Notes under the pieces: model-generated
Seen by the model: only the letters and a program-made list of their open reading frames with translations
The model's database searches: none
What the model was told of the DNA's origin: nothing
Program-made: the position numbers and the translations under genes
Source: Alistipes sp.
Lineage (GTDB): Bacteria > Bacteroidota > Bacteroidia > Bacteroidales > Rikenellaceae
Length of the DNA: 64,000 nt
NCBI GenBank assembly: GCA_045656505.1
Contig: JAZORI010000058.1
Location: 38,173 to 102,172, forward strand
Reading direction: 5' to 3'
In this document: positions 1 through 64,000 of the stretch, one piece after another
How positions within the stretch are numbered: position 1 is the first letter of the stretch
How the letters are laid out: the number at the start of each line of letters is the position of its first letter

Positions 1-4
1 GCAC

Positions 5-41
5 AAAAATGAGGGCGTCCAGATATTTGGAACGCCCTCGT
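5..41 (-). terminator. Intrinsic terminator downstream of nrdJ
   Basis: Stem GAGGGCGT(11-18)/ACGCCCTC(32-39); A-run at 5-9 gives a minus-strand U-tract; about 20 nt past the nrdJ stop. Confidence 0.75.
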
Positions 42-61
42 TGATCTATAGTTGCTATCTA

Positions 62-2599
62 CTAACCGCACTTAGAGTAGCCGCAGCTCATACAGGTGAG
101 GCATCCGTTCTGGTATGCCATATTCTCCTGGCCACACTGTGGACACTTGCCCTTTGAACGGGTACCATCCTCAATGTACTGCTTCAAAGCGCGCTTTACG
201 CCATTCTTCCAAGTGTTGATGTTCTCGTCATCAAGGTGCAGACCATCGATAAGTGAAACAACCTTGTCGATAGGCATGTTGTAGCGCAGAACACCTGAGA
301 TGAGCTTAGCGTAGTTCCAGAAGCTCTCGTTGAAGAGACGAGAGATACCACCGATAGTGTTTGTATAACCGTAGCGGTCGGTGTACTGGAAGTCGTAACG
401 CTTTGTGCCGTCATCCTCGCGAACCTTGAGAATGTTACCCTTAGTAATCTTTGGAGGGATGTACATTGCGTCATCCTCAATCTTACCGGTGAAAATCTCG
501 TATGGGTGACCCTCGAGAATACCTACGAATGCAATCCAATCCTCCTTGCCGTTCTTGAAACGTACAACCTCTGCAGGGATTGACTTAGGACGGCGGTTGG
601 TCTGTGTAGGGGTCTCGCATTTAGGTGTCTCCTTCTTAGACTTCTTGTCAACAAGCACGCCCGCACGACAACCGTCACGATATACAGTAACACCCTTACA
701 GCCACACTCCCAAGCTGTGCGATATACATCGGCAACAAGCTCCTCAGAGACGTTATTTGGGAGGTTTACGGTTACAGAGATAGAGTGGTCAACCCACTTC
801 TGAATAGCGCCCTGCATGCGAACCTTTGCAACCCAGTCGATATCGTTGGCTGTTGCGCGGTTGTATGGAGATGCTGCAACCCACTTGTCGAGCTCCTCGT
901 CAGAGATTGTCTGCAGGCGAGTAGTGTCGTAGCCGTTGATAGTAAGCCAGTCAACAAACTTGTGGTGATATACATTGTACTCCTCGAAAGAGTTGCCCTG
1001 CTCGTCAACAAATGTTGCAACAACATTGTGGTCAGAAGGGTTGATCTTACGACGACGCTTATATACAGGACGGAATACAGGCTCAATACCTGAAGTTGTC
1101 TGTGACATGAGCGATGTTGTGCCGGTAGGTGCGATTGTAAGCATTGCGATGTTACGACGACCATACTTGAGCATATTCTCATAGAGAGACTTGTCAGCCT
1201 CGCGCAGACGAGCAATCATAGGGTTGTTCTTCTCCTTCTCAGCATCGAATACCTCGAATGCACCACGGTCGCGAGCCATCATTACAGATGCGCGGTATGC
1301 CTCTACAGCAAGGGTCTTGTGAACCTCAACTGCGAACTTGAGAGCCTTCTCAGATCCGTAACGCAGACCGAGCGCAGCGAGCATATCGCCCTCAGCTGTA
1401 ATACCCAGACCTGTACGACGACCCTTCAGAGCCATATCCTTAATCTTCTTCCAAAGGTTAGTCTCAACCTGACGAACGTCAGCATCCTCTGGATCAGACT
1501 CAATCTTTGTAATAATCTGCTCAACCTTCTCGAGCTCAAGGTCGATAATGTCATCCATCATGTGCATTGCCTTGTGGATGTGCTCCTTGAACAGCTCGAA
1601 GTTGAATGTAGCCTCCTTAGTAAATGGATTCTCTACGTAGCTGAAGAGGTTGATTGCGAGCAGACGGCAACTGTCATAAGGACAGAGCGGAATCTCGCCA
1701 CAAGGGTTTGTTGAGACAGTTGTAAAGCCCTGATCAGCATAGCAGTCAGGCACTGACTCGCGGATGATTGTATCCCAGAAGAGTACTCCCGGCTCTGCAG
1801 ACTTCCACGCGTTGTGGATAATCTTGCCCCAGAGCTTGCGAGCGTCGATGTGCTGTACATACTTTGGCTGTGCAGCGTTGATTGGGAACTGCTGAGTATA
1901 TGTGCGACCATCGATAGCTGCGCGCATAAACTCATCATCAATCTTGATAGATACATTGGCGCCAGTAACCTTGTTTGTGTCGAGCTTTGCGTCGATAAAG
2001 TTCTCAGCATCAGGGTGCTTGATTGACAGTGAGAGCATCAGCGCGCCACGACGACCATCCTGAGCCACCTCGCGGGTAGAGTTTGAGTAACGCTCCATAA
2101 ATGGAACGATACCTGTCGATGTGAGTGCTGAGTTGAGCACTGGGCTACCTGAAGGACGGATGTGTGACAAGTCGTGACCAACACCACCACGGCGCTTCAT
2201 AAGCTGTACCTGCTCCTCATCCATGCGGAAGATACCGCCATAAGAGTCAGCCGGATTCTTGTGACCAATAACAAAGCAGTTAGAGAGAGATGCTACCTGG
2301 AAGTTGTTTCCGATACCGGTCATCGGACCACCCTGAGGGATGATGTAACGGAAGTGGTCGAGCAGCTCGAAAATCTGAGCCTTTGACAGCGGATTGGCGT
2401 ACTTATTCTCAATACGCTCCAACTCAGTAGCAATACGCTCGTGCATCTGTGTTGGTGTAGATTCGTAGATGTTGCCGTAGGAGTCCTTGAGGGCATACTT
2501 GCTCACCCACACTGTGGCAGCGAGCTCGTCACCTGCGAAATACTCCTTAGAGGCCGCTACAGCATCTGCGTACTCTACCTTTTTAGTTGTTTTATTCAT
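62..2599 (-). CDS. nrdJ: Class II (adenosylcobalamin-dependent) ribonucleotide reductase
   Basis: 845 aa; TNPCGEIPL and IAPTGTTS RNR motifs; C-terminal CPQCG...CMSCGYSKCG; no ATP cone and no neighbouring nrdB. Confidence 0.88.
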   Translation of the reverse strand: MNKTTKKVEYADAVAASKEYFAGDELAATVWVSKYALKDSYGNIYESTPTQMHERIATELERIENKYANPLSKAQIFELLDHFRYIIPQGGPMTGIGNNFQVASLSNCFVIGHKNPADSYGGIFRMDEEQVQLMKRRGGVGHDLSHIRPSGSPVLNSALTSTGIVPFMERYSNSTREVAQDGRRGALMLSLSIKHPDAENFIDAKLDTNKVTGANVSIKIDDEFMRAAIDGRTYTQQFPINAAQPKYVQHIDARKLWGKIIHNAWKSAEPGVLFWDTIIRESVPDCYADQGFTTVSTNPCGEIPLCPYDSCRLLAINLFSYVENPFTKEATFNFELFKEHIHKAMHMMDDIIDLELEKVEQIITKIESDPEDADVRQVETNLWKKIKDMALKGRRTGLGITAEGDMLAALGLRYGSEKALKFAVEVHKTLAVEAYRASVMMARDRGAFEVFDAEKEKNNPMIARLREADKSLYENMLKYGRRNIAMLTIAPTGTTSLMSQTTSGIEPVFRPVYKRRRKINPSDHNVVATFVDEQGNSFEEYNVYHHKFVDWLTINGYDTTRLQTISDEELDKWVAASPYNRATANDIDWVAKVRMQGAIQKWVDHSISVTVNLPNNVSEELVADVYRTAWECGCKGVTVYRDGCRAGVLVDKKSKKETPKCETPTQTNRRPKSIPAEVVRFKNGKEDWIAFVGILEGHPYEIFTGKIEDDAMYIPPKITKGNILKVREDDGTKRYDFQYTDRYGYTNTIGGISRLFNESFWNYAKLISGVLRYNMPIDKVVSLIDGLHLDDENINTWKNGVKRALKQYIEDGTRSKGKCPQCGQENMAYQNGCLTCMSCGYSKCG

Positions 2600-2685
2600 A
2601 ATATATCAGTTTTATTTAATTTGTATCATATTTAGGCGAAAATAGCCCCTCGAAAGGGACTACTTAATTCTGATATTTTCCACTA

Positions 2686-2693
2686 CAAAAGTA
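2686..2693 (-). promoter_or_regulatory. Bacteroidota -7 box (TACTTTTG) for nrdJ
   Basis: CAAAAGTA on + strand, 87 nt upstream of the nrdJ ATG. Confidence 0.55.
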
Positions 2694-2794
2694 TGTCTTT
2701 TTTGTCGAATAGCCAAAAAATTTCGCATCGTAATTTTTGACAACTTATTAACACTTTTGAAAAAGCGCGGTCCTATGTATCTGTGGCGCTATTT

Positions 2795-3805
2795 TTACTT
2801 GTGAAAATTTTTTGGAGTGCGAAGAGTAAGCTCAACAATACGGCGAACAATGGCAGCGCGCTGCTTGTCGTTGACGTTATAGTAGTAGCGATTTGATGAT
2901 TTATCCTCTGTAAAATCGGTGATACTCTTCTGATCTACAGTAACATAGCCGCTTTTTGAGAGGCTTGCATAACCCTTGTGGCCCTCTACGGCAAACAGTA
3001 CAGCGGTCGGATCCCACAGCGGACGGTTGTACGGCATCTGGGCGTAGTAGTTGAATGATACTACCAGCGGGTGGTTCTCGATATACTTGAAACCATCCTC
3101 GACTGTCTGGTATGGATAGAGGGTACTTTTGCCCAAAGCATAGTCGGTAAAGTACATTGGTACAGGGCACTGAGCGATAAATCGTACGGCTGCAAAGTGG
3201 TCTTTATAAATATTGTACTCCTTTTTGCGCTCGTGGAAGTTACCCGCCATAATTACAACCTTGTCGGCCTTCTGCTCCATGAGTGTTTTGCCGTCAAGAG
3301 GAGAGTACTCGTCACCCTTTGACTCAAGGAGGCGAGCCATATTGGTAGAGAAACCGACAGTGACAAATGTTACGCTCTTATCTGGTTGTGAGGCAAGCAG
3401 TTTACGGATGAGTTTATAGCCGTCGGCAACTGCATCCCAATCGGTGATGGTGTGGGGGTAGTTGTGCGCAGAGACTGTATAGTCGGCGTAGTTGAGCTTG
3501 CTGTCTGTGCACTCGTAGCCCTCCTCGGGGTATGTCTTGACGATACCGACAGGGATATCTGGGTAACCATAGATGGTGTTCATTGCGTCAATAAACTTGA
3601 CACTGCCCAGCTCGCGCTTGCTTGATATAATACCGAGCAGTTCGATAGCCCCTTCGTCCATATATTTGTAGAACATGTCGAGTGCAACAACGTCATCTAC
3701 ATCGTTGCCCATATCTGTGTCGAAGATTATCTTGATAGGCTTGGCAGCGCCTATAGAGAAGATTGTACAAAGTAGTACGGCCAGTAGTGCGATAGTTTTT
3801 TTCAT
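2795..3805 (-). CDS. Exported nucleoside hydrolase (IU-NH family)
   Basis: DTDMGNDVDD acidic Ca-binding motif; LWDPTAV; N-terminal signal peptide. Confidence 0.85.
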   Translation of the reverse strand: MKKTIALLAVLLCTIFSIGAAKPIKIIFDTDMGNDVDDVVALDMFYKYMDEGAIELLGIISSKRELGSVKFIDAMNTIYGYPDIPVGIVKTYPEEGYECTDSKLNYADYTVSAHNYPHTITDWDAVADGYKLIRKLLASQPDKSVTFVTVGFSTNMARLLESKGDEYSPLDGKTLMEQKADKVVIMAGNFHERKKEYNIYKDHFAAVRFIAQCPVPMYFTDYALGKSTLYPYQTVEDGFKYIENHPLVVSFNYYAQMPYNRPLWDPTAVLFAVEGHKGYASLSKSGYVTVDQKSITDFTEDKSSNRYYYNVNDKQRAAIVRRIVELTLRTPKNFHK

Positions 3806-3884
3806 AGGTATAGAGTTTGTTTGCTACAAAGTTACGATTTTTGCTATATTTTACCTACTTTTGTAGTAATATTTTTCGGAAATT

Positions 3885-4655
3885 ATGACAGCTCTATATC
3901 CACATATAGTCTATGGCCCGGTTCGCTCTCGCAGGTTGGGTCTATCGCTTGGAGTCAATCTATTGCCACTTGAGGCGAAGTTGTGTACATTTGACTGCAT
4001 CTATTGCGAGTGCGGTTGGAATGGTGACAATACCGGTTCGCGCCGTTTTAATGATAGGGAAGAGGTGGCAGCAGCCCTTGAGTCTGCACTAGTAGCAATG
4101 GCTGCAGAGGGTCAGTTGCCCGATGTGATTACATTTGCGGGCAATGGAGAGCCGACAATGCATCCGGAGTTTGAGGGTGTGATAGAGGATACGATAGCTC
4201 TGCGCGATAGGTATGCTCCATCTGCAAAGATATCGGTGCTCAGCAATGCTACGCAACTGCATCGAGCAGATGTTATCAGAGCTCTGGAGAGGGTGGATAA
4301 TAACATTTTGAAGATAGACTCGCTTGACGAAGATGTGGCGAGGTTGATCAATAAGCCTTGCTGCAACTATTCCGTAGCAAATGTAGTTGAGCAGCTTAAA
4401 CTCTTTAAGGGTAAGGTGATTGTGCAGACGATGTTCCTTAGGGGGGAGTATGAAGGCAAGAGGGTGGATAATACAACAGAAGAGCAGATTGTCGCTTGGC
4501 TTGATGCCTTGCGAGCAATTGCTCCTCAGTCTGTTATGGTCTATTCTATTGCGCGCGATACCCCATGCAAAACGCTGCAAAAGGTTGAGCGCGAAGAGTT
4601 AGAGCAGATTGCAGCACGAGTTGAAAGCCTCGGTATTGCCTGCTCGGTTGCCTAA
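3885..4655 (+). CDS. Radical SAM protein, function unknown
   Basis: CTFDCIYC (CxxxCxxC); GNGEPT; promoter box TACTTTTG at 3856-3863. Confidence 0.85.
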   Translation: MTALYPHIVYGPVRSRRLGLSLGVNLLPLEAKLCTFDCIYCECGWNGDNTGSRRFNDREEVAAALESALVAMAAEGQLPDVITFAGNGEPTMHPEFEGVIEDTIALRDRYAPSAKISVLSNATQLHRADVIRALERVDNNILKIDSLDEDVARLINKPCCNYSVANVVEQLKLFKGKVIVQTMFLRGEYEGKRVDNTTEEQIVAWLDALRAIAPQSVMVYSIARDTPCKTLQKVEREELEQIAARVESLGIACSVA

Positions 4656-5953
4656 AGGAAGTACTCGACTGCTGCATATACGGGCAGCAGGAAGATAAGC
4701 GCCAGAGCGATATATCCAAAGAATGACGGCATGCGAACGCCCTCCTTCTCTGCAATAGCCTTTACCATAAAGTTAGGGCCATTTCCGATATATGTCATCG
4801 AACCAAAATAGACTGCACCCATTGAAATGGCCTGCAGAATCTGAGGTGCAACACCCGCAATAAGCTCGTGGCTTGTTGTTGCAATACCCTGTGCCACGGT
4901 GTAGAAGGCTACGGCAGTCGGTGCATTGTCAAGGAATGAGGAGAGTGTACCGGTTGCGTAGTAGAACTCTCTTGCCTCAGTAAGGCCGAACATCGCAGCG
5001 TTGGCATTGAGGAATATCAACGCAGGTGTCATTGTAACAAATATACCTATAAATATAATAGCAACCTCTGTAATCGGCTCCCAGCTGAAGTGGTTATCTT
5101 CGCGGATTTTGCGCTTTGTCATCCTCAGTGAGAGGAAAATGATGGCAAGAAGTGCAATCTCTCGCAGGAACTTGATATATATAGGTGCATCGTGCTCGCC
5201 CATAGCCGGGATGGTAGATGGGTTGAGGAATGCAACACAGAGGACAATACCGATAAGCAGTATGAAGTTCTTTGCGCCCCTAATATTGATTGTAAAGCCC
5301 TCATCGTCCTGATAGTGGTGGTGAGGACGAATACCGATAGTCTCGCACTTGTGGTATCTCCAACTATCATATAGGTAGTAGCCTGTCAGTAGAATAGTTC
5401 CAACAGCAACCCACTGCGGATACATCTCCATAAACCAACTGAATGGCGCGCCACGAAGGTAGAGCAGAAAGAGTGGTGGGTCACCAAGTGGGGTAAGAAT
5501 ACCACCGCAGTTTGCAACAAGGGCGATAAATACAAATATTGTATGGACCTTATGCTCACGGTCACGATTCATCTCCAGCAGTGGACGAATAAGCAGCATA
5601 GCAGCGCCCGTGGTGCCGACAAATGAGGCCAATGCGTAGCCTAAAAATAGCATTGTTGTATTTACTGTCGGTGTGGCAACTGAGTTTATGGTAAGTTTAA
5701 TACCTCCGGTAACCACAAAGAGCGAGCTCAATAATATAATAAAAGGTATATAGTCATAGAAGAGCTGATGTGACAACTCTGTTCCAAGACCGCAGCAGAA
5801 GAGGATGATGGATGTTGGGATAGAGAGCAGAAGTACAAAGAAGAGTTTGTTAGAGTTCTTCTCCCACTGTCTGCCTGCAATCAGAGGTGCTATGGCAATT
5901 GCCAGTAGCATTATAATAAATGGTATCAGTAACCAAACTGAAACACTCTCCAT
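4652..5953 (-). CDS. Ion-transporter-superfamily membrane protein (putative Na+/H+ antiporter or carboxylate transporter)
   Basis: About 11-12 hydrophobic segments; LTPLGDPPLFL, SFLDNAPT and YIGNGPNFMVK motifs. Confidence 0.72.
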   Translation of the reverse strand: MESVSVWLLIPFIIMLLAIAIAPLIAGRQWEKNSNKLFFVLLLSIPTSIILFCCGLGTELSHQLFYDYIPFIILLSSLFVVTGGIKLTINSVATPTVNTTMLFLGYALASFVGTTGAAMLLIRPLLEMNRDREHKVHTIFVFIALVANCGGILTPLGDPPLFLLYLRGAPFSWFMEMYPQWVAVGTILLTGYYLYDSWRYHKCETIGIRPHHHYQDDEGFTINIRGAKNFILLIGIVLCVAFLNPSTIPAMGEHDAPIYIKFLREIALLAIIFLSLRMTKRKIREDNHFSWEPITEVAIIFIGIFVTMTPALIFLNANAAMFGLTEAREFYYATGTLSSFLDNAPTAVAFYTVAQGIATTSHELIAGVAPQILQAISMGAVYFGSMTYIGNGPNFMVKAIAEKEGVRMPSFFGYIALALIFLLPVYAAVEYFL

Positions 5954-6246
5954 ATTGAATTTTCTTAAGGTATGTTCTATAAATTAGGGAGTTAATTTTT
6001 CATTTTTGGCAAGCTCTGTTTCGGACGCTTTTGGGCCTATCTCGGCATCTTTTCCGACTTTTCTCTGTTACAATAGGCTATTGCGTTATAAAAAAGAGTT
6101 GGAAAACCTGCTCAAGATATCCTCAAAAATCACCTCGACCTAATTTGGAGAACCTACCTAAACCTAAAAACCGCTCGCAAAGGTAGCACCAAAATGGTGT
6201 CGTTGTTCTGAAAATATCAAAAAAATTTTTAGTATATATATAAAAC

Positions 6247-6287
6247 GACCTTGAGGGCGAGTGATATGCCCTCAAGGTCAACTATTT
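6247..6287 (-). terminator. Terminator hairpin downstream of DPP-IV
   Basis: Perfect 12-bp stem GACCTTGAGGGC(6247-6258)/GCCCTCAAGGTC(6268-6279), with T-rich flanks on both strands. Confidence 0.75.
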
Positions 6288-6311
6288 AGTAAGAGAAGTT
6301 ATAGCGCTTGC

Positions 6312-8426
6312 CTACAGATTCTCTACAGTGTAATCAACCATCTTTTGACGAATCAGCGTGGTGGCTGATGGCATCATAGAGTGGTTCTGGTCGGGATATA
6401 CCATCATGTCATACTGCTTACCTGCGGCGTTGAGGCGGCGACACATCTCCATTGCGTTCTGGAAGTGTACATTGTCATCAGCCGTGCCGTGGATAATCAA
6501 CAGACGGGTACGGTCAGAGAGTTTCTCTGCATGCGATAGTGGCGAGTTGTCGTCATATCCGCGTGGATTATCCTGCGGCAGACCATTGTATATCTCTGTA
6601 TAGATAGTGTCGTAGTAGCGCCAAGAGGTTACTGGAGCAACGGCAATTGCCATCTTGAACAGCCCCTGACCATGAAGCGCGCAGTTAAGAGCCATAAAAC
6701 CACCATAAGACCAGCCGTAGATGCCTATGCGGTCTTTGTCAACATATGGCAGTGTAGCGAGGTGGCGGGCAAAAGATATCTGATCTTCATACTCTGCATG
6801 TCCCAAATCGGCATATGTGCACTTCTTGAACTGCTCACCACGGAAGCCTGTGCCTCTACCGTCGCAGCAAGCCACGATATAACCGCGCTTTGTCAGTACA
6901 TCCTCCCAGTCTGCACCCCAGCGGTTGCGAACAGATTGCGAGCCTGGACCTGAGTATTGTGTCAGCAGTACAGGGTAGGTCTTTGACGGGTCGTAATCAT
7001 GAGGCATCTGAATGTAGTAGTTGAGTGTATCACCGCGCTCTGTGACAAACTGTCGGAACTGCTTTTGAACCAGAGTGCCGGCTGCAGCAACTGCTGCGCG
7101 ACGGTCAGCAAGGGTATCTATGACAGAGCCGTTGCTGCTATTGACTGTAATGATGTTCGGAGTCTGAGCGTCAGTAAAGGTGCGGATATAGTACTTCATT
7201 CCATTCGAAGGGGCGATAAGATTGAATCCACCCTCCGGGGTTAGAAGCTTTTTACCCTTGCCATTGAGCTTGATAGAGTAGAGGTCACGACAAAGCTCCG
7301 AGCGCTCGGTTGAGGTGTAGTATATATTTTTGCCATCAAAACCGACAAGCGATGTAACCTCCCAGCGACCCGATGTAATTGCACCGATGCGACCCTTTGA
7401 AATAGAGTGCAGATATAGGTGCATCCAGCCGGCAGTTGTCTCCTCAAGAACGATAAAGCGGTCTGCGTCAACAAAGGTGATGGTCGCTCTGCTTGGACGC
7501 TCTACATAGCGAGGCGAAGATTCGCTGTAGATGACCTTCTGTGAGCCATCTGTGCGCTGCAGTACCACCTCAAAGTGGTTCTGAAGGCGGTTGACGCGAT
7601 AGAAGGTGAGCTCGCCTGCGGCTGTCCAGTGCAGATTGAAGATATATTGGTCTGTGCACGGGCCGACATCTACTCGGCTCTTTGTTGCTGTAGCGATGTC
7701 ATAGACCCAAAGCTCGACAACAGAGTTGCTATCGCCCGCCTTAGGGTATTTGAAGGAGTAGGCCTTGTTGTAGAGTTTGTCATCAAAGCGCATCATCTCA
7801 AAGGTTGGCACGGCACTCTCGTCAAATCTGAGGTAGGCAATCTTCTCTCCATCAGGTGAGAAGGCATAGGCGTTGGTAAAACCATACTCCTCCTCATATA
7901 CCCAGTCAGAAGTGGCGTTGATAATTTTGTTCCACTCTCCGTCATCGGTTACAGCCGTGCTCTTTTTGTCGGCAATGGAGTAGATGTAGAGGTTGTTCTG
8001 CTTGCAGTATGCAAGTGTGCGGTTGTCGGGCGAGAAGGTGATGTCACGAACGGCCTTGAACGTAACATCCTCTCCTGCTCCGGTCAGCAGATAGTCTGCC
8101 GTAAAGGAGTGGCGGTAGATTGGCGATACGGTAGCAGCATTGGCAAGTAGCAGCATCTTCTCGTCAGTAGAATAGATGTAGTCAGCAACAGCAAAAGGTG
8201 CGGTATAGAGTACTGTGCGATTGTTGTTGTCTGCATATGCTGTGCGAACGATCTCTTTGCCGCTGAGGGTTGTGTAGTGCTCGCCATCTGCCATAGAGCG
8301 CAGGGATGCAATGCCGCTATTTGCGCGGCGAATCTTCAGAATATCTGCATAACGTGCTTGCACGCTAAAATTGGCAGCGATGATAACTATTACCACCGCT
8401 GCTAATCTCTTAAATGTCATCAACAT
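6312..8426 (-). CDS. S9B dipeptidyl-peptidase IV family protein
   Basis: GWSYGG nucleophile elbow, HGTADDNVH, DQNHS; beta-propeller N-terminal half (DWVYEEE); signal peptide. Confidence 0.92.
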   Translation of the reverse strand: MLMTFKRLAAVVIVIIAANFSVQARYADILKIRRANSGIASLRSMADGEHYTTLSGKEIVRTAYADNNNRTVLYTAPFAVADYIYSTDEKMLLLANAATVSPIYRHSFTADYLLTGAGEDVTFKAVRDITFSPDNRTLAYCKQNNLYIYSIADKKSTAVTDDGEWNKIINATSDWVYEEEYGFTNAYAFSPDGEKIAYLRFDESAVPTFEMMRFDDKLYNKAYSFKYPKAGDSNSVVELWVYDIATATKSRVDVGPCTDQYIFNLHWTAAGELTFYRVNRLQNHFEVVLQRTDGSQKVIYSESSPRYVERPSRATITFVDADRFIVLEETTAGWMHLYLHSISKGRIGAITSGRWEVTSLVGFDGKNIYYTSTERSELCRDLYSIKLNGKGKKLLTPEGGFNLIAPSNGMKYYIRTFTDAQTPNIITVNSSNGSVIDTLADRRAAVAAAGTLVQKQFRQFVTERGDTLNYYIQMPHDYDPSKTYPVLLTQYSGPGSQSVRNRWGADWEDVLTKRGYIVACCDGRGTGFRGEQFKKCTYADLGHAEYEDQISFARHLATLPYVDKDRIGIYGWSYGGFMALNCALHGQGLFKMAIAVAPVTSWRYYDTIYTEIYNGLPQDNPRGYDDNSPLSHAEKLSDRTRLLIIHGTADDNVHFQNAMEMCRRLNAAGKQYDMMVYPDQNHSMMPSATTLIRQKMVDYTVENL

Positions 8427-9096
8427 TAAAATCGTAGTTTAGTCGTTTTCCTGTAATGAAGGTTGAGCTGTCGAACTTGTTGTTAAATTGATCGACCGTC
8501 ACTCGCTGACTCTCCTTGTATGGCGGAGTGAGCAGATCGAAGTTGATAGCGTAGTTGATCGCCGTTTCGAGAATCTGTATCAACTGCTCGCGGTCAATCT
8601 CTGCCTTGCCAAAGGCGATAGCGCGCATGGATGTCTGACGCTTGCCCTCAACGAAGAACATGCGCTCACGGTTGATAAATATACGGCCAATCAGATATCC
8701 CTCATCGGCAGAACGCTTCTCCTTGAAAGAGTCGGAGAGGAAGTCGTATATCTCAATCATACCGCAGTAGCAGTTTGCCTTGTCGCTCTGAGCATAGCTG
8801 TTCTGCCAAATGATGTGGTTTGAGTCGAATTGGAAGATATCTGTGTGCATCTTAAAGATGAGCAGGTCAGATGCAATCTGCAACTGAGCCTCATGCTTGC
8901 CACGATCACGATACTCCAATCTTACACGGCGATCCACCTTGCCCTCAAGTGCATCCTCCATCTCTGAGGCCATCTCAAAGAGGGTGTCCTTCAGTAGATT
9001 AAAAACGGCAAATGTGTTGTCAAATACCCTCTGCTTGAGCATCGACTTCTCGGCAATGGTCGCCAGTATCTTTTCACGAAGTGGTTGTGTGGTCAT
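8410..9096 (-). CDS. Hypothetical protein, operonic with dehydrogenase and DPP-IV
   Basis: 228-aa ORF with native codon usage; 11 nt after the upstream stop; overlaps the DPP-IV start. Confidence 0.7.
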   Translation of the reverse strand: MTTQPLREKILATIAEKSMLKQRVFDNTFAVFNLLKDTLFEMASEMEDALEGKVDRRVRLEYRDRGKHEAQLQIASDLLIFKMHTDIFQFDSNHIIWQNSYAQSDKANCYCGMIEIYDFLSDSFKEKRSADEGYLIGRIFINRERMFFVEGKRQTSMRAIAFGKAEIDREQLIQILETAINYAINFDLLTPPYKESQRVTVDQFNNKFDSSTFITGKRLNYDFNVDDI

Positions 9097-9107
9097 GGTG
9101 TGAACTT

Positions 9108-10058
9108 TTATTTGTGTCCCAGTTTGTAACGTATAGCCTCAAGCATATCAGATACGGTCAGCTCCAAATCCCACTTTGGCTTCCAACCCCACTCCTCGCG
9201 AGCACAGCTGTCATCGAGGTAGTTTGGCCAGCTACGAGAGATCTGATCCTTTACAGGGTCAATGTCGTAATCCATTGTAAACTCAGGGATGTGCTTTCTA
9301 ATCTCTGCGGCGATAATCTCCGGCGTAAAGCTCATAGATGCCACGTTGAAGCTGTTGCGGTGAACAAGCTTTGCGGGGTCAGCCTCCATCAGCTCAACGA
9401 TTGCGCGCAGAGCATCCGGCATGTAGATCATATCCATATAGACATCGCTCGGAACGGCACATGTATATTTGCCGCTACGAATAGCCTCGTAGAAGATCTC
9501 AACAGCATAGTCTGTAGTACCACCACCAGGCAGAGTCTTGTTTGAGATGATGCCTGGGAAGCGCAGTGAACGGGTGTCAATGCCATACTTCTGAGAGTAG
9601 TAGTTGCTCAAAAGCTCACCTGTAACCTTGCAAATACCGTAGATAGTTGTCGGCTGCATGATAGTATCCTGAGGAGTTCCATCCTTTGGTGATGTTGGAC
9701 CAAATGCACCGATAGAAGATGGGGTAAAGACCGCACAGTGGTGCTGACGGGCAACCTCCAACGCATTTAACAGTGCACCCATATTTACACCCCAAGCCAT
9801 CTGAGGATTTCGCTCTCCAACTGCAGAGAGGAGCGCAACAAGGTTAAAGATGGTGTCAATATTGTGACGAGCCACAACAGAGGCCATGTTGGTAGGGTTG
9901 AGCGCATCCAATACCTCAAAAGGACCATCCTCAGCAAGGCTTTTGCACTCGCGAACATCTGTCGCAACAACGTTGTGAGCTCCATAAACAGAGCGCAAAT
10001 ATGGCACCAACTCCGAACCAATCTGTCCACCGGCACCGACAACAAGAATCTTCTTCAT
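9108..10058 (-). CDS. NAD-dependent epimerase/dehydratase (extended SDR), L-threonine 3-dehydrogenase-like
   Basis: GAGGQIG Rossmann motif; YGICK; PGGGTTDYAV. Confidence 0.8.
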   Translation of the reverse strand: MKKILVVGAGGQIGSELVPYLRSVYGAHNVVATDVRECKSLAEDGPFEVLDALNPTNMASVVARHNIDTIFNLVALLSAVGERNPQMAWGVNMGALLNALEVARQHHCAVFTPSSIGAFGPTSPKDGTPQDTIMQPTTIYGICKVTGELLSNYYSQKYGIDTRSLRFPGIISNKTLPGGGTTDYAVEIFYEAIRSGKYTCAVPSDVYMDMIYMPDALRAIVELMEADPAKLVHRNSFNVASMSFTPEIIAAEIRKHIPEFTMDYDIDPVKDQISRSWPNYLDDSCAREEWGWKPKWDLELTVSDMLEAIRYKLGHK

Positions 10059-10307
10059 AAGTCTTTAGTAAATATTAAAACATGGCTAATTTACCAATGT
10101 CCATAATCTCCACAAAGTTAAGTTTTTTACCCAAAAACTCCAAACAATTTCAGCGAGATTTTGCTACGCGAATAGCAATTAACTGCAATTTTGCCTCTAA
10201 TTACTACTTGCTCGCGCCGTAAACCACCCTGTGGGGGTTTACATTGGGTAGGGGAGTTGGACCTTTTGATAATCTTTACTACCTTTGTGTGGCTAAGAAT
10301 ATCAGAT

Positions 10308-10793
10308 ATGAAAAATTTCAGTATAAGAGCAATTCTGCTGTTGCTGCTTGTTTTTGTTTGCGCAACAAGCTACGCAACCACCACCGAAGAGGTTACAAAG
10401 AAGATAGAGGAGATTACAGCAAACTATAAAGATACAAAGGGCGTTGAGGTGGTCTCTGTAACCAAAGGTAACGGACTCGAACTTATTAAAATGATGCTCA
10501 AGAAGCAGTTTGGTAAGGAGTTTATGCGTGGCGTGACAAGCATTACCGTTATCGGCTATAGCGACGCCACAGAGGTGGTAAGTAATTCGCTGCGCAAGGA
10601 TTTGGATACATTCACCTCGATTCTCGAGGAGTTTGACCTGAGTGGCAATAAGGACTTTTCGCAAAATGACTATGTTCGCTGCTTCGCCCACAAAGCTGAG
10701 GATGGAACACTCTCCGACTTTGTTGTTGCAATGGAGAAAGACTCTTTAAAGATGGTGGTCTATATGGCGGGTAAGATTATTGTAGAGAAGTAG
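10308..10793 (+). CDS. Exported protein, DUF4252-like
   Basis: Start moved to ATG 10308 (MKNFSIRAILL signal peptide), downstream of TACCTTTG at 10280-10287; family recognised from memory only. Confidence 0.55.
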   Translation: MKNFSIRAILLLLLVFVCATSYATTTEEVTKKIEEITANYKDTKGVEVVSVTKGNGLELIKMMLKKQFGKEFMRGVTSITVIGYSDATEVVSNSLRKDLDTFTSILEEFDLSGNKDFSQNDYVRCFAHKAEDGTLSDFVVAMEKDSLKMVVYMAGKIIVEK

Positions 10794-10812
10794 AGCTGCT
10801 TATGTTCCAAAT

Positions 10813-10849
10813 AAAAAGGGCTGTTCAACAATGTTGGACAGCCCTTTTT
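10813..10849 (+). terminator. Bidirectional intrinsic terminator
   Basis: AAAAAGGGCTGTTCAAC-aat-GTTGGACAGCCCTTTTT. Confidence 0.8.
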
Positions 10850-10914
10850 CTGCTCGCCAATTTGGTAATAATGGCTAAAAATAATACTTTTGCGTAAAGC
10901 ATACGGATAATATT

Positions 10915-12042
10915 ATGAAGGCTCTACACTTTGGCGCAGGCAAAATTGGCCGCGGATTTATCGGCGCACTACTCCGACAATCGGGGTATAGTGTGCTCTT
11001 TGCCGATGCTCTGCCTGGGGTAGTAGAAGCTATAAACCGCGATGGCGGTTATAATGTGCATCTTGTTGGTAGTCAGTCTGTTGTTCAGCGTATAGATGGT
11101 GTTTCAGCCGTTGATGCATCTTCAGATTTGGCCGTTGAACAGATTGTTCAAGCCGATATAATTACTACAGCCGTAAGTATGACCCGCCTTGCTGATGTTG
11201 CAGCGGTTGTTGCTCGCGGTTTGGAGAGGAGATATGCTGCGGGCGTAACAAAACCGATTAATATCCTCTGCTGCGAGAATGGCATCCGCGTAACGAGCCA
11301 CCTTCGAGCACTTGTCGCAGGGCTTGTAGACTTGAATGTCGTTGGGAAAAATGTGGGTTTTGTTGACTGCTGCGTGGATAGAATTGTGCCGATAATTACG
11401 ATGGAAAATCCGCTCGATGTGGCCGTTGAGCCATATTTTGAGTGGTGTATAGATCGTACAGCAGTGGTAGGGGAGTTGCCAAACCTTAAGGATGCGCACT
11501 TTGTAGACGATATTGACGCCTATGTTTCGCGCAAACTCTTTACCCTGAATACAGCACACTGCACAACCGCCTATCTGGGCGCTCATAAGGGCTATAAATA
11601 TATCCACGAGGCGATTTGCGATGCCGAGATACGAGCGATTGTTTCGGGCGTTATGCGCGAGTGCTCAGAGGCTCTGGTGCAGAAGTTCTCTCTTCCGATG
11701 GCCGAGCAGATGAGCTATGCCGAGACCATCTTGTCGCGCTTTGCAAATGCACAATTGGGCGATACGGTTGCTCGCGTCTCTCGCGACCCGAAACGAAAAC
11801 TCTCGCCGCAGCTCTATTTTAGCTATCCGATAGCTATGGCTCTTGAGTGTGATGTTACTGTTGATTACCTTGCTACAGCAGTCGCTGCAGCACTTGCTTT
11901 TCGCTCTGTAGATGATGCGCAGAGTCTGGAACTTGGCGCAATGATTTCGCAAAAGGGTGTTGCTAAAACCGTTAGAGAGGTGTGTAAAATAGAGGATGAC
12001 GCAGTGTTGGCGCTTATAGTTGAGCGATATAGCTGGTTTTAA
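10915..12042 (+). CDS. mtlD: Mannitol-1-phosphate 5-dehydrogenase family
   Basis: ALHFGAGKIGRGFIG; CCENG; VDRIVP; RKLFTLNTAH; RVSRDPKRKL; promoter TTTG(10861)-20 nt-TACTTTTG(10885). Confidence 0.82.
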   Translation: MKALHFGAGKIGRGFIGALLRQSGYSVLFADALPGVVEAINRDGGYNVHLVGSQSVVQRIDGVSAVDASSDLAVEQIVQADIITTAVSMTRLADVAAVVARGLERRYAAGVTKPINILCCENGIRVTSHLRALVAGLVDLNVVGKNVGFVDCCVDRIVPIITMENPLDVAVEPYFEWCIDRTAVVGELPNLKDAHFVDDIDAYVSRKLFTLNTAHCTTAYLGAHKGYKYIHEAICDAEIRAIVSGVMRECSEALVQKFSLPMAEQMSYAETILSRFANAQLGDTVARVSRDPKRKLSPQLYFSYPIAMALECDVTVDYLATAVAAALAFRSVDDAQSLELGAMISQKGVAKTVREVCKIEDDAVLALIVERYSWF

Positions 12043-12062
12043 TGCGATTTTTAATTAAAAAA

Positions 12063-12093
12063 TTTGCAAAGTCAAAAATTTGCTCTATCTTTG
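12063..12093 (+). promoter_or_regulatory. Bacteroidota sigma70 promoter of tRNA-Thr
   Basis: -33 TTTG (12063-12066), 19-nt spacer, -7 TATCTTTG (12086-12093). Confidence 0.75.
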
Positions 12094-12114
12094 CAACCGC
12101 TTTTTAAGGGTAAT

Positions 12115-12186
<72 letters not shown>

Positions 12187-12187
12187 C

Positions 12188-12220
12188 AAAATGAGGAACT
12201 TGCGAGTTTCTCATTTTTTT
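12188..12220 (+). terminator. tRNA terminator
   Basis: AAAATGAGGAACT-tgcg-AGTTTCTCATTTTTTT. Confidence 0.8.
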
Positions 12221-12293
12221 GTTTGCATTCTACTGAAGATCAGTCACTTATACTTTTTTAGAATATCCCCCAAGGCGGATAAAGGCTAATAGC

Positions 12294-12328
12294 AAAAAAA
12301 TCCCGCCAGTTTGGGGCGGGATTTTTTG
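12294..12328 (-). terminator. Terminator of LRR lipoprotein gene, preceded by repeat modules
   Basis: AAAAAAATCCCGCC-agtttt-GGGGCGGGATTTTT; AAGGCTAATAGC at 12282-12293. Confidence 0.75.
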
Positions 12329-12331
12329 GAT

Positions 12332-15300
12332 TTATTTCGTTGTAATCAAGATGTCATCAATTACAAATCGAAGTTTGTTGCTTGTTGTAAATGCGATAAC
12401 ATCACCTGGGGCAATGGTTACATCGATTGAGAAATCGAGCCATTTTCCGTCATATACATAGTTGTTGCTATCTGTGTAGGATGCGCATGCACGAGGGAGT
12501 ACAACCTCTCCGACTTTGTTCCATGCGCCATCATGGAACTGATAAATCGATGCTACGCCGGTGTCGGCCATCACTGTGCTTGCCTTGAATGAGAGTGTAC
12601 AAGGTGTGCCATCGGCTGAGAGCAGGTCGCTGTAGATTGCAGGTGTTGCAAGATACTGCTCTTTTGTACCGCTTGTACCTACCTTGAGATATCCCTGATG
12701 AGGGTGCACCTCGTCAGCATGGTTCCAACCGGTAAGAGATGGAATCTTGTCCCCTGCAACAAAGTTCTCTTTGCCAAATAGAGTTGTAGAGCCATCTATA
12801 AACGGAGTAGCTACAGAAATACCCCATGTTGAGAGTTTGTGGCTTGTTGTGGCAGGATATACGCACCAGTACTCCTCTGTCACACCCTGGTGAGGGAATA
12901 CAGTCTCCTTCTTATTTGCCATAAGAGGTGTGGTTCCCGATGCATAGTTGATGTGGTCGGTCTGTAGTGTGACATCGTCAAATCCCTGATAGAGAACCTC
13001 ATTCGCTGTAGGTGTATGAGCTGCCTCGGTGGTAAATGATACCACAGGAGAGAAGTCTGACTCGCCCAATGGGAACTCCATCTCTACTTTATTTGTATAT
13101 GTATAACCGACGGTCTTTACGCGGAAGTAGTATGTGGTATTTGGTGACAATTGACCAAATGCCACAGCTGTAGGTACTGAGATATTGCTGCCATTCTTTT
13201 TGCCATACCAAGATGAAACACCGTAAGATGTTACGACTGAACCCTGGCCGTCACGGCAATAGATGTCATATACCAAGTTGGTCATCTGCTCATCTGTAGC
13301 AAGTTGTACAGCATATGCTCGATCTGTATTAGTGCCTCCCTGAATAATATCTGTCCAGCCAACAGAGAGAGTTGTAGGGCCGACGTTGTCTGTCAGTTGG
13401 TAGATATTGCCGACGGTCATTGTTATCTCATCTGAGAAAGATGCATTCTCAATGTCGGGATTTGATACCTTAATCTTGATAGGCATAGTGGCATTTAGCT
13501 CCAAATTTGACACATGGGCATGTATATATGTATTATCTTCGGTGTAAATACTGTACTCAAGCTCTGTATCACCGCTATATATCTGATATTTAGTACCATA
13601 AGGAACTTTGGTGAACTTAATCCACGCAAATCCAATACCAGGAGTGACATCTGTGATATAAGATGCGTCAAGTGTCTCAATGGCAGGTGAACCATCCGAG
13701 AAGATTATGTCTGCATAATCACTCCAACCTGTAGCAGCCTTATAGCTACTTACTGCAGACGTTGGAACATATATCTTCAGATTAGGACAATCTACAAAAG
13801 CATTCCAATACTGATCTCCACTGTATATATACGCAGCTGGAGGAGTAACTGCATTAGGAAGATATATAGCAGTTAAATTAGGACAGTTACTAAATGTATA
13901 TGGGTATATCTCAGGGCAGCCATTAATTGTAACGGTTTTTAGATTGCTGTTATTTTGTATTAATGCGCCACTAATTTGTTGGACTGATGCCGGAATTGTA
14001 AGATGCTCAATGGTTGACTCTTCTCTACCTAAAGTAATATATATATGGGTGACGCCATCAGGAACTGCGAACTCCGTCAATCCAACTGTGGCTGCTGCTA
14101 CAAGCACTCCTGCATTATTTATCAGACATCTGCCATCATCAGTTGCAAACTTGCCTTTGAATGTGGTAAGATTAGGACAATCTTCGAAAGTTCCAGCCGT
14201 AATATAAGTTACACTTTGAGGTATTGTAATTTCAGAAATGGAACATCCCGAAAAGGCATTGCCATATATCTGCTGTAGTGTATTGGGTAACTCTATTTTT
14301 GTGATATTTGAGCAGCCGTAGAATATATATGCTGAAATGCTAAAAGCACTCTGAGGAATAACAACCTCTGAGATGCCATAAGGGGCAAAACCGATGAGTT
14401 TTTGGCTGTCGTTTATAAGGAATCGACCATCAGTTGAGGCGAATTTACCTGTAAATTTGGCTAAATTTTCACAGCCAACAAATGCATTACTATTAAATGT
14501 CTCTACGCTTTGTGGAATTTGGATAGATGATATTGGGGTGTAGCTGAATGCACCGGATTCAATTACTGTTAATCCTTCTGGTAAGGTAATATCTTTCAAT
14601 CCAGTGTGTTCAAATGCATTATAGCCAATATTTTGCAGAGACTTTGGTAGTTTAATTTCGGTTAGTTCTCTGTTATATGCAAAAGCAGCAGGGTTAATGA
14701 CAGAGATACAATCAGGGAGATAGATACTCTTGAGTAGGCCACCATTATTAAATGCGACTTGTCCAATAGTGGTAATATCTCCATTGAATGTGATAGTACC
14801 CAATCCATTCTCATAGGTGTGAGATACAAGCTCTGCGCCGAATTGATCTAAATTGCGGATCTGCGGGAGAATCTCATTATTGACAGTTGTGTAGTAGATT
14901 GTGTTATTAGGAACATTATTGATATCTACAGCGATTTGGCTCATTGGCTGGATAGTGTTACGCTCGATAACAATCTCTCGGCTTGTGCTCTTGACATCTG
15001 TCATGCCATTAGTGAAGTAAATCTCTGCAGTAAAGCCTTTGGTGAATGTCTGTGGGGGCAGTGCAAAGTAGAAGTGTGTCGGCTGATCGGCCTGGAGCTT
15101 TACGCCATCTGGACAAACGAGTGTGAGCTCTCTGAAGATAGAGTCCTCAATGATGAGTGTACCGCCAACACTATTGTCATCCTCAAGAACAGCTCCTTGA
15201 GTGGCAAGAGTGACCTCAGCAGTGTGGCTGTCGATAAGGACGTCACCAGCCAGTTGCTCATTATTACCGCCCTTAAGTACGATTTTCTCGACAATAAACT

Positions 15301-15802
15301 CGCTTTTGTTGCAGAGCTGTAGGTCGAGCCAACCGCAGGTGTTTTTGAGAGAGAAATTATCCTCCTTGCTTGCTGCAATCATAATCGAAGAGCCAATGCC
15401 GTAGCTGTTTTCAGCATAAGTCTGCTCTGCAGGTAGTTGAGCCTCGACATTTAGAATCTTGCTCAGCAAGCAGTAGTCTGGGTTGTATGGATAGACTACA
15501 ACAACCTCTGAAGTTGCCTTAGAACCTTTGGCTGGGCGAACCTTCTTCAGAGTTCCGGTGCGATCACCTGTTGCGCCCTCAAATGCCCACTCTTCATTTC
15601 CATTTGATAGGTAGAATACAGATACCAAATCGCCCTCATTCCAAACAGTCTTGCCGTTACAAAGTTGAATACGGCTATTCTCTTCGAATGAAACTGTTAA
15701 TTGTTGAGGACTTTGCACTGCAATATCCTCTGTAATGTCGTTAGTACATGCTATGCATAGCAAAACGACTGATAGAAAGATAGAAGCGAAAAAATGTCTC
15801 AT
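12332..15802 (-). CDS. Modular surface lipoprotein with BspA-type leucine-rich repeats and fibronectin-III-like domains
   Basis: Lipobox LCIAC; repeats such as LTEIKLPKSLQNIGYNAF and ITKIELPNTLQQIYGNAF; Fn3-like QLSPNTTYYFRV; own promoter CAAAGGTA at 15831-15838. Confidence 0.8.
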   Translation of the reverse strand: MRHFFASIFLSVVLLCIACTNDITEDIAVQSPQQLTVSFEENSRIQLCNGKTVWNEGDLVSVFYLSNGNEEWAFEGATGDRTGTLKKVRPAKGSKATSEVVVVYPYNPDYCLLSKILNVEAQLPAEQTYAENSYGIGSSIMIAASKEDNFSLKNTCGWLDLQLCNKSEFIVEKIVLKGGNNEQLAGDVLIDSHTAEVTLATQGAVLEDDNSVGGTLIIEDSIFRELTLVCPDGVKLQADQPTHFYFALPPQTFTKGFTAEIYFTNGMTDVKSTSREIVIERNTIQPMSQIAVDINNVPNNTIYYTTVNNEILPQIRNLDQFGAELVSHTYENGLGTITFNGDITTIGQVAFNNGGLLKSIYLPDCISVINPAAFAYNRELTEIKLPKSLQNIGYNAFEHTGLKDITLPEGLTVIESGAFSYTPISSIQIPQSVETFNSNAFVGCENLAKFTGKFASTDGRFLINDSQKLIGFAPYGISEVVIPQSAFSISAYIFYGCSNITKIELPNTLQQIYGNAFSGCSISEITIPQSVTYITAGTFEDCPNLTTFKGKFATDDGRCLINNAGVLVAAATVGLTEFAVPDGVTHIYITLGREESTIEHLTIPASVQQISGALIQNNSNLKTVTINGCPEIYPYTFSNCPNLTAIYLPNAVTPPAAYIYSGDQYWNAFVDCPNLKIYVPTSAVSSYKAATGWSDYADIIFSDGSPAIETLDASYITDVTPGIGFAWIKFTKVPYGTKYQIYSGDTELEYSIYTEDNTYIHAHVSNLELNATMPIKIKVSNPDIENASFSDEITMTVGNIYQLTDNVGPTTLSVGWTDIIQGGTNTDRAYAVQLATDEQMTNLVYDIYCRDGQGSVVTSYGVSSWYGKKNGSNISVPTAVAFGQLSPNTTYYFRVKTVGYTYTNKVEMEFPLGESDFSPVVSFTTEAAHTPTANEVLYQGFDDVTLQTDHINYASGTTPLMANKKETVFPHQGVTEEYWCVYPATTSHKLSTWGISVATPFIDGSTTLFGKENFVAGDKIPSLTGWNHADEVHPHQGYLKVGTSGTKEQYLATPAIYSDLLSADGTPCTLSFKASTVMADTGVASIYQFHDGAWNKVGEVVLPRACASYTDSNNYVYDGKWLDFSIDVTIAPGDVIAFTTSNKLRFVIDDILITTK

Positions 15803-15900
15803 ATTGATTATGTTTTAGTTTGACTGCTAACAAAGGTATGAAAAATATAGATAAATTCAAACTATTTTCAATAAAAAAACTACAGGCGTTGTTAGATGGC

Positions 15901-15938
15901 AAAAAAGTCCGCCTAACAATCTCGTTAGGCGGACTTTT
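15901..15938. terminator. Terminator of the GTCCGYCTAAC family
   Basis: AAAAGTCCGCCTAAC-aatctc-GTTAGGCGGACTTTT. Confidence 0.8.
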
Positions 15939-15982
15939 GGCATCATTACGATCATAGGAGTTAGACCTTATCAAAATTCTAC

Positions 15983-17803
15983 CTACTGTGCATCTTGTAG
16001 GACGGTGAAGGTGAGGGAATATCTGGCAAGGTGGATAGTGTATTGGTTGCCATTTTTGGTCATATAATCCGTATCAAGTGGGACGTAGCCCTTAATGCCC
16101 TCGCCGATGTTGCATATGAGGTAGGCCTCCTCCATATCTGCGACAGTATTGAAGGTAAGAGAGCCTGTATTTGGCTCAGCGTATATTATACCGCTACCGA
16201 TTGCAAAGAGCTGGATATAATAGTACATGCCACATTTATCGTACACACCCGAGCCAAAATATGAGTACTTAGGGGAGAGAATATTGGCCCTATGTCCCGA
16301 GGATCGCATCCAGCTGGCGATAGCTTCAGATGGAGTCATCTTCATGCCCTTATTGGCATTTTCACCACAATTTTTAGGATGTATATGTGTAGGGTCAATA
16401 GTGGTATAGAAGTTGGAACCATCAGGGCGACGGTGGTCTAATCTATAGTCGGTGACAATCTCCTTAGCGCGAATATTACCTGCATCCTGAAGCGGTGCAA
16501 CCATTACAAGAGCGGCTTGGCCCTCCTTGAAGCGTTCTACATTAGTCAGGCGCAGCACCTCCCACTCATGCTGTGTTACAGATATTCCCGCTGGGAGCTG
16601 CGCTTGGAGTTTAGGTAGCCTCAAAGCTATACGAGGGGCGCGCGTTTGACCGTTAAGCTCCAGGCTGAAGTAGATGATGATTTTACCCTCCTTTTCATAA
16701 GCGGCATCGCTCTTTGAGTAACTCTCAACCGTGAGTTTAGAGCCGTGCGTTATAGCGGCATTAGCTACGTTTATCAGCTCATCTCGTGTAGTATTGTTGT
16801 TTACAGTATAGTTGTGTAACGCCTTAGAGAGGCTGTCGAAATCGGCATCAAGCGCCGCATCTGTTGCAGTTCCATCTATAGGCAGAACTTTATGGGCACG
16901 GAAGTAATCCTTCTCGCTACCAAGGGCAAGGATTATATTGCCGTCAATGCTACCCATAAGGTCTGCTGTCGGTGCATTATACTTATAATTGCTATCCCAC
17001 ACAGCCTTTGTTCCGTGAACTGCCGCAGCATTTACAGCTGCCAATACCTCATCGCCCGTTGTTTTGGCCGTGGTTCGGAAGTTCTGCAGTGCCACCTTCA
17101 TTCGGGTCATATCAGAACTCAGATTTATGGCATCGGCAGACTTATTCAAGGCATGCAACACTACTGTAAAGTTGTATCCCTCAAGAGTTGTGCCGTCGCA
17201 AGTGATTCCGATAGGCACACAGATATGTCCATCTGCAGTTTCGGTCGGCATCCTGCGCGTAAATGTATAACTTCCACCGGCAAGCCATATCTTCGCATTC
17301 GGAAGTTGGCTCTTCAAGTATTTGAGCAGTGTCTTGTCATTATCTACACCCGTAGCAGAGTATGACGCAGCTATCTCCTTGAGTTTTGACTTAAGTATGG
17401 TCTTGGGATTGTTCGGATTTGGGCCTCCGAGCTCTTTCCATGTATATTTCACGGTTAGCTCCCTCTCTCGAGAGAAGGTTACTCGAGCCCTCTTCCCGTT
17501 GATAGTAGCATTGATATTGCCCGATGTCGAGAAGATATTTGGTGAACCTGCTTTAATCCTCAGCTTGACAGTCATAGTATAGTCATTACCCTGAATAAAC
17601 GCGCCATTGTCCAACTCGCCATACCAAGACACTGCATACACTTCAGAACTGGCAGTCTCAGGTACACTCGCCTTGAACGAACACTTTTTGCCCACTGCCG
17701 GCTCTACGGCGGTAATGACTACCTTTGTAACATTGGCTGCTAACGCCATGAGAGGCATAAGTAGAGCGAGCAGGCAGAGTATAGATGTGAAATATCTTCT
17801 CAT
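15983..17803 (-). CDS. Exported CAP/SCP-domain protein
   Basis: Signal peptide; C-terminal EVLRLTNVER...HRRPDG...CGEN...WMRSSGHRANIL. Confidence 0.82.
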   Translation of the reverse strand: MRRYFTSILCLLALLMPLMALAANVTKVVITAVEPAVGKKCSFKASVPETASSEVYAVSWYGELDNGAFIQGNDYTMTVKLRIKAGSPNIFSTSGNINATINGKRARVTFSRERELTVKYTWKELGGPNPNNPKTILKSKLKEIAASYSATGVDNDKTLLKYLKSQLPNAKIWLAGGSYTFTRRMPTETADGHICVPIGITCDGTTLEGYNFTVVLHALNKSADAINLSSDMTRMKVALQNFRTTAKTTGDEVLAAVNAAAVHGTKAVWDSNYKYNAPTADLMGSIDGNIILALGSEKDYFRAHKVLPIDGTATDAALDADFDSLSKALHNYTVNNNTTRDELINVANAAITHGSKLTVESYSKSDAAYEKEGKIIIYFSLELNGQTRAPRIALRLPKLQAQLPAGISVTQHEWEVLRLTNVERFKEGQAALVMVAPLQDAGNIRAKEIVTDYRLDHRRPDGSNFYTTIDPTHIHPKNCGENANKGMKMTPSEAIASWMRSSGHRANILSPKYSYFGSGVYDKCGMYYYIQLFAIGSGIIYAEPNTGSLTFNTVADMEEAYLICNIGEGIKGYVPLDTDYMTKNGNQYTIHLARYSLTFTVLQDAQ

Positions 17804-17843
17804 TTGGACACTATTTTGAGTTATGTTCTATAAGCTATAGAAC

Positions 17844-20717
17844 CTATCTTAACGCTCTATACATAATCTCGATAACCAGAGTCCTTGTGCAGCTCTTGTT
17901 AGGAGAGAACTTATTTTTCGCCGTAGCACCCATAATACCCTTTACGTGCGACCAAGCAACAGCTCTTCCAAAATCACTTTGATGACTCTCAATATCAAGG
18001 TATTGATTGACTTGCAGACCCTCAGGACATCCCAAATACTTCCACAGAGTTACAACAAGCTCTCTTCGAGTAAGGGTTGTCTGTGGCGCAAAGGTAGTTG
18101 AATCTATCAGACCCTTCTCTTTTGCCCACAATGCAGCATGGTAATGCGCATCGGTTGACTTCACGTCTGTGAACGGATTTGTGACCGACATCTCCGGAGA
18201 GCCATCTATCCTCCACAACATTGTTACAAATTGAGCTCTTGTGCAGCTCTTATCTGGAGAGAATGTAGTGCCAGATACAATTCCTCTACTGAGTGCCCAG
18301 CGAAGGGCATCTGCATACCACACATCTGCCTTAACATCGGTAAATGGAGTCAAATTGCCCGGATCAACGCTGTAGATTTTGCTCGGATGGGTATCCTCAG
18401 GTATTGCAGCAAGCACCTTTCTGCCAAGTGTGGCAGATGTCTTCCATGCTGAGCCGGTAACAGCATTTCCGTCAACGTAGCAGTTTCTTACAAACTCTTT
18501 TCCGTAAGGGATAATAGCGCAATTCTTTGACAGGATAGGGCTTATACTACCACCATCATTACTATGGTCAAACTCATTTCCTATAACAACGCCCGTGTTG
18601 TAGCAGTTCTCAAGATGTATATCTTTACCTGACCCCTCGAAAATGCCGGCAGCGTGTCTGCTTACAATCTGTCCTGTGTTGTAGCAGTTCTGAATAAATG
18701 AGGTCTTTTCAGCAGGGTAATGCTGAATACCACTAACGGCACGAGTGAATGCAAAGGCGCAAATACCTCCTGCAGCGGTTGATAGATGCTGCTGTATGAG
18801 GTCTGTCAAATCCAATGGCAAGGTTATATTTCCGCTATTGTAACATTCGTGGATATGTGTCTCGCCCATTGCACCGATTATACCACCGCCATATAGCTCA
18901 TATTTACAGTTTTGAACAGTTATGTCTATGTCCGAATCATTAAAGCACTTCTCGATATGTATAAACTCCAGCGGTTGTCTGTATTTAGCATCTGCATGGA
19001 AAGATCCGCCGCCAAATGAGCACAAGCCACCTGCGTGTATATGGATATAAGGCGCCTCAGAAGGCAAATTGCCCCACTCATCAATCGGCTTGTAGGCATC
19101 GTTTCCATTGACGTTGATAGAGATCTTTCCACCTCTTGAATAGCAGTTTAGAAAATCTGTACCTTGATTCATGCCGCCACAGATGGCTGCTGCATAGAGA
19201 CGTAGCTCCTTCTTTACATTTGTGTAGTTGATATCAATGTTGAAGTTCACAACTCCAAGGTTCCTAAACTTATGTGTCGCCGGATTGGTTCCAAGATTTG
19301 CAAAAAGACCGTATGCACGCCAGTTACCACTCTCTGTCAGATATGGAGTCTGCTCGTTAATTACAATCTGCATACCAGAGATAACATGCCCATTACCATC
19401 AAATGAGCCGTTAAACGAGTGAGCGCCTTTGTCTGCTTTATCCCAGCCGTCACCCAAAAAACCGTAGGCCTCTGTTCCGCCAATCGGTACCCAGTTGCCC
19501 CACTTCGAGAGGTCGATATCGGCAATGAGTTTATAATGATAGTCAGGACCCTTGCGGACAGCATTCAACTGCTCGGCTGTTTGGATAAGATATGGATCCT
19601 CAAATGTTCCGCTACCACCGGCAAACTCAAATGGGCTATGGACTAATACCGCTGGTGCTCCGTCGCTATATTTAGCACCATATTTAATATCCTTAAGGCA
19701 CGCCTTAGGCAGGTATCTTTTGCCCGAAACAAGACACCATTCACCGACAAGGCCAGGGATGTTATCCGAGAGATCATCGTCAAGAATATCGACAGATAGA
19801 ATCTTATATTCGCTACCATACTGCTTCTTCTTTCCATCTTCGACCAATGTACCATCCACACATAGCTGCTCTTCTGTGGTTGGATATGCATAATAGGTGC
19901 GCTTGTACTTTTTTGCAAAGTTCTCAACAGACTGAGTGACAGCACCGTGAAGTCTCGACTGCCAATAGTCCCAGAGAGGCACATTCAGTTGAGCCGTAGC
20001 AACAGGTGTCAGATGCTGTGTGCTGATTCTATTTTTGTACTCCTTCATCGCATCGGTAATTCGGACATCATAGCCCATATCACCGGTAAATGCGGTGAGG
20101 TAAACTTTGACAGTCTCGCAGTCAACGACCTTAAATTTTACCGTATTTTCAGCTGAAGCGGTAGAGTTGTTCAACTTGAGAGATTTGTTAAAATAGTAAC
20201 CTTCTTTTGCCTTAAATGTCGCAACAGCCGTTGTGTACATAAAAGGCTTCACGCCATCCGGATGCTCGTATTTTACATCGTAAAGGAAGTAGTCCTCCCT
20301 ACTTGCCAAGGCATCATCAATATACATGTAGTGTGGCTTGCCATCCTTGACAACAAGCTTCCACGTCTGCATCTTGGCGATAAGAACGTCTGTCGGATCA
20401 ACTACAGGCTTAGCTACAGCCTGCTTTTGCGACTTTGCCACATTTGGCTCTTGCTGTAGCTGTTCTTGTTGCTGCTGTTCTTGCTGCTGCTGTTCTTGCT
20501 GCAACTGCTCTTGTTGCTGCTGCTCGCGCTCCTTTTTAATACCCTCTTTGAGCCTGTCAATACCCTTGTCAATGCCTTTGTTTACAGCCGAATTGACCTC
20601 TTTCTTAACAGCCTGCCCTAGACTGCGTCCAATACTCTTAAGTAAACTCTGTGCAGAAACATCTCCCACACTCACGGCAATGGACATCAATAACGCTGCA
20701 AGAATATATCTTCTCAT
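17844..20717 (-). CDS. Exported protein with poly-Q linker, GLUG-like beta-helix region and three C-terminal SLH repeats
   Basis: Signal peptide ...VSA|QS; QQQQEQLQQE tract; GSGTFEDPYLIQTAEQL; FTDVKADVWYADALRWA...FSPDKSCTRAQFVTMLWR and two more SLH-like units. Confidence 0.82.
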   Translation of the reverse strand: MRRYILAALLMSIAVSVGDVSAQSLLKSIGRSLGQAVKKEVNSAVNKGIDKGIDRLKEGIKKEREQQQQEQLQQEQQQQEQQQQEQLQQEPNVAKSQKQAVAKPVVDPTDVLIAKMQTWKLVVKDGKPHYMYIDDALASREDYFLYDVKYEHPDGVKPFMYTTAVATFKAKEGYYFNKSLKLNNSTASAENTVKFKVVDCETVKVYLTAFTGDMGYDVRITDAMKEYKNRISTQHLTPVATAQLNVPLWDYWQSRLHGAVTQSVENFAKKYKRTYYAYPTTEEQLCVDGTLVEDGKKKQYGSEYKILSVDILDDDLSDNIPGLVGEWCLVSGKRYLPKACLKDIKYGAKYSDGAPAVLVHSPFEFAGGSGTFEDPYLIQTAEQLNAVRKGPDYHYKLIADIDLSKWGNWVPIGGTEAYGFLGDGWDKADKGAHSFNGSFDGNGHVISGMQIVINEQTPYLTESGNWRAYGLFANLGTNPATHKFRNLGVVNFNIDINYTNVKKELRLYAAAICGGMNQGTDFLNCYSRGGKISINVNGNDAYKPIDEWGNLPSEAPYIHIHAGGLCSFGGGSFHADAKYRQPLEFIHIEKCFNDSDIDITVQNCKYELYGGGIIGAMGETHIHECYNSGNITLPLDLTDLIQQHLSTAAGGICAFAFTRAVSGIQHYPAEKTSFIQNCYNTGQIVSRHAAGIFEGSGKDIHLENCYNTGVVIGNEFDHSNDGGSISPILSKNCAIIPYGKEFVRNCYVDGNAVTGSAWKTSATLGRKVLAAIPEDTHPSKIYSVDPGNLTPFTDVKADVWYADALRWALSRGIVSGTTFSPDKSCTRAQFVTMLWRIDGSPEMSVTNPFTDVKSTDAHYHAALWAKEKGLIDSTTFAPQTTLTRRELVVTLWKYLGCPEGLQVNQYLDIESHQSDFGRAVAWSHVKGIMGATAKNKFSPNKSCTRTLVIEIMYRALR

Positions 20718-20983
20718 AACTCTAATTTTAGAAAAATTTTTACACCTCTTCTGAGCAACCCGCTCAAAATAAACAACTATAGATATGCAAACTTACTAAT
20801 ATTTTCCATAATTTCCAAACACTCACCACTAACATATCCTTCCTCAGAAAATAACTATGACAATATCTATATCGTTGCTGTTTTTCTCTAGATTGTTCCA
20901 AAATTGGGCTGAAAATTTATCCTGTGTCATAAGTTGTCGCTATTCATGGGTACTTTTGCGGTATAAATTAAAATCAAAAGGTT

Positions 20984-21964
20984 ATGGAGTTGAATGTTAA
21001 GTTGTCGATAGACAAGAAGCGTGATTTTATACACAATCTATTTTTGTTGAGGTGGAATCCTAGTGTGTCGTCATATACGATGGATAGGTTGGATGCCGAT
21101 ATGCAGGAGTGGGCTGAAGGGTATTGGAGTGATGACTTCGATTGGAGCGTGAAAGAGTGGAAAAAGGCCCGCAAAGGGGACCGATTCTTAATGGTGCGTG
21201 TTGGTGAAGGCAATACGGGCATATTTGCTGCCGGACGTTTTACATCAGACCCGTACAAGGGCGAGGATTGGGCTGGCAAAGGTCGAGATGTCTATTATAT
21301 GACGATGGAGTTTGAGGCTATATTCCACCCTGAGCGTGCGCAGATAATCTCGACTGCCGATTTGGAGCGAGAGCTGCCGCACATTGACTGGCGTGGAGGT
21401 CACTCGGGCCAGATGGTGGATAGAGATAGTGCCGTGACTTTAGAGCTGTTGTGGCGTGACCATGTTGGGCGCAATAAGTCGTTCTTCTCGCCATGTGCGG
21501 TGAAGAATAAGTTTTACGATTCGCGTTCAGATGTAGATAAGGCGATAGAACTGGCCTCATCGGCTCATGCGGCCTCTTATGATTTGGATGGCAATCCGAC
21601 AATCCTGCACGCTTTAGCTGTGGGTATGATGGGTAGCAATGACCTTGAGCGCGTTGTCGGCTTTTTGCACGATGTGGTTGAAGATACAGAGTATGACTTT
21701 TGCGACATTGAGGAGGAGGGCTTCTCAGAGGCTGTAATATCGGCTTTGCGTCTGCTGACTCATGACAAGAATACGCCTTATATGGAGTATATTGAAAGAA
21801 TCTGCCAATCGGGCAATATGGTGGCAATTAATGTGAAAATCAACGACTTGCGCCATAATATCGCTCGTGGTAAGGAGGGCGGCTATACCCGTTGTGTAGA
21901 GAAACATACAGAGGCTTTAGCATATATTGAGTCTGCCATAAGCGGACTAATAGACAAAGGCTAA
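20984..21964 (+). CDS. Fusion of N-terminal EVE/PUA-like domain and C-terminal Mesh1/SpoT-type HD hydrolase
   Basis: N-half LLRWNP...W...KGDRFLMVRVG...GIFAAG...W..GHSG; C-half AH...GNPTILH...LHDVVED...VKINDLRHN; promoter TACTTTTG at 20951-20958. Confidence 0.75.
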   Translation: MELNVKLSIDKKRDFIHNLFLLRWNPSVSSYTMDRLDADMQEWAEGYWSDDFDWSVKEWKKARKGDRFLMVRVGEGNTGIFAAGRFTSDPYKGEDWAGKGRDVYYMTMEFEAIFHPERAQIISTADLERELPHIDWRGGHSGQMVDRDSAVTLELLWRDHVGRNKSFFSPCAVKNKFYDSRSDVDKAIELASSAHAASYDLDGNPTILHALAVGMMGSNDLERVVGFLHDVVEDTEYDFCDIEEEGFSEAVISALRLLTHDKNTPYMEYIERICQSGNMVAINVKINDLRHNIARGKEGGYTRCVEKHTEALAYIESAISGLIDKG

Positions 21965-21968
21965 AGGC

Positions 21969-22019
21969 TAATAGCAAAGTATCCGTCTAACAGCCAGTTA
22001 GACGGATACTTTGCTATTA
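21969..22019. terminator. Bidirectional terminator, perfect 23-bp inverted repeat
   Basis: TAATAGCAAAGTATCCGTCTAAC-agcca-GTTAGACGGATACTTTGCTATTA between convergent genes. Confidence 0.85.
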
Positions 22020-23006
22020 CCTAATCCTGATAGTCTGCCCCTTGCTCAGTTCGCTGTGCAGCCGAAGACGATTTAGACGTGCCAGACGATTTTGGCGAAT
22101 ACCGAATGCTTGGCTGAGGGAGTGGAGTGTCTCGCCATCTCTCACCTCGTGCAGTAGGGCGTCGCCAATCCAACGCTCCTTTTTGCGCTCGATATAGACA
22201 ATCTCATTCTCTACCAATGTGGCACTGCTATTGACATCGTTAAATTTGCGGAGCATCTTCTCACTGATGGCAAAGATTTTGCCCAACGAAGCGTATGTGT
22301 CACCCTTTTTTGCAACAACATAGCAAGTGTTGTTTGTGCGATAGACGTTATACCCCTTGTGTATAGAGGAGCTGACGCGGAAAGGGTCGATGCCTACGGC
22401 CTCCTGTCGTTGGTTTAGCGTGCTCTGCAGTGCGAAATATTCGGCATTTTGCTTTGCGGTCTTACCCGATGAGTAGATTGCATCGCCATCCTGTTGGTCG
22501 AGCAGATGAAGGTTGTACTTCTCGATGAGTGCAATCAGTCGCTCGGCATAGTCCGGAGCTGTTGCGTAGCCTGCTGCCTTAAGGCCGCGTGCCCAGCTGC
22601 GATAATCGTTTGCCGGATAGGCAAAGAGTGAGTCGTAGCGTGGTGAAGAGTCGAGGAACTCGGCATGGTCTTGATATGACTCCTCGACAGAGGGGTATGC
22701 TCGGAAACATTCACCCTTGGCATCGTCATCGTGATAGACCTTTCTGCCGGTCCAATTTTTCTTACACTTTATGCCGAAGTGGTTGTTTGAAGAGAGGGAG
22801 AGAGTGCTGTTGCCGGCATCCGACTCGAGGATTCCCTGTGCCATTGTGATGCTCGCCGGGATACCATAACGCTCCATGTGCTCAACGGCAATGGACTTAT
22901 ATTTTTCGATATACTCTTCGCGGGTTTGGCGAGCTTGTACTGTAGTGTATAGGGCGACTAATATTGTAAATATCGCATAAACTATTGTAAATCTGAATTT
23001 TTTCAT
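22017..23006 (-). CDS. GH73 glucosaminidase with LysM domains (peptidoglycan hydrolase)
   Basis: GIPASITMAQGILES, NNHFGIKC, GYATAPDYA, two LysM-like C-terminal units; start moved to ATG at 23006. Confidence 0.9.
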   Translation of the reverse strand: MKKFRFTIVYAIFTILVALYTTVQARQTREEYIEKYKSIAVEHMERYGIPASITMAQGILESDAGNSTLSLSSNNHFGIKCKKNWTGRKVYHDDDAKGECFRAYPSVEESYQDHAEFLDSSPRYDSLFAYPANDYRSWARGLKAAGYATAPDYAERLIALIEKYNLHLLDQQDGDAIYSSGKTAKQNAEYFALQSTLNQRQEAVGIDPFRVSSSIHKGYNVYRTNNTCYVVAKKGDTYASLGKIFAISEKMLRKFNDVNSSATLVENEIVYIERKKERWIGDALLHEVRDGETLHSLSQAFGIRQNRLARLNRLRLHSELSKGQTIRIR

Positions 23007-23079
23007 ATATCTTTGCGTAAATAACGATTTGTAAATCGTAACAAAGGTACACCATTTTTTAAGAATTATCAACAGACAG

Positions 23080-23796
23080 ATGAAAAACCTGCACATTATA
23101 ACGCCGGTAAAGGACTCTATCGATTCTACTATTCAGACTATTCGTGCGTTGCTCTCTTCGCAGATAGATGTACCATATGTATATACGATATACAATGACT
23201 TTAGTAGTGAGGAGAGTACAGCACTGCTTGATAAGTACTCAAAGGAGCTCGGCTTTGAACTTGTCAACCTCTCTGATATTACTGACCACCCATCTCCAAA
23301 CTATCTGCTGGTTCTGCAGATGGCTCAAAAGCGTGCTATTGAGCAAAATGCTTCGCTGCTCATTGTCGAGAGTGATGTGGTTGTCGATAGCTCAACAGTG
23401 CAATCACTTGTTGATGGTGCGGCGCAGCGCGAGGATTGCGGAATTGCCGCTGCAGTGACAGTCGATGAGCAGGGTGATATAAACTATCCGTATAACTACG
23501 CCAAAGGTCGCGAGGGTGAGGTGTTCCAGGTGGATAAGCACTGCAGTTTCTGCTGCTCGCTGTTGACCAATAGACTGCTCAACTCCTACGACTTCTGCAA
23601 CCTTGACTCAGATAAGCATTGGTTTGATGTCCATATCTCGCACATCTCGCAGGATCTTGGGCTGAATAACTACCTCTTCTGCAATCTGCCCGTTATCCAC
23701 CGCCCACATGGCTCACGCCCGTGGAAACATCTGAAATATACACATCCGATAAAGTACTATATTAACAAGTTCTTTAAGCGCGTTGACAAGATATAA
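23080..23796 (+). CDS. Glycosyltransferase, GT-A fold (GT2-like)
   Basis: IITPVKD, IYNDFS, IVESD (DxD-like), WFDVHI. Confidence 0.75.
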   Translation: MKNLHIITPVKDSIDSTIQTIRALLSSQIDVPYVYTIYNDFSSEESTALLDKYSKELGFELVNLSDITDHPSPNYLLVLQMAQKRAIEQNASLLIVESDVVVDSSTVQSLVDGAAQREDCGIAAAVTVDEQGDINYPYNYAKGREGEVFQVDKHCSFCCSLLTNRLLNSYDFCNLDSDKHWFDVHISHISQDLGLNNYLFCNLPVIHRPHGSRPWKHLKYTHPIKYYINKFFKRVDKI

Positions 23797-23799
23797 TTT

Positions 23800-23912
23800 G
23801 TCTAACAAGGCTCTTTTGGCATCTGCCTTGTTCGTAAAATGCTCACATACGTTTAGTATGCTCCGCTTTTACGAACTGCGAGCAGCTTCAAAATAGCTCT
23901 TGTTATACAAAT
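23800..23912 (+). repeat. Family A long palindromic repeat, copy 1
   Basis: Arms AACAAG.../...CTTGTT; inner stem GTTCGTAAAA/TTTTACGAAC; apical CATAC-GTTTA-GTATG. Confidence 0.85.
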
Positions 23913-23929
23913 TCTTACACGTAGCATCC

Positions 23930-24042
23930 GCCTAACAAGGTGATTTCTGCGTTACGCTCGCCCTCAAAATCCTCACATACGCCCTAGTATGCTGCGGTTT
24001 CTCGGTCTTCGCAAGCCTTGAAATCCCTCTTGTTATACAAAT
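23930..24042 (+). repeat. Family A long palindromic repeat, copy 2
   Basis: Exactly 130 nt after copy 1; same CTAACAAGG start and CTCTTGTTATACAAATT end; apical CATAC-GCCCTA-GTATG. Confidence 0.85.
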
Positions 24043-24141
24043 TATTGTATGGTGCTTTTGGCTATTAGCCTTTAGCTCTTGGCCTTTAAGAGGAATTGTG
24101 TTTAGTCCGCCACAGGCGGACAAAGCTAATAGCCAATAGCA

Positions 24142-24177
24142 AAAAAAGTCCGTCTAATTGCTTAGACGGACTTTTTT
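24142..24177. terminator. Terminator of the GTCCGYCTAA family
   Basis: AAAAAAGTCCGTCTAA-ttgc-TTAGACGGACTTTTTT. Confidence 0.8.
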
Positions 24178-24190
24178 ACAGTCGATTAGG

Positions 24191-25054
24191 CTATCTCATA
24201 TTCTTCTTGAAGAACTCCATAATGACGCGGCAAGAGTCAAATGAGTCTGTAGCCCAGTTGTGGCCACCGTTGCGTACCTCATAGAAGTGTACCTCCTTGC
24301 CTGATGGCGAGCCATAGTAGCGGTGGAGGATAACTCTGTTCTTGATATGTGGTAGCTCGGTAGTCTCCTGATACATACACTTGTTTGCAGCAGCAACAGC
24401 CTCAACAGCAACCGGAACGGCAAGGTATGCACCCCAACCATACTGGTCAGTAGGGTCACCCTCCCAGCGAGATGTTGTATCGCCAGTGCCGTGTACCTCC
24501 ATAAATGCCACTGGAGAGTCGTAGTTGTGACGCTTAGTCATCTCTACCAGTGTAAGACCAGCCATAGAGGCGATTGCTCCGAACTCATTTGGCTTGCGAT
24601 ATGCCATCAGGTAGCACATCTCACCACCGTTTGACATACCTGTAAAGAAGGTGTTCTTTGCAGAGAGGTTGTAGGTTGTCTGCAGATGCTTTGCAAGGTT
24701 GCAGATAAACTCGCAATCGTCAACCTTCATATTGTCAATCTGCCAAGGGTAGTAAACATTCCAACCATTCTTGCTCTTTGGGTCAGATGTTGCCTGTGGA
24801 TAGCACAGAGCCACCTTATACTCCTCTGCAAGCTGCTTGAATGTAAGCGAAGCGTTGTTTACATACGAGCTGGCGCTACCACCATATCCGTGAAGGATAA
24901 ACACGAGCGGTGCATCAGCAGGAAGGTCATTTGGAAGATAGAGATAGTATGATCTTGTCAGACCCTGATCCTGTATTGTTTCAGTCTTTAATGTGCCAGC
25001 GCTCGCCACAAGGCATATTAAGAGCGCTGCAACTAAGGTTATAAATTTCTTCAT
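24191..25054 (-). CDS. Exported alpha/beta-hydrolase esterase (LpqC/PHB-depolymerase-like)
   Basis: LHGYGG, GMSNGG nucleophile elbow, HGTGD, GGHNW; signal peptide. Confidence 0.85.
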   Translation of the reverse strand: MKKFITLVAALLICLVASAGTLKTETIQDQGLTRSYYLYLPNDLPADAPLVFILHGYGGSASSYVNNASLTFKQLAEEYKVALCYPQATSDPKSKNGWNVYYPWQIDNMKVDDCEFICNLAKHLQTTYNLSAKNTFFTGMSNGGEMCYLMAYRKPNEFGAIASMAGLTLVEMTKRHNYDSPVAFMEVHGTGDTTSRWEGDPTDQYGWGAYLAVPVAVEAVAAANKCMYQETTELPHIKNRVILHRYYGSPSGKEVHFYEVRNGGHNWATDSFDSCRVIMEFFKKNMR

Positions 25055-25059
25055 ATCTG

Positions 25060-25863
25060 TTAATGTACGTTAAAGAAGTTCCAAATTTGGTTATATACCT
25101 CAAATTCCTCGTCACACCAGCCGCAGTTGTCGCTCTGAACGGTATAGAGCTTAACATCGCAACCTGACAGAGAGTTGGTGTAGTGGGTGCAGGTTACACG
25201 ACCCTTGCCCTCACGCTGCAACAGTGTGGTGTTCTTGAATGTGATGCACTCGTTCTTTGCTACAACTGCACCAACGCTCAAAGGAACAGAGACAGACTTA
25301 TTCTCTACGCCCTCCCACTTATATACAGAGTTCTCAGTAGCGTGAACATGCACAAATGATACAGGCTTAGTGAAGTTGTTTGCCTTGTAGGTCTCAACAT
25401 CAATTGCGCCAGATACGCAACCAAAGGCTGCAAATGTATCAGGCATCTGCATTGCTGCGGTGTATGCAAGGCCATTGCAATAGCTGAGCAGATATGCCTT
25501 TGATGCATTAGGGAATGCCTCTTTGACAGTTGCCAGGAATGATACATCTTTGTCATCATTGACGCCAACGATGCAAAGTGTATAGCCACCGATAAGGCAG
25601 TGCTCTGCAGCCTTGAAGTTTACCTCAGGAATAGCAGGGGTCGGGCTTAAACGGGTTTTAAGCTCCAAATCATCAGTAACTATAACAACAAGTGGTGCAG
25701 TGACATCCAGATCTGATGGTTTTACAATAACAGCATCGTGACCGGCAAATGATGCAGCTGAGTAGGTGAGCGATGAATCATTAACCTCAGTCTCGCTGTT
25801 TGTGTTCTCGCAACCAACTGCGAGAAACACAAACATAGTCAAAATATAAATTAGCTTTTTCAT
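25060..25863 (-). CDS. Lipoprotein paralogue of the adjacent esterase with degenerate catalytic motifs
   Basis: Lipobox LAVGC; aligns to neighbour (FAAFGCVSG, VHATE, VPLSVGAV) but has SYCNG, HATEN and NCGW at the catalytic positions. Confidence 0.7.
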   Translation of the reverse strand: MKKLIYILTMFVFLAVGCENTNSETEVNDSSLTYSAASFAGHDAVIVKPSDLDVTAPLVVIVTDDLELKTRLSPTPAIPEVNFKAAEHCLIGGYTLCIVGVNDDKDVSFLATVKEAFPNASKAYLLSYCNGLAYTAAMQMPDTFAAFGCVSGAIDVETYKANNFTKPVSFVHVHATENSVYKWEGVENKSVSVPLSVGAVVAKNECITFKNTTLLQREGKGRVTCTHYTNSLSGCDVKLYTVQSDNCGWCDEEFEVYNQIWNFFNVH

Positions 25864-25867
25864 AATC

Positions 25868-28800
25868 TTAGTTTCCGAATTTTACGTGAACAGTAAATGG
25901 CTTGCTACCTGACTTACCACCCTCAGAGCTGTGGTTAGTGTACTGAGTGTAGTTCTCGGCAGTAACCTCAGTTGTACCCTTTGAGTAGGTCATGCTACCA
26001 CCAAGAACCTTGATAGGCTCCTCAGGTGTACCCAAAACAACCTTGTGTGATGTGCTCCAGAAGTAACCCAGCAACATACCAAACCACTTCTCATTGGTGT
26101 AGTCGTAAGTGATGTCGCACTTAACGATACAGCCACGACCCTCACCAGGACAGCTATCGTAGTTACCGTGCTGACCGATAAGACCACCAATCTCAGATGT
26201 GCCGCTTGTGCCAGGGGCGCGGAGGTTGATGAGTGTACAGTAGCTCTCGTTGTACTCGAACTTGTGACCCTTGTCCAACCATCCGATGATACCACCGATA
26301 TTACCATCCTCGATAGAGAGGCTACCATTGATAGTACCTGTGTTCTTACAGTATGTAACATTACCAGAGCCACCTGCAATACCACCAACGCGAGCAATTG
26401 CGAATGTAGTAGCGTTGATTACACCCTTATTCTCGCAACGGGTGATGAGGTTGGTCTGTGATGGGTCTAAGAAACCAGGGTATGCAACAATACCGCCGCA
26501 TGTAGGCTCTGTACCCTTGCAGTAGGTTACGCAGGTAATCTCGCCATTGTTTACACAGTCTGTAATATCTGCACCTGTAGCACCTGTAGCGTCAGATGGA
26601 GCACCACCTGAGATACCACCGACATTGATAGGGTAGTTGTTTGTTGAATATACAGTCTGATTAGATGTAGATACGTTTACATCAACCTTACCATTGTTTA
26701 CAGAAGATGCAATGCTGCTCTGTGTCATACCAACAAGACCACCCATGCGAGGACGGATTGCAGCGCAAGATACAGCCAGATTCTCGATGTGAGTGATGTC
26801 GTAGTCAAGATCACCGTTGTTTACGCACTCAACTACAGGGGCATTTGCACCTACGTGAGCTGCCAAACCACCGATATGGAACGGAAGTTTGTCGGTATTC
26901 TTAATAAGACCAAAGTCAGAGAGTGAAGGGATAGACAAGGTAACCTTACCATTGTTCTCACACTTTGTAAATCCGCCATCGCTGTATGCTGCAAGACCTG
27001 CGATAACACCACCATGAGATGCTGCGGTATTTGTATAGCTTACAGCACCGTAGTTCTTACAATTCTCCATTTTGGCAGTGCTGATACCAACAATACCGGC
27101 TACAGCTACAGTTGCATCGGTTGCGCTTGTCATTGTAAGAGATACAGAGGCCTTGTTTACTACATTAGTAATATAGGTACCTGTAGCCTCACCAGCCAAA
27201 GCAGCTACTGCGCCGGCCTTAGTTGCAGTAAACTTACAGCTCTCGTCAATAGTAAGATCCTTAGCATTGCCGATAGATGCAAACAGAGCGTGATCTGAAG
27301 TGATGTTGCTCAGTGTGCAGTTGTTTCCGACAAGCGTACCGGTAAAGATAGCACCCTCAGGGAGCGTCTTGCCTGCAAAGTCGAGGTTGCTCATAATGCG
27401 AACCTCATCAGTTACGGCTGCAGTGCGCAGACCTGGGTTGCCGAGGATAGCGATAAACTCGTCAACGTTATTTGCAACCATTGGGAAGGCTGCCTTTACA
27501 ACGGTTGTAGCCTCCTTGATGTCAGAGTACTCAGACTGGCTCTTTGTAACCTCCTCAACAGCCTTGAGGCGAACCTGGTAGGTAGTTGCACCCTTAAGGT
27601 TCTCAATCTTGTACTCAAATACATCGCTGCCAAGCTTAACCTCGGTGTACTGTGCAGCGCTACTCTCCTTATACTCAAGAACGTAGCCTGATGCATCCTC
27701 AACCTTATTCCACTTAACAATAATCTCATCTGTATATGCCTCCACTGATGAGATAACAGGCTTTGCAAGTGTAATCTGAGAAACCTCGTATGCAAGAACC
27801 TTTACAATTATGTTATCCAAATACATACGGTGCTGTACAGCGCCTGCAGCAGAGCCATCCTTGCGGATAGGACCGATACCGATACGAGCACCTGGAGCTA
27901 CGTTCTTAATGACGATCTTCTCGGTTGTGAAGCGACGACCAGCCTTAATCTCAAACTCTGCAGCTGGCTTAAGATCATTGTGGGTTGGGGTAATTGCATA
28001 ACCGCCAGCCTTGCCGCCGTGCTTAGTGTTTGTGAGTACATATACAGCAGCAGTTGTAGGGTCAGAGTCGTAACGAGCCTGATCAAACTGTACTTCGATA
28101 GTAGCGACTGACTTGAGGTTTACAAGCTCTGGAGTACACATAAGACCAGTGTAGCTGCTACCACCCAACTTGAGGTGACCGCAACGACCACAGATAATAC
28201 TACCTGCCTCGCCACTGTAACCCCACTGTGCAAGACGGGAGTTCTCAACAGCGTGCTTCATTGTGTTGAACAGGCCAACCTCAGTACCTGCGCCGACCAA
28301 ATACCACTTCCAAGGACCACCATTTACAGGGTTTACACCCTCGGCCTTGTCAAATGCAGTTGCCAGGTTACGGTCGTCTGCAGAGTATGCAGCAGAACCA
28401 CTCAGGTAGTTACCACCCCAAACCAGCTCGCTAAAGTCCTCAGCGATAGCAATACCGCCTGCCTCAACCATTGCAGTAGCACTTGGCTCAACAATTGCAA
28501 AGTCGAGAGTCTTAGCCTTAATAGGAGCTGTAGATGTGTTGCTCTTAAGCTCAGTTACCATAAACCAGTATGAGGTGTTTGAATTCAAACCAGAGAACTC
28601 AAACTGTGGATAACCATCAGCAAGGTCGCCATCCCAGATAGAGTCGCTCTCCTTTGTCTGCCAAGATACAATCAGATCCTTGCAAGTTGCATCTCTGTAG
28701 ATACCGAAGCTGTAGGCTGTTGCGCGATCCTTCGCTGCATCGTCAAAACCTGTTACGCTCCATGTAAATGCGAGGGTTGAAGATGTCGCATAGACCGCCT

Positions 28801-29221
28801 TTGCCTCCAATGCAGCGCTGCCGATTCTGAGCTTTACCACTTCACCCTTAGAGTCCTTCAACTGTACAGTCTCAGAAGGTGTGCCGTCAGGATAGATGGC
28901 ACGTACTGATGCTGTATAGACTCCCACGGGAACGCTCTCGAAGATGTGGCTACAAGCATCCTTGCTGATAGCATCTTTCGAGATAGACAGCTCCTGACCT
29001 GCTGTTACAGGAACGAGCTTAGATGTGAATGTTTTAGCACCGGCCTCGATTGCTGCTCGACCATCGAACATAATCGCGATGCTGTTCTCTGTGCATGCCT
29101 CGTCATTTACGACAAGTGCCTCCGGTGATGGGTAGAGCGGATCGTTGTCGATTGTTTGCTGCTCGCAAGCTACAAAACCGATCCCCATCAGTAGGATTAG
29201 AAGTAATGCAAATTTTTTCAT
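25868..29221 (-). CDS. Large surface lipoprotein with fibronectin-III domains and C-terminal beta-helix repeats
   Basis: Lipobox FVAC; Fn3 (IVKWNKVEDASGYVLEY...YQVRLKAV); repeated xNNGxV/xNxGxI motifs. Confidence 0.78.
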   Translation of the reverse strand: MKKFALLLILLMGIGFVACEQQTIDNDPLYPSPEALVVNDEACTENSIAIMFDGRAAIEAGAKTFTSKLVPVTAGQELSISKDAISKDACSHIFESVPVGVYTASVRAIYPDGTPSETVQLKDSKGEVVKLRIGSAALEAKAVYATSSTLAFTWSVTGFDDAAKDRATAYSFGIYRDATCKDLIVSWQTKESDSIWDGDLADGYPQFEFSGLNSNTSYWFMVTELKSNTSTAPIKAKTLDFAIVEPSATAMVEAGGIAIAEDFSELVWGGNYLSGSAAYSADDRNLATAFDKAEGVNPVNGGPWKWYLVGAGTEVGLFNTMKHAVENSRLAQWGYSGEAGSIICGRCGHLKLGGSSYTGLMCTPELVNLKSVATIEVQFDQARYDSDPTTAAVYVLTNTKHGGKAGGYAITPTHNDLKPAAEFEIKAGRRFTTEKIVIKNVAPGARIGIGPIRKDGSAAGAVQHRMYLDNIIVKVLAYEVSQITLAKPVISSVEAYTDEIIVKWNKVEDASGYVLEYKESSAAQYTEVKLGSDVFEYKIENLKGATTYQVRLKAVEEVTKSQSEYSDIKEATTVVKAAFPMVANNVDEFIAILGNPGLRTAAVTDEVRIMSNLDFAGKTLPEGAIFTGTLVGNNCTLSNITSDHALFASIGNAKDLTIDESCKFTATKAGAVAALAGEATGTYITNVVNKASVSLTMTSATDATVAVAGIVGISTAKMENCKNYGAVSYTNTAASHGGVIAGLAAYSDGGFTKCENNGKVTLSIPSLSDFGLIKNTDKLPFHIGGLAAHVGANAPVVECVNNGDLDYDITHIENLAVSCAAIRPRMGGLVGMTQSSIASSVNNGKVDVNVSTSNQTVYSTNNYPINVGGISGGAPSDATGATGADITDCVNNGEITCVTYCKGTEPTCGGIVAYPGFLDPSQTNLITRCENKGVINATTFAIARVGGIAGGSGNVTYCKNTGTINGSLSIEDGNIGGIIGWLDKGHKFEYNESYCTLINLRAPGTSGTSEIGGLIGQHGNYDSCPGEGRGCIVKCDITYDYTNEKWFGMLLGYFWSTSHKVVLGTPEEPIKVLGGSMTYSKGTTEVTAENYTQYTNHSSEGGKSGSKPFTVHVKFGN

Positions 29222-29395
29222 AGTGTTATTTATTGGTTGGTTTGTTTGCTATGTATTGTGGAAACTTTCCTACAAAAATATGTAAAAAACGTCATTAAAG
29301 CAAATATTCGAGCAATTAATTTTACGGAGTGCGTCTAATGAGGTTATTATGACACATCTTTTGGTCTTTGGTTTTGTCCGCCAATAGCTAATAGC

Positions 29396-29433
29396 AAAAA
29401 AAGTCCGCCCAACAAAAACTTGTTAGGCGGACT
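29396..29433 (-). terminator. Terminator of the GTCCGYCTAAC family (imperfect)
   Basis: AAAAAAAGTCCGCCCAAC-aaaaactt-GTTAGGCGGACT, 22 nt past the kbaZ stop. Confidence 0.7.
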
Positions 29434-29454
29434 CTGGTGTTATTCTGCTATGGA

Positions 29455-30681
29455 TTAGAGCATCTTGTTCAAATCTACGATGTTGAATGCGTAGAAGTAC
29501 TTGTCCATATCGTGCTCAATGCGGTCGAGAACGATATTCTCAGGATCCATACCTACACGCTTGAGGTTCTCGTAGAGTGATGTGCGAGCAACAAGTGCCT
29601 CAGGCTTCTGCCAGATGTAGCGGCAACCTGTCTTAACGAGCCAAGCACGACGCTCAGGGTCGATTTCGTAGAAGTCAACACCCTTCTCAGACTCGAGCAA
29701 CCACTTCTTCCAACGGTTTGACTCATATACAAGGCGAGTGAGTACCTCAGTGATGTTAGAGAGCATAGCTACGCGACCAGCGTTGTAGTACTCAACCTCC
29801 TTAGCCTCAAGCTCCTCAAGAGCCTCGTACTCGCTGATAGTAAACTCTGGGCCTACGTTTGCGCCACCCATACCGCAGAGTGGGTAGTCCTGTGGATTGC
29901 TTACGCCGTCAGTGTAGTGACCCTTGATGTAGCTGCCAAGTGGACGAACCTTTGCAGTGAGCTTCTTTGCAACCTCGCCGTCAAAGAGTGTAGTGTGGAG
30001 GTCGGTACCAACCTTACCTACGATAAAGCAAGGCCATACATCTGCAAGACCTACTGCAGCAAGACCCTCCTTAAGCTCAACGAGGAATGTGTCGAATACG
30101 GTATCATCAGCAAGACCGCCGTGAACCTCCTCAGTACCAACCTCGTAAGAGATCTCAGGGTAGTTGTTTGCGCGACGGAACTTCTCGCAGTGCTCGATAA
30201 GCTCAACAGTACGACGAACAACGAGGTGAATATCGATAACCTCACCCTTAGGAACGTTGATATCTACAGTTGGGTCAACGTGAATCAAGTCGAAACCTGC
30301 AGCGATAGCAGCCTCGAAAGACTCCTTAACGGCATTCATTGCGCGCTCAGTCTCCCAACGCTCTGTGTTCTGCTTATCCTTGAGCCATGGACCACCGTGG
30401 TCAACAGCGATGATGCAGTCACCTGTAAAGTTGATAGCCTCGCACTCCATGCGGCACACCTTTACAAAGTCTGCAGGGGTCATGCCGGTGTAGCCACCGT
30501 CGGTATCAATCTGGTTAAGTGTTGCAGCGAAGTAGATAGGTGCGTTGTTACGCTTTGCTGAGCGGATAGATGCACGAATTACTGCTGAAGAGTTTGGGCA
30601 GGCTGCAAAAATGGTGCGCTTAACACCGGTCTGCTCCTCAAGCTCTGCCATGCGCTTTAAGAGTCTTTCAGTTTTAGCCAT
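29455..30681 (-). CDS. kbaZ: KbaZ/GatZ family (tagatose-6-phosphate 4-epimerase / aldolase partner)
   Basis: AATLNQID.DGGYTG, DHGGP, IHVDPT, YEVGTEE, GGANVGPEFT; start moved to ATG at 30681 (MAKTERLL). Confidence 0.8.
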   Translation of the reverse strand: MAKTERLLKRMAELEEQTGVKRTIFAACPNSSAVIRASIRSAKRNNAPIYFAATLNQIDTDGGYTGMTPADFVKVCRMECEAINFTGDCIIAVDHGGPWLKDKQNTERWETERAMNAVKESFEAAIAAGFDLIHVDPTVDINVPKGEVIDIHLVVRRTVELIEHCEKFRRANNYPEISYEVGTEEVHGGLADDTVFDTFLVELKEGLAAVGLADVWPCFIVGKVGTDLHTTLFDGEVAKKLTAKVRPLGSYIKGHYTDGVSNPQDYPLCGMGGANVGPEFTISEYEALEELEAKEVEYYNAGRVAMLSNITEVLTRLVYESNRWKKWLLESEKGVDFYEIDPERRAWLVKTGCRYIWQKPEALVARTSLYENLKRVGMDPENIVLDRIEHDMDKYFYAFNIVDLNKML

Positions 30682-30775
30682 TGTTAAAAATTTATAAGGT
30701 TTAACTTCGATTCTGTGTAGTAAAATTATGAACAGGGGTGATATTCTACATCGGTCATCACCTCCTTCACCGCTA

Positions 30776-30833
30776 CAAAGGTATGGAAATTTTTGGTGAA
30801 TTTGCACGATTTATGAAAAAATTACTATCTTTG
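30776..30833. promoter_or_regulatory. Divergent Bacteroidota promoter pair
   Basis: Minus-strand -7 box CAAAGGTA (30776-30783); plus-strand TTTG(30801)-21 nt-TATCTTTG(30826-30833). Confidence 0.6.
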
Positions 30834-30904
30834 CAAAGTATATTGCACATAAAGTTGTTGGTTTGTACTGTCAAACCGCATGCTGACAACGAAAGAAATA
30901 TTTT

Positions 30905-32080
30905 ATGATGGAAGAAAATACTCAATCATTTTTTGATGACATTCGTGCCTATCGAGATGAGGAGATTCCGGCGGTTGTGGAGAAGATTGCTTCCGACCCG
31001 CTGCTTATCCCCGCGGCGCAGTTTGTCTTTCCAAATTTGGACATTGAGCAGGTGCGAGGCATTATCAGCGCTTGTCGCACTGCTGATGATATTCAGCGTA
31101 AGATTATGTACCCTGCCATTGGCGGTATTATCCACCGTACAATGCGTAGCTTCACAACATCGGGTTGTGAGTATCTGAGTGATAAGAATAGCTGGCTCTA
31201 TATCTCAAATCACCGCGATATTACACTCGATGCGATGCTTATGCAGTACGCTCTTTTTGAGAATAATCTGCCTACGACAGATATCTCGTTGGGTGATAAT
31301 CTGTTGCGCACACCGCTTGTCTTTGAGATCTGCAAGGCGAACTATATGATTAAGGTTATCCGCAAGGATGATGTTACTATGCGTGAGTTCCTTGAGAACT
31401 CGAAGCATCTGTCAGAGTACATTCGTTACAGAATCAACGAGGCGCACCGTTCTGTTTGGATTGCGCAGCGTAATGGACGTACAAAGGACGGTATAGATAT
31501 TACCGAGCCGGGCATTATCAAGATGTTCAGCCTCAGTGGCTCGGCAGATGTTGTCGAAAACTTTGGTCAGCTCCATATCGCACCGGTTGCAATCAGCTAC
31601 CAGTATGAGCCGTGCGACGTCTTTAAGGCTGTAGAGCTCTGTCGTCGCCAGAATGGTGCGGCATACCAGAAGGCTGAGAATGAGGACTTCCTCAGCATCC
31701 TTACAGGTATCAAGGCGTGGAAGGGTGATACCCATATGACCTACTGTGAGCCAATCTCTACAGAGGAGTTGGAGGTTGTTGCGCAGTTGCCACGTGCTGA
31801 GCAGTGCAAGGCTTTGGCGGAGATTATTGACAAGAGAATCATCACCGGCTATAAGCTCTACGATACAAATTATATCGCGTACGATATTAAGAACGGAACA
31901 CGCCGTTTTGCTAAATACTACACATCCGAGGCTGAGCAGCAGTTTGCCCTCCACCTTGTTCGTTCGAATGCACAGTTTGAGGTTATGGGTGTGGATAAGG
32001 ATGCTGCACGCGATATTCTGCTCGGTATATATGCAAATCCGGTTGAGGCAAAGCTTAACTTGGGTATAAATTTGGAGTAA
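30905..32080 (+). CDS. Glycerolipid acyltransferase (PlsC/GPAT-like)
   Basis: SNHRDITLD (HxxxxD); WIAQRNGRTKDG. Confidence 0.82.
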   Translation: MMEENTQSFFDDIRAYRDEEIPAVVEKIASDPLLIPAAQFVFPNLDIEQVRGIISACRTADDIQRKIMYPAIGGIIHRTMRSFTTSGCEYLSDKNSWLYISNHRDITLDAMLMQYALFENNLPTTDISLGDNLLRTPLVFEICKANYMIKVIRKDDVTMREFLENSKHLSEYIRYRINEAHRSVWIAQRNGRTKDGIDITEPGIIKMFSLSGSADVVENFGQLHIAPVAISYQYEPCDVFKAVELCRRQNGAAYQKAENEDFLSILTGIKAWKGDTHMTYCEPISTEELEVVAQLPRAEQCKALAEIIDKRIITGYKLYDTNYIAYDIKNGTRRFAKYYTSEAEQQFALHLVRSNAQFEVMGVDKDAARDILLGIYANPVEAKLNLGINLE

Positions 32081-32081
32081 T

Positions 32082-32510
32082 ATGAAAAAGATTTGGATTG
32101 TAACTCTGTTGGTGCTCCTCGCAGTAGGCGTTGGAGCCTTCTACTTCCGTTTCTACTTCGTCTTTGGCGAGGGTGTGAAGAGTGGCGAACTTAACTACGT
32201 AGTCAAGAAGGGTATTATCTTCAAGACCTATGAGGGTAAGCTTATTCAGTCGGGCATACGCTCGAAGGCAGCAGGGTCTATTCAGTCCTATGAGTTTGAG
32301 TTCTCGGTTGAGAATCAGCGCATTGCCGAGCGTCTGATGCTTGAGGGCGGAAAGGTTGTCGAGTTGCGCTATAAGGAGTACTTCGGCGCTCTGCCTTGGC
32401 GAGGATTTACTCGTTTTATTGTCGATAGCATTATCACTCACGATGCTCCTGCACTCCCTGAAGGCTCTCTTCTCCCTGAGACAGGCGAAAGACTACAGTT
32501 GGTAGAGTAG
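32082..32510 (+). CDS. Hypothetical membrane-anchored protein
   Basis: N-terminal TM helix; KKGIIFKTYEG; 1 nt after the upstream stop. Confidence 0.7.
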   Translation: MKKIWIVTLLVLLAVGVGAFYFRFYFVFGEGVKSGELNYVVKKGIIFKTYEGKLIQSGIRSKAAGSIQSYEFEFSVENQRIAERLMLEGGKVVELRYKEYFGALPWRGFTRFIVDSIITHDAPALPEGSLLPETGERLQLVE

Positions 32511-32542
32511 AGGCCAATTGCCAACAGCTAATAGCCAAAAGC

Positions 32543-32577
32543 AAACCAAGTCCGACTAAACTAGTCGGACTTGGTTT
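32543..32577. terminator. Bidirectional terminator of the GTCCG family
   Basis: AAACCAAGTCCGACTA-aac-TAGTCGGACTTGGTTT between convergent genes. Confidence 0.8.
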
Positions 32578-33071
32578 TAGTATAGCTCTATGTACTCAAA
32601 ACTATTCCCCACTGCTGTAAGATATTTAGAAAACATCTCTTGCGAGATTACTACCGTGGCACGATTATCGTTCGGATGGAAACTCAGTGACGGATAGTCC
32701 AGTAGGTTCTTGTCTAAGAATAGGTGTACGTGGTTCTCGGTGTCATTAATAAGCCCGAATGGCGAGACGGAGCCCGGTTTGAGCCCCAAATATCGCTCCA
32801 TGCGCTGCTCAGAGGCGAAGGAGAGCTTGCCCTGCTTTAGTCGCTGCTCTAGGTCATGAATTGCAAGCGACTGCTCGCTGTCAAAGACAACGAGATAGTG
32901 GCGGTTTCCCTTGTGGTTGCGAAAAAAGAGGTTCTTGCAGTGCTTAGAGCCGTCTTTGTGCCAATATTGGCGTGCAATTTCGATTGTTGGCGCCTCGGGG
33001 TGTCTGTAAAAAGAGTATTCGATCTCCTGCTGTTGCAGAAAATCGAATACAATCTCTTCTCTATTGCACAT
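32577..33071 (-). CDS. YbaK/ProX-family aminoacyl-tRNA editing deacylase
   Basis: HCKNLF, KLSFAS, PGSVSPFGLIND, FHPNDN. Confidence 0.88.
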   Translation of the reverse strand: MCNREEIVFDFLQQQEIEYSFYRHPEAPTIEIARQYWHKDGSKHCKNLFFRNHKGNRHYLVVFDSEQSLAIHDLEQRLKQGKLSFASEQRMERYLGLKPGSVSPFGLINDTENHVHLFLDKNLLDYPSLSFHPNDNRATVVISQEMFSKYLTAVGNSFEYIELY

Positions 33072-33072
33072 A

Positions 33073-33741
33073 CTACTTAGAGATAGCAGCGCGGAGCTGT
33101 GGAATAGACTCGTCGAGTCTCATGCCCTTGCGGTAAACACCGGCAGTACCACCTACGAATACATTTGCACCCATGCCGGCCATAAGCTCAGCACGCTCGC
33201 AAGATACAGAGCCGTCAACGCTGATAAGTACCTTCTCGTAGCCGTTGCTGTCAAGCCACTGACGCATCTGACCAACCTTGTCAAGAATGCCGTCAACGAG
33301 CTTTGCGCCAGAGAAACCTGGGTGAACAAGCATGAGGGTAACCATGTCGGTATAAGCCATGTGTGGAGCTACAGCCTCAACAGGGGTGTCAGGGTTGATA
33401 ACAACACCAAACAGAGCACCCTTAGAGTGGATGTCAGCAGCAAACTTGCTCAAATCCTTGTCGAGCTCAACGTGTGTAGAGACGATGTCACCGGCGTGAA
33501 CATCAATCTTTGAGCAGATAAACTCAGGCTCCTCGCACATCAGGTGGATATCAAGTGGCAGATTTGTCACCTTGTGCATTGCGTTAGGGAAGTCTGGGCC
33601 AAATGTCATATTTGGCACGAAGTGGCCATCCATAACATCGATATGCAACCAGTCGATACCGTTGCTCTCGAGTGTTTTGATGTCGCGCTCAAGATTCATA
33701 AGATCAGAGCACATTACCGATACAGAGATTTTGTTAGCCAT
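33073..33741 (-). CDS. Ribulose-phosphate 3-epimerase family, AlsE (allulose-6-P 3-epimerase)-like
   Basis: HIDVMDGHFVPN, DIHLM, VDGS; N-terminal SVMCSD rather than the usual Rpe SILSAD. Confidence 0.75.
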   Translation of the reverse strand: MANKISVSVMCSDLMNLERDIKTLESNGIDWLHIDVMDGHFVPNMTFGPDFPNAMHKVTNLPLDIHLMCEEPEFICSKIDVHAGDIVSTHVELDKDLSKFAADIHSKGALFGVVINPDTPVEAVAPHMAYTDMVTLMLVHPGFSGAKLVDGILDKVGQMRQWLDSNGYEKVLISVDGSVSCERAELMAGMGANVFVGGTAGVYRKGMRLDESIPQLRAAISK

Positions 33742-33891
33742 AATCTATATTTTAAGTTGTGTAATTTCTACTTGCGTACAAAGATAATGTTTTTTTGAAA
33801 ATAAATTGCGTATTTGAAGGAAAATTTATAATTTTGTTAAAAGAAACTGTTTGTATATTCGTTCAGGCTAATTATTAAACTTCAAAATATT

Positions 33892-34692
33892 ATGAAAAAG
33901 ATTGTTACAGTTTTAGTGGCGGCTATGATCTCTGTTGCAGCATTTGCACAGCCGCAGGTTATTGCTCACCGTGGTTATCACGCAATCAAGGGCTCTTGTC
34001 GTAACTCGATAGAGGCTCTTAAGCAGGCTCAGAAGATGGGTCTTTATGGCTCGGAGTGTGATATCAACCTGACAAAGGATGGCGTTATTGTAGTTGCTCA
34101 TGGTGGTTTGCACCCTGATAAGATCTATCGTAAGGGTGAGGATATCACTCGTCTGACTATTCAGAAGAGCACTTATGAGGAGCTTAAGGCTATTCCGCTT
34201 GAGAATGGTGAGCTTCTTCCAACTTTGGAGCAGTATCTAGAGCAGCTCAAGAAGAGCGATAAGACAAAGCTTATTATCGAGGTTAAGAACCACGCAACTC
34301 CGGCAAAGGAGACTGAGATTGTGCAGAAGACCGTTGATATGGTTGCTCAGTATGGTCTGAACGATATGGTAGAGTATATCGCTTTCCGCCCTTGGGTATG
34401 CTTTGAGCTTAAGCGTTTGGCTCCAGCGGGCACTCCTATCGCATATCTGAATGGTGACTATGACCCTGCTTATGTGAAGGGTATGGATATCGCGGGTATT
34501 GACTACAAGTACGATGTGCTCAAGAAGAAGCCAAAGTGGATTAAGTCTTGCCAGAAGCGCGGTCTGAAGGTAAATGTATGGACTGTTGATGATGAGGATA
34601 AGCTGCGTTGGGTTATTGAGCAGGGTGTAGATTATATCACAACCGACAATCCGGTGCTTGCGACCAAGTTAATCAAGGAGATGTGTAAATAA
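33892..34692 (+). CDS. Exported glycerophosphodiester phosphodiesterase (GDPD)
   Basis: IAHRG, SECD, EVKN, NVWTVD, ITTDNP; signal peptide ...AFA|QP. Confidence 0.9.
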   Translation: MKKIVTVLVAAMISVAAFAQPQVIAHRGYHAIKGSCRNSIEALKQAQKMGLYGSECDINLTKDGVIVVAHGGLHPDKIYRKGEDITRLTIQKSTYEELKAIPLENGELLPTLEQYLEQLKKSDKTKLIIEVKNHATPAKETEIVQKTVDMVAQYGLNDMVEYIAFRPWVCFELKRLAPAGTPIAYLNGDYDPAYVKGMDIAGIDYKYDVLKKKPKWIKSCQKRGLKVNVWTVDDEDKLRWVIEQGVDYITTDNPVLATKLIKEMCK

Positions 34693-35945
34693 TGGAATTT
34701 AAGTATGGCGTGAATAGTCGTCCCTCTCTTGGGGCGACTATTCTCTACGGAATACAGTGGCTGATGATCTGCATCCCTGTAGTGCTGACAAGTACCTTTG
34801 TCGCACCGGAGGGGCAGATGCTCTTTTTTACCCAAAAGCTATTTGCTGTAATGGGTATAACGATGATTGTCAACTCTCTGTGGGGTCATCGTCTTCCGCT
34901 TGTTGCGGGTCCGGCATCGGTGCTGCTGATGGGTATTTTGGCCGCCTCGCAGCAGGGTAGTGGCGTGGGTGCTATATACCCCTCTATCGCCTTGGGTGGC
35001 GTGCTGATGGTTGTTATTGCAGCTACGGGTCTTATGAGTAAGGTGCAGCGCATATTCACCCCTCGCATCGTGGCGGTTATAGTTCTGCTCATACCATTTA
35101 CGCTCATTAAGCCAATCGTTGGCATGATATTCAGCAATGAGGAGCATCAGATGTTGGCGCATATCTTCTCACTTGTGATGGTGATTGGCATGGCGGTGGC
35201 AAATAATCTGCTCAAGGGTGTCTGGAAGTCTATGGTGGTGGTTGTGGCGATGATTATCGGCTCTGTGGCATACTACGCATTGACCCAATTCCCGTCGCAG
35301 TTTGTCTCGGATACTATTGCTCCAAACCTATTTATTAAAGAGGTGGAGATTGACGCGGGTGTGGTTATTTCGTTCATCTTCTGCTACATAGCACTGTTTA
35401 TTAACCAGATAGGCTCTGTGCAGTCGCTCGCGCAGATGGTTGACGCTGACAATATCCCCACTCGTCAAAAGAGGGGAATGATAGTGCAGGGTCTGCTCAA
35501 TGTCGTTGGTGGAGCAATGGGTGTTGTAGGTCCGGTGGACTACTCGCTCTCCCCAGGTGTGGTGGCATCAACCTCTTGCGCCTCTCGCTTTACAATTATT
35601 CCGGCAGCGGTGGCGATGGTTGTGCTGGCGTTTATTCCTGACGCAGTCTCTGTGCTGCTGACCATACCTAAACCTATAATGGGTGTTGTGCTGCTCTTCC
35701 TTATGACTACGCAGGTGGCAGCAGGTCTGCATATGATTGAGGGCTCTAAGGCTGTGACCTCTTTCAGAGATGGAATGATTCTCTCAGTGCCAATTTTGTT
35801 TGCTATTTTGCTCTCTTTTGCACCACAGTCGGCAATGCAGACTATTCCGACACTGCTCCGACCTATCGTGGGCAATGGTTTTGTGATGGGCATTATCATC
35901 ATACTACTTCTTGAACATATATTCCTAAAGGATAAAAAGCAATGA
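34692..35945 (+). CDS. NCS2 (xanthine/uracil/ascorbate) family permease
   Basis: Many TM segments; GHRLPLVAGP; motif-like region SLSPGVVASTSCASR; TAATG coupling to GDPD. Confidence 0.78.
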   Translation: MEFKYGVNSRPSLGATILYGIQWLMICIPVVLTSTFVAPEGQMLFFTQKLFAVMGITMIVNSLWGHRLPLVAGPASVLLMGILAASQQGSGVGAIYPSIALGGVLMVVIAATGLMSKVQRIFTPRIVAVIVLLIPFTLIKPIVGMIFSNEEHQMLAHIFSLVMVIGMAVANNLLKGVWKSMVVVVAMIIGSVAYYALTQFPSQFVSDTIAPNLFIKEVEIDAGVVISFIFCYIALFINQIGSVQSLAQMVDADNIPTRQKRGMIVQGLLNVVGGAMGVVGPVDYSLSPGVVASTSCASRFTIIPAAVAMVVLAFIPDAVSVLLTIPKPIMGVVLLFLMTTQVAAGLHMIEGSKAVTSFRDGMILSVPILFAILLSFAPQSAMQTIPTLLRPIVGNGFVMGIIIILLLEHIFLKDKKQ

Positions 35946-36760
35946 ATGTAAAAGAACTTCTTAAAGAGTGCCAGCACCATAAGCAGGCTGTGTTGGCGAC
36001 CAATTTCTATAATCTCGAGACTTTGCAGGCCGTTATGCGTGCAGCACAGGCGACACAATCACCTGTTCTGTTGCAACTTACCCGCTCAAGTATCGACTAT
36101 ATGGGTCTTAAAAATGCCGTGGTAATGGCTCGTCAGGCTATTGCAGACTACGGCGTTAATGGTTGGGTGCACCTCGACCATGGTGGTAGCATTGAACTGG
36201 TTGAGCGCTGCCTGGATGCCGGATTTGATTCGGTGATGATTGATGCAAGTGAGGAGCCGTTCGAGGTAAATGTTGAGACCACTCGCAAAGTGGTGGAGAT
36301 GGCTGCCCCATATGGGGTAAATGTTGAGGCGGAGCTGGGCTATGTTGCAAAGCTCGGACAGCAGCAGGGTGGTGGCTTTACAACACCTGAGCAGGCAAAA
36401 CTCTTTGTAGAGCAGACCGGTGTTGATGCGCTTGCAGTATCTATCGGCTCGGCACACGGTTTCTATAAGCAGGCTCCAAAGCTCGATATTGAGCGCCTTG
36501 CACAGATTCGTGCCGTAACAGATGTTGCCCTTGTTCTGCATGGTAGCTCGGGCATCCCGCACGATATGGTGCAGAGCGCTATCTCTAATGGTATTGTCAA
36601 GGTAAACCTCGCAACCGAGATTAAAGATACCTTTATGCGTAACTTGAAGGCCATTCTGACTACAACAGATGAGATAGACCTGCGTAAAGTCTTCCCTAAG
36701 GCAACCGATGCAGTGGTGGAACTTCTTGTCGAAAAGTATAAAATGGTGAAAAATCTTTAG
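35942..36760 (+). CDS. Class II fructose/tagatose-bisphosphate aldolase (KbaY/GatY-like)
   Basis: HLDHG, VMIDAS, VEAELG, GSAHG, VLHGSSG, KVNLAT; ATGA overlap with the permease. Confidence 0.88.
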   Translation: MNVKELLKECQHHKQAVLATNFYNLETLQAVMRAAQATQSPVLLQLTRSSIDYMGLKNAVVMARQAIADYGVNGWVHLDHGGSIELVERCLDAGFDSVMIDASEEPFEVNVETTRKVVEMAAPYGVNVEAELGYVAKLGQQQGGGFTTPEQAKLFVEQTGVDALAVSIGSAHGFYKQAPKLDIERLAQIRAVTDVALVLHGSSGIPHDMVQSAISNGIVKVNLATEIKDTFMRNLKAILTTTDEIDLRKVFPKATDAVVELLVEKYKMVKNL

Positions 36761-36816
36761 TGTAAAGCAGACTTTCCATTTTTTATTTGTACCTTTGCAC
36801 GCAAAGAGAGTTACAC

Positions 36817-37224
36817 ATGGAAAAATACGAATCAAAACAGGGTCAAATATTTAAGTCGGCGGCGCAGATATATCCGCTTATATCTAACTTCTCGTTGCTC
36901 ACTCCAGCTGTATCTGATAAGGTGGAGGAGTGGTATGCAACCGAGGATACTTGCTCATTCAAGGTCAAGGGCTTTACCGTTAAACTCAGAATGGTGGATA
37001 AGCTCTTTGGTAAGCATGTCAAGATTACCGGCGATGATGGCGGTGTACCTATCGACTTTACCTTCTGGATTCAGCTCCATGAGGTGACGCCTACCGATAC
37101 CCGTATCCGTATGGTGCTCCACTGCGAACTCAATATGATGATGCGCATGATGGTCGGCGGCAAGATTCAGAAGGGGTTGGATAAGGCTGTGGAGGGGTTT
37201 GTGCAGGCGTTCAACCGCATCTAA
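36817..37224 (+). CDS. SRPBCC/CoxG-like small protein
   Basis: Start moved to ATG 36817, downstream of TACCTTTG at 36790-36797; C-terminal amphipathic helix typical of START-like folds. Confidence 0.6.
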   Translation: MEKYESKQGQIFKSAAQIYPLISNFSLLTPAVSDKVEEWYATEDTCSFKVKGFTVKLRMVDKLFGKHVKITGDDGGVPIDFTFWIQLHEVTPTDTRIRMVLHCELNMMMRMMVGGKIQKGLDKAVEGFVQAFNRI

Positions 37225-37231
37225 ATTTGCA

Positions 37232-37356
37232 TTTGTCGTGAAAAGGCAGCATTAGCTGCACATCCCTAAAAGCCCGACAATGGCTGTACGTTTTAGTACT
37301 ATCCATCGTCGGGCTTTTTACGCGATGCGCACCTACTACTACCTTTTGACGACAAA
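37232..37356 (+). repeat. Family B long palindromic repeat, copy 1
   Basis: Terminal IR TTTGTCGT/ACGACAAA; inner stem AAAAGCCCGAC.ATGG/CCAT.GTCGGGCTTTT; apical GTAC-GTTTTA-GTAC. Confidence 0.85.
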
Positions 37357-37360
37357 TGGG

Positions 37361-37484
37361 TTTTATCGTGATAGTGGCGCATTTGCACCATATCCTTCAA
37401 ATTCCCGAATGGGACGTACGTTAAGTACTACCCATCCGAGAATTTTTCACGATATAGCGCAACTACACCACTTTGACGATAAAA
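37361..37484 (+). repeat. Family B long palindromic repeat, copy 2
   Basis: Terminal IR TTTTATCGT/ACGATAAAA; apical GTAC-GTTAA-GTAC; tandem with copy 1. Confidence 0.85.
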
Positions 37485-37543
37485 CAGTGCAGGGATTTAT
37501 CAGTGTACAAACCCGGGAAAACCTTTTGCGTAGCAATAAATAT

Positions 37544-37580
37544 ACATCCGCGCAGCGGATACCTCTATAAGGCTAATACC
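37544..37580 (+). repeat. Module C mini-hairpin repeat
   Basis: ACATCCGCGCAGCGGATACCTCTATAAGGCTAATACC; 34/37 identical to 51651-51687. Confidence 0.85.
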
Positions 37581-37837
37581 ATGCGAGGAGGAAGGGTCGG
37601 CGCAGCCGAGCCAATAGCCAACGGCTAATCGCTAGCAGTGAAGCTCTGCTCCGCCGAGCTGACGGCAAATATCTGTCGCATAAGGGTTAATTTTCAAATT
37701 TTCTTAAAAAAAACGGGCGAAAGTTTTACCTTTTGCAAAAATAAGTGTATATTTGTGGCCGATTTCGCTCTGATTGAGAGCGAGATAGGTTTTTAAGATA
37801 AGGTTTAAGTATAATTAATAAACAAAAATTTACAGCT

Positions 37838-38110
37838 ATGACAAAGGCAGATATCGTAACAGAGATTGCGAAGAAGACTGGTGTTGAGAAGGTTCAGATT
37901 CAGGCAATCGTTGAGTCTTTCATGGAGGAGATTAAGGACTCTTTGGGCCGTGGTGAGAATGTTTATCTCCGTGGTTTCGGTTCTTTCATCGTTAAGACTC
38001 GCGCAGAGAAGGTTGCTCGCAATATCTCTAAGAATACAACTATCACTATCCCTGAGCACAAGATTCCTGCATTCAAGCCAGCGAAGACTTTCACTGCTAA
38101 GGTAAAGTAA
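37838..38110 (+). CDS. hup: DNA-binding protein HU
   Basis: MTKADIV...VYLRGFGSF...ARNISKN...IPAFKP; promoter TATATTTG at 37748-37755. Confidence 0.95.
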   Translation: MTKADIVTEIAKKTGVEKVQIQAIVESFMEEIKDSLGRGENVYLRGFGSFIVKTRAEKVARNISKNTTITIPEHKIPAFKPAKTFTAKVK

Positions 38111-38146
38111 TTTGACACTATTGTTTAATCTTTAATATTTACAACT

Positions 38147-38236
38147 ATGCCAAACGGAAAGAAGCATAAGCGTCACAAGATGGCGACCCACAAGCGTAAG
38201 AAGCGTCTGCGTAAGGATCGTCACAAGAAGAAGTAG
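38147..38236 (+). CDS. 29-aa basic protein, bS22-type small ribosomal protein (not in the ORF track)
   Basis: MPNGKKHKRHKMATHKRKKRLRKDRHKKK*; AT-rich leader; resembles the Bacteroidota bS22 sequence as recalled. Confidence 0.8.
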   Translation: MPNGKKHKRHKMATHKRKKRLRKDRHKKK

Positions 38237-38425
38237 TATGCCCGGCGGCATATTGCTTAGATAGGAGTATAGCGCTAAAGGGTCCTCCCTTTAGCGTTCC
38301 TATTATTGAGGAATGGGTAAATGGCTGATTTTTTTCGTTACAATCTGTTCGAAATATCGGATTCAATCTATCACTCCTCGCTATACAAAGCCTCGAAAGA
38401 GGTCTAAAAACGATAATCTTGTACT

Positions 38426-40117
38426 ATGAACCGTGAGTTAATTATCAATGTAACATCTACCGAGATAAATATTGCCCTTTGTGAGGATAAGGTGTTGGTA
38501 GAGTTGGGTAAGGATATGGCACAGACAGGCTTTTCTGTAGGTGACATATACCTCGGCAAGGTGCGCAAGATTATGCCCGGACTCAACGCCGCGTTTGTAA
38601 ATATTGGACATGAACGCGACGCTTTTATCCACTATCAGGACTTAGGACCACACTTCCCCGCACTCGACAAGGTTGTCGATAGTTGGGCTCCAGGGAAGAA
38701 GGCGCTTCGTGTAGAGGCGATGAAGATTGATACCCCTCTGGAGAAGGATGGTAAGATTTCAGACCATCTGCAAGTAGGTCAGACCGTTATGGTTCAAATC
38801 TCTAAGGAGGCTATCTCTACAAAGGGACCACGTCTGACTTGCGATATCTCGTTGGCGGGAAGAAATATTGTCCTTGTTCCATTCTCCTCAAAGGTCTTCC
38901 TTTCGCAGAAGATTCGCTCCAACGAGGAGAAGAAGCGCCTCAAGCGTGTTGCTGCAGGCGTACTTCCAAAGAATTTTGGTGTAATCATTCGCACCGCAGC
39001 CACAAATGCCACCGATCTTGATGTTGAGCAGGATATCCTTGCTGCTGTAGAGAAGTGGAATAAGACTTGTCAGCAGATTCGCCGCAATCAGGTGCCGGCA
39101 CTGCTTATGGGTGAGATGAGCCGCGCCAATACAATTATTCGTGACTCCCTCGATGGCACATTTACGCAGATTTGTGTCGATGATGAGGGTATGTACAACG
39201 AAATCAGAAACTATATTCAGTCGGTAGATCCCGAGAAGGTCAAGTTGGTGAAACTTTACCGTGGATCGGTACCGATTTTTGACAACTTCGATATCTCGCG
39301 ACAGATAAAGTCGCTCTTTGCTCGATATGTATCTCTGAAGAGAGGTGCCTACCTTATTATAGAGTCAACGGAGGCGATGAACGTCATTGACGTTAACTCC
39401 GGAAACCGCACCAAGGCGGATGACAACCAGGAGGAACATGTCCTTGAGGTCAACCTTGCGGCTGCGGCGGAGATTGCTCGTCAGCTCCGACTCAGAGATT
39501 TGGGTGGTATTGTGATTATCGACTTTATAGATATGCACAAGACGCAGAGCCGCCAGTTGCTCTACGATGAGATGCAGCGCTTAATGGCAACCGACAAGGC
39601 TCGCCACACAATCCTGCCGCTGACCAAGTTTGGTCTGATGCAGATTACGCGCCAGCGCATCCGTCCGGTAGCTATTAAGGATATCCGAGAGCTCTGCCCA
39701 ACATGCGGTGGCTCGGGAAAGGTCGAGCCTACAGTGCTTCTTGAGCGTACTATTGAGAATCAGTTGTCACTCCTGGCAGAGGAGCATGGTGAGCGTTATG
39801 TAAACCTTGTAGTCAGCCCATATATTGCAGCCTTCCTTAAGCAGGGACTTATCTCTCTGCGTACCCGTTGGGCGCTGCGCTATGGTATGTTTATCTCGGT
39901 TACAGCCTCACAAAGTGCAGGTATCATAGAGGTCAAGTATCTCGATCGCAAGGGTGAGGATATGTTGCATCCGAACTATATAGGCAACCGCAAACCTAAA
40001 AAGAGGGTTGATATTAAGGTTGAAAAGCTCGTTCCAAAGGATAAGGAGCGTAAGGGACAGAGCGGTAGAGGTAAGCGTCGAGTAAAGAAGATAAGTGATA
40101 CAAAGGATAAAGAGTAG
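38426..40117 (+). CDS. rng: Ribonuclease E/G family (RNase G)
   Basis: S1 domain (VGDIYLGKV...LNAAFV), IDVNSG, LRDLGGIVIIDFIDM, CPTCGGSG. Confidence 0.92.
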   Translation: MNRELIINVTSTEINIALCEDKVLVELGKDMAQTGFSVGDIYLGKVRKIMPGLNAAFVNIGHERDAFIHYQDLGPHFPALDKVVDSWAPGKKALRVEAMKIDTPLEKDGKISDHLQVGQTVMVQISKEAISTKGPRLTCDISLAGRNIVLVPFSSKVFLSQKIRSNEEKKRLKRVAAGVLPKNFGVIIRTAATNATDLDVEQDILAAVEKWNKTCQQIRRNQVPALLMGEMSRANTIIRDSLDGTFTQICVDDEGMYNEIRNYIQSVDPEKVKLVKLYRGSVPIFDNFDISRQIKSLFARYVSLKRGAYLIIESTEAMNVIDVNSGNRTKADDNQEEHVLEVNLAAAAEIARQLRLRDLGGIVIIDFIDMHKTQSRQLLYDEMQRLMATDKARHTILPLTKFGLMQITRQRIRPVAIKDIRELCPTCGGSGKVEPTVLLERTIENQLSLLAEEHGERYVNLVVSPYIAAFLKQGLISLRTRWALRYGMFISVTASQSAGIIEVKYLDRKGEDMLHPNYIGNRKPKKRVDIKVEKLVPKDKERKGQSGRGKRRVKKISDTKDKE

Positions 40118-40133
40118 GGTATAACCTGTAAAG

Positions 40134-43100
40134 ATGCACAAAATAGTCCAGACAGCGACACAGACTGTTCCGTTTGTGCAGCTGCAAAAAGAGTTGAAAC
40201 AGAAGGGCAACACCGTCTATCTCAATGAGTTAGTCGGAGGGGCCCTTACGTTTTATTTGGCAGCATCAGTGACAAAAAATGCTGGTCTGCATATACTTGT
40301 GGCGGAGGATCGTGATGCGGCAGCATATGCGATGAATGACCTCTATGCACTGCTTGACGAGAAGAGAGTATTGTTCTTCCCGTCTGCCTATAAACGCTCT
40401 GTACTCTACGGCCGAGAGGATGCGGAGAGTATAGTTATGCGTACAAATACGATGAATGCCATCAAGAGCCTTGCGGCGGATGACTATCTTGTTGTCTGCA
40501 CATATCCCGATGCTATAGCCGAGAAGATTGTGGCAAGTGAGGAGCTTGAACAGCGCAAGATTAGAATCTGCTGTGGTGATAGGGTAGATATTGGCGACTT
40601 GGTTGATGAACTTGAGTCTCAGGGCTTTGTGCGTGTAGATTTTGTCTATGAGCCAGGTCAGTACTCTGTCCGAGGAGGTATCGTAGATATATTTTCATAC
40701 TCTGAGAGCCGCCCATATCGCCTCGACTTTTTTGATGACGAGGTAGAGTCGCTGCGCCGTTTTGAGATTGCTAATCAACTCTCGTCCGATAAGTTGGAGA
40801 GCGTGGATATTATCGGAAATATCAACCGTGCAGAGAGCCGTAATAGCTCGTTTGCCGCGTTTGTTGGTCAGAGTGCCGCCTATTGGTTTTATGATGCTGA
40901 TTACATCCTGCGTAAGGTTGATGATATCCGCATAAAGGCGATGGAGAGTAGCGAGGAGCCTCAGTTGGTAGCTCAGCGAATGACCTCGCGTAAGGAGCTG
41001 ATGACAGACTTGGAGCAGAGTACATTGCTGCTTCTTAAGAATAACCTTACCGAACGCCCTGCGCGTACAACGGTCATCTTCCATACCCAACCACAGGCGA
41101 AATTTGGCAAAAATTACGAACGCCTCGCCGACGATATTGCATATCGTAAGGGTGAGGGGTTGAGCTGTTATATCCTCTCGGATAATCATGCGCAGATGGA
41201 GCGATTGGAGAATATTTTTCACTCTATATCGCGCCCGGATGTGAGCCTTGAGATGATGCGTCTGTTGCTGCACGAGGGTTTTGTCGATTACGATACGAAA
41301 CTCTGTCTATATACTGAGCATCAGCTATTTGACCGCTATCGACGCTATAAAATCAATGGTGAGATTAAGCGCGATGAGCAGATGACCGTGGCAGAGCTTA
41401 ACGCCCTGCGAGTTGGTGACTATGTCGTGCATATTGACCACGGAGTTGGTCGATTTGATGGCCTTGTGACCCTGCCAGACCCTATGGGTGGAAAGCCACG
41501 AGAGGTTATTAAGCTTGTTTATCGTGATGGCGATGTGCTCTTTATCAATGTTCACTCTCTGCACTGCATCTCTCGCTATAAGAGTGGTGATGGCGAGCGC
41601 CCGAAGGTGCATAAACTTGGCAGTGGCGCTTGGCAAAAACTTAAGACGGCAACAAAGAGGGCTGTCAAGGATATCTCGCGTGAGCTTATTGCCCTCTATG
41701 CAAAACGTAAGGCAAGTGAGGGTTTTGCCTTCTCGCCCGATAGTTATCTACAGCAGGCTATGGAGGCCTCTTTCCGATATGAGGAGACCCCTGATCAGCA
41801 GCGAGCAATTGAGGCAGTAAAGAGTGATATGGAGTCATCGCGCCCGATGGATAGACTCATCTGCGGAGATGTTGGTTTTGGAAAGACCGAGGTGGCTATC
41901 CGTGCAGCGTTCAAGGCGGCTGTTGATGGAAAACAGGTGGCGGTGCTTGTGCCGACAACTATTCTTGCTCTGCAGCACTACCGCTCATTTATGGAGCGAC
42001 TCAGAGATATGCCGATACGTGTGGAGTATCTCAATCGCTCAAAGAGCGCAAAGCAGACACGCCAAATTGCCGAAGATTTGGAGGCGGGAAAGATTGATAT
42101 CCTTATCGGAACGCATAAGATACTCGGTAGCGGGATAAAGTTTAGGGATTTGGGTCTGCTCATTATTGACGAAGAGCAGCGTTTTGGCGTTGCAGCAAAG
42201 GAGAAGCTGACCCATATGAGTGTCAATGTCGATACGCTGACCCTTACGGCAACACCTATTCCGCGAACATTGCAGTTCTCGCTGATGGGCTCGCGCGATT
42301 TGTCGGTTATCTCTACACCTCCACCAAATAGACAACCGATTATCACAGAGTCACATACATTCTCCGAGGAGCTGGTTAAGGATGCCATTGAGGCGGAGCT
42401 GTCGCGTGGTGGTCAGGTCTATTTTATACATAACAACGTGGAGCAACTTGAGGATATCCGTGGAATGGTCAGCCGTCTCTGCCCTAAGGCGCGTGTTGTT
42501 GCAGCACATGGTCGCATGAAGGCGAGTGATATGGAGCGACTGATTATGGATTTCATCTATGGCGAGAGTGATGTGCTTGTGGCAACGACTATCATCGAGA
42601 GCGGAGTGGATATCCCGAATGTGAATACCATCATCATCAATAATGCTGACCACTTTGGTCTGAGCAACCTGCATCAGCTGCGTGGTCGTGTGGGTCGAAG
42701 TGACCGTAAGGCGTATTGCTACCTCTTAAGTAGGCCAAATGAGCTGCTGTCGGACGATGCACGCCGTAGATTGAGGGCGATTGAGGAGTTCTCCGATTTG
42801 GGTTCGGGATTCAATATCGCTATGCAGGATCTGGATATCCGTGGCGCGGGTAATCTGTTGGGTGCCGAGCAGAGTGGATTTATTGCCGATATCGGTTTTG
42901 AGACCTACCAGAAGATTCTCAATGAGGCTATTGCTGAGTTGCGTGCCGAGGGCCTTGATGTGGCGGGATTGTCGGCAGAGGAGCAGAAGGTTGTCAGCAG
43001 AATGAGCTATGTGGATGATGTAACGGTGGAGCTTGGCGTAGAAGCCTCACTGCCAGCAGATTATGTACAGCAGCCTGCTGAGCGATTAAGACTCTATCGC

Positions 43101-43463
43101 GAGCTGGATTCGATTGTTGAAGAGTCGCTGTTGCAGCAGTTTGAGACAAGGCTTGTTGACCGCTTTGGCCGTATTCCTGACGCGGCACGACAACTGCTTG
43201 ATGTTGTGCGACTTAGATGGGTGGCAGCCGAGCTTGGAATCGAGCGTGTGAAGATTAAAAATGGACTTATGATTGTCGCTTTTGTGGGTGATGACCGCTC
43301 GCCATTCTATAAGACCGAGCAGTTTATGACCCTCCTTCGCCGCGTCACCTCGCAACCCGAGCGTTTTGTCCTCAAGCAGCGCGATACAAAACTTGCGATG
43401 ACTGTGCGAAATGTTGCTTCGGTTGCTGATGGCGTGAGAGTATTGACCGAATTGAAATCATAA
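40134..43463 (+). CDS. mfd: Transcription-repair coupling factor
   Basis: VGDYVVHIDHGVG, GDVGFGKT, DEEQRFG, TATPIPRT, QLRGRVGR. Confidence 0.97.
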   Translation: MHKIVQTATQTVPFVQLQKELKQKGNTVYLNELVGGALTFYLAASVTKNAGLHILVAEDRDAAAYAMNDLYALLDEKRVLFFPSAYKRSVLYGREDAESIVMRTNTMNAIKSLAADDYLVVCTYPDAIAEKIVASEELEQRKIRICCGDRVDIGDLVDELESQGFVRVDFVYEPGQYSVRGGIVDIFSYSESRPYRLDFFDDEVESLRRFEIANQLSSDKLESVDIIGNINRAESRNSSFAAFVGQSAAYWFYDADYILRKVDDIRIKAMESSEEPQLVAQRMTSRKELMTDLEQSTLLLLKNNLTERPARTTVIFHTQPQAKFGKNYERLADDIAYRKGEGLSCYILSDNHAQMERLENIFHSISRPDVSLEMMRLLLHEGFVDYDTKLCLYTEHQLFDRYRRYKINGEIKRDEQMTVAELNALRVGDYVVHIDHGVGRFDGLVTLPDPMGGKPREVIKLVYRDGDVLFINVHSLHCISRYKSGDGERPKVHKLGSGAWQKLKTATKRAVKDISRELIALYAKRKASEGFAFSPDSYLQQAMEASFRYEETPDQQRAIEAVKSDMESSRPMDRLICGDVGFGKTEVAIRAAFKAAVDGKQVAVLVPTTILALQHYRSFMERLRDMPIRVEYLNRSKSAKQTRQIAEDLEAGKIDILIGTHKILGSGIKFRDLGLLIIDEEQRFGVAAKEKLTHMSVNVDTLTLTATPIPRTLQFSLMGSRDLSVISTPPPNRQPIITESHTFSEELVKDAIEAELSRGGQVYFIHNNVEQLEDIRGMVSRLCPKARVVAAHGRMKASDMERLIMDFIYGESDVLVATTIIESGVDIPNVNTIIINNADHFGLSNLHQLRGRVGRSDRKAYCYLLSRPNELLSDDARRRLRAIEEFSDLGSGFNIAMQDLDIRGAGNLLGAEQSGFIADIGFETYQKILNEAIAELRAEGLDVAGLSAEEQKVVSRMSYVDDVTVELGVEASLPADYVQQPAERLRLYRELDSIVEESLLQQFETRLVDRFGRIPDAARQLLDVVRLRWVAAELGIERVKIKNGLMIVAFVGDDRSPFYKTEQFMTLLRRVTSQPERFVLKQRDTKLAMTVRNVASVADGVRVLTELKS

Positions 43464-43484
43464 ATACAAACATGAAAATCAAAC

Positions 43485-43512
43485 AGCTAATAGCTAAAAG
43501 CCAATAGCCAAC
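43485..43512 (+). repeat. Heptamer tandem run AGCYAAN x4
   Basis: AGCTAAT AGCTAAA AGCCAAT AGCCAAC; related runs at 32512-32546, 37609-37636 and 51678-51705. Confidence 0.8.
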
Positions 43513-43593
43513 GCTGCGATTAAGCCGAGAGCAGAGTCAAGCTTGCTTGAACTATGCCGAGGCGGAGCAGGGACGGGTTGCCAAAGGCAAGCC

Positions 43594-43674
43594 AACGGCA
43601 ATATAGCACAAATATACAGCGAGAGATAATGCAAACTTGTAATTTAATCATAGATACGGGCAATACTTTTCATA
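43594..43674 (+). repeat. 81-bp exact direct repeat, copy 1
   Basis: Identical to 43745-43825; contains the coaX leader and first 15 codons. Confidence 0.95.
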
Positions 43675-43688
43675 TAATCGGAGCGTAG
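43629..43688 (+). pseudogene. Truncated duplicate of the coaX 5' end (19-aa ORF)
   Basis: MQTCNLIIDTGNTFHIIGA*; first 15 aa identical to CoaX, then runs into module D and stops. Confidence 0.8.
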
Positions 43689-43734
43689 CGACTAAGCCTC
43701 CCTTTGCCAAAGGGAGGTTTGGAGGGAATGTAAA
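43678..43734 (+). repeat. Module D palindromic repeat
   Basis: TCGGAGCGTAGCGACTAAGCCTCCCTTTGCCAAAGGGAGG...ATGTAAA; homologous to 62941-62997. Confidence 0.85.
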
Positions 43735-43744
43735 GATGCAATTT

Positions 43745-43825
43745 AACGGCAATATAGCACAAATATACAGCGAGAGATAATGCAAACTTGTAATTTAATC
43801 ATAGATACGGGCAATACTTTTCATA
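43745..43825 (+). repeat. 81-bp exact direct repeat, copy 2
   Basis: Identical to 43594-43674 (offset 151); overlaps the true coaX start. Confidence 0.95.
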
Positions 43826-44535
43826 AAATTGCCGTTATAGGTATGAACAACAACATTCTGGAGGAGAGGGTAGTGCCTGAACTTACGGAGGAGGTTGTTT
43901 GTCAGATATGTAGTGCTTACGCTCCGTCGAAGGCCATTATATCATCTACTCGTGGCGATGCTCAGAGGAGTAGAGGTCTGTTAGAGGGTAAGGTGCAATA
44001 TGTTCTTTGTTTGGATAGTAAGACGCCACTGCCCATTGCGCTTGACTATAATCGAGCGACAATTGGAACAGATCGTATAGCGGCAGCAGTAGGTGCGGTA
44101 GAGATGTATGGCGCTGATAAGAGTATCCTTGTGGTGGATGCAGGTACGGCGATAACGCTCGATTTTATTGACTGCGGAGTATTTCGCGGAGGCAATATCT
44201 CTCCGGGTGTGGATATGCGACTTGAGGCGCTTAATGAGAAGACGGCGACCCTTCCGCTCTGCTCACCAAAGGCTCTTGATGCAGTTGCGCCACAGCTCGG
44301 TCATTCGACCGATGAGGCGATAGTTTTTGGCGTGATGGAGGGTGTTTTTTACGAAGTAAAAGGGTATATTGACGCTTTTGTCGAAAAAAATGCAGATTTA
44401 TTGACAATTTTTATCGGAGGAGACGCAGAATATTTTGAGAATCGAATTAAAAATGCGATATTTGCGGGTCGTAAAGTCGTCTTTTGCGGCCTTAATAGAA
44501 TTTTAGAATACAATGCAGAGAATGAAGATATATAG
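43780..44535 (+). CDS. coaX: Type III pantothenate kinase
   Basis: IIDTGNT, IGTDRIAA, VVDAGTAIT, GGNISPG, GGDA. Confidence 0.92.
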   Translation: MQTCNLIIDTGNTFHKIAVIGMNNNILEERVVPELTEEVVCQICSAYAPSKAIISSTRGDAQRSRGLLEGKVQYVLCLDSKTPLPIALDYNRATIGTDRIAAAVGAVEMYGADKSILVVDAGTAITLDFIDCGVFRGGNISPGVDMRLEALNEKTATLPLCSPKALDAVAPQLGHSTDEAIVFGVMEGVFYEVKGYIDAFVEKNADLLTIFIGGDAEYFENRIKNAIFAGRKVVFCGLNRILEYNAENEDI

Positions 44536-45913
44536 CAGAGCGTTTGTAATGGTGTTTGCCGTTACGCTTTTCAGTGTGTTTGGAACAGGTCGAGTGTCTG
44601 CTCAGAGTTCGGCAATTAACGCCTACTCACCATACACCATGTATGGTATCGGCGAGCTGGGTGTGAATGGAAATGCGATAAACCGAACAATGGGCGGAAC
44701 TGGTTTGGCTATGCGTAGCACGCAAATGGCGAGTCTGCTCAATCCTGCCGGTTATAGCGCTACTCTGCGAAATAGCTTTATCTTCGAGGTAGGCATGGAG
44801 GGTAACTTCCTCAAGAATACACAGCGCAGATACTCTTCGCTCTCAGCTTCGGACTACACTACAGCCGAGAATGCGAAGAACAGTGCCAACCTCCGCGAGA
44901 TTGCAGTTCAGTTCCCTGTTGCAAAGGGTCTTGGTTTCGGTCTGAGCCTTACACCTTATGGCAGTGTTGGTTACAAGATGAACACACTCGAGCAGAGTGA
45001 GGATATTTGGGGTACTGTCGGTGGTGTAATGTACAACTATCAGGGAGATGGAGACGTTACAGAGATTAAGGCCGGTCTTGGTTGGGAGTTTGTCCGTGGA
45101 GTATCGGTTGGTATCGCTGCAAAGTACTACTGGGGTAACATTCTGCACAACTACACAACCTCTATCTATGGCGATTATGTAGGTTCGGGCGACTTTGTAT
45201 CGACAAATGGTCTTGATGACTATGCTATCTCGAACTTCAAGTTCCAGGTGGGTCTTCAGGCAAATCTGATTGCTACAAAGAAGAGAATGCTTACTATTGG
45301 TGCTACTTATGACTACGGTGGCCCGCTCAACCCTAAGGTGGTACAGACTATCTATATCGGTGACTATGCCTCTTCAGTTGTATTCCAGGAGGATAGCCGT
45401 GGTCAGATGCGTCTGCCACATGCAGTAGGTGCAGGTATCTCATATCAGGATTCAAAGTTTGTTGCCAACTTCGACTACGAGTATCAGAATTGGGGTGGTG
45501 ACAACGCCTTCTATCAGCACGATACCTATACAGGCGTGAGTGTAAAGTATGTAAATACTCATACATATAAGTTTGGCTTTGAGTATATCCCTAACCGATT
45601 CGATGTTCGTAACTACTTCAAGCGTATCTCTTATCGTATAGGTGCTCGTTACGGTAACTACTACCAGAGCTTTGCAGATCAGCAGATTACTCAGTACTCA
45701 ATTACAGCCGGTTTCGGTTTCCCACTGCGATTTATGAGTGCGCATAGCATCAACGCAGGTATTGAGTTCTGTGGACGTGGCAACCATACATCAGTGGAGT
45801 TGCCAGGGCAGGGCAAGCGTCTGGGACTTATTCGCCAGAACTACCTCAAGGTACACCTCGGTTTCTCACTCTTCGGCGAGGACTATTGGTTTGTACGACC
45901 TAAGATTGATTAA
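44513..45913 (+). CDS. Outer-membrane beta-barrel protein (FadL/PorV-like)
   Basis: Signal peptide; SPYTMYGIG; LLNPA; alternating beta-strand pattern; aromatic C-terminus. Confidence 0.7.
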   Translation: MQRMKIYSRAFVMVFAVTLFSVFGTGRVSAQSSAINAYSPYTMYGIGELGVNGNAINRTMGGTGLAMRSTQMASLLNPAGYSATLRNSFIFEVGMEGNFLKNTQRRYSSLSASDYTTAENAKNSANLREIAVQFPVAKGLGFGLSLTPYGSVGYKMNTLEQSEDIWGTVGGVMYNYQGDGDVTEIKAGLGWEFVRGVSVGIAAKYYWGNILHNYTTSIYGDYVGSGDFVSTNGLDDYAISNFKFQVGLQANLIATKKRMLTIGATYDYGGPLNPKVVQTIYIGDYASSVVFQEDSRGQMRLPHAVGAGISYQDSKFVANFDYEYQNWGGDNAFYQHDTYTGVSVKYVNTHTYKFGFEYIPNRFDVRNYFKRISYRIGARYGNYYQSFADQQITQYSITAGFGFPLRFMSAHSINAGIEFCGRGNHTSVELPGQGKRLGLIRQNYLKVHLGFSLFGEDYWFVRPKID

Positions 45914-45949
45914 TGACTAACAACATAAACAAAATAACAAACAATCACA

Positions 45950-47299
45950 ATGAAGGCAATCAAATTATTTATCGTTGCAGCAATGACTGCAATGGCGGCA
46001 ACAGCAGTTGCGCAGGATTTTAGTGATCCTAAGTATGCTAAGTGGGGTGAGACTCCAGAGGAGCGTAAGGAGAATATGCTCGCAAGCTCTTACTTGAAGG
46101 AGGAGATTGCAAATCGCCACTTCAACTCTGCAGCAGGTTATCTCCAGCAGCTTTTGGCAAAGTGTCCAGCAGCTTCTGAGAACATCTATGCAAATGGTAT
46201 CAAGCTCTATAAGGATCGCGTGAATCGTGCAGAGACTCTGGCTGAGAAGAAGATGTATGTTGACTCTATCCTCTTGCTCTACGATATCCGTCTGCAGCAC
46301 TATGCAAACCACGCAAAGCGCGGTAAGGTGTATATCCTTGAGCGTAAGGCTCGTGAGTACCTCACTTACAAGGGTGATGACCGTGAGGGCGTTGCTGAGG
46401 CATTCGAGACAGCACTTGCAGCACAGAAAGAGGCTGGCGCAGTTGATCCAGAGCTCGTTGTTATCTACTTCAAGAACCTCTGCGATGACTATCAGAACGA
46501 TATCGTTGATGCAATGACTATCGTAAACACTTACGATGCATACTCTCCATACTTTGAGAATATCGCTCCTGAGCAGCAGCAGTACAAGGATCAGTTCGAG
46601 CAGTGCTTCGGCGTTAGTGGTGCAGCATCTTGCGAGAATATCGAGAAGATTTTTGCTAAGAAGTTGGCTGACAATCCAAACGATGAGTTGATCGTATCTC
46701 AGGCTTACAACCTCCTTGCTCGTACAGGTTGTACAACTGATTTCTTCTTCACTGTAGGTGAGAAGTACTACTCTATGCAGCCATCTGCAAGCGTAGCTAT
46801 GGCTCTTGCACAGGGTTTCCAGGATAAGGGTGCATTTGACAAGGCAAATCAGTACCTTCGTGAGGCTTTGGCTGTTGAGCAGAGCGCAGAGGGTCGTGAG
46901 AAGCTCTACGTTCGTATCGGTATCCTCGATATGTCAACTAACAACTTCGCTTCAGCTGTAGCAGCATTCCGTGATGCACAGGCAATCAACCCTGAGAACG
47001 CTCACGTTCCATTCTTCTTGGCTCAGTGCTACGTAAATGGTGCAAAGAACTGCTCTGGTCTTGCTAAGGATGCTATCTACTGGGTTGCATATGACCTTAT
47101 CCAGAAGGCACTTCCACTCCTCGAGGTTTCTGACCCTGAGCGTGTAGATGCAGCAAAGCAGCTTGCATCAGCATACCGTGCAGCATTCCCAACAGCAGAG
47201 GAGTGCTTCTTCAACGAGGTTGCAGAGGGTTCTTCTTATACTGTTAACTGCGGTTTTGCACAGGGCGTTTCAACTGTAGTTCGTCCTCGCGCGAAATAA
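45950..47299 (+). CDS. Exported TPR-repeat protein
   Basis: Signal peptide ...AVA|QD; helical TPR-like repeats; sits in the coaX-lptC cluster. Confidence 0.75.
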   Translation: MKAIKLFIVAAMTAMAATAVAQDFSDPKYAKWGETPEERKENMLASSYLKEEIANRHFNSAAGYLQQLLAKCPAASENIYANGIKLYKDRVNRAETLAEKKMYVDSILLLYDIRLQHYANHAKRGKVYILERKAREYLTYKGDDREGVAEAFETALAAQKEAGAVDPELVVIYFKNLCDDYQNDIVDAMTIVNTYDAYSPYFENIAPEQQQYKDQFEQCFGVSGAASCENIEKIFAKKLADNPNDELIVSQAYNLLARTGCTTDFFFTVGEKYYSMQPSASVAMALAQGFQDKGAFDKANQYLREALAVEQSAEGREKLYVRIGILDMSTNNFASAVAAFRDAQAINPENAHVPFFLAQCYVNGAKNCSGLAKDAIYWVAYDLIQKALPLLEVSDPERVDAAKQLASAYRAAFPTAEECFFNEVAEGSSYTVNCGFAQGVSTVVRPRAK

Positions 47300-47316
47300 T
47301 CTGATATAAAGATTCA

Positions 47317-48093
47317 GTGAAACGATTTCTGCACAGATATTTGGCAATGGCACTCCTTTTTATAGGGAGTGCTTTGCTCTTTTCGTGCAAGGAGGAGCCA
47401 AAGGCTGCTGAGGAGTCTTTGGATACCATTATGACAGAGAAGAGTACCAACCTTACGGTGATAGTCTCTGAGAATGGTCGTCGCTCATATCGCTTTACCA
47501 CTCCGCTCCTTGAGGGATATACATTGGGTCGTGACCCATATCGTGAGTTTCGTAAGGGTGTAAAGATTACAACCTATCAGGATGACTCTCTGACTACGGT
47601 CAATGCAACAATGGAGTCCAACTACGCTATCTACTACGAGAATCGTAAGTTGTGGGAGGCAAAGGGTAATGTGCGCATTGTCAAACATGATGGTACAAAG
47701 GTCTTTACACAACAGCTCTTCTGGAACTCTACTACAAAACGCATCTACTCAAATGTCGATACCAAAATCGTTACGGCTAACGATACCCACTTCACTGAGG
47801 GCTTTGAGTCAGACGAGGAGTTGGTAGAGCTGAACTTCCGCCATTGGAAGGGTAAGGTGAAGATGGATGAGCAGGCTGCCTCTGTCGATAAGGACTCTAC
47901 AGTAGTAGAGCAGAAGCCGGCGGCAAAACCTCAGTCGGAGAAGAAAAAGGAGGAGTCAAAATCGAAGTCTCAGAAGGCTAAAGATAGCCAGGAGAGCAAG
48001 AAAAATCGACTTATGCCTCAGCGCAAGATGCCTCAGTTGCCGACACAGTTGGATAAAAAAGCTGATGTGGCAAAGGATCGTCGTATAGAGTAA
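47317..48093 (+). CDS. lptC: LPS export ABC transporter periplasmic protein LptC
   Basis: GTG start; lipobox LFSC; LWEAKGNV...TQQLFWN...IYSN. Confidence 0.78.
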   Translation: MKRFLHRYLAMALLFIGSALLFSCKEEPKAAEESLDTIMTEKSTNLTVIVSENGRRSYRFTTPLLEGYTLGRDPYREFRKGVKITTYQDDSLTTVNATMESNYAIYYENRKLWEAKGNVRIVKHDGTKVFTQQLFWNSTTKRIYSNVDTKIVTANDTHFTEGFESDEELVELNFRHWKGKVKMDEQAASVDKDSTVVEQKPAAKPQSEKKKEESKSKSQKAKDSQESKKNRLMPQRKMPQLPTQLDKKADVAKDRRIE

Positions 48094-48108
48094 TAATATA
48101 TATAGGTA

Positions 48109-49377
48109 ATGGCCACAACGATAGTAATCATACTACTGATGCTGCTTCTTTCGGCATTCTTTTCGGGTATGGAGATTGCGTTTCTGAACAAGAATCGCCT
48201 CAAGCTCGAGATTGACCGAAAGCAGAGCCGTATGTTTGACTATATAGCCAACCTGTTTTCGCACAATCAGGGTCAGTATATTACAACCATACTTGTAGGT
48301 AACAACATCACACTTGTTATCTACTCTATGTGTATGTCGCAGCTGATTCGTGGTATGGCATATATGTTGGGGTGGAATAGTATCTACAGCGAGGGCTCGT
48401 TCCTGCTTGAGACTATCATTCCGACCATTATTGTAATCTTTGTGGCCGAGTATATTCCAAAGTCGGTCATTAGGGTAAATCCAAACTTCTACTACCGCAT
48501 CTTCTCCCCGATTATCTTTGTCTTCTACCTGTTGCTCTATCCTATTGCGCGCTTTACAACGATGCTCTCTTATGGATTGTTGCGTCTGTTTGGTCGCACA
48601 ACGGCTCAGGCGGAGCGAGAGACAGAGTTTGATCGTAGCGACCTTGAGAGCCTGCTCGATACTAACAATACCGAGGCGGATAACGACACTGAGGCTGAGA
48701 TAAAGATGTTCCAAAATGCTCTCGACTTTGCAGACCTGCGTGTGAGGGACTGTATGGTGTCGCGAGTTGATATGGAGGCTGTGGATATCGATGAAACTAC
48801 GATAGAGAGCCTTACAGAGCGATTTGTAGAGAGTAAGTATTCGCGTATCTTTGTTTGGCGAGATAGCGTTGATAACATTATCGGCTATGTCAATTCAAAG
48901 AGCCTCTTTACTGCGCCTAAGACCATAGAGCAGGTGCTTATCAATGTCGATTATGTCGTGGAGACAATGTCGCTGCAAGATATGTTGACCCAGTTTATTA
49001 AGCAGAAGAGTAATATCGCCGTTGTGATAGATGAGTTCGGTGGCACGGCGGGTATTATCTCTCTGGAGGATGTCTTGGAGCAGATTTTTGGCGAGATTGA
49101 GGATGAGCACGATGTTGAGGATATGGTCGAAAAACAGGTGGCTGAGAACGAGTATGTCTTCTCTTGCCGCTTGGAGGTTGAGTATCTGAATGAGAAATAT
49201 GGGCTCAATATAGCTGAGAGTGAGGAGTATGACACTCTTGCCGGCTATATTATCTATCGCTATAAAGAGCTGCCTACAGCGGGTACTCAGATGGAGTTTG
49301 ATGGCTTGAAGATAAAGATTCTGCGCACAACTCGCTCCCGAATTGAACTTGCGAGGGTTGAGTGCGTGAAAAAATAG
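48109..49377 (+). CDS. Hemolysin/CNNM-family protein (DUF21 + CBS pair + CorC)
   Basis: SAFFSGMEIA, AEYIPK, YSRIFV, VVIDEFGGTAGIISLEDVLE, TLAGYI. Confidence 0.9.
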   Translation: MATTIVIILLMLLLSAFFSGMEIAFLNKNRLKLEIDRKQSRMFDYIANLFSHNQGQYITTILVGNNITLVIYSMCMSQLIRGMAYMLGWNSIYSEGSFLLETIIPTIIVIFVAEYIPKSVIRVNPNFYYRIFSPIIFVFYLLLYPIARFTTMLSYGLLRLFGRTTAQAERETEFDRSDLESLLDTNNTEADNDTEAEIKMFQNALDFADLRVRDCMVSRVDMEAVDIDETTIESLTERFVESKYSRIFVWRDSVDNIIGYVNSKSLFTAPKTIEQVLINVDYVVETMSLQDMLTQFIKQKSNIAVVIDEFGGTAGIISLEDVLEQIFGEIEDEHDVEDMVEKQVAENEYVFSCRLEVEYLNEKYGLNIAESEEYDTLAGYIIYRYKELPTAGTQMEFDGLKIKILRTTRSRIELARVECVKK

Positions 49378-49455
49378 TGTAAAAAGGCGAATAATTGGAA
49401 TAAAATTACTATATTCGCGAGTTATTTGAAAATTTTACAAAAAAAATATTCTGAT

Positions 49456-51480
49456 ATGGTAAGTTTGAACACATTGAGAACCAAATTCGGCGTACTGCTT
49501 TCAGTAGTTATCGCAGGCGCGCTTTTGGCGTTTATCTTCTCTCTGAAGACAGAGATGGGATTTTCTGGAAACGACCCTAAGGTCGGTGCAATTGATGGTA
49601 AGGATATTCACTACACAGAGTTCCTTGCTGCTTATGATGATGTAAAGTCTCAGATGGGTGAGCTCACTACAGATGAGCAGGCTCAGCAGGCTTTGGCAAA
49701 CACTTGGCAGATTCTGCTCTCTGACCATGTATTCACTCCAGGTTTTGAGGAGTTGGGTCTTGCTGTAGGTGAGGCAGAGCACAAGGCACTTATTCGTGGT
49801 GAGCGCGCAAGCAATGTTATGACAAGTCTGTTTGGTAATCCTCAGACAGGTGAGTATAACATCGAGGCTCTTGCTGCTTTCCTTGCAGAGGTTGAGACTA
49901 ACCCACAGGCTCAGAAGGCTTGGGCTTTCTTCAGCAAGCAGGCAGATCTCGATCGCGCTATGATGAAGTATCAGGCTCTTGTTCAGAAGGGTGCTTATGC
50001 AAACACTCTTGAGGTTGAGCGTGGCGTAAAGAGCGCAAACAATACCTACAATGGTCGCTATGTTGTTTGCCGTTACAACACTGTTGCTGATTCACTCTTC
50101 ACTGTTTCTGATAGCGAGATTAAGGCTTACTACAACGCACACAAGGCTCAGTATGAGCGCGTTCCTTCTCGTACAATCTCTTATGTTGAGTTCGAGGTTG
50201 AGCCAACAGAGGCTGATAAGGCTGCTGTTGAGGCTGAGGCAAAGGCTGCTGCTGAGCAGTTTGCTACAGTTAAGGATTTCAAGGCTTACACTCGTGAGAA
50301 CCGTCATGCATCAGTTGCTCAGACCTATATCACTGCAGCTTCTATGACTGCAGAGGAGAGCGAGGCTCTTGTAAAGGGTAAGATGTATGGTCCAGCACTC
50401 GTTGCAGATGAGTGGCGTGCAGCTCGCGTTGCAGAGGTTAGAAACGTTCCTGAGAAGTACACTCTCAGCCACATCGTTCTTAACTACACTGATGATAAGC
50501 TCGCCGATAGCCTTGTAACTGTTGCTAAGAAGGGCGACTTCGCTGCTCTTGCTTCACAGTATTCACTTGCTACAGATACAGCTGCTGAGGGCGGTAAGAT
50601 TGGTGAGGTTACTTATGGCTCACTCGCTCCTGAGTTCGCTGACGCTCTGCTCGGTAAGAAGAAGGGTGATGTTGTTAAGGTGACTATGGGTAATGTTATC
50701 CAGGTTCTTAAGGTTGACGCTGTAAGCGCTATCCAGAAGCACTACAAGCTCGCTACACTCTCATACCCACTCGTTGCATCACAGCTCACTCAGCGCGATG
50801 TTCACAACGCTGCAAGCCTCTTCGCTGTTACTGCAGCTAAGGATGGTTTCGAGAGCGCTACAACTGCACAGGCACAGTCTGCACGCACAGCTACTATCGA
50901 GAAGGCTGCTCGTTCAGTACGCGGTATCGATGTAAACTCTCTCGAGGTTGTGTTCTGGGCTAATAAGGCTAAGGTTGGTGATGTTTCTGAGCTTATCAAG
51001 CTTGATAACAACCACTATGTAGTAGCTACCCTCACTGGTATCAATGACAATGAGTATCGTACTGTAAATGAGGTTGCTTCTCAGATTAAGAGCACTCTTC
51101 TCCGTGATAAGAAGTTCGAGCACATCGCAGCTAAGATGGTTGGTGCTACTATCGAGGAGGTTGCTACAGCTGCAGCTGCTGAGGTTAAGACCTTTGAGAA
51201 TGTTAAGTACGATGCATACTATATTCCAGGTGTTGGTGTAGAGCCACGCGTTCTTGGTGCTATCTCTTCTCTTGAGCAGGGTGCTCTCTCAGCTCCGGTT
51301 AAGGGTGCAAGCGGCGTATTTGTTCTCGTTACTGACGGCGTAACCGTAGCTGCTGAGGCTCAGACCGTAGAGGCAGAGAAGGTTAAGCAGCAGGCATCTG
51401 CAGAGCAGTCTGCAACTCGCGCATTCTATGCTGTTCAGGAGGCTGCGGATGTAGAGGATAATACTGTTGGCTACTTCTAA
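49456..51480 (+). CDS. PpiD/SurA-N-domain periplasmic chaperone
   Basis: N-terminal TM anchor, SurA-N-like helical region, rotamase-like GDFAALASQYS...GGKIG; start moved to ATG 49456. Confidence 0.82.
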   Translation: MVSLNTLRTKFGVLLSVVIAGALLAFIFSLKTEMGFSGNDPKVGAIDGKDIHYTEFLAAYDDVKSQMGELTTDEQAQQALANTWQILLSDHVFTPGFEELGLAVGEAEHKALIRGERASNVMTSLFGNPQTGEYNIEALAAFLAEVETNPQAQKAWAFFSKQADLDRAMMKYQALVQKGAYANTLEVERGVKSANNTYNGRYVVCRYNTVADSLFTVSDSEIKAYYNAHKAQYERVPSRTISYVEFEVEPTEADKAAVEAEAKAAAEQFATVKDFKAYTRENRHASVAQTYITAASMTAEESEALVKGKMYGPALVADEWRAARVAEVRNVPEKYTLSHIVLNYTDDKLADSLVTVAKKGDFAALASQYSLATDTAAEGGKIGEVTYGSLAPEFADALLGKKKGDVVKVTMGNVIQVLKVDAVSAIQKHYKLATLSYPLVASQLTQRDVHNAASLFAVTAAKDGFESATTAQAQSARTATIEKAARSVRGIDVNSLEVVFWANKAKVGDVSELIKLDNNHYVVATLTGINDNEYRTVNEVASQIKSTLLRDKKFEHIAAKMVGATIEEVATAAAAEVKTFENVKYDAYYIPGVGVEPRVLGAISSLEQGALSAPVKGASGVFVLVTDGVTVAAEAQTVEAEKVKQQASAEQSATRAFYAVQEAADVEDNTVGYF

Positions 51481-51607
51481 TTTTGACGTGATAGTGGGGC
51501 ATCTACCTCCGCTAACACATATAAACAACAAAGGGCAGTACGCACAAGTACAGCCCTTTGTTGTTTTATGTGCCGAGCGGAGTATCTGCCCCACTCTGAC
51601 GCCAAAA
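51481..51607 (+). repeat. Family B long palindromic repeat, copy 3
   Basis: Starts at the base after the ppiD stop; TTTTGACGT...ACGCCAAAA; apical GTAC-GCACAA-GTAC. Confidence 0.85.
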
Positions 51608-51650
51608 TGGTACATAGATGTATCGAAGTATAGATGGTTAAAATAATCCA

Positions 51651-51705
51651 ACATCCGCGTAGCGGATACCTCAATAAGGCTAATAGCAAATAGCCAACAG
51701 CCAAT
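51651..51705 (+). repeat. Module C plus heptamer run
   Basis: ATCCGC-GTA-GCGGAT, then GGCTAAT AGCAAAT AGCCAAC AGCCAAT. Confidence 0.85.
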
Positions 51706-51708
51706 ATC

Positions 51709-51742
51709 AAAAAAATAGCGAGAATATTCTCGCTATTTTTTT
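51709..51742. terminator. Bidirectional terminator (tkt/ppiD)
   Basis: Perfect palindrome AAAAAAATAGCGAGAAT|ATTCTCGCTATTTTTTT. Confidence 0.8.
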
Positions 51743-51762
51743 GTTTGTATTGACTAAGAGCT

Positions 51763-53793
51763 CTACTTGCCGAGCAGTTTCATAACCTCATTATACACTG
51801 TCTCGCCATCGTAGCCGAACTGCTTATCGAGCACCTTGTAAGGAGCTGAGTGGCCGAAGTGGTTCAGACCGTGGATATTCTCCATAGAGCCTACAAGGCT
51901 GAGCAGAGTTACAGGCAGACCTGAAGTCATACCATATTTCAGAGCATCTGAAGGAATTACAGCCTCCTGGTAAGACTTAGGCTGATCGCGGAACAGACCC
52001 TCACTTGGTACATCCACAACGCGAACGCTGATACCATCCTTCTTCAGCAGCTCTGCACCCTCAACGAGTGTAGCGACCTCAGAACCTGTTGCAACCATAA
52101 CAACCTTTGGCTTTGCAGAGTCCATAACGATATATGCACCCTTTGCTGACTGCATAGCCTCTTCACGACGAGATGCGCAGAGGGTTGGGAGGTTCTTGAT
52201 ATTCTGGCGAGAGAGGATGAGTGCAACTGGGCGCTGCTCCTCGAGAGCAATCTTCCATGCTGCAATAGTATCCTCACCATCTGCAGGGCGGAGAACAACC
52301 ATTGAGCGCTCGCCGTGGTGGTTGTGCAGGTGCTCCATCAGACGAATCTGAGCCTCCTGCTCAACTGGCTGGTGGGTAGGGCCATCCTCGCCTACGCGGA
52401 ATGAGTCGTGTGTCCAGATATAGATTACATGCAGACGCATCAGAGCTGAGAGGCGTACTACAGGCTTCATATAGTCAGAGAATACGAAGAATGTACCACA
52501 TGCAGGGATAACACCACCGTGGAGTGCCATACCGTTCATGATACAAGCCATTGTGAACTCAGAGACACCTGCCTGGAAGAACTTACCGCTAAAGTCACCC
52601 TTCTTAAATGCAGTGGTCTTCTTCAGGAATCCGTCAGTCTTATCTGAGTTAGAGAGGTCAGCAGATGCAACAATCATATTCTCAACCTTCTCTGCATATA
52701 CGCCGAGTACTGTAGCAGATGCTGCACGGGTAGCAACGTCAGCCTTCATATCGATAGACAGATAGTCAATCTGTGGCAACTTACCAGCCAAGAACATATC
52801 GAGCTTGCGGGCAAGTGCAGGGTTTGCAGCGCGCCACTCAGCCTCAACAGCCTTGCGCTCAACCATCTGAGCACGCAGAGCAGCTGCACGCTCCTCATAG
52901 ATAGCCTTGCTCTCCTCAAAAATCTGGAATGGCTCCTCTGGATTACCACCGAGACTTGCAACAGTCGCTGTATATGATGCACCAGCAGCAGAGAGTGGCT
53001 GACCGTGTGTAGATACCTTATCCTCAAAGCTACCGCCATCCTCAGTTACGGCACCCTTACCCATAACAGTTACACCGATGATAAGTGTTGGCTTATCTGT
53101 AGGCTCATTAGCCTTTGTCAGCGCCTCGCGAATCTGTGGGATGCTGTGGCCGTCAATCTTGATGACATTCCAACCCCAAGCACGATACTTCATCTCTACA
53201 TCCTCAGTATCAACCTCCTCAACCTTTGTTGAGAGCTGAACGTTGTTTGAGTCGTAGTACATGATGATATTTGACAGACCGAGGTTACCTGCGATACGAC
53301 CTACACCCTGAGATACCTCCTCCTGAACAGCACCATCAGAGATGTAGATATAGGTCTTATGAGCCATCCACTCACCGAAGCGAGCTGCCAAGAAACGCTC
53401 AGCAATAGCAGCACCAAGACCCATAGCATGACCCTGACCAAGTGGACCTGAGGTGTTCTCCACACCACGCAGGAAGTCAACCTCCGGGTGACCAGGAGTT
53501 ACGCTGCCCCACTGACGGAACTGCTGAAGATCCTCCATTGAGTAGTGACCTGCAAGTGCAAGCACAGAGTAGAGCATTGGAGACATGTGTCCAGGATCGA
53601 GGAAGAAGCGGTCACGATGTGGATAGAGCATGTTATCCGGATCATAACGCAAGAACTCTGCAAAGAGTACGTTTACAAAATCAGCTCCGCCCATAGCACC
53701 ACCTGGGTGGCCAGACTTAGCCTTCTCAACCATTGAAGCAGCAAGGATACGTATGTTGTTCGCAGCCTTGGCAAGTTGCAGATCATTAGCCAT
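51763..53793 (-). CDS. tkt: Transketolase
   Basis: SGHPGG, GPLGQG, SDGAVQE, VGEDGPTHQP; start moved to ATG 53793 (MANDLQ). Confidence 0.95.
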   Translation of the reverse strand: MANDLQLAKAANNIRILAASMVEKAKSGHPGGAMGGADFVNVLFAEFLRYDPDNMLYPHRDRFFLDPGHMSPMLYSVLALAGHYSMEDLQQFRQWGSVTPGHPEVDFLRGVENTSGPLGQGHAMGLGAAIAERFLAARFGEWMAHKTYIYISDGAVQEEVSQGVGRIAGNLGLSNIIMYYDSNNVQLSTKVEEVDTEDVEMKYRAWGWNVIKIDGHSIPQIREALTKANEPTDKPTLIIGVTVMGKGAVTEDGGSFEDKVSTHGQPLSAAGASYTATVASLGGNPEEPFQIFEESKAIYEERAAALRAQMVERKAVEAEWRAANPALARKLDMFLAGKLPQIDYLSIDMKADVATRAASATVLGVYAEKVENMIVASADLSNSDKTDGFLKKTTAFKKGDFSGKFFQAGVSEFTMACIMNGMALHGGVIPACGTFFVFSDYMKPVVRLSALMRLHVIYIWTHDSFRVGEDGPTHQPVEQEAQIRLMEHLHNHHGERSMVVLRPADGEDTIAAWKIALEEQRPVALILSRQNIKNLPTLCASRREEAMQSAKGAYIVMDSAKPKVVMVATGSEVATLVEGAELLKKDGISVRVVDVPSEGLFRDQPKSYQEAVIPSDALKYGMTSGLPVTLLSLVGSMENIHGLNHFGHSAPYKVLDKQFGYDGETVYNEVMKLLGK

Positions 53794-53897
53794 AATTATA
53801 TAGTTTTTAGTACGTTTTTCACTTTCCAAACACAAATATACAAAAATTTCGGTAAATACGATGCTATATTCTAATTTTTTTGAGATGTTGTAATACA

Positions 53898-53940
53898 ACA
53901 CACCCTCTCTACCTGCAGAAAACAAGCGGAGAGGGTGTGT
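53898..53940 (-). terminator. Probable terminator after clpX
   Basis: ACACACCCTCT...AGAGGGTGTGT; long loop and weak U-tract. Confidence 0.5.
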
Positions 53941-53996
53941 GTTAGTGTGTTTGAAAGAGACAATAACTTGTGCTAAGTAGTCTCTTTATGGCAGTT

Positions 53997-55274
53997 TTAT
54001 AGGTTTTGCTTGATGATGCTTGTGTCGGAGAGCTCAAACTTCTGCTCTGCATACTGCTTGGTTACGGTGAATGACTTGAGGTCTGAGGATGGTGCCTCGA
54101 ACATCAAATCCTTCATTATCGCCTCGCAGATAGAGCGCAGACCACGCGCGCCGAGGTTAAACTCTATCGCCTTGTCAACGATATATTCGAGCGCCTCCTC
54201 CTCAAAAGATAGCGCAATGCCGTCCATCTCAAAGAGACGGTTGTACTGGCGGATAATTGCATTCTTAGGCTCTGTAAGTATGCTGCGGAGCACCTCACGG
54301 CTCAGTGGCTCAAGGTGTGTGATTACCGGCATACGACCAACGAGCTCAGGGATAAGACCAAAGCTCTTGATATCCTGTGGCTGTACATACTTGAGCATAT
54401 TCTTGCGGTCGAACTGAGTGGTATCAACTTTACCGTAGCCGATTGCATGGGTGTTGAGTCGCTGAGAGATGCGTCTTTCGATACCGTCGAAAGCACCTCC
54501 GCAGATAAAGAGAATATTCTTCGTGTCAATCTGTACAAACTTCTGCTCAGGGTGCTTTCTGCCACCCTCTGGCGCAACATTTACAACAGTGCCCTCGAGA
54601 ATCTTGAGCAGTGCCTGCTGAACACCCTCGCCCGATACGTCACGTGTGATGCTCGGATTGTCACCCTTGCGAGCAATCTTGTCAATCTCGTCAATGAAGA
54701 TAATTCCGCGCTGTGTAGCCTCCACGTCGTAGCCGGATGCCTGATAGAGTCGAGAGAGGATGCTCTCAACATCCTCGCCCACATATCCCGCCTGGGTGAG
54801 AACTGTCGCATCGACAATTGTGAAAGGTACACCGAGCAGTCGTGCAATTGTGCGGGCAATAAGGGTCTTACCTGTTCCTGTAGGGCCGACTAAGATGATG
54901 TTTGACTTGTCCAACTCAACATCCTCGCCCTTGCTCTCAGCCGCTACAAGGCGCTTGTAGTGGTTGTAAACCGCCACTGCAATAGAGCGCTTTGCGCTAT
55001 TCTGACCAACGACATAGTTGTCCAAAAAGTCGTGTATCTGCTGCGGCTTAAGGATATTCTCGGGCTTAAATCCCTTGCTCTTAGCACCCTTCTTACTGCT
55101 GTCCTGAGATAGTAACTCGCTGTTTTCTAACGACTTATATCCCATCTCGATGCACTCGTTGCAGATTGTAGAGCCATCTGTACCCTGAAAGAGCACCTTT
55201 ACGCTATCTCTGCCACGGCCGCAGAATGAACAACGCTCGTGCTTTTGTGTATTTTTGTTGTTGTTTTTTGCCAT
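53997..55274 (-). CDS. clpX: ATP-dependent Clp protease ATPase subunit
   Basis: CSFCG...CNEC zinc domain, [20 protein letters not shown]. Confidence 0.97.
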
Positions 55275-55276
55275 AA

Positions 55277-55927
55277 CTATCTCTTTGTTACAACATTGTC
55301 AATCAGACCATAAGCCTTTGCCTCCTCGGCAGAGAGCCAGTAGTCGCGGTCTGCATCGTGCTCGATGGTTGCGTAATCCTTGCCGGTGTGGTAAGATAGG
55401 ATGTCGTACAACTCCTTCTTGAGGCGAAGAATCTCGCGTGCAGTAATCTCGATATCAGATGCCTGACCCTGAACGCCACCAAGTGGCTGGTGAATCATCA
55501 CTCGTGAGTGTGGCAGTGCACTTCGCTTGCCTGCAGCACCTGCGGTGAGCAGTACTGCACCCATAGAGGCAGCCATACCGGTACATGTTGTCGAAACATC
55601 GCACTGCGAGAGCTGCATGGTGTCGTAGATGCCAAGACCTGCCGAAACAGAGCCGCCAGGCGAGTTTACATATATCTGAATATCCTTCGTAGGGTCTGTT
55701 GACTCAAGGAAGAGAATCTGTGCCTGAATAATATTTGCGATATCGTCATTGATAGGTGTGCCCAGGAAGAGGATGCGCTCCATCATCAGACGGCTAAATA
55801 CATCCATCTGAGTCACATTGAGCTGACGCTCCTCAAGAATTGTCGGGTTGATATATGAACGATAGTCGTGTAGGGTGGTTGAGGTGATGCCGCAGCCCTT
55901 TACTGCGAATTTTTCAAACTCTTTCAT
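55277..55927 (-). CDS. clpP: ATP-dependent Clp protease proteolytic subunit
   Basis: [22 protein letters not shown]; start moved to ATG 55927 (MKEFEKF) because the longer ORF reads through a repeat. Confidence 0.95.
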
Positions 55928-55954
55928 GTCGTTTTCCTGTTGGTGGGGACACTG

Positions 55955-56060
55955 TAAAAAGCGAATTTCTGCGTTATACTCATTCTCGAAATCCTCATTT
56001 ACGCTCTTCAGTAAACTGCGGTTTCTCGAATTTCGCAAGCCTTGAACTTCAACTTTTTAT
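55955..56060 (+). repeat. Family A long palindromic repeat, copy 3 (tig-clpP spacer)
   Basis: Shares ATTTCTGCGTTA, AAATCCTCA, CTGCGGTTTCTCG and TTCGCAAGCCTTGAA with 23930-24042; apical TTTAC-GCTCTTCA-GTAAA. Confidence 0.85.
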
Positions 56061-56150
56061 CCGTTTCCATCTGTGTTGAAAAGAATCTAAGGACGAAAAA
56101 GACCCTGCAAGGAGATTCCTCGCAGAGCCTTATAATAGAGTGTACTACAA

Positions 56151-57476
56151 TTACAGGTTGCGAGCGATCTCTGCGAACTCGTCAGCAGATACAGCCTTCT
56201 CGGTAACCTTAACCTTAGCACGGATAGATGCGATAACCTTCTGCTCGTAGAGCTTTTCGTAGATGTGGTTCTTCTGCTCCTTGTTCTCGAGAATGTTCTT
56301 AGCAAAGTTAGCAACCATCTCCTCTGGTGCGTTAGGCATGCCGTACTGAGCGAACTGCATAGCTGCAAGATCCTTAGCCTCAGCTGTAGCCTCCTCCTCA
56401 GTTACGTTAATCTGCTCTGCAGTGATAATCTGGCGCTGGATGTAGTTCCAAGAGAACATCTTGATAAAGCCATCGAAATCCTTCTCGATATCCTCCATAG
56501 TGAACTTACCCTCGTTGATAGTGTAGAGCCAACGCTTGAGGAACTCGGTAGGCATAGCGAGTGCAGCCTTCTCGAGCATGAAGTTGCGAACAGTTGCAGC
56601 AAACATATAGTCGCACTCGCGAACCATCTCACCCTCGATCTGAGCGTCGATGTAAGCGTCAAGACCCTCCTTGTCGGTAACGTTACCCTCTGGGAATGCA
56701 GTCTTGAAGAACTCCTCGTTGATCTCAGGGTTTGCGAACTGACGAATCATAGTGATCTCAAGCTCGAACTCTGGGTTGATAGAAGCAAGCTCCTCCTCCT
56801 TTACGTGGAGCATAGCAGCGCGCTGTGCAGCTGAAGAGTACATCTCGTTGATGTTGATAGTGGTCTTGTAACCAACCTTCTTACCAATCCAAGGCTTGCG
56901 CTCCTCGTCAGACATAGAGATAAGACCAACGTAAGCATCCTCAACACGGAGCTCACCGTTGTCGAGAGTTACAGTCAGTGCCTCATCCTTCTTAACCTTG
57001 TCAACCTCTACGAGCTTACCGAAACGACGGAGGAAGTTGTCGAGGAAGTTCTTGTGCATATCCTTGCTGATCTTAATCTTGTGGTAAGTCAGCTTGTCCT
57101 TAGAAGTGAGCTCAACCTCGTACTTTGGAGCCTCACCAATCTCGAACATAAACTCGAACTCGGTAGAGTTGTCAAAGTCGAAAGCACCCTGCTCCTCTGC
57201 TGGGATAACATCACCGATATAGTCGATGTTCTCCTTCTGCAGGTACTCAAAAACTGCATTTGAAGCTGTGCGGTAAGACTGCTCAGCAACAACGCCCTTG
57301 CCATACATCTTGCGTACAATGCCCATAGGAACCATACCTGGACGGAAACCAGGGATGTTAGCCTTGCGCTTGTAGTCGTGCAGCATCTTCTCTACTGCCT
57401 CCTTGTAGTCAGCCTCGCCAACTACAACCTTGAGCAGTGATACGCCCTGCTCCTTCTGTACTCTTGTAATCTCCAT
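56151..57476 (-). CDS. tig: Trigger factor
   Basis: IPGFRPGMVP ribosome-binding motif; 441 aa; upstream of clpP-clpX. Confidence 0.93.
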   Translation of the reverse strand: MEITRVQKEQGVSLLKVVVGEADYKEAVEKMLHDYKRKANIPGFRPGMVPMGIVRKMYGKGVVAEQSYRTASNAVFEYLQKENIDYIGDVIPAEEQGAFDFDNSTEFEFMFEIGEAPKYEVELTSKDKLTYHKIKISKDMHKNFLDNFLRRFGKLVEVDKVKKDEALTVTLDNGELRVEDAYVGLISMSDEERKPWIGKKVGYKTTININEMYSSAAQRAAMLHVKEEELASINPEFELEITMIRQFANPEINEEFFKTAFPEGNVTDKEGLDAYIDAQIEGEMVRECDYMFAATVRNFMLEKAALAMPTEFLKRWLYTINEGKFTMEDIEKDFDGFIKMFSWNYIQRQIITAEQINVTEEEATAEAKDLAAMQFAQYGMPNAPEEMVANFAKNILENKEQKNHIYEKLYEQKVIASIRAKVKVTEKAVSADEFAEIARNL

Positions 57477-57587
57477 AGTTGTATATTTTTAATTTGTCTA
57501 AATTCTCGTGCCAAAGTAGCGCGCAAAGATACAAATTTTTTTCGGAAATTACATAACTTCGCCTAATATTTCGTACCTTTGCACTAT

Positions 57588-58373
57588 ATGAAGGCGATAT
57601 TTTATACTCTTGCAGCCTGTGTGATGGTTGTTTCGTGTGGCGGTGCGCGCTCTAAGTCAAAATCTCAGAGCACAGTTGTCGCCCCGCAAATGGTAGATAT
57701 AGAGGTGGTTAATAGTTTTAGCCATCAGACAGATGCCTACACACAGGGTCTGCAGTTTGTAGATGGTGTGATGTGGGAGGGTACGGGTGAGTATGGCCGC
57801 TCACGCCTGCAATATACAGATATGGCTACCGGAAAGACAACTGTCGTATCTACACTGCCAAAGGAGCACTTCGGTGAGGGTATAACCCTGCTTGGGGATA
57901 AGATATATCAGCTTACGTGGCAGAATGGCGTGATGCACATCTACGACAGACAGAGCCTCCGTAAGCTTGACCAGAAGCACTACAAGGGCGAGGGCTGGGG
58001 CCTTACAACAGATGGGCAGTGGCTCTATATGTCTGACGGTACGCCAGATATTCGTGTGCTCGACCCACAGACTCTTGAGGTGAAACGCCGCATAGGTGTG
58101 GTGTGCAATGGCTCGTCACTTCCGTACCTTAATGAATTGGAGTGGATTGATGGTAAGATTTGGGCAAATGTCTATACGCTTGACCAGATTGTGGTAATCA
58201 ATCCCGACAACGGAGTGGTTGAGAAGATTGTGAACTTAGAGGGAATATTGCCAGAGAGTGAGAGAACCGTAACAACAGATGTGCTGAACGGAATAGCATA
58301 CGACAGCGAGCACAGACGTATATTTGTTACGGGTAAGAATTGGAGTAAATTATTTGAAATCAGATTATTATGA
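57588..58373 (+). CDS. Glutaminyl-peptide cyclotransferase (beta-propeller type), lipoprotein
   Basis: YTQGL, FGEGI, EGWGL, LNELE, VLNGIA; start moved to ATG 57588, downstream of TACCTTTG at 57574-57581. Confidence 0.88.
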   Translation: MKAIFYTLAACVMVVSCGGARSKSKSQSTVVAPQMVDIEVVNSFSHQTDAYTQGLQFVDGVMWEGTGEYGRSRLQYTDMATGKTTVVSTLPKEHFGEGITLLGDKIYQLTWQNGVMHIYDRQSLRKLDQKHYKGEGWGLTTDGQWLYMSDGTPDIRVLDPQTLEVKRRIGVVCNGSSLPYLNELEWIDGKIWANVYTLDQIVVINPDNGVVEKIVNLEGILPESERTVTTDVLNGIAYDSEHRRIFVTGKNWSKLFEIRLL

Positions 58374-59464
58374 ATCCAATAGAGTTTCGTAGAGAGATTC
58401 ATCGCCACCCAGAGCTCTCGTTTGCAGAGTATCGCACGGCAGAGTTTATTGAGGCAGCACTTGCCGCTGAAGGTATCGCTTGCCGCCGTGTTGCAGAGAC
58501 GGGTGTGTTGGCTGTAATTGAGGGTAGGGGAGATATTACACGTGCAGTGGTTCTTCGTGCCGATATAGATGCTCTTCCGATAGAGGAGGCGACGGGCTTG
58601 GAGTACGCCTCCGTAAATAGAGGTGTGATGCACGCTTGTGGTCACGATATGCACGCAGCTATACTCTTTGGTGCGCTGCAGCGACTAAATAGGGAGCGAA
58701 ATTTTGAGGGTACTATCTTTGGGCTCTTTCAGCCGGGTGAGGAGTGTACTCCGGGTGGTGCGTCAAAGGTCTTGGCGGAGCGTCCATTTGATGGTTACAA
58801 GGTGGTGGCTGTCATCGGTAATCATACAGATAGCGGGCTTGAAGTTGGGCAGATAGGCCTTTGCGAGGGGCCGTTTATGGCGTCAAATGACGAGTTGCGT
58901 TTCTATGTTCGTGGTCGAGGTGGCCATGGGGCAATGCGTGATAAGATAGATGATACTGTGGCTGCTGCTGCCAATATAGTTACAAGGGTTAACTGCCTAA
59001 ATGATAGCGATTTGGTGCTCTCTATCGGTAAGATTCAGGCTGATGGAGCGACAAATATCATCCCAGATATTGTCTATATGGAGGGTACGATGCGTACCTT
59101 TGACCAGAAGCTCCGCGAGAGTATATGGGAGGAGGTTGAGGCTGTTGCTGCAGATGTAGATTCGCACTTCGGTACTACGACAGAGGTGGTTGTGGGTCAT
59201 GGTTATCCGTGCGTGGTAAACGATGGTCTGCTGACAGACCTTGTGCGTGGCATTGCAGCCGAGAAGTACGAGGCAGTGGAGCTTACAAGACGCTATACAG
59301 CGGAGGATTTTGGATTCTATACAACGGAGTATCCGTCAATATTCTACCGCTTGGGTGTCGGTACGGCAGCGGGTCGTAGCCACACATCGACCTTTGCCCC
59401 TGATGAGAGGGCTATAGAGGTTGGTGTAGATGTGATGGCTACAGTAGCTGTAAAGGTTAAATAG
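58370..59464 (+). CDS. M20D amidohydrolase
   Basis: HRHPELS, LRADIDALP, HACGHD, FQPGEE, AEDF. Confidence 0.9.
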   Translation: MNPIEFRREIHRHPELSFAEYRTAEFIEAALAAEGIACRRVAETGVLAVIEGRGDITRAVVLRADIDALPIEEATGLEYASVNRGVMHACGHDMHAAILFGALQRLNRERNFEGTIFGLFQPGEECTPGGASKVLAERPFDGYKVVAVIGNHTDSGLEVGQIGLCEGPFMASNDELRFYVRGRGGHGAMRDKIDDTVAAAANIVTRVNCLNDSDLVLSIGKIQADGATNIIPDIVYMEGTMRTFDQKLRESIWEEVEAVAADVDSHFGTTTEVVVGHGYPCVVNDGLLTDLVRGIAAEKYEAVELTRRYTAEDFGFYTTEYPSIFYRLGVGTAAGRSHTSTFAPDERAIEVGVDVMATVAVKVK

Positions 59465-59467
59465 GTT

Positions 59468-61666
59468 ATGGCAAAGAAGAAAAAAAATAGACGCGAGTCA
59501 TTTAGTGACCGCGCAAGTTTTATAGTCGGCATGTTCCGTGAGCAGCCGGAGCGCAAGTTTACGCTTAAGGGGCTTGCTGCAGCATCGGGCGGAGCAGATA
59601 AGGTCGGCAGAGATATGACCAAGAGCATCCTCGATACGCTGCTTGAGCAGGGTTATATCGAGAGCGAGGGACGTGGTAACTACCACCTGTCAAGGAGTAA
59701 ATTGCCTCGATATCAGGGTGTTGCAGATATGAGTAACAATGGCAATCTCTATGTCTCTACAGACGAGTTGCCATCAGATGTGTTTATACACTCGCGAAAC
59801 TCAAAGCACGCACTCAATGGCGATAAGGTTGAGTTTGTCGTAACACATACGGCTCGCACAGGTGCTCTTGAGGGTGAGATTACGAAGATTATTGAGCGTA
59901 GCGACCGCTGTTATGCAGGTGTTGCGGAGGTGGTGTCGAAGAGCGCAATTGTAGTTGCGCCTGACTCGCGACGCTTGCCAGTAGATATATATCTGTCGCG
60001 CAAAAAGTATCCGAAGGTCAAGACGGGCGACAAGGTCGCTGTGCGTATTGCGCAGTGGTATGACGGAGATCAGATGCCGATAGGCGAGTTGGTGGATATA
60101 TTGGGTACTACGGGCGATAATGATGCCGAGATGCACGCCATACTGCTTGAGTATGACCTTCCGTATAAGTTTGAGGAGCATATTGAGCAGGCTGCGGCCG
60201 AGATAGATGGTACAATTACGGCTAAGGATTATGCCGAGCGCAGAGATATGCGTGATGTGCCGACCCTTACTATCGACCCTGCAGATGCAAAGGACTTTGA
60301 TGATGCCCTCTCTGTAAGACCGTTGGGCAATGGTCAGTGGGAGGTCGGTGTACATATTGCCGATGTGACTCACTATGTTCGTCCTGGTAGTGTTATTGAT
60401 GACGAGGCGTTGGAGCGCGGAACATCTGTCTATTTGGTCGATAGAACAATCCCGATGTTGCCCGAGAGGCTCTCAAATGAGCTCTGTTCGCTGCGCCCGA
60501 ATGAGGAGAAACTCTGCTTCTCTGCAATATTTGTTATAGACGAGAAGCTCAAGATTGTAAGCGAGTGGTTTGGTCGTACCGTAATATACTCAAATCGCAG
60601 ATTTACATACGAGGAGGCTCAGCAGATTATAGAGAGTGGCGAGGGAGAGATGAAAGATGAGATTCTGACCCTTCACCGCTTGGCTCAGGGGCTGCGTAAG
60701 GAGCGATATCGTAAGGGTGCTATTGCCTTTAATCGCCGCGAGGCTAAGTTCCATCTTGACGAGCAGGGTAAGCCTACGGGGGTATATTTCAAGGTTCAGA
60801 AGGAGGCTAATCAGCTCATTGAGGAGTTTATGTTGCTTGCAAATCGCCGTGTGGCTACATTCTGCGCAAAGCGTAACGGCAAGCCACGCACAATGGTCTT
60901 CCGAGTGCATGATGAGCCAAATAGCGAGAAGTTCGAGCGTTTCCGTACCTTCATCCTCCGTTTTGGTCATCTCTTTAAGGCTCAGAAGGGTCTTGCAGTG
61001 GCAAAAGAGCTCAATCAGCTTATGTCTGATATCAAAGGCAAGGTCGAGGAGAATGTTGTCGGTCTGTTGGCTATCCGCTCAATGTCAAAGGCGGTATATA
61101 CAACTGCCAATATCGGCCACTACGGACTTGCTTTCCCATATTACACCCACTTCACCTCGCCAATTCGTCGCTATCCCGATATGATGGTGCACCGTCTGTT
61201 GCAGCGCTATTTGGATGGCGGTAAGAGTGCAGACCAGGATGCCCTTGAGGCACTTTGTGAGCACTCGTCTGAGCGAGAGGTGGTAGCTGCCGAGGCAGAA
61301 CGCGCATCTATTAAGTATAAGATGGTCGAGTTTATGGCAGACAAGGTCGGTCAGGAGTTTGATGGCCATATCTCAGGTATGTCCGAGTGGGGTATATTTG
61401 TGGAGCTGGAGAACTCAATTGTTGAGGGTATGGTGGCTATGCGAGATATCGTTGGCGACTACTACCGCTTCGATGAGGCACGCTACGAGGTCTATGGACA
61501 CTCTACAGGTAACGTCTTTACGCTTGGTGATAAGGTGCGAGTAAGGGTAAAGAGCGCCGATTTGCGCCGCCGAATGCTCGACTTTACATTCACTGAGGTG
61601 GATGGTGAGCTCATCGAGGAGCCGACAATAACATTTAATGATAAGGTAAAGAGGGGCAGAAGATAA
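59468..61666 (+). CDS. rnr: Ribonuclease R
   Basis: TIDPADAKDFDDALS, IEEFML, HFTSPIRRYPD; C-terminal S1 domain. Confidence 0.95.
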   Translation: MAKKKKNRRESFSDRASFIVGMFREQPERKFTLKGLAAASGGADKVGRDMTKSILDTLLEQGYIESEGRGNYHLSRSKLPRYQGVADMSNNGNLYVSTDELPSDVFIHSRNSKHALNGDKVEFVVTHTARTGALEGEITKIIERSDRCYAGVAEVVSKSAIVVAPDSRRLPVDIYLSRKKYPKVKTGDKVAVRIAQWYDGDQMPIGELVDILGTTGDNDAEMHAILLEYDLPYKFEEHIEQAAAEIDGTITAKDYAERRDMRDVPTLTIDPADAKDFDDALSVRPLGNGQWEVGVHIADVTHYVRPGSVIDDEALERGTSVYLVDRTIPMLPERLSNELCSLRPNEEKLCFSAIFVIDEKLKIVSEWFGRTVIYSNRRFTYEEAQQIIESGEGEMKDEILTLHRLAQGLRKERYRKGAIAFNRREAKFHLDEQGKPTGVYFKVQKEANQLIEEFMLLANRRVATFCAKRNGKPRTMVFRVHDEPNSEKFERFRTFILRFGHLFKAQKGLAVAKELNQLMSDIKGKVEENVVGLLAIRSMSKAVYTTANIGHYGLAFPYYTHFTSPIRRYPDMMVHRLLQRYLDGGKSADQDALEALCEHSSEREVVAAEAERASIKYKMVEFMADKVGQEFDGHISGMSEWGIFVELENSIVEGMVAMRDIVGDYYRFDEARYEVYGHSTGNVFTLGDKVRVRVKSADLRRRMLDFTFTEVDGELIEEPTITFNDKVKRGRR

Positions 61667-61667
61667 C

Positions 61668-62765
61668 ATGCTGACACTGAAAGATATATACCGCAAGTCA
61701 CACGATGGCCAGATGCTCACCCTTGATGAGGCGTGGTTGCTCTATAGCACCGCCCCTCTCGAGGAACTTGCAGCTCAGGCCGATCTGCTGCGACAGAAGA
61801 TGGTGCCGGATCCGAGCGTTGTGACTTGGCAGATAGACCGCAATGTCAATACTACAAATGTCTGCACATCGGGCTGCCTGTTCTGTAACTTCCATTGCAA
61901 GCCGCACCAGACAGACAAGCACTTTATAACATCAATAGACGAGTACTGCCAAAAGATAGACGCAATGGTTGCCCTGGGTGGCAATCAGCTACTTCTGCAG
62001 GGTGGAATGCACCCAAAACTCGGAATTGAGTTCTACGAGGAGCTGTTCCGTGAGCTGAAACGTCGCTATCCTACACTGCGCCTCAATGCTTTGGGAGCAC
62101 CTGAGGTTGCACATATTGCTAAGATTAGCGGAATCTCAACGCAGACAACCTTAGAACGCCTTGTGGCTGCGGGCCTTAACTCTCTGCCGGGGGCTGGTGC
62201 AGAGATTTTGGTGCCGAGGGTGCGCAAAATTATCTCGCCCGCAAAGCCGAGCGTGGAGCAGTGGCTTGAAGTTATGCATCAGGCTCATATGATGAATATC
62301 CCAACCACAGCAACCATGATGTATGGCCATGTTGAGACCCCGCAAGAGCGCGTTGAACACCTTATCCGCCTTCGTGACCTGCAGGCCGATGTGCCCGCAG
62401 GAAATTATGGATTTATCGCCTTCATCCCATGGATATTCTGCTCGCACGGCACTCAACTCGAAAAGAGAGGTGTCATTTCGCACTTTTCACCCCTTGAGTA
62501 TATCCGTATTATCGCCACCGCACGACTTGTGCTCAATAATATCCGTAACATCCAAGCCTCATGGCTCACCGTCGGTAAGCAGACCGCTCAACTCGCCCTC
62601 CATAGTGGCGCCAACGACTTCGGCTCCATCATGATTGAGGAGAATGTCGTAAGCTCCGCCGGCGCCTCAAACCGATTCGATAAAGAGGGTATTCAGCAGG
62701 CAATCCGCGAGGCGGGGTTTATTCCACGTCTCCGCGACCAACTCTATAATATTTTATCGTTATAG
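61668..62765 (+). CDS. mqnC: Cyclic dehypoxanthine futalosine synthase (futalosine menaquinone pathway), radical SAM
   Basis: RNVNTTNVCTSGCLFC, LLQGG, SLPGAGAEIL, GANDFGS, EENVV. Confidence 0.8.
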   Translation: MLTLKDIYRKSHDGQMLTLDEAWLLYSTAPLEELAAQADLLRQKMVPDPSVVTWQIDRNVNTTNVCTSGCLFCNFHCKPHQTDKHFITSIDEYCQKIDAMVALGGNQLLLQGGMHPKLGIEFYEELFRELKRRYPTLRLNALGAPEVAHIAKISGISTQTTLERLVAAGLNSLPGAGAEILVPRVRKIISPAKPSVEQWLEVMHQAHMMNIPTTATMMYGHVETPQERVEHLIRLRDLQADVPAGNYGFIAFIPWIFCSHGTQLEKRGVISHFSPLEYIRIIATARLVLNNIRNIQASWLTVGKQTAQLALHSGANDFGSIMIEENVVSSAGASNRFDKEGIQQAIREAGFIPRLRDQLYNILSL

Positions 62766-62877
62766 TGGCGCATTTGCGGCACATCCCTTAAAAACCAACG
62801 GCGGCTGTACGTTTTGAGTACTATCCGCCGTTGCTTTTTTGCACGATGCACCATCTCTAACACGTTTTGACAACAAA
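62752..62877 (+). repeat. Family B long palindromic repeat, copy 4 (overlaps mqnC stop)
   Basis: TTTTATCGTTATAGTGGCGCATTTGC matches copy 2; apical GTAC-GTTTTGA-GTAC; ends TTTGACAACAAA. Confidence 0.85.
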
Positions 62878-62940
62878 TTGGTGCAAGATATAGGGTAGTG
62901 CTGTACTGCGTAGCCGTGAAACCAGTGCAATTGGTGCACC

Positions 62941-62997
62941 TCGGAGCGAAGCGACTAAGCCCCCTTTTTTCAAAAGGGGGGGTGGGGGATATGTAAA
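62941..62997 (+). repeat. Module D palindromic repeat, second copy
   Basis: TCGGAGCGAAGCGACTAAGCCCCCTTTTTTCAAAAGGGGGG...ATGTAAA. Confidence 0.85.
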
Positions 62998-63065
62998 TAT
63001 AATTGTAAAGTATTAGCATCGGTAGAGTTTTCGGATTTAGGTTTGCCATCGGAGATGGCACAATA

Positions 63066-63118
63066 AAAATAGTCCTCTAAGGTCAAGCTCGCTTGAAACC
63101 GAAAGGGGACTATTTTTT
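63066..63118. terminator. Bidirectional terminator with embedded module E
   Basis: AAAAATAGTCCTCT...AGGGGACTATTTTTT; loop contains GTCAAGCTCGCTTGAA (compare 43536-43551). Confidence 0.7.
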
Positions 63119-63160
63119 ATTGAATAGCCGTAGGCTATCCTAAATTCGTAACAGCAAAGG

Positions 63161-64000
63161 CTACTCCTTCTTCAAACCCATCTGGTCGATAAGGGCCTGA
63201 GTCTGAGGCTTGTGGCCGCGGAACTCGACGTAGAGATCCATTGGGTGAACCTGACCTCCTGAAGAGAGGAGCTTGCGGAATGCGGCTGCGGTCTTGCTGT
63301 CGAAGATGCCGTTCTGCTGGAAGAGCGAGAAGCCGTCAGCAGCGAGTACCTCTGCCCACTTATAGCCGTAGTAGCCAGCTGCATAACCACCAGAGAAGAT
63401 GTGGCCGAATGCGCCTGCCATAGCTGTGCCCTCGATTGCAGGAACAACATTTGTTGACTCCATAGATGCCTTCTCGAATGCCTCTACGCAACCAGTATAT
63501 GGCTCCTTGAGTGTGTGCCATGCCATATCGGTAAGACCGAATGAGAGCTGGCGGATATTGCTATATGCTGCCATATAGTTCTTTGCTGCAACAATCTTCT
63601 CGATAAGCTCTGCCGGCATAGTCTCACCAGTCTGGTAGTGCTTAGCCCACAGGTCGAGATACTCCTTCTCGTATGCCCAGTTCTCCATAATCTGAGATGG
63701 GAGCTCAACAAAGTCACGATATACGCTTGTGCCGTTGAGGCTCTCGTACTTACCCTTTGCAAGCATGCCGTGGAGTGAGTGGCCAAACTCGTGGAGGAAT
63801 GTAGTGAACTCGTCAAAGGTGAGCAGTGACGGTGTAGTCTCTGTTGGCTTTGTGAAGTTCATTACAAGAGATACGAGCGGACGAACCTCAGTGCCGTTAT
63901 TTACGCTTGTGCCACGGAACTCGGTCATCCATGCGCCAGAACGCTTGCTCTCACGTGGGAAGAAGTCGAGGTAGAGGACTGCAAGGTGCTCACCAGTGCC
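63161..64000 (-). CDS. dcp: M3 family peptidyl-dipeptidase Dcp, 5' end beyond the window
   Basis: LYLDFFPRESKRSGAWM, HEFGHSLH, DFVELPSQ.MENW, YYGYKWAEVL; frame open to the window edge. Confidence 0.92.
   Translation of the reverse strand, partial: GTGEHLAVLYLDFFPRESKRSGAWMTEFRGTSVNNGTEVRPLVSLVMNFTKPTETTPSLLTFDEFTTFLHEFGHSLHGMLAKGKYESLNGTSVYRDFVELPSQIMENWAYEKEYLDLWAKHYQTGETMPAELIEKIVAAKNYMAAYSNIRQLSFGLTDMAWHTLKEPYTGCVEAFEKASMESTNVVPAIEGTAMAGAFGHIFSGGYAAGYYGYKWAEVLAADGFSLFQQNGIFDSKTAAAFRKLLSSGGQVHPMDLYVEFRGHKPQTQALIDQMGLKKE

Follow-up and report, generated by a model that had tools for sequence, protein, structure and literature searches.

We describe here a high-copy family of imperfect palindromes of about 128 nt, family B, which is restricted to gut bacteria of the Rikenellaceae, and which we take, with reasonable rather than full confidence, to be a non-autonomous, structure-defined repeat of the kind represented by ERIC, Correia, and REP elements; its movement or exchange probably takes place in the form of a single-strand hairpin. 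The family accounts for ~1% of an Alistipes-like draft genome of 2.07 Mb, with ~183 loci in ~131 arrays of 1–3 head-to-tail units (unit length ~128 nt), a number far above chance; mixed orientation is seen in 5/131 arrays. Within the genus it is present in 28/49 genomes, the copy number ranging from 0 to at least 42 per genome, and within the family Rikenellaceae in 8/31 genera, whereas 0/32 other families of the order have it. Near-complete genomes holding 12 to 25 or more copies are available within the genus. Many contig ends break within family B units.

Hairpin architecture, conserved mismatches, and strand asymmetry

The window, i.e., the entire 64,000-nt stretch of Alistipes DNA analyzed here, was described in an earlier note as carrying four copies of the element; all four are present where they had been placed, each folding as a single long hairpin (–38 to –73 kcal/mol; z of –3.9 to –12.6 relative to dinucleotide shuffles) whose inner stems, as also claimed, differ between the copies yet remain paired in all window units (Table 1). 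When the window was scanned with a covariance model built from family B (R1), exactly these four units were recovered, the + strand matches to units 1, 3, and 4 scoring 86–126 bits and unit 2 being listed solely as a – strand match (67 bits), together with one weak match on the repeat named 'family A', possibly a distant branch of the family B superfamily. Unit 1 shows the organization most clearly in its feet (left, TTTGTCGT-G-AAAAGG; right, CCTTTT-G-ACGACAAAT), a CAT (37250–37252) opposite a CTA (37336–37338), an inner stem with A- and T-tracts (37268–37278/37308–37319), and the apex GTAC GTTTTA GTAC (37286–37299). Unit 2 follows head-to-tail with a period of 129 nt, and since a plain terminator-like hairpin lies farther downstream, both units are situated between a stop codon and that terminator. 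The short stub that precedes unit 1 is probably a remnant of an older left foot, and comparable stubs (TTTNNNGTGA..) separate stop codon and element at further loci. The small hairpin of the 3'-UTR mosaic downstream of unit 2 belongs to family D11.

Table 1. Coordinates of family B units and neighboring features in the window
Feature	Position	Strand	Remarks
'Family A' unit weakly matched by the family B model	23795..23915	+	28.8 bits, E 7.5e-5
TAA stop of 135-aa ORF (36817–37224)	37222..37224	+	left limit of array
7-nt stub ATTTGCA between TAA and unit 1	37225..37231	+	ATTTTGCA in other strains
Unit 1	37232..37357	+	R1 125.9 bits; G.G 37240/37348
Unit 2, GTTTTATCGTGATAG subfamily	37360..37485	+	G.G 37370/37475 and one T.C mismatch
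Right-flank module AGTGCAGGGATTTATCAGTGTACAAAC, GTGCA..N..GTGCAAA type	37486..37512	+	trails last unit in many arrays
Small hairpin ATCCGCGCAGCGGAT of shared 3'-UTR mosaic	37546..37560	+	second occurrence 51653–51667
Ordinary terminator-like hairpin, 3' of mosaic	37762..37786	+	
TAA stop, SurA-like PPIase gene	51478..51480	+	unit 3 begins at following base
Unit 3, CCGCTAAC...GCCGAGCGG subfamily	51481..51608	+	G.G 51490/51598; R1 103.6 bits
Canonical bidirectional terminator: A-run, stem TAGCGAGAAT/ATTCTCGCTA, T-run	51709..51742	.	3' of unit 3, between convergent genes
Unit 4	62751..62879	+	T.G at 62761/62869 instead of G.G; R1 86.1 bits

The G.G mismatch claimed for three of the four window copies is indeed found in units 1–3, with unit 4 showing T.G. 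Across the 119 near-full-length copies used for genome-wide structure statistics, this mismatch is one of several conserved unpaired positions (G.G in 110/119, T.C in 105/119, and C.A in 86/119), with an invariant A-T (117/119) lying amid the C.A and T.C mismatches and a further T.C mismatch kept in one subfamily. Both GTAC blocks are near-invariant (102–119 of 119 per position). The apex GTAC-G(N3-5)A-GTAC, said to be found always, holds for all four window copies but not genome-wide, the apical loop being closed by G in 83% and by A in 81% of the 119 copies. The paired positions covary: 33/51 pairs are altered on both sides, and 217 double-sided covariation cells were counted vs 79 ± 7.5 in shuffles and 29–59 in slid controls. 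Mismatch and covariation persist over the 119 copies and in other genera, copies from which keep the G.G, C.A, and T.C mismatches; the view of a structure-encoded non-autonomous repeat is upheld. In the consensus, the inner stem goes with an A-tract (positions 43–46) and a T-run of 5–6 nt (87–92), and the feet, by reading, conform to (R)TTTNNNGTGA(A/T)A ... T(T/C)TGACNNNAAA(Y). A local hairpin in the left arm, giving a three-way junction, was rejected as weakly supported (53–76% paired).

The two strands are not equivalent. The antisense-strand hairpin is the stronger one in 116/119 copies (–64.5 vs –50.4 kcal/mol, a difference of ~14 kcal/mol) and in 42/44 copies in other genomes, and DNA parameters favor the same strand in 117/119 copies; it presents G.U, G.A, and G.G where the sense strand has C.A, C.U, and C.C. 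The scale of the family, its polarity and abutment to genes, the C.A and T.C mismatches, the antisense fold, and the strain-level replacement had all been missed in the earlier note.

Placement at gene ends and turnover between strains

In at least 83/91 arrays the left foot is directed at a gene of like orientation, on its 3' side; among the eight exceptions, gene-calling errors account for at least two, which are both located on contig C28, e.g., at rplI. Where both orientations are listed for a locus, R1 scores the gene-sense orientation ~25–55 bits higher than the reverse; an inverton reading was rejected, given the constancy of the polarity relative to genes in the assemblies. In 50/75 cases the foot begins 0–2 nt past the stop codon, with TAA, TAG, and TGA being used at background proportions, and one copy lies flush with the 3' end of a tRNA-Arg; on its left a unit may be bordered by a stop codon of any kind, by a tRNA end, by a stub, or by a further unit. 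No known target rule accounts for abutment to all three stops and a tRNA end. A 'TAA-TTT' target motif is ruled out by the use of TAG and TGA stops and of the tRNA end, and at genes lacking the element stop+TTT is not depleted, nor is it common. General compaction of 3'-UTRs is likewise ruled out as the source of the abutment, plain terminators starting at a median of 21 nt past the stop with just 2.8% within 2 nt. The TAG of the mqnC/cofH-like ORF (62763–62765) falls within the left foot of unit 4, and family B units lengthen some genes, mqnC among them, or provide their final codons and stop. The arrays lie between convergent genes in 49/83 cases and are followed by a co-directional gene in 34/83; the units are biased to the G-rich strand, which is probably the leading strand.

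Comparison of orthologous sites reveals turnover. The site behind the SurA-like PPIase gene (unit 3) is filled in 14/14 close relatives, with differing subfamilies, and carries plain terminators instead of family B in distant Alistipes; in strains with an identical PPIase protein, the whole unit together with its module is swapped for another member. Behind the 135-aa protein upstream of unit 1, other family members were found in eight metagenome contigs, with three different unit 1 alleles behind identical upstream proteins; each swapped allele is present in 2–4 independent assemblies. The site orthologous to that of unit 4 is filled, shrunk to a mini-hairpin, or without an element in relatives, and gains flush with stop codons are seen in L160 and L166 where sister species carry a terminator. 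Between species and strains, sites are newly acquired, shrink to foot stubs or mini-hairpins, and are refilled by other members. Exact-protein look-ups found replacements but no empty site and no clean filled/empty pair within a species, so that either transposition or ectopic gene conversion may underlie the changes. No target-site duplication beyond chance was detected, the distribution of direct-repeat lengths of 73 solo copies equaling that of shuffled flank partners.

The strictness with which units are placed and oriented toward their gene, the stem covariation, and the housekeeping genes served (units are found behind rplI, frr, and infC) would befit an element that is primarily a functional 3'-UTR RNA of the upstream gene, viz., an elaborate terminator, mRNA stabilizer, or processing signal, with selection acting on the RNA structure and spread being a by-product. 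Two features resemble an intrinsic terminator: the consensus inner stem is placed between an A-tract and a 5–6-nt T-tract, and the units occupy a site where relatives have a plain terminator, the element-bearing clade lacking one at the PPIase site, unlike distant relatives. However, we regard this account as unlikely. The sense RNA folds worse, with C.A, C.U, and C.C instead of the expected G.U; ordinary terminators remain 3' of the units; and neither the units nor their inner hairpins come up in a simple terminator scan. Moreover, the copy number varies from 0 to at least 42 inside one genus, one and the same site may hold very different sequences, mini-versions, or nothing, and 2–3-unit arrays have no obvious RNA rationale. 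From intrinsic terminators family B differs in adding an outer stem of 35–40 nt per side and in being repeated and mobile.

An RNA from the antisense strand, either a small RNA gene or a terminator/insulator against convergent and antisense transcription, appears improbable. Its better fold by 14 kcal/mol, with G.U, G.A, and G.G replacing C.A, C.U, and C.C, is the usual mark of the structured strand, and the position of 49/83 arrays between convergent genes also speaks for it; but in the 34/83 arrays with a co-directional downstream gene no antisense promoter is evident, unit and convergent gene are usually separated by a bidirectional terminator, and stable G.T, G.A, and G.G mismatches favor the same strand equally as single-stranded DNA (117/119).

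Relation to known repeats and mobilizing enzymes

In Rfam searches of the window, tRNA alone reaches the gathering score and family B has no match, and E-value scans of two loci returned spurious, far-sub-threshold matches, mostly to miRNA-hairpin models. BLAST against a plasmid collection gave no family B match either, and literature searches yielded no account of comparable repeats from Alistipes or other Bacteroidota. The want of an Rfam match and of anything in the plasmid collection bears out the contention that the element is not assignable to any named family.

Candidate mobilizing enzymes show no association with the element. The Y1 transposase (RAYT, PF01797) is absent in the window's genome and in 13 element-bearing relatives, some near-complete, and was found solely in an element-free genome (G004). 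The IS110 DEDD transposase (PF01548) is absent from all 10 element-rich genomes and occurs in G011 and G031 only; reverse transcriptase (RVT_1, PF00078) is absent in the element-rich G000, G012, G013, G010, G008, G036, and G037 and does occur in several element-free genomes; and an integron integrase (TIGR02249) scores above cut-off in 0/20 genomes, which have generic tyrosine recombinases only. Most of the genomes compared are metagenome bins, and enzyme absence is weaker evidence in these because insertion sequences are often missing there; the near-complete G166, G011, and G031 agree with it. A search of the draft genome, whose bin may lack insertion sequences, for an autonomous parent yielded no longer element with family B ends and no pair of ends enclosing an ORF; the orphan right ends examined mostly derive from a second, ~85-nt element that is nested within the right arm, or are right-foot stubs.

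This incompleteness of bins, along with the many contigs that end inside units, the inverted-repeat nature of the feet, and the high copy number that varies between species, speaks for a classical terminal-inverted-repeat MITE that moves by cut-and-paste through a DDE transposase whose gene lies elsewhere or has dropped out of the bins. We nevertheless give this reading little credence: target-site duplication is not above chance, the genome has no longer element bearing family B ends, and between subfamilies the terminal repeats covary rather than presenting the fixed sequence to which a transposase should bind; nor does a duplex TIR mechanism predict strict polarity, strand-specific mismatches, or stop-codon abutment. 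PATEs require TnpA (Y1), separate subterminal hairpins at both ends, and a fixed target tetranucleotide. Family B is not such an IS200/IS605-derived PATE: it is without Y1, a single hairpin unites both its ends, and its left flank is not a fixed tetranucleotide.

The REP/BIME/REPIN repeats are extragenic palindromes in 3' flanks that form mosaics with other small modules, as does family B, and recognition of REPs is assumed to involve the single-stranded DNA hairpin with its conserved mismatch. The analogy with REP/RAYT implied in the earlier note is not supported as a statement of membership, the Y1 enzyme being missing from the genome and the 13 element-bearing relatives, and the GTAG/CGTC tag being missing from the element. 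REPs are 20–40 nt long, carry a GTAG or CGTC tag, and occur mostly as inverted dimers (PMC3733652), in contrast to the ~128-nt, head-to-tail units of family B with their TTTNNNGTGA/TGACNNNAAA feet.

Integron attC sites offer a further parallel, in which structure prevails over sequence, conservation is concentrated at the foot, the site begins at the stop codon or overlaps it, the recombining strand, which lies opposite the upstream ORF, is marked by unpaired bases, and units act like exchangeable cassettes; this resemblance concerns a possible way of working, not attC identity. Family B differs in being without an integron integrase, an attI or platform, the R-box consensus, and ORFs in its cassettes, and in having >100 sites dispersed behind housekeeping genes. 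That it serves a known class of enzyme (IntI or Y1 HUH) as an attC-like or REP/RAYT-like site of single-strand recombination is highly improbable: the imperfect hairpin with a variable interior and conservation chiefly at the foot, the marking of one strand by conserved unpaired bases, the better-folding strand opposite the upstream ORF as in attC bottom strands, and the cassette-like replacement directly 3' of ORFs are outweighed by the absence of an above-cut-off integron integrase in all 20 genomes and of Y1 in all 13 element-bearing ones, by a foot unlike both RYYYAAC/GTTRRRY and the GTAG/CGTC tags, and by units scattered behind housekeeping genes with no cassette platform, such that either membership is largely refuted.

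The ncRNA arrays of UG27 reverse transcriptases from Bacteroidota prophages, known also in Alistipes, consist of 135–167-nt hairpin units adjoining the RT and two accessory genes, with the motifs AUCN7UANAG and UUYA (bioRxiv 10.64898/2026.09.22.753630). They share with family B a conserved architecture in diverse sequence, short internal-loop motifs, and the gain and loss of units, but family B units are dispersed at gene ends in a genome without RT, and by reading neither UG27 motif is seen in them.

The descriptive class that fits best is that of ERIC and Correia, with dispersed intergenic copies devoid of coding capacity. No dedicated transposase is known for ERIC/IRU (127 nt) or Neisseria Correia/NEMIS (PMC2229807; PMC3184786; PMC10969869). 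Like these, family B consists of imperfect palindromes in the 100–160-nt range that form long hairpins and are present intergenically in tens to hundreds of copies. ERIC and Correia elements are co-transcribed, and since the family B unit sits between a stop codon and an ordinary terminator, the same is predicted for it. Family B differs in that no sequence relation is seen and no TA duplication is present, in its strict polarity relative to the upstream gene with a start 0–2 nt past the stop, and in its head-to-tail arrays, conserved mismatches, strand-asymmetric fold, and Bacteroidota (Rikenellaceae) host. The suggestion that the element marks an undescribed system is not substantiated: no gene was found to go with it, and most of the features are covered by a selfish repeat of the ERIC/Correia type.

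Proposed propagation of family B and its implications

For such an ERIC/Correia/REP-like repeat, we propose that the folded single strand would be what is recognized and propagated, i.e., a DNA hairpin whose foot unites both ends, rather than a sequence-specific terminal inverted repeat. The conserved mismatches would mark the strand and thereby fix the polarity, and units could be inserted or swapped at the foot by a host or other structure-specific enzyme, with hairpin-templated (quasipalindrome) correction possibly aiding the complementarity of the arms. A secondary role as a 3'-UTR hairpin is probable, be it as an exonuclease barrier, an RNase target, or a partial terminator; the RNA role and the strand that matters are inferred.

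A bolder version, which we hold to be doubtful, is that of a structure-specific recombination system which would place ORF-less hairpin cassettes at the precise 3' boundary of genes (stop codon or tRNA end) and exchange them there. Here the folded single strand would be the substrate, the G.G, C.A, and T.C mismatches would mark the strand and fix the polarity, and the foot would be the crossover site. If true, this would amount to an attC-like working dispersed over >100 housekeeping gene ends with no integron integrase, no HUH or IS110 enzyme, and no reverse transcriptase, and would imply a new enzyme or a hijacked host function of the Xer or repair type.

ERIC, Correia, BOX, and CGTC-REPs have long been known, and to our knowledge the mobilizing activity and placement rules of most of them are not understood. 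On the practical side, family B breaks metagenome assemblies, and automated screens could mistake it for structured RNAs or invertible elements. Its host lineage comprises gut Alistipes and other Rikenellaceae of herbivores, in which nothing comparable has been described. With its fixed polarity, 0–2-nt placement rule, few unpaired bases amid covarying stems, strand asymmetry, bias to the G-rich strand, and natural 'cassette' variation among strains, family B provides several handles that make the movement of such repeats, and the way in which their strands are read, testable questions.

Copy number, distribution and fold of family B

The four window copies of family B, an imperfect palindromic hairpin repeat of about 128 nt, were recovered at exactly the sites claimed in the earlier note, and each folds as a single long hairpin (z-scores -3.9 to -12.6). 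The proposed apex GTAC-G(N3-5)A-GTAC holds for all four units, the G.G mismatch described for three copies is indeed seen in three of the four, and no Rfam family matches the window units. The observation is thereby confirmed and considerably extended. Iterated nhmmer searches of the host draft genome (2.07 Mb, 47% G+C, 71 contigs) recovered ~183 loci, among which 119 are near full length and many lie at contig ends; together they make up ~131 arrays (83 single, 44 double, 4 triple). The relatives of the window are 'Alistipes sp.' and Rikenellaceae bins from the guts of ruminants and other herbivores. A covariance model of the family (R1) matched 28 of 49 genomes belonging to this genus, with counts per genome from 0 to at least 42: some 11 small genomes (1.7-2.4 Mb) carry at least 42 copies each, a complete 3.8-Mb genome carries 12 and a complete 3.3-Mb genome none. 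With the same model, 32 other families of the order gave zero matches; matches occur in 8 of the 31 genera of the family, and at least 24 copies lie in a single 1.5-Mb genome from a different genus. Family B is a genus/family-restricted, structure-constrained palindromic repeat of high copy number.

Column statistics and mirror-pair counts over the 119 near-full-length copies define the plan of the unit. Its feet, the paired outer ends, read (R)TTT-NNN-GT-G-A(A/T)A ... T(T/C)T-G-AC-NNN-AAA(Y), with covarying NNN triplets (GTC/GAC, ATC/GAT, GTT/AAC, GCC..., GGC/GCC, AGC/GCT) and a G opposite G in 110 copies; the GATAG/CTCTG subfamily has an additional T.C mismatch (42 copies). A second conserved motif sets CAT (positions 24-26) opposite CTA (108-110), giving C.A in 86, A-T in 117 and T.C in 105 of the 119. 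The inner stem varies in sequence, with an A-tract (43-46) on one side of it and a T-run (87-92) on the other, and the two GTAC blocks flanking the apical loop are near-invariant, with the loop-closing G present in 83% of copies and the A in 81%. In a 31-sequence alignment, both sides change at 33 of 51 pairs, with 217 both-side-change cells vs 79 +/- 7.5 after shuffling and 29-59 when the partners are slid. The unpaired bases are conserved as well, and copies from other genera with G+C-richer genomes retain CGTGA...TGACG, the apex plan and flush junctions. About 100 nt past the gene, alleles at relatives' loci L283 and L280-L282 are otherwise identical and differ in the apical loop alone (GTAC GCTTTA GTAC vs GTAC GTCTT GTAC), which suggests fast change at the apex.

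The fold is strand-asymmetric. In gene sense, the non-Watson-Crick positions are mostly C.A (702), C.T (502) and C.C (287), with just 276 G.T; on the opposite strand the first three turn into G.T, G.A and G.G. The antisense hairpin is stronger in 116/119 copies with RNA parameters (-64.5 vs -50.4 kcal/mol), in 117/119 with DNA parameters and in 42/44 copies of other genomes. The expected mutational bias is C-to-T on the exposed coding or lagging-template strand, and it would produce the opposite of this mismatch pattern. The sense strand is also the locally G-rich one in 72/82 arrays vs 622/1028 genes (Fisher p = 2e-7): family B may be biased towards genes on the leading strand, where high expression is common, or copies whose strong hairpin falls on the lagging-strand template may get lost.

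Polarity and abutment at gene ends

Family B abuts gene ends with strict polarity and without target-site duplication, none being found at its copies. By a crude ORF call, 83 of 91 arrays with assignable context have their left foot where a co-oriented upstream gene ends; of the eight others, at least the two on contig C28 are errors of that call (e.g. in the rpsF-rpsR-rplI operon). At loci from many genomes listing both orientations, R1 scores the gene sense ~25-55 bits over the reverse; polarity is therefore written in the sequence. Among 75 first or solo full-length copies near a co-oriented gene end, the stop codon precedes the TTT of the foot by 0 nt in 21, 1 nt in 22, 2 nt in seven and 3-19 nt in 13, and lies inside the left arm in 12, in five of which the mismatch G forms the TGA. 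Left-foot stubs of 10-20 nt (TTTNNNGTGA..) occupy five or more of the gaps of 11-19 nt, and several of the 1-2-nt gaps too. Since TAA, TAG and TGA precede the feet in about background proportions, a TAA-TTT sequence motif is ruled out as the source of the abutment. Plain terminator hairpins of element-free genes start at a median of 21 nt past the stop, with 2.8% within 2 nt, so the abutment is specific to family B. Covariation also links the final stop-codon base to the right end (TAG...CAAAC, TAA...CAAAT), and the stem therefore often takes in that base. A tRNA-Arg gene also has a copy flush with its 3' end: at C61:1-316 two tandem units follow this gene without spacer, and the contig then ends. 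Candidate causes of the 0-2-nt abutment are microhomology to R-TTT, the renewed use of old foot stubs, and some further targeting step.

Several other modules share these 3' regions (Table). In several units the right arm harbours, just before TCTGACG, a second small element of ~70-85 nt (..TTGGCTCGCCTAAGGCG..CTGCATTCGGCTTAATCGCAGCGT), which separates the left part of the unit from an orphan right foot. Behind their last unit, arrays often carry GTGCA-N10-14-GAGTGCAAAC (window 37486-37512 and many right flanks in the genome), and a second common right-flank type is ..TCGTCACTTTAATTAAC... Shared 3'-UTR modules comprise, in order, the hairpin ATCCGCGYAGCGGAT, ACCTCWATAAGGCTAATAGC and 9-mer runs GCYAATRGC, which precede an A-tract terminator; many plain terminators begin 15-24 nt past the stop, perhaps due to such a module. 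A sister family combines the family-B core (CCGCTAAC...stem-GTAC loop-stem...GCCGAGCG) with outer arms of another sequence (..TGATTTTAAGCGG / CCTCGCTTAAAATCA..); it occurs once as a triple tandem array, and at locus L163 the TGA of the element is the stop codon of the upstream gene. Family A, another window repeat, has the same 130-nt period as family B, and one of its units (window 23795-23915) gives a weak family-B covariance match (28.8 bits); the two may be distant branches of one superfamily.

Family-B units and associated modules in the window and on other contigs (C) of its draft genome
Feature	Location	Position	Context
Unit 1	window	37232-37357	behind TAA of 135-aa ORF, 7-nt stub between
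Unit 2	window	37360-37485	head-to-tail after unit 1; period 129 nt
Unit 3	window	51481-51608	first base directly after TAA of SurA-like PPIase gene
Unit 4	window	62751-62879	left foot holds TAG of mqnC/cofH-like gene
Nested ~70-85-nt element	outside window	C52:8133-8216, C17:40-121, C67:40-121, C34:19076-19143	
Shared 3'-UTR modules	window	37546-37581, 51653-51688, 24124-24157, 29379-29412, 32526-32559	
Sister family	outside window	C20:25134-25233, C21:18829-19193, C5:10010-10101, C43:82773-82867; also locus L163	

Turnover among species and strains

Family B turns over unit by unit. The PPIase site is filled in 14/14 close relatives (77-88% protein identity) by units differing in subfamily and feet, and in distant Alistipes (43-51% identity) it holds a plain terminator. 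In 23-kb syntenic loci around mfd, most members of the closest clade (Mfd identity of 81% or more) have both window sites filled; outside this clade the region holds a partial match in L169 and a full copy in L235 and no more. At the orthologue of window ORF 32082-32510, additional units directly adjoin the stop codon in two species; in the window and in three sister species a terminator occupies this position. The mqnC site in relatives carries a full unit, a 34-nt mini-hairpin of both feet, or no element. Across the window (62740-62765) and loci L001-L014 and L275-L285, the C-terminus of the mqnC/cofH-like protein, Leu-Leu-stop in the ..YNLL form and otherwise ..YNILSL before the stop, is encoded by the left foot or its decayed stub; the repeat has therefore contributed coding sequence. 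At L162 and L163 the palindrome extends into the last codons, to which the right arm is complementary.

Strains show the same exchange. Eight metagenome contigs encoding a 135-aa protein identical to that of the window have three different family members as unit 1 and a full, internally deleted or other member as unit 2, with feet and flanks constant. Two contigs with an identical 674-aa PPIase carry another subfamily together with another right-flank module, the latter exchanged along with the unit, and are identical again from the ATCCGCGTAGCGGAT hairpin on. Recurrence of every strain allele in 2-4 independent assemblies speaks against chimeric assembly, and in related species alleles are stable over 10-24 contigs; no within-species empty allele was found among the contigs of strains and related species compared. 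Elsewhere, a strain encoding an identical 142-aa protein (window 32510-32530 vs L247:978-1075) has an extra ~70-nt segment containing the ATCCGCTCTGCGGAT module, with the 8-nt direct repeat AGGCCAAT at both bounds; either an insertion that duplicated 8 bp or a deletion between the two repeats could account for the difference.

Known families and a proposed mode of propagation

Searches for candidate enzymes gave no Y1_Tnp (RAYT, IS200/IS605) in the genome of the window or 13 carriers, three of them near-complete (one element-free genome alone has it), no IS110 transposase in any element-rich genome, no reverse transcriptase in seven element-rich genomes (several element-free genomes have one), no integron integrase over the cut-off in any of 20 genomes, and no longer element with family-B ends in the draft genome. 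Membership in the attC, REP or IS608 families thus fails in each case on the defining enzyme. The REP/RAYT likeness drawn in the earlier note falls as a matter of membership and stands as a reasonable picture of the element's possible mode of action: at attC sites, REPs and IS608 ends mismatches mark the strand, and we infer the same role for those of family B. A 2026 preprint (bioRxiv 10.64898/2026.09.22.753630) reports that in Bacteroidota prophages UG27 reverse transcriptases adjoin arrays of 135-167-nt hairpin ncRNAs; these have motifs other than those of family B, and their reverse transcriptase is missing from this genome. We found no account of such repeats in Alistipes or Bacteroidota in the literature.

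We propose that recognition and propagation act on a folded single strand, in all likelihood of DNA, in which the foot would bring both unit ends together and the conserved mismatches would mark the strand. Hairpin-templated (quasipalindrome) correction may help to maintain arm complementarity and would stretch the pairing into the stop codon, and hairpin-stimulated deletion would account for the stubs and mini-hairpins. The units sit between the stop codon and an ordinary terminator, a position where they are predicted to be co-transcribed, and where they may act on the upstream RNA by stabilising it, processing it or terminating part of it. The weaker fold of the sense RNA, and an occurrence that is patchy and replaceable, argue against an essential RNA function. 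Family B is best filed as a newly found member of the long palindromic intergenic repeats, to which it adds unusual, testable properties.

Follow-up and report, generated by a model that had tools for sequence, protein, structure and literature searches.

Stop-codon-anchored mosaics of hairpin-forming DNA repeats are co-oriented with replication in small-genome gut Alistipes

In a group of gut Alistipes with small genomes, hairpin-forming DNA repeats occur in hundreds of copies. They are specific to this lineage, lie at the 3′ ends of genes in one predominant replication polarity and are accompanied by no known transposase. About 1 in 10 leading-strand genes has such a hairpin at its stop codon. 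We interpret the repeats as BIME/REPIN-like mosaics of structured DNA elements, shaped by short-patch templated copying tied to replication, a reading whose chances we judge to be about even. It starts from what was observed (anatomy, polarity, absence of candidate enzymes and patch exchange between strains).

The elements were noticed in a 64,000-nt stretch (the window) of an Alistipes MAG of 2.08 Mb, here called G000. An initial annotation had described four intergenic spacers of the window as built from the same parts in similar order, with GNA-triloop hairpins on the plus strand. All four spacers and all eight listed hairpins were found (Table 1); a single GC-GTA-GC, placed at 43682, was off by one (43683-43689). 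The parts turned out to be true repeat families genome-wide. In G000 there are at least 167 non-overlapping copies of family B, an imperfect-palindrome hairpin of ~128 nt, in 125 arrays, and 54 copies of family A, a 113-nt imperfect-palindrome hairpin; small modules number 19 (M2), 25 (M3) and 5-6 (module D), together with 54 heptamer runs. The hairpins at stop codons measure 113 to 130 nt and begin at, or provide, the stop.

Table 1. Repeat elements, modules and associated features in the window.
Feature	Coordinates	Strand	Remarks
Two tandem family A hairpins	23803..24050	+	after the stop of + gene 23080-23796
Family B copy 1, GTGAAAA type	37230..37358	+	starts 5 nt after TAA (37222-37224) of upstream + gene
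Family B copy 2, GTGATAG type	37360..37485	+	head-to-tail with copy 1
Tail after B	37486..37545	+	conserved RGTGCA motif; mini-hairpin TTGC-GTA-GCAA 37526-37536
Module M2	37546..37578	+	ATCCGC-GCA-GCGGAT, then ACCTCTATAAGGCTAATA
Module M3	37580..37625	+	TCGGC-GCA-GCCGA, then GCCAATA/GCCAACG heptamers
Heptamer run and module M4	43482..43590	+	GCCGAGGCGGAGC...GCCAACGG; 3′ of mfd stop codon
151-nt unit	43587..43829	+	module D 43679-43737 (GC-GTA-GC 43683-43689) between duplicated coaX leader
coaX leader direct duplication, 92 nt	43587-43678 and 43738-43829	+	flanks module D
Family B at ppiD	51481..51607	+	begins at first base after ppiD stop TAA 51478-51480
Tail, M2, heptamers	51608..51707	+	M2 = ATCCGC-GTA-GCGGAT 51653-51667
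Bidirectional intrinsic terminator	51708..51743	.	A-run, 16-pair stem, T-run; common to convergent ppiD and transketolase genes
Family A in tig-clpP spacer	55955..56062	+	antisense to both minus-strand genes, co-oriented with replication
Family B at mqnC-like gene	62750..62880	+	provides its stop codon TAG 62763-62765
Tail and module D copy	62881..63000	+	GC-GTA-GC 62908-62914; then D with GC-GAA-GC 62946-62952 and C5T6...A4G7 hairpin
Mini-hairpin and terminator-like hairpin	63044..63118	+	TGCCATC-GGA-GATGGCA 63044-63060; AGTCC...GGGGACT then T-run 63066-63118

The hairpin has short conserved blocks (8-13 nt): TTTGTYGTGA at the 5′ end, CACATCC, the apex GTAC-G..A-GTAC, CGATGC, and TYTGACRAYAAA at the 3′ end. 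Between them the stems are variable and covary, with compensatory changes in 16 of 29 consensus pairs. The foot reads YGTGA on the top strand and YGTCA on the bottom strand; the stem has a fixed mismatch, G.G (C.C), at the G or C of this motif. As to whether the spacer between stop codon and T-run lengthens the palindrome, 24 of its 74 positions are complementary. Identity to the nearest copy is only ~0.90 at the median, so there has been no recent burst.

The shared grammar held over 224 clusters in G000, where B preceded M2 (13:0) and the heptamers (19:0), and M2 preceded the heptamers (13:1). The order is fixed as hairpin, M2, AGCCAAT-type heptamers and M3 or, more fully, hairpin, RGTGCA tail with a GCGTAGC-type mini-hairpin, M2, heptamers, M3 or D, and finally the gene's own intrinsic terminator. 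At ppiD this terminator lies distal to the small modules, which are therefore within the ppiD 3′ UTR. Element-bearing spacers are mainly ++, -- and convergent; only 4 are divergent.

All seven A and B apical loops of the window read G...A on the plus strand, including the copy between tig and clpP. The initial annotation had taken this uniformity to reflect replication and had proposed mapping orientation against the replichores and against gene strand. As replication marker we used third-codon-position GC skew averaged over both gene strands, to which replication contributes 0.1-0.2 and coding close to 0. Plain GC skew was dropped because it is confounded by a coding component of ~0.06. The leading-strand call was checked on rpoBC, the S12/EF-G/L2 operon, dnaK and ftsZ, all of which are on the G-rich strand. 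In G000, 108 of 125 B arrays were concordant with the skew (p 2e-17), and 94% where the skew was strong, as were 44/54 copies of family A, 15/17 of M2, 19/22 of M3 and 36/49 heptamer runs. Intergenic GNA triloops were found 143 times on the leading versus 79 times on the lagging strand (GCA 48:19, GTA 46:20). A second species (G014) gave 109 concordant copies out of 118, and its contigs of 402 kb and 294 kb carry 40 of 41 and 28 of 28 copies, respectively, in one orientation. On contig C25 orientations are mixed, and the skew there is too noisy for a terminus call. The uniform polarity of the window is thus linked to replication and is not a local accident: the sense strand of the elements has the leading-strand sequence, that is, it is the lagging-strand template.

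Orientation with respect to genes was equally marked. Genes of G000 show almost no strand bias (~50:50 leading versus lagging), and B lies 3′ of 80 of 778 leading genes (10.3%) versus 12 of 791 lagging genes (1.5%; p 1e-14); the corresponding values in G014 are 13.7% and 1.9%. In convergent spacers, 39 of 47 arrays adjoin the leading gene, and tandem spacers contain B 27 times between leading genes (483 available) versus 6 times between lagging genes (488 available). For orthologues that had switched strand, the species with the gene on the leading strand alone had the element, by 11:0 and 6:1. The genome-wide check therefore returned a clear replication signal in two species, and B also tracked the strand of the abutting gene. 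Orientation following the upstream gene, which the initial annotation had named as the outcome favouring a role in RNA, is thus borne out in part for family B. B abuts the stop codon of a gene (median gap 2 nt) to which it is sense, and consequently lies in that gene's 3′ UTR; since it is upstream of the true terminator, it is co-transcribed with the gene. Replication and transcription polarity hence act together on B. Family A and the small modules, where antisense to both neighbours, are still co-oriented with replication by 11 to 4. Discordant copies show no greater degeneracy than concordant ones, which gives no sign that purging still goes on.

Anchoring at the stop codon was precise. The stop is directly 5′ of the T-run in 56% of 90 arrays, and the element's own TGA serves as stop in 17%; in 73% of arrays the element or a stacked copy directly follows TAA, TAG or TGA. 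The flanking genes are housekeeping genes. The elements also provide the stop codon and last residues of some proteins, and they produce spurious ORFs in annotation.

The initial annotation had proposed that the elements fold as ssDNA on one replicative strand, but the plus strand is not the one that folds better. The better folder is the complementary (minus) strand, the leading-strand template, which is more stable in 115 of 117 B copies (G.T pairs 608 versus 69), in 98 of 98 copies of G014 and in 23-25 of 25 copies of family A. The plus strand is favoured only by the loops (G...A, GNA), and the transcribed strand folds worse, the G.T pairs of its complement being A.C mismatches there. The strand forming the stronger hairpin is not co-transcribed with the gene and does not become exposed as template of the lagging strand.

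Comparison of conspecific strains with 97-100% identical flanks revealed differences in arms, inner hairpins, whole elements and copy number. A 35-nt arm was swapped between strains, an inner hairpin was exchanged while its outer arms stayed, and patch exchange was also seen in identity profiles. At the ppiD site, occupied in 14 species, conspecific strains have other B subfamilies: the whole element and its tail are replaced, starting exactly after the TAA and ending at a fixed right border next to a GNA mini-hairpin, and an apex-fused chimera also occurs. Subfamilies are thus interchangeable at one site between strains. The B copy of the mqnC-like gene has a 3′ outer arm of a different subfamily than its 5′ arm, and strain L155 has the matching arm. 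Copy number varies in the family A array (23803..24050), with 1, 1.5 or 2 copies by strain, and in the 151-nt coaX-leader/module D unit, with 0, 1 or 2 extra units. Assembly chimeras are an unlikely source of these alleles: the same ones were met again in samples independent of each other (L174 = L175, L179 = L180, window close to L156), and with 8-15 nt the blocks in common fall below the k-mer length of assemblers. Within one genome the signal of mosaicism is weak (11 discordant versus 34 concordant arm/inner pairs), the clear evidence being that between strains. G000 and G014 have 25 sites in common, 32 being found only in G000 and 43 only in G014; the empty sites of this comparison have ordinary terminators. 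Alleles lacking an element between identical flanks were not encountered. The elements break assemblies, many contigs ending within them.

The element-rich set consists of seven fragmented MAGs (G000, G003, G008, G010, G012, G013 and G014). The only closed relatives, G004 and G011, considered for an orientation flip at ori and ter, have 0 or 9 weak copies, and the families were not found in close relatives with larger genomes; the genus-wide element scan used an overly strict E-value and returned few matches. A cognate HUH nuclease, suggested by the initial annotation, was looked for in vain: Y1-HUH/RAYT (PF01797) had no match in any of the seven genomes, against matches in the control genomes and in 11 of the 12 other genomes of Bacteroidales. 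In the element-rich genomes TnpB (PF07282) gave no match over the cut-off, and neither reverse transcriptase nor IS110 is encoded, enzymes that other Bacteroidales have. The best match to integron integrase (TIGR02249) reached ~85 bits against a cut-off of 265, and only Xer-like recombinases were present. Rfam returned no family at gathering score in the window (the sole sub-threshold match is a spurious miRNA, E 0.1), and phage and plasmid collections showed no similarity to the elements. An enzyme may still be involved that goes unrecognised or that comes from a phage or plasmid missing from the MAGs.

Several known systems resemble these elements in part. Like REP/BIME and REPIN-RAYT repeats, they are abundant intergenic palindromes (167 + 54 copies) in 3′ intergenic regions, mosaic with other motifs in regular order and variable between strains; as in REP/BIME, they occupy gene 3′ ends in tandem and convergent spacers, are rare in divergent ones, and form long hairpins from inverted halves, each with a small palindrome. 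They differ in lacking both a RAYT and the GT[AG]G-tagged REP of 20-40 nt (no GTAG or GTGG in the foot), the Alistipes unit being a 113-130-nt hairpin anchored at the stop codon with ~90% one replication polarity. To our knowledge, such replication polarity has not been reported for REP/BIME. IS200/IS605 elements and PATEs are likewise strand-specific, with a defined strand on the lagging-strand template (here 108 of 125 arrays in G000, and in G014 109 of 118 copies), and have hairpins towards their ends; their insertion beside a short motif, with no duplication, is a trait that the Alistipes elements may share (PMC5027513, PMC6006769). Unlike them, the Alistipes elements have no TnpA/TnpB in element-rich genomes, a single long hairpin instead of separate left- and right-end hairpins, the stronger folder on the opposite strand, and exchange of sub-element patches. 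Integron attC sites, above all the 120-130-nt VCRs of sedentary chromosomal integrons (SCIs), are likewise imperfect palindromes of ~128 nt with conserved ends, a variable centre and a conserved unpaired stem position, placed directly after ORFs and sense to them. The bottom attC strand is better structured and is located on the template of the leading strand for 25 of 30 SCIs (PMC5371416), the same arrangement as in the Alistipes elements. However, there is no integron integrase, attI or contiguous cassette array, the neighbours are housekeeping genes, and the core sites R″ (RYYYAAC) and R′ (GTTRRRY) are absent, the ends being TTTGTYGTGA and TYTGACRAYAAA. We know of no replication polarity or stop-codon anchoring in Rickettsia palindromic elements, Neisseria Correia elements or CGTC-tagged REPs, which are comparable as 100-150-nt palindromes spread in small genomes with no known dedicated transposase; some of them overlap coding ends, as here. 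CGTC REPs are also without a transposase (PMC3733652). The Alistipes elements have neither the TA duplication of Correia elements nor the 8-9-bp stems and CCA tail of CGTC REPs, and no sequence similarity to these repeats was found in Rfam or in the phage and plasmid collections.

In the reading that we favour, short-patch templated copying, through copy choice or gene conversion, would exchange blocks among the scattered copies and would start and stop within the conserved blocks, and slippage would lengthen and shorten the arrays. Such copying would be tied to discontinuous DNA synthesis at the fork, or copies in the wrong orientation would be purged there. The entry point would be a stop-codon-like motif (TAA/TAG/TGA, then T-run) on the lagging-strand template, which would explain gain or retention only at the stops of leading genes. 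The elements would also be carried passively in 3′ UTRs and may additionally act as RNA hairpins. A bolder mechanism, which we regard as rather doubtful, is a transposase-free, fork-coupled spread of cassettes: the nascent lagging strand, bearing the strongly folding 'bottom' sequence, would switch template, and modules would be inserted where the lagging-strand template offers microhomology in the form of a stop codon plus T-run. Acquisition would then be confined to leading-strand genes, and copying a variable length of the donor's downstream modules would produce the module grammar. An undiscovered ssDNA-hairpin recombinase may act instead.

The elements could also be non-autonomous ssDNA transposons (of the kind of REPINs and IS200/IS605-derived PATEs) that insert 3′ of TAA/TAG/TGA in the lagging-strand template and excise precisely, with an enzyme that is unrecognised or acts in trans. 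Their sense strand is on the lagging-strand template, as in IS608 and ISDra2 (PMC5027513), B ends have no target-site duplications, and the fixed foot mismatch recalls sites that are read by structure. The borders of the ppiD replacement fit as well, as do new copies stacked just 3′ of the TGA of 10-nt 5′ remnants, and a few insertions 2-4 codons upstream of the native stop, just past an out-of-frame TAA. Nevertheless, we consider this origin unlikely: Y1-HUH, TnpB, IS110, RT and IntI are absent from the seven element-rich genomes and present in other Bacteroidales, many strain differences are sub-element patches (one arm, an inner hairpin), contrary to the rule for IS608 the leading-strand template carries the better folder, and second copies within arrays have no preceding TRR trinucleotide.

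That the co-transcribed B hairpins, sense and beginning at the stop codon, are primarily 3′ UTR RNA elements (mRNA-stabilising or ribosome-release-coupled hairpins, or terminators), with replication polarity secondary to which genes need them, would agree with the covarying stems and with occupation of the ppiD site in 14 species. REPs within 15 nt of stop codons are also reported to affect translation in E. coli. Yet a sense element is 7-10 times rarer after lagging genes despite equal gene numbers, and replication polarity persists in family A and the small modules where they are antisense to both neighbours; the poorer folding of the transcribed strand, the interchangeable subfamilies and the lack of an Rfam match further make a primary RNA role improbable. 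Very improbable, in our view, is that the elements are polar host signals (architecture-imparting sequences) of the KOPS or Chi kind, read directionally by a translocase, recombinase or nucleoid protein and kept co-oriented by selection. The ~90% co-orientation and the density of one array per ~17 kb resemble those of KOPS, all module families share the polarity, and the sequence blocks and apical GTAC are conserved; but known signals are 8-mers that need neither a 128-nt hairpin nor a stop-codon anchor, and the elements turn over rapidly, with subfamilies replacing one another, and are absent from close relatives with larger genomes.

REP/BIME-type repeats are common, and how they spread and become positioned is debated, with no established answer for RAYT-less families (CGTC REPs and Rickettsia RPEs, for instance). 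The Alistipes elements offer a clean natural case, in streamlined genomes without a recognisable transposase, with ~90% replication polarity, single-nucleotide anchoring at stop codons and visible exchange between strains. This makes it testable whether such repeats are moved by enzymes or by replication errors, or are kept by selection on strand-specific folding. If true, transposase-free copying coupled to the fork, or an ssDNA-hairpin recombinase, would be a new mode of DNA mobility.

Family B, an imperfect palindrome of ~128 nt, is the largest of the parts that build the repeat mosaics. Its consensus runs (TAA/TAG)-TTT(T)RTYGTGAWA, variable stems, CACATCC, inner stem and apex GTAC-G..A-GTAC, followed by the inner stem again, CGATGC, the variable stems again and TYTGACRAYAAA; the conserved tail RGTGCA..GA comes next. 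The stems covary, with double changes at 16 of 29 consensus pairs. The window is C58:38173-102172 of G000, an Alistipes MAG of 2.08 Mb in 71 contigs (47% G+C). In a profile search of this genome, 167 B copies were found without overlap; they form 125 arrays, of which 86 are single, 36 double and 3 triple, and many copies are located at contig ends. A second hairpin, family A (113 nt, apex CACATAC-G..A-GTATG), has 54 copies, and the smaller modules comprise M2 (ATCCGC-GNA-GCGGATACC; 19 copies), M3 (TCGGC-GNA-GCCGAGCC; 25), module D (5-6) and 54 runs of GCYAAYR heptamers. Module order was fixed over 224 clusters as hairpin, M2, heptamers, M3: B preceded M2 13:0 and heptamers 19:0, and M2 preceded heptamers 13:1. 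The initial annotation had described four spacers built from shared parts, and the sequence reads as stated in all four; every GNA-triloop hairpin it listed was found, one coordinate being 1 nt off. The elements matched no Rfam family, and nothing resembling them was found in phage and plasmid collections.

Heptamer runs of the AGCCAAT/GCTAATA type also stand alone in 44 spacers, often just 5′ of intrinsic terminators, and around some hairpins runs are present in both orientations. A third hairpin family, (A)TTTTAAGCGG...CTGCCGCTAAC...apex GTAC...GCCGAGCG...CCGCTTAAAAT, has the same post-stop position as B and can stand in its place or 5′ of it. Two ORFs (96 and 105 codons) fall wholly inside mosaics and are almost certainly spurious; repeats of this kind will give rise to false gene calls. 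TATATTTG and comparable boxes of the form TAnnTTTG, the Bacteroidota -7 promoter consensus, lie 3′ of a mosaic and 5′ of the HU-like gene, and the 5′ ends of some B copies (TAATTTTG) fit the box as well, whether by coincidence or by design.

Positions of repeat elements and associated features
Feature	Sequence	Position	Remark
Family B copies	window	37230, 37360, 51481, 62750	
Family A copies	window	23803, 23933, 55955	
Lone-type heptamer runs	window	24053-24160, 29376-29412, 32508-32559, 43482-43512	also at empty sites of G014, a relative
Third hairpin family	L177, strain contig	3240-3370	minus orientation of that locus
Third hairpin family	C20, G000 contig	near 25120-25245	
Third hairpin family	C14, G000 contig	near 21165-21290	
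Distal intrinsic terminator (example)	window	51708-51743	
ORFs inside mosaics	window	37280-37570, 62744-63061	96 and 105 codons
TAnnTTTG boxes	window	37700-37760	
Module D unit, coaX leader/promoter region	window	43587-43829	
mfd end and spacer, replaced in some strains	window	43440-43590	replacement at L169:860-1060, L170:1011-1060

B lies between tandem or convergent gene pairs, almost never divergent ones, and its 5′ end adjoins the stop of the gene upstream, with which it is co-oriented (median gap 2 nt by our own crude ORF calls). Of the 90 arrays preceded by a long ORF, 56% had the stop directly 5′ of the T-run, 17% used a TGA supplied by the element's own GTGA, and most of the remainder had a stop 2-22 nt away. 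Remnants of the 5′ end (10 nt, TTTGYYGTGA) are often stacked ahead of a full copy. Since the intrinsic terminator of the upstream gene is distal to the modules, these belong to its 3′ UTR.

B orientation is almost uniform within each contig of G000. Plain GC skew was rejected as a replication marker because it is confounded by a coding-strand component, and was replaced by third-codon-position G-C skew, taken as a mean over + and - genes (replication component 0.1-0.2, coding component about 0). The G-rich strand encodes rpoBC, the S12/EF-G/L2 operon, dnaK and ftsZ, confirming it as the leading strand. By this marker, genes divide 50:50 between the strands, yet B lies downstream of 10.3% of those on the leading strand (80 of 778) and of only 1.5% on the lagging strand (12 of 791; p 1e-14). 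Arrays were co-oriented with the fork in 108 of 125 cases, and in 94% where skew was strong, as read on fragmented MAG contigs (every element-rich genome is a MAG, with no single chromosome showing an ori/ter flip). Of 47 arrays in convergent spacers, which could adjoin either gene, 39 adjoined the leading-strand one; tandem spacers held 27 B copies in 483 leading versus 6 in 488 lagging. The other modules were likewise concordant with replication (family A 44/54, M2 15/17, M3 19/22, heptamers 36/49, module D 5/5), and GNA triloops with at least 4 closing pairs numbered 143 on the leading versus 79 on the lagging strand. Between lagging-strand genes, where transcription and replication conflict, features sided with replication in 15 cases and with transcription in 6. 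The uniform + polarity of the initial annotation thus holds as replication-linked, but B is also sense to its gene. On the 33-kb contig C25 of G000, B is + before 11.5 kb and - after 14.7 kb, the skew changes sign near 8-12 kb, and family A copies return to + at 18-28 kb; this switch could reflect a terminus, an inversion mosaic or a misassembly.

The same polarity was found in a second species, G014, a roe-deer caecum MAG sampled as 1.33 Mb in six long contigs. Here 109 of 118 B copies were skew-concordant, including contigs with all or nearly all copies in one orientation (40/41 copies on 402 kb, 28/28 on 294 kb), and B followed 13.7% of leading versus 1.9% of lagging genes (p 3e-12). Comparison of the two genomes gave 25 common sites, 32 only in G000 and 43 only in G014. 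The native stop was retained or changed (TAA to TAG or TGA), and in several genes the last 1-4 codons were replaced by the element, which provides the stop. Where orthologues lie on opposite replicative strands, the element was present only where the gene is leading (11:0 and 6:1). By covariance model, B occurs in part of the genus only, at 60 to >150 copies per 1.7-2.4-Mb MAG; closed relatives of 3.3 and 3.8 Mb have none or few, and in other Bacteroidales the sole match was a marginal one (E 1.3e-4), from one genome. The window was assigned to Alistipes (Rikenellaceae) through orthologues of its PpiD-like protein, with animal-gut MAGs closest. At ppiD, elements of differing subfamilies occupy the site in 14 species (protein 77-88% identical); more distant Alistipes have a plain terminator behind the same ...YF-stop.

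Conspecific strains differ in patches. Alleles were taken from metagenome contigs encoding identical proteins (flanks 97-100% identical), and their recurrence in independent samples makes assembly chimeras unlikely. At the mqnC-like gene the difference is limited to the 35-nt 3′ outer arm of B, which in L155 matches the 5′ arm and in the window and L156 is that of another subfamily. At ppiD, alleles diverge from the first base 3′ of TAA: L174 and L175 carry a different subfamily and tail as far as the M2 mini-hairpin, and L177 carries the third hairpin family together with a chimera joined at the apex. Alleles of the spacer at 37.2 kb keep the outer arms with inner hairpins swapped, second copies replaced or internally deleted, and variable M2 and heptamer content. 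Family A copy number is 1, 1.5 or 2. A 151-nt unit, comprising module D and a 92-nt direct duplication of the coaX leader/promoter region, is present in 0 (L170, L171, L173), 1 (window, L169) or 2 (L172) copies, and resembles a long duplication produced by slippage or template switching rather than a short duplication of a target site. Break points fall in short conserved blocks. In some strains with identical CoaX, the last mfd codons and the entire heptamer/M4 spacer are replaced by a divergent mfd end and a family-A-like hairpin, the break point falling within mfd.

The + strand had been proposed as the folding strand, and the reverse was found: the complementary strand was more stable in 115 of 117 B copies of G000 (-64.5 versus -50.2 kcal/mol with RNA parameters, same direction with DNA parameters; 608 versus 69 G.T pairs) and in 98/98 of G014, as in 23-25/25 family A copies. 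The loops alone (G...A closure, GNA) favour the sense strand. The elements' sense strand has more C (24.6%) than G (19.3%), the reverse of the strand in which it lies, and mutation bias therefore does not explain the asymmetry. The strand that folds strongly is thus absent from mRNA and unexposed as lagging-strand template. This placement matches that of integron attC sites, whose bottom strands are so arranged in 25 of 30 sedentary chromosomal integrons (PMC5371416), whereas the strand rule of IS608 is opposite (PMC5027513). The search for a cognate HUH nuclease came back empty, PF01797 (Y1 HUH) being absent from G000 and all element-rich relatives and present in other Bacteroidales and control genomes. 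Reverse transcriptase was absent from G000, G008, G010, G012 and G013; TnpB and IS110 were not found in element-rich genomes, and no integron integrase exceeded the cut-off, only Xer-like recombinases. Element-rich genomes (these five, G003 and G014) are small (1.7-2.4 Mb), mostly without reverse transcriptase, without Y1, TnpB or IS110 matches and with only about two Xer-like tyrosine recombinases; in larger genomes of the genus (3.3-3.8 Mb) these enzymes are present and the elements few or absent.

An ssDNA transposon with an unrecognised or trans-acting enzyme is unlikely. A purely RNA-level element, as the 3′-UTR position would suggest, is improbable given the conflict spacers, and a host polar signal, which the replication concordance could accommodate, is very improbable for a family confined to part of a genus; like the transposon, each fails at least one tested prediction.

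The elements are a lineage-specific BIME/REPIN-like mosaic, stop-codon-anchored and replication-polar, without a known mobilising enzyme and now reshuffled in patches. We infer that they are exchanged and spread by replication-coupled templated copying (copy choice or short-patch conversion), and/or that wrongly oriented copies are lost. One polarity rule would account both for B being sense to its gene and for that gene being on the leading strand, if the elements entered the lagging-strand template at a stop codon followed by a T-run.

Follow-up and report, generated by a model that had tools for sequence, protein, structure and literature searches.

How does the 5' end of a gene come to be duplicated over 81 bp without a single mismatch, on either side of a small hairpin-forming insert, with the gene itself left intact? 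This question is raised by the coaX locus in the window (the whole stretch of 64,000 nucleotides that was analysed), which derives from G000, a 2.08-Mb, 71-contig MAG of a ruminant-gut Alistipes. The features of the locus, together with a second copy of the inserted module elsewhere in the window, are as follows.

40134..43463, + strand: mfd, transcription-repair coupling factor, the upstream neighbour of coaX (ORF; Pfam TRCF, DEAD, Helicase_C and UvrB_inter)
43482..43512, + strand: degenerate heptamer array, GCTAATA/GCCAATA (blastn matches on contigs C25, C12, C68 and C46)
43510..43598, + strand: module X, a separate dispersed repeat with two covarying hairpins (12 genome copies aligned)
43594..43678, + strand: copy 1 (A0), comprising the coaX leader and first 16 codons (sequence comparison)
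43629..43688, + strand: decoy ORF of 19 aa (MQTCNLIIDTGNTFHIIGA), with its stop TAG within the 5' end of module D
about 43679..43738, + strand: module D in its short form, consisting of CGGAGCGTAGCGACTAAGCC, a hairpin (43694-43720) and GGTTTGGAGGGAATGTAAAGATG (family copies and fold)
43744..43753, + strand: L arm (y), TAACGGCAAT, the reverse complement of coaX codons 17-19
43745..43829, + strand: copy 2 (A1), leader and first 16 codons running into intact coaX
43828..43837, + strand: R arm, ATTGCCGTTA, coaX codons 17-19, which pairs with the L arm
43780..44535, + strand: coaX, type III pantothenate kinase, intact (PF03309, E 6e-31)
62890..63000, + strand: second D of the window, long form (GTACTGCGTAGCC..GCACC fused to its 5' side), without a flanking direct repeat

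The duplication described in the sequence-only reading was confirmed to the nucleotide, positions 43594-43674 being identical to 43745-43825. Exact extension fails on both sides of these 81 bp; if one mismatch is allowed (T at 43675, A at 43826) the match grows to 85 bp and ends at 43678 and 43829, and a repeat search scores the duplication as 92 nt at 96%. Tandem Repeats Finder called no array at coaX, since the array amounts to only 1.5 units. The two copies are separated by 70 nt and module D, about 60 nt long, lies within them, as had been proposed; the same holds for the 19-residue decoy arising from copy 1 and the intact coaX arising from copy 2. The insertion point of D is the 5' edge of the R arm, after position 43829 in copy 2, which corresponds to 43678 in copy 1. 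The hairpin of D has a 13-14-bp stem with a predicted dG of -26.8 kcal/mol (z -4.3). On the left, the 3' end of module X (..GCCAACGG) shares 5 nt with the start of copy 1, and because the edge of the 81-bp identity coincides with this end, it was probably set by X as a later junction rather than being the original boundary of the duplication.

Several features of the surroundings were recorded in passing. Module X, a dispersed repeat of 85-90 nt, has two hairpins with stems that covary from copy to copy; it is also present in G000 at C67:34-122, C17:34-122, C52:8129-8217, C45:67046-67109 and C46:5783-5874, and several contigs end in it. It is found nested in the loop of D at C52:9780 of G000 and in the slyD-linked D of locus L221, and an X-like module occupies the loop of the coaX-linked D of G209. 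The heptamer array precedes the upstream coaX copy in the relatives G109, G096, G094 and G014 as well, and occurs on other contigs. A Bacteroidota-type promoter (TTTG, about 20 nt, TAnnTTTG) lies before the coaX leader in several relatives (L016/L045 at about 1460-1500, L014 at about 1140-1180) and is missing upstream of coaX in G000, where the end of mfd is only about 20 nt from the repeats. Directly downstream, 44513-45913 encodes a 466-aa protein that overlaps the end of coaX, has no Pfam match and is conserved in all 22 relatives described below.

Other alleles of the same species were sought in public assemblies encoding the exact CoaX protein of the window, and five further contigs from other samples were obtained. 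Two of them (L315 and L317) match the window sequence except that precisely one 151-bp unit is absent, leaving X-A-coaX without D, so that the 151-bp deletion allele foreseen in the sequence-only reading does exist at the level of assemblies. L316 contains three units, with two private substitutions in its first A. L314, whose leader differs and which lacks the inverted arm, represents a second haplotype, and in L313 this second haplotype is joined within the repeat to D-y-A1; from its sequence L313 looks like a recombinant between the haplotypes. Alleles of one, two and three units in a single species are thus associated with an identical CoaX protein, on assembly-level evidence in which short-read assembly may have mis-resolved the unit number. 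In every one of these alleles coaX is intact and has the same start.

Comparison of orthologous loci, which had also been proposed, covered a clade of 22 Alistipes species whose coaX aligns over its length, with a tree built from CoaX and the downstream protein. In 11 of them coaX is preceded by an array that repeats about every 151 bp (G311 and G219; G250 and G296; G034, G000, G209, G014, G307, G282 and G096), and remnants are present in two more. The number of units per species is one, two or three, with three units of period 151 in G034. The A-D-A state occurs in both deep branches of the tree and the single-copy species are scattered; in G361, the closest relative of G000, only a stump of copy 1 is left, which runs into the hairpin of D. 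More distant Alistipes have neither leader, D nor L arm, the ATG of coaX adjoining or overlapping the stop of mfd, and the entire arrangement consequently arose inside the clade. Within a species the 46-nt leaders of the two copies share 74-100% identity; between species the mean is 57%. D itself is 84-96% identical between species, more than the leader (mean 90% for coaX-linked copies), and selection on D for some function could account for this. The pairing of the L and R arms tracks codons 17-19, being GAT/ATC in four species, GGAA/TTCC in G216 and also AAT/ATT. An origin of this stem as an ancient native RNA structure was rejected, since the L arm is missing from the outgroups and from the type-2 alleles described next. 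G003, a candidate for an empty ancestral site, was likewise rejected: it keeps y without D, and the outgroups have no leader at all.

Five single-copy species begin with a distinct, type-2 head (..CCAATGGCGAATTTAAT) that is otherwise present only as the upstream copy of arrays, and their sequences look like products of recombination between two copies. One of them, G094, is almost identical to its sister G096, which has an array (A'-D-A), and would, judging by its sequence, be exactly the recombinant expected between copies of the G096 type. In type-2 alleles the last heptamer unit provides the coaX start codon (CCAATGG). The leader of the left copy is of type 2 in several species and differs from that of the right copy, which simple target duplication does not predict; recombination between haplotypes would explain it, although this is not proven, and such foreign leaders probably reached the left copies by unequal recombination.

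Judged from G000 alone, the coaX-linked D appears unique. Besides coaX, D is found at about 62943 and at five further sites in this genome, and all of these copies are long-form or truncated and none has flanking repeats. The sequence-only reading had placed an unflanked copy at 62941; a copy is indeed there and is unflanked, but it belongs to a different, long form, in which an extra module (..GTACTGCGTAGCC..GCACC) is joined to the 5' side of D and which shows flanking repeats in none of its copies. That the remaining copies are all of this kind accounts for the lack of a second flanked D in G000, where a genome-wide scan for spaced repeats yielded protein repeats and module arrays and no second gene-start duplication. 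Other spaced exact direct repeats in G000 (59-91 bp, periods 144-324), at C65:6345-6760, C39:69434-69730, C44:4144-4350 and C21:18840-19210, may in some cases be arrays of other modules. A palindrome about 110 nt long (ggatttagg..cctaaattcg) adjoins the long-form D of the window at 63040-63150, and a close copy of it lies upstream of coaX in G003 (L003, about 1040-1160).

The family is larger outside G000. Nine relatives carry 3-25 copies of D per genome, and an exact-pattern scan of Alistipes MAGs found at least 116 stretches and supplied at least 80 further D loci. The 88 distinct copies analysed comprise 30 of the short form, 14 of the long form and 44 consisting of the hairpin and 3' part only. 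Both ends of D are sharp across many unrelated contexts. D has no terminal inverted repeats: its 5' end (CGGAGCG..) is not complementary to its 3' end (..GGAATGTAAATATG), and the only inverted repeat in 43675-43744 is the central hairpin. Rfam gave chance-level matches only over 43300-44000 (E at least 0.67). Two candidate features of the module were dropped. The T in GCGTAGCG, which provides the TAG of the decoy, was considered as a mark of single origin or of selection and discarded because copies of D away from coaX in G219, G250, G296 and G307 share it. An apparent generic 3' extension (TTTCATAATTCC) proved to consist of locus-specific inverted start-codon copies that share AATTATGAA by chance.

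Flanking repeats were evaluated by aligning the 130 nt to the left of each D with the 150 nt to its right, flanks of different copies being paired as the null (mean score 7.8, 95th percentile 11, 99th percentile 22). Among the matches listed, 20 of the 30 short-form copies, at about 10 loci, score 26-91, and all 14 long-form copies score 12 or less. The scan for flanked copies of D put forward in the sequence-only reading thus found none beyond coaX in G000 itself and many in related Alistipes. The flanked copies display a common three-part arrangement. The 30-120 nt preceding the target point are present as a direct copy (A0) to the left of D; directly 3' of D is a 10-17-nt reverse-complement copy (y) spanning the target point; and after y comes a second direct copy (A1), which passes without a break into the undisturbed DNA downstream. 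In 20 of the 30 short-form copies listed, the 3' flank of D and the target point share an exact inverted repeat of at least 10 nt, the 95th percentile of the null being 8 nt. In 17 of them the distance between the R arm and position +19 of the 3' motif, a position 6 nt short of the 3' end of D, is 89-99 nt. A strict ruler for the length of the duplication was rejected, as the spacing is mostly about 90 nt yet values of 40, 118 or 130 nt occur in other copies.

Short-form D was found at about nine gene ends besides that of coaX, among them those of slyD, asd, a MazG-like gene, lon, rplT, fba and a GGGtGRT gene, and the loci carrying the signature include the following.

lon: direct copy of 41 nt
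fba: two D copies, period 206
rplT: two D copies, period 156
slyD: two D copies, period 157
MazG-like gene, asd, lipoprotein gene and GGGtGRT gene (Pfam names): further short-form D loci with the signature
L076 (no neighbouring gene identified) and L090/L099 (tandem D array): further loci with the signature

The arrangement is polar throughout. In nearly all arrays the A copies outnumber the D copies by one and the leftmost element is A, the exception being G307 with a D stump first; the rightmost A continues into the intact gene, so that the intact copy is always on the 3' side of D. Genes on the same strand as D are hit at the start codon or, in the case of coaX, at codon 16, and genes on the opposite strand (fba and the GGGtGRT gene) 15-19 codons before the stop. 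The sequence of y is specific to the locus and corresponds to codons 1-5 of slyD, codons 1-4 of asd and codons 17-19 of coaX; at the GGGtGRT gene it is TAACAACCCAATGG, to be compared with CCATT-GGGTTGTTA, and at the lipoprotein gene TTTCTTCATAG, to be compared with CTAT-GAAGAAA. The leftmost slyD copy, which begins about 8 nt past the promoter -7 box, lacks y, and the slyD, asd and lon sites of G000 itself have neither D nor y, which indicates that y is made by the insertion event and is not a pre-existing feature of the target. At coaX and rplT, y is already part of the left copy. At the 3' end of the GGGtGRT gene different lineages have D at two different target points, and an allele without D is also known; insertion of D is therefore recurrent. 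'Empty' sites may be revertants formed by recombination between copies and do not prove the pre-insertion state.

Two further observations concern these loci. The region 3' of the GGGtGRT gene (L299-L312) is a mosaic between species only 5% apart, with terminator hairpins exchanged or compensated and two independent D events. Downstream of rplT, a 113-nt palindrome (aagcagttaaatagcc..ggctatttaactgctt) abuts the stop of the L20 gene (L122, L160, L155); the geometry of its left arm is exactly that of the inverted junction copy of D, and long palindromes abutting gene ends in Rikenellaceae may on this ground be products of the same process.

The explanation that we consider best, and hold with moderate confidence, is that short-form D was inserted by DNA synthesis with template switching, that the resulting array was then remodelled by unequal recombination, and that the decoy and hairpin are by-products. 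Short-form D would have entered coaX at codon 16/17 in the ancestor of the 22-species clade, installed by synthesis during repair or replication, with no classical transposase at work. From the target point, a 3' end would copy D, snap back on the same-sense strand a few bases ahead to copy 10-17 nt as y, and finally re-anneal 40-120 nt behind, most often about 70-90 nt, so that recopying of the target would create the direct duplication. Unequal homologous recombination between the direct copies may subsequently have expanded, contracted and homogenised the array, whose present form would be a tandem state with a period of about 151 bp and a unit of D, a few bases, y, the leader and codons 1-16. 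The perfect 81-bp identity in the window would then reflect a recent round of recombination, its left edge cut by X. We infer these steps from their end products only. The y within the left copies at coaX and rplT needs extra steps, either expansion of the array followed by loss of its first unit or a pre-existing hairpin; as for the spacing of about 70-90 nt, it is our speculation that it stems from a single-strand segment wrapped by SSB. Insertions within the first or last 20 or so codons would survive because one intact gene is left, and the array would be tolerated without acting as a switch. The suggestion in the sequence-only reading that the duplication is a footprint of how the repeat spreads, in a manner that preserves the invaded gene, is broadly supported by the 20 flanked short-form copies and by the intact gene on the 3' side of D; the inverted junction copy and the age and copy-number dynamics of the coaX array had not been noticed there.

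The direct repeats could in principle also be the work of a transposase making very long and variable staggered cuts, in the manner of IS1634/IS1549, with D as the non-autonomous passenger of an undetected element, and the sharp ends of D in many unrelated contexts speak for this. A staggered cut alone, however, makes no inverted junction copy; D lacks terminal inverted repeats; and D always has the same polarity with respect to the duplicated side. Among eight D-bearing genomes there were no matches to IS1634-family transposases (NF033559) and none to Y1/RAYT transposases (PF01797; control genomes were positive), and reverse transcriptase is absent from G000, G209 and G296, so that RAYT, IS1634 transposase and reverse transcriptase were all rejected as candidate enzymes, being absent or not tracking D. 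MAGs tend to lose IS copies, and since those searched are incomplete and usually without IS copies, the missing transposase is weak evidence. With these points taken together we regard a transposase origin as unlikely.

Ordinary tandem duplication would have D landing upstream of the coaX leader, slippage of a 151-bp segment and loss of the leftmost D. In its favour, G307 retains a 3' remnant of D before the first copy (..TTGGCGAAAATGTCAATATGCAATTT-A-D-A) and G155 a decayed 3' end of D upstream of its single copy; arrays do expand, as in G034 and L316; and hairpins promote slippage and flap ligation. Against this, the excess of one A over D with A leftmost is seen in nearly all arrays at about 10 loci, the left copy repeatedly abuts the sharp 5' end of D and the right unit its 3' end, which slippage would not produce, and the inverted junction copy is left unexplained. 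We consider this course of events quite unlikely.

A selected regulatory device, in which the decoy, the D hairpin and the L/R stem control coaX and the downstream operon and copy number tunes expression, is in our estimation very unlikely. The architecture has been kept in half of the clade, with remnants in two further species, D is more conserved than the leader, and the L/R stem covaries as set out above; the y sequences are complementary to the start-codon region at slyD, asd and the MazG-like gene and could mask it, and in G000 the decoy's stop codon precedes the hairpin. However, nine of the 22 species, as well as alleles of the same species, have lost D, y or both and still have a normal coaX. 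The decoy peptide is no more than the N-terminus of CoaX and does not behave as a conserved leader: in relatives its stop position varies or it is mutated, truncated or absent, with a mutated core in G250, truncation in G361, an earlier stop in G096 and readthrough of the hairpin in G296. The hairpin in the window is followed only by GGTTTGG, without a T-run, and there is no Rfam match; a sigma-70/terminator scan, which is of little use for Bacteroidota promoters, gave no terminator-like site in 43350-43950, and the fold predicts no alternative (antiterminator) pairing. Moreover, D has the same architecture at the 3' ends of opposite-strand genes, where the logic of a leader does not apply. 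The leader-peptide attenuator advanced in the sequence-only reading did not hold up against these findings, and neither did its on/off variant: each allele keeps an intact coaX, and the array is for this reason not an on/off switch. A role of the coaX array as attenuator or switch is not supported.

Finally, a collapsed or mis-traversed loop in metagenome assembly, as might be suspected in a 71-contig MAG in which several contigs end at D or X modules and in which unit number is hard to resolve with an assembly k-mer below 81, is unlikely in the extreme, because the contig could only form from reads that cross the two junctions of D (its 5' end with codon 16, its 3' end with the leader), and the same architecture recurs, with species-specific substitutions in both copies, in independent assemblies of 11 other species and in other samples of this one, so that only the unit number could be mis-resolved.

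Returning to insertion by synthesis and template switching, a more general proposal would be that short-form D spreads by a transposase-independent copy-and-paste process that uses repair or replication synthesis, rebuilding the invaded gene ends and laying a new long-range hairpin over the target; we offer this tentatively, as a possibility that we think more doubtful than the account given for coaX. If it were true, the many long palindromes next to gene ends in Rikenellaceae might have arisen through the same synthesis-based process. Small hairpin repeats fill the intergenic regions of bacteria, and to our knowledge nobody knows how most of these families move; the reproducible three-part scar, in which the element is accompanied by a long direct and a short inverted copy, narrows down the possible mechanism and opens it to testing, and alleles with one, two and three units within a species are already available in public assemblies. 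Because the scar regenerates the gene end, insertion even into essential genes such as coaX, asd and fba can be harmless. Leaders, decoy ORFs and stems masking a start codon can arise in one step, as starting points from which new regulation may evolve. Annotators should take short duplicated gene starts or ends beside hairpin repeats in Bacteroidota MAGs as real and not as assembly errors.

In a literature search we could not find this three-part insertion signature described among small bacterial repeats. RPEs can sit within coding regions without killing the gene, and D resembles MITEs, REP/BIME, ERIC, Correia, RUP and RPE elements in being short, multicopy, hairpin-forming, mostly intergenic and modular or mosaic. 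The target duplications of MITEs and small palindromic repeats are fixed at a few bp, whereas D is accompanied by direct repeats of 30-120 bp and an inverted junction copy of 10-17 nt. MITEs are defined by a length below 500 bp, terminal inverted repeats and flanking direct repeats (PMC10969869); D is likewise shorter than 500 bp, multicopy and dispersed, but its direct repeats of 30-120 nt are variable in length rather than short and fixed. Long and variable direct target repeats (8-514 bp) are described among prokaryotic elements only for IS1634/IS1549, with no accepted mechanism (PMC2266710). D shares with these elements the long, variable-length direct repeats at insertion sites, but they are autonomous DDE elements of 1.5-2 kb with terminal repeats, whereas D is about 60 nt long and without such repeats, and the inverted junction copy is a feature of D for which no counterpart has been reported in IS1634/IS1549.

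Three further systems are comparable in part. As in tandem-repeat contingency loci, the unit number of the coaX array (here one, two or three) varies between strains via recombination, but a change of unit number at coaX leaves the reading frame and the gene as they were, and no on/off effect is evident. Integrative elements at gene ends, such as tRNA-gene islands, leave the invaded gene intact and have a copy of its end flanking the insert. Those islands bring the replacement end in attP and use a recombinase, whereas at D the duplicate comes from the local target, with its species-specific leader, and the insert encodes nothing. The scar of D also resembles the templated insertions and duplication-inversion junctions that synthesis-dependent end joining or fork template switching leaves in eukaryotes ('snap-back' insertions of polymerase theta, FoSTeS/MMBIR), which combine a direct duplication of the flank, a short reverse-complement copy at the junction and a foreign insert between them. 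These eukaryotic templated insertions are sporadic scars with random inserts, whereas the scars described here contain the same 60-nt element each time, with sharp ends, a fixed polarity and a spacing of about 70-90 nt.
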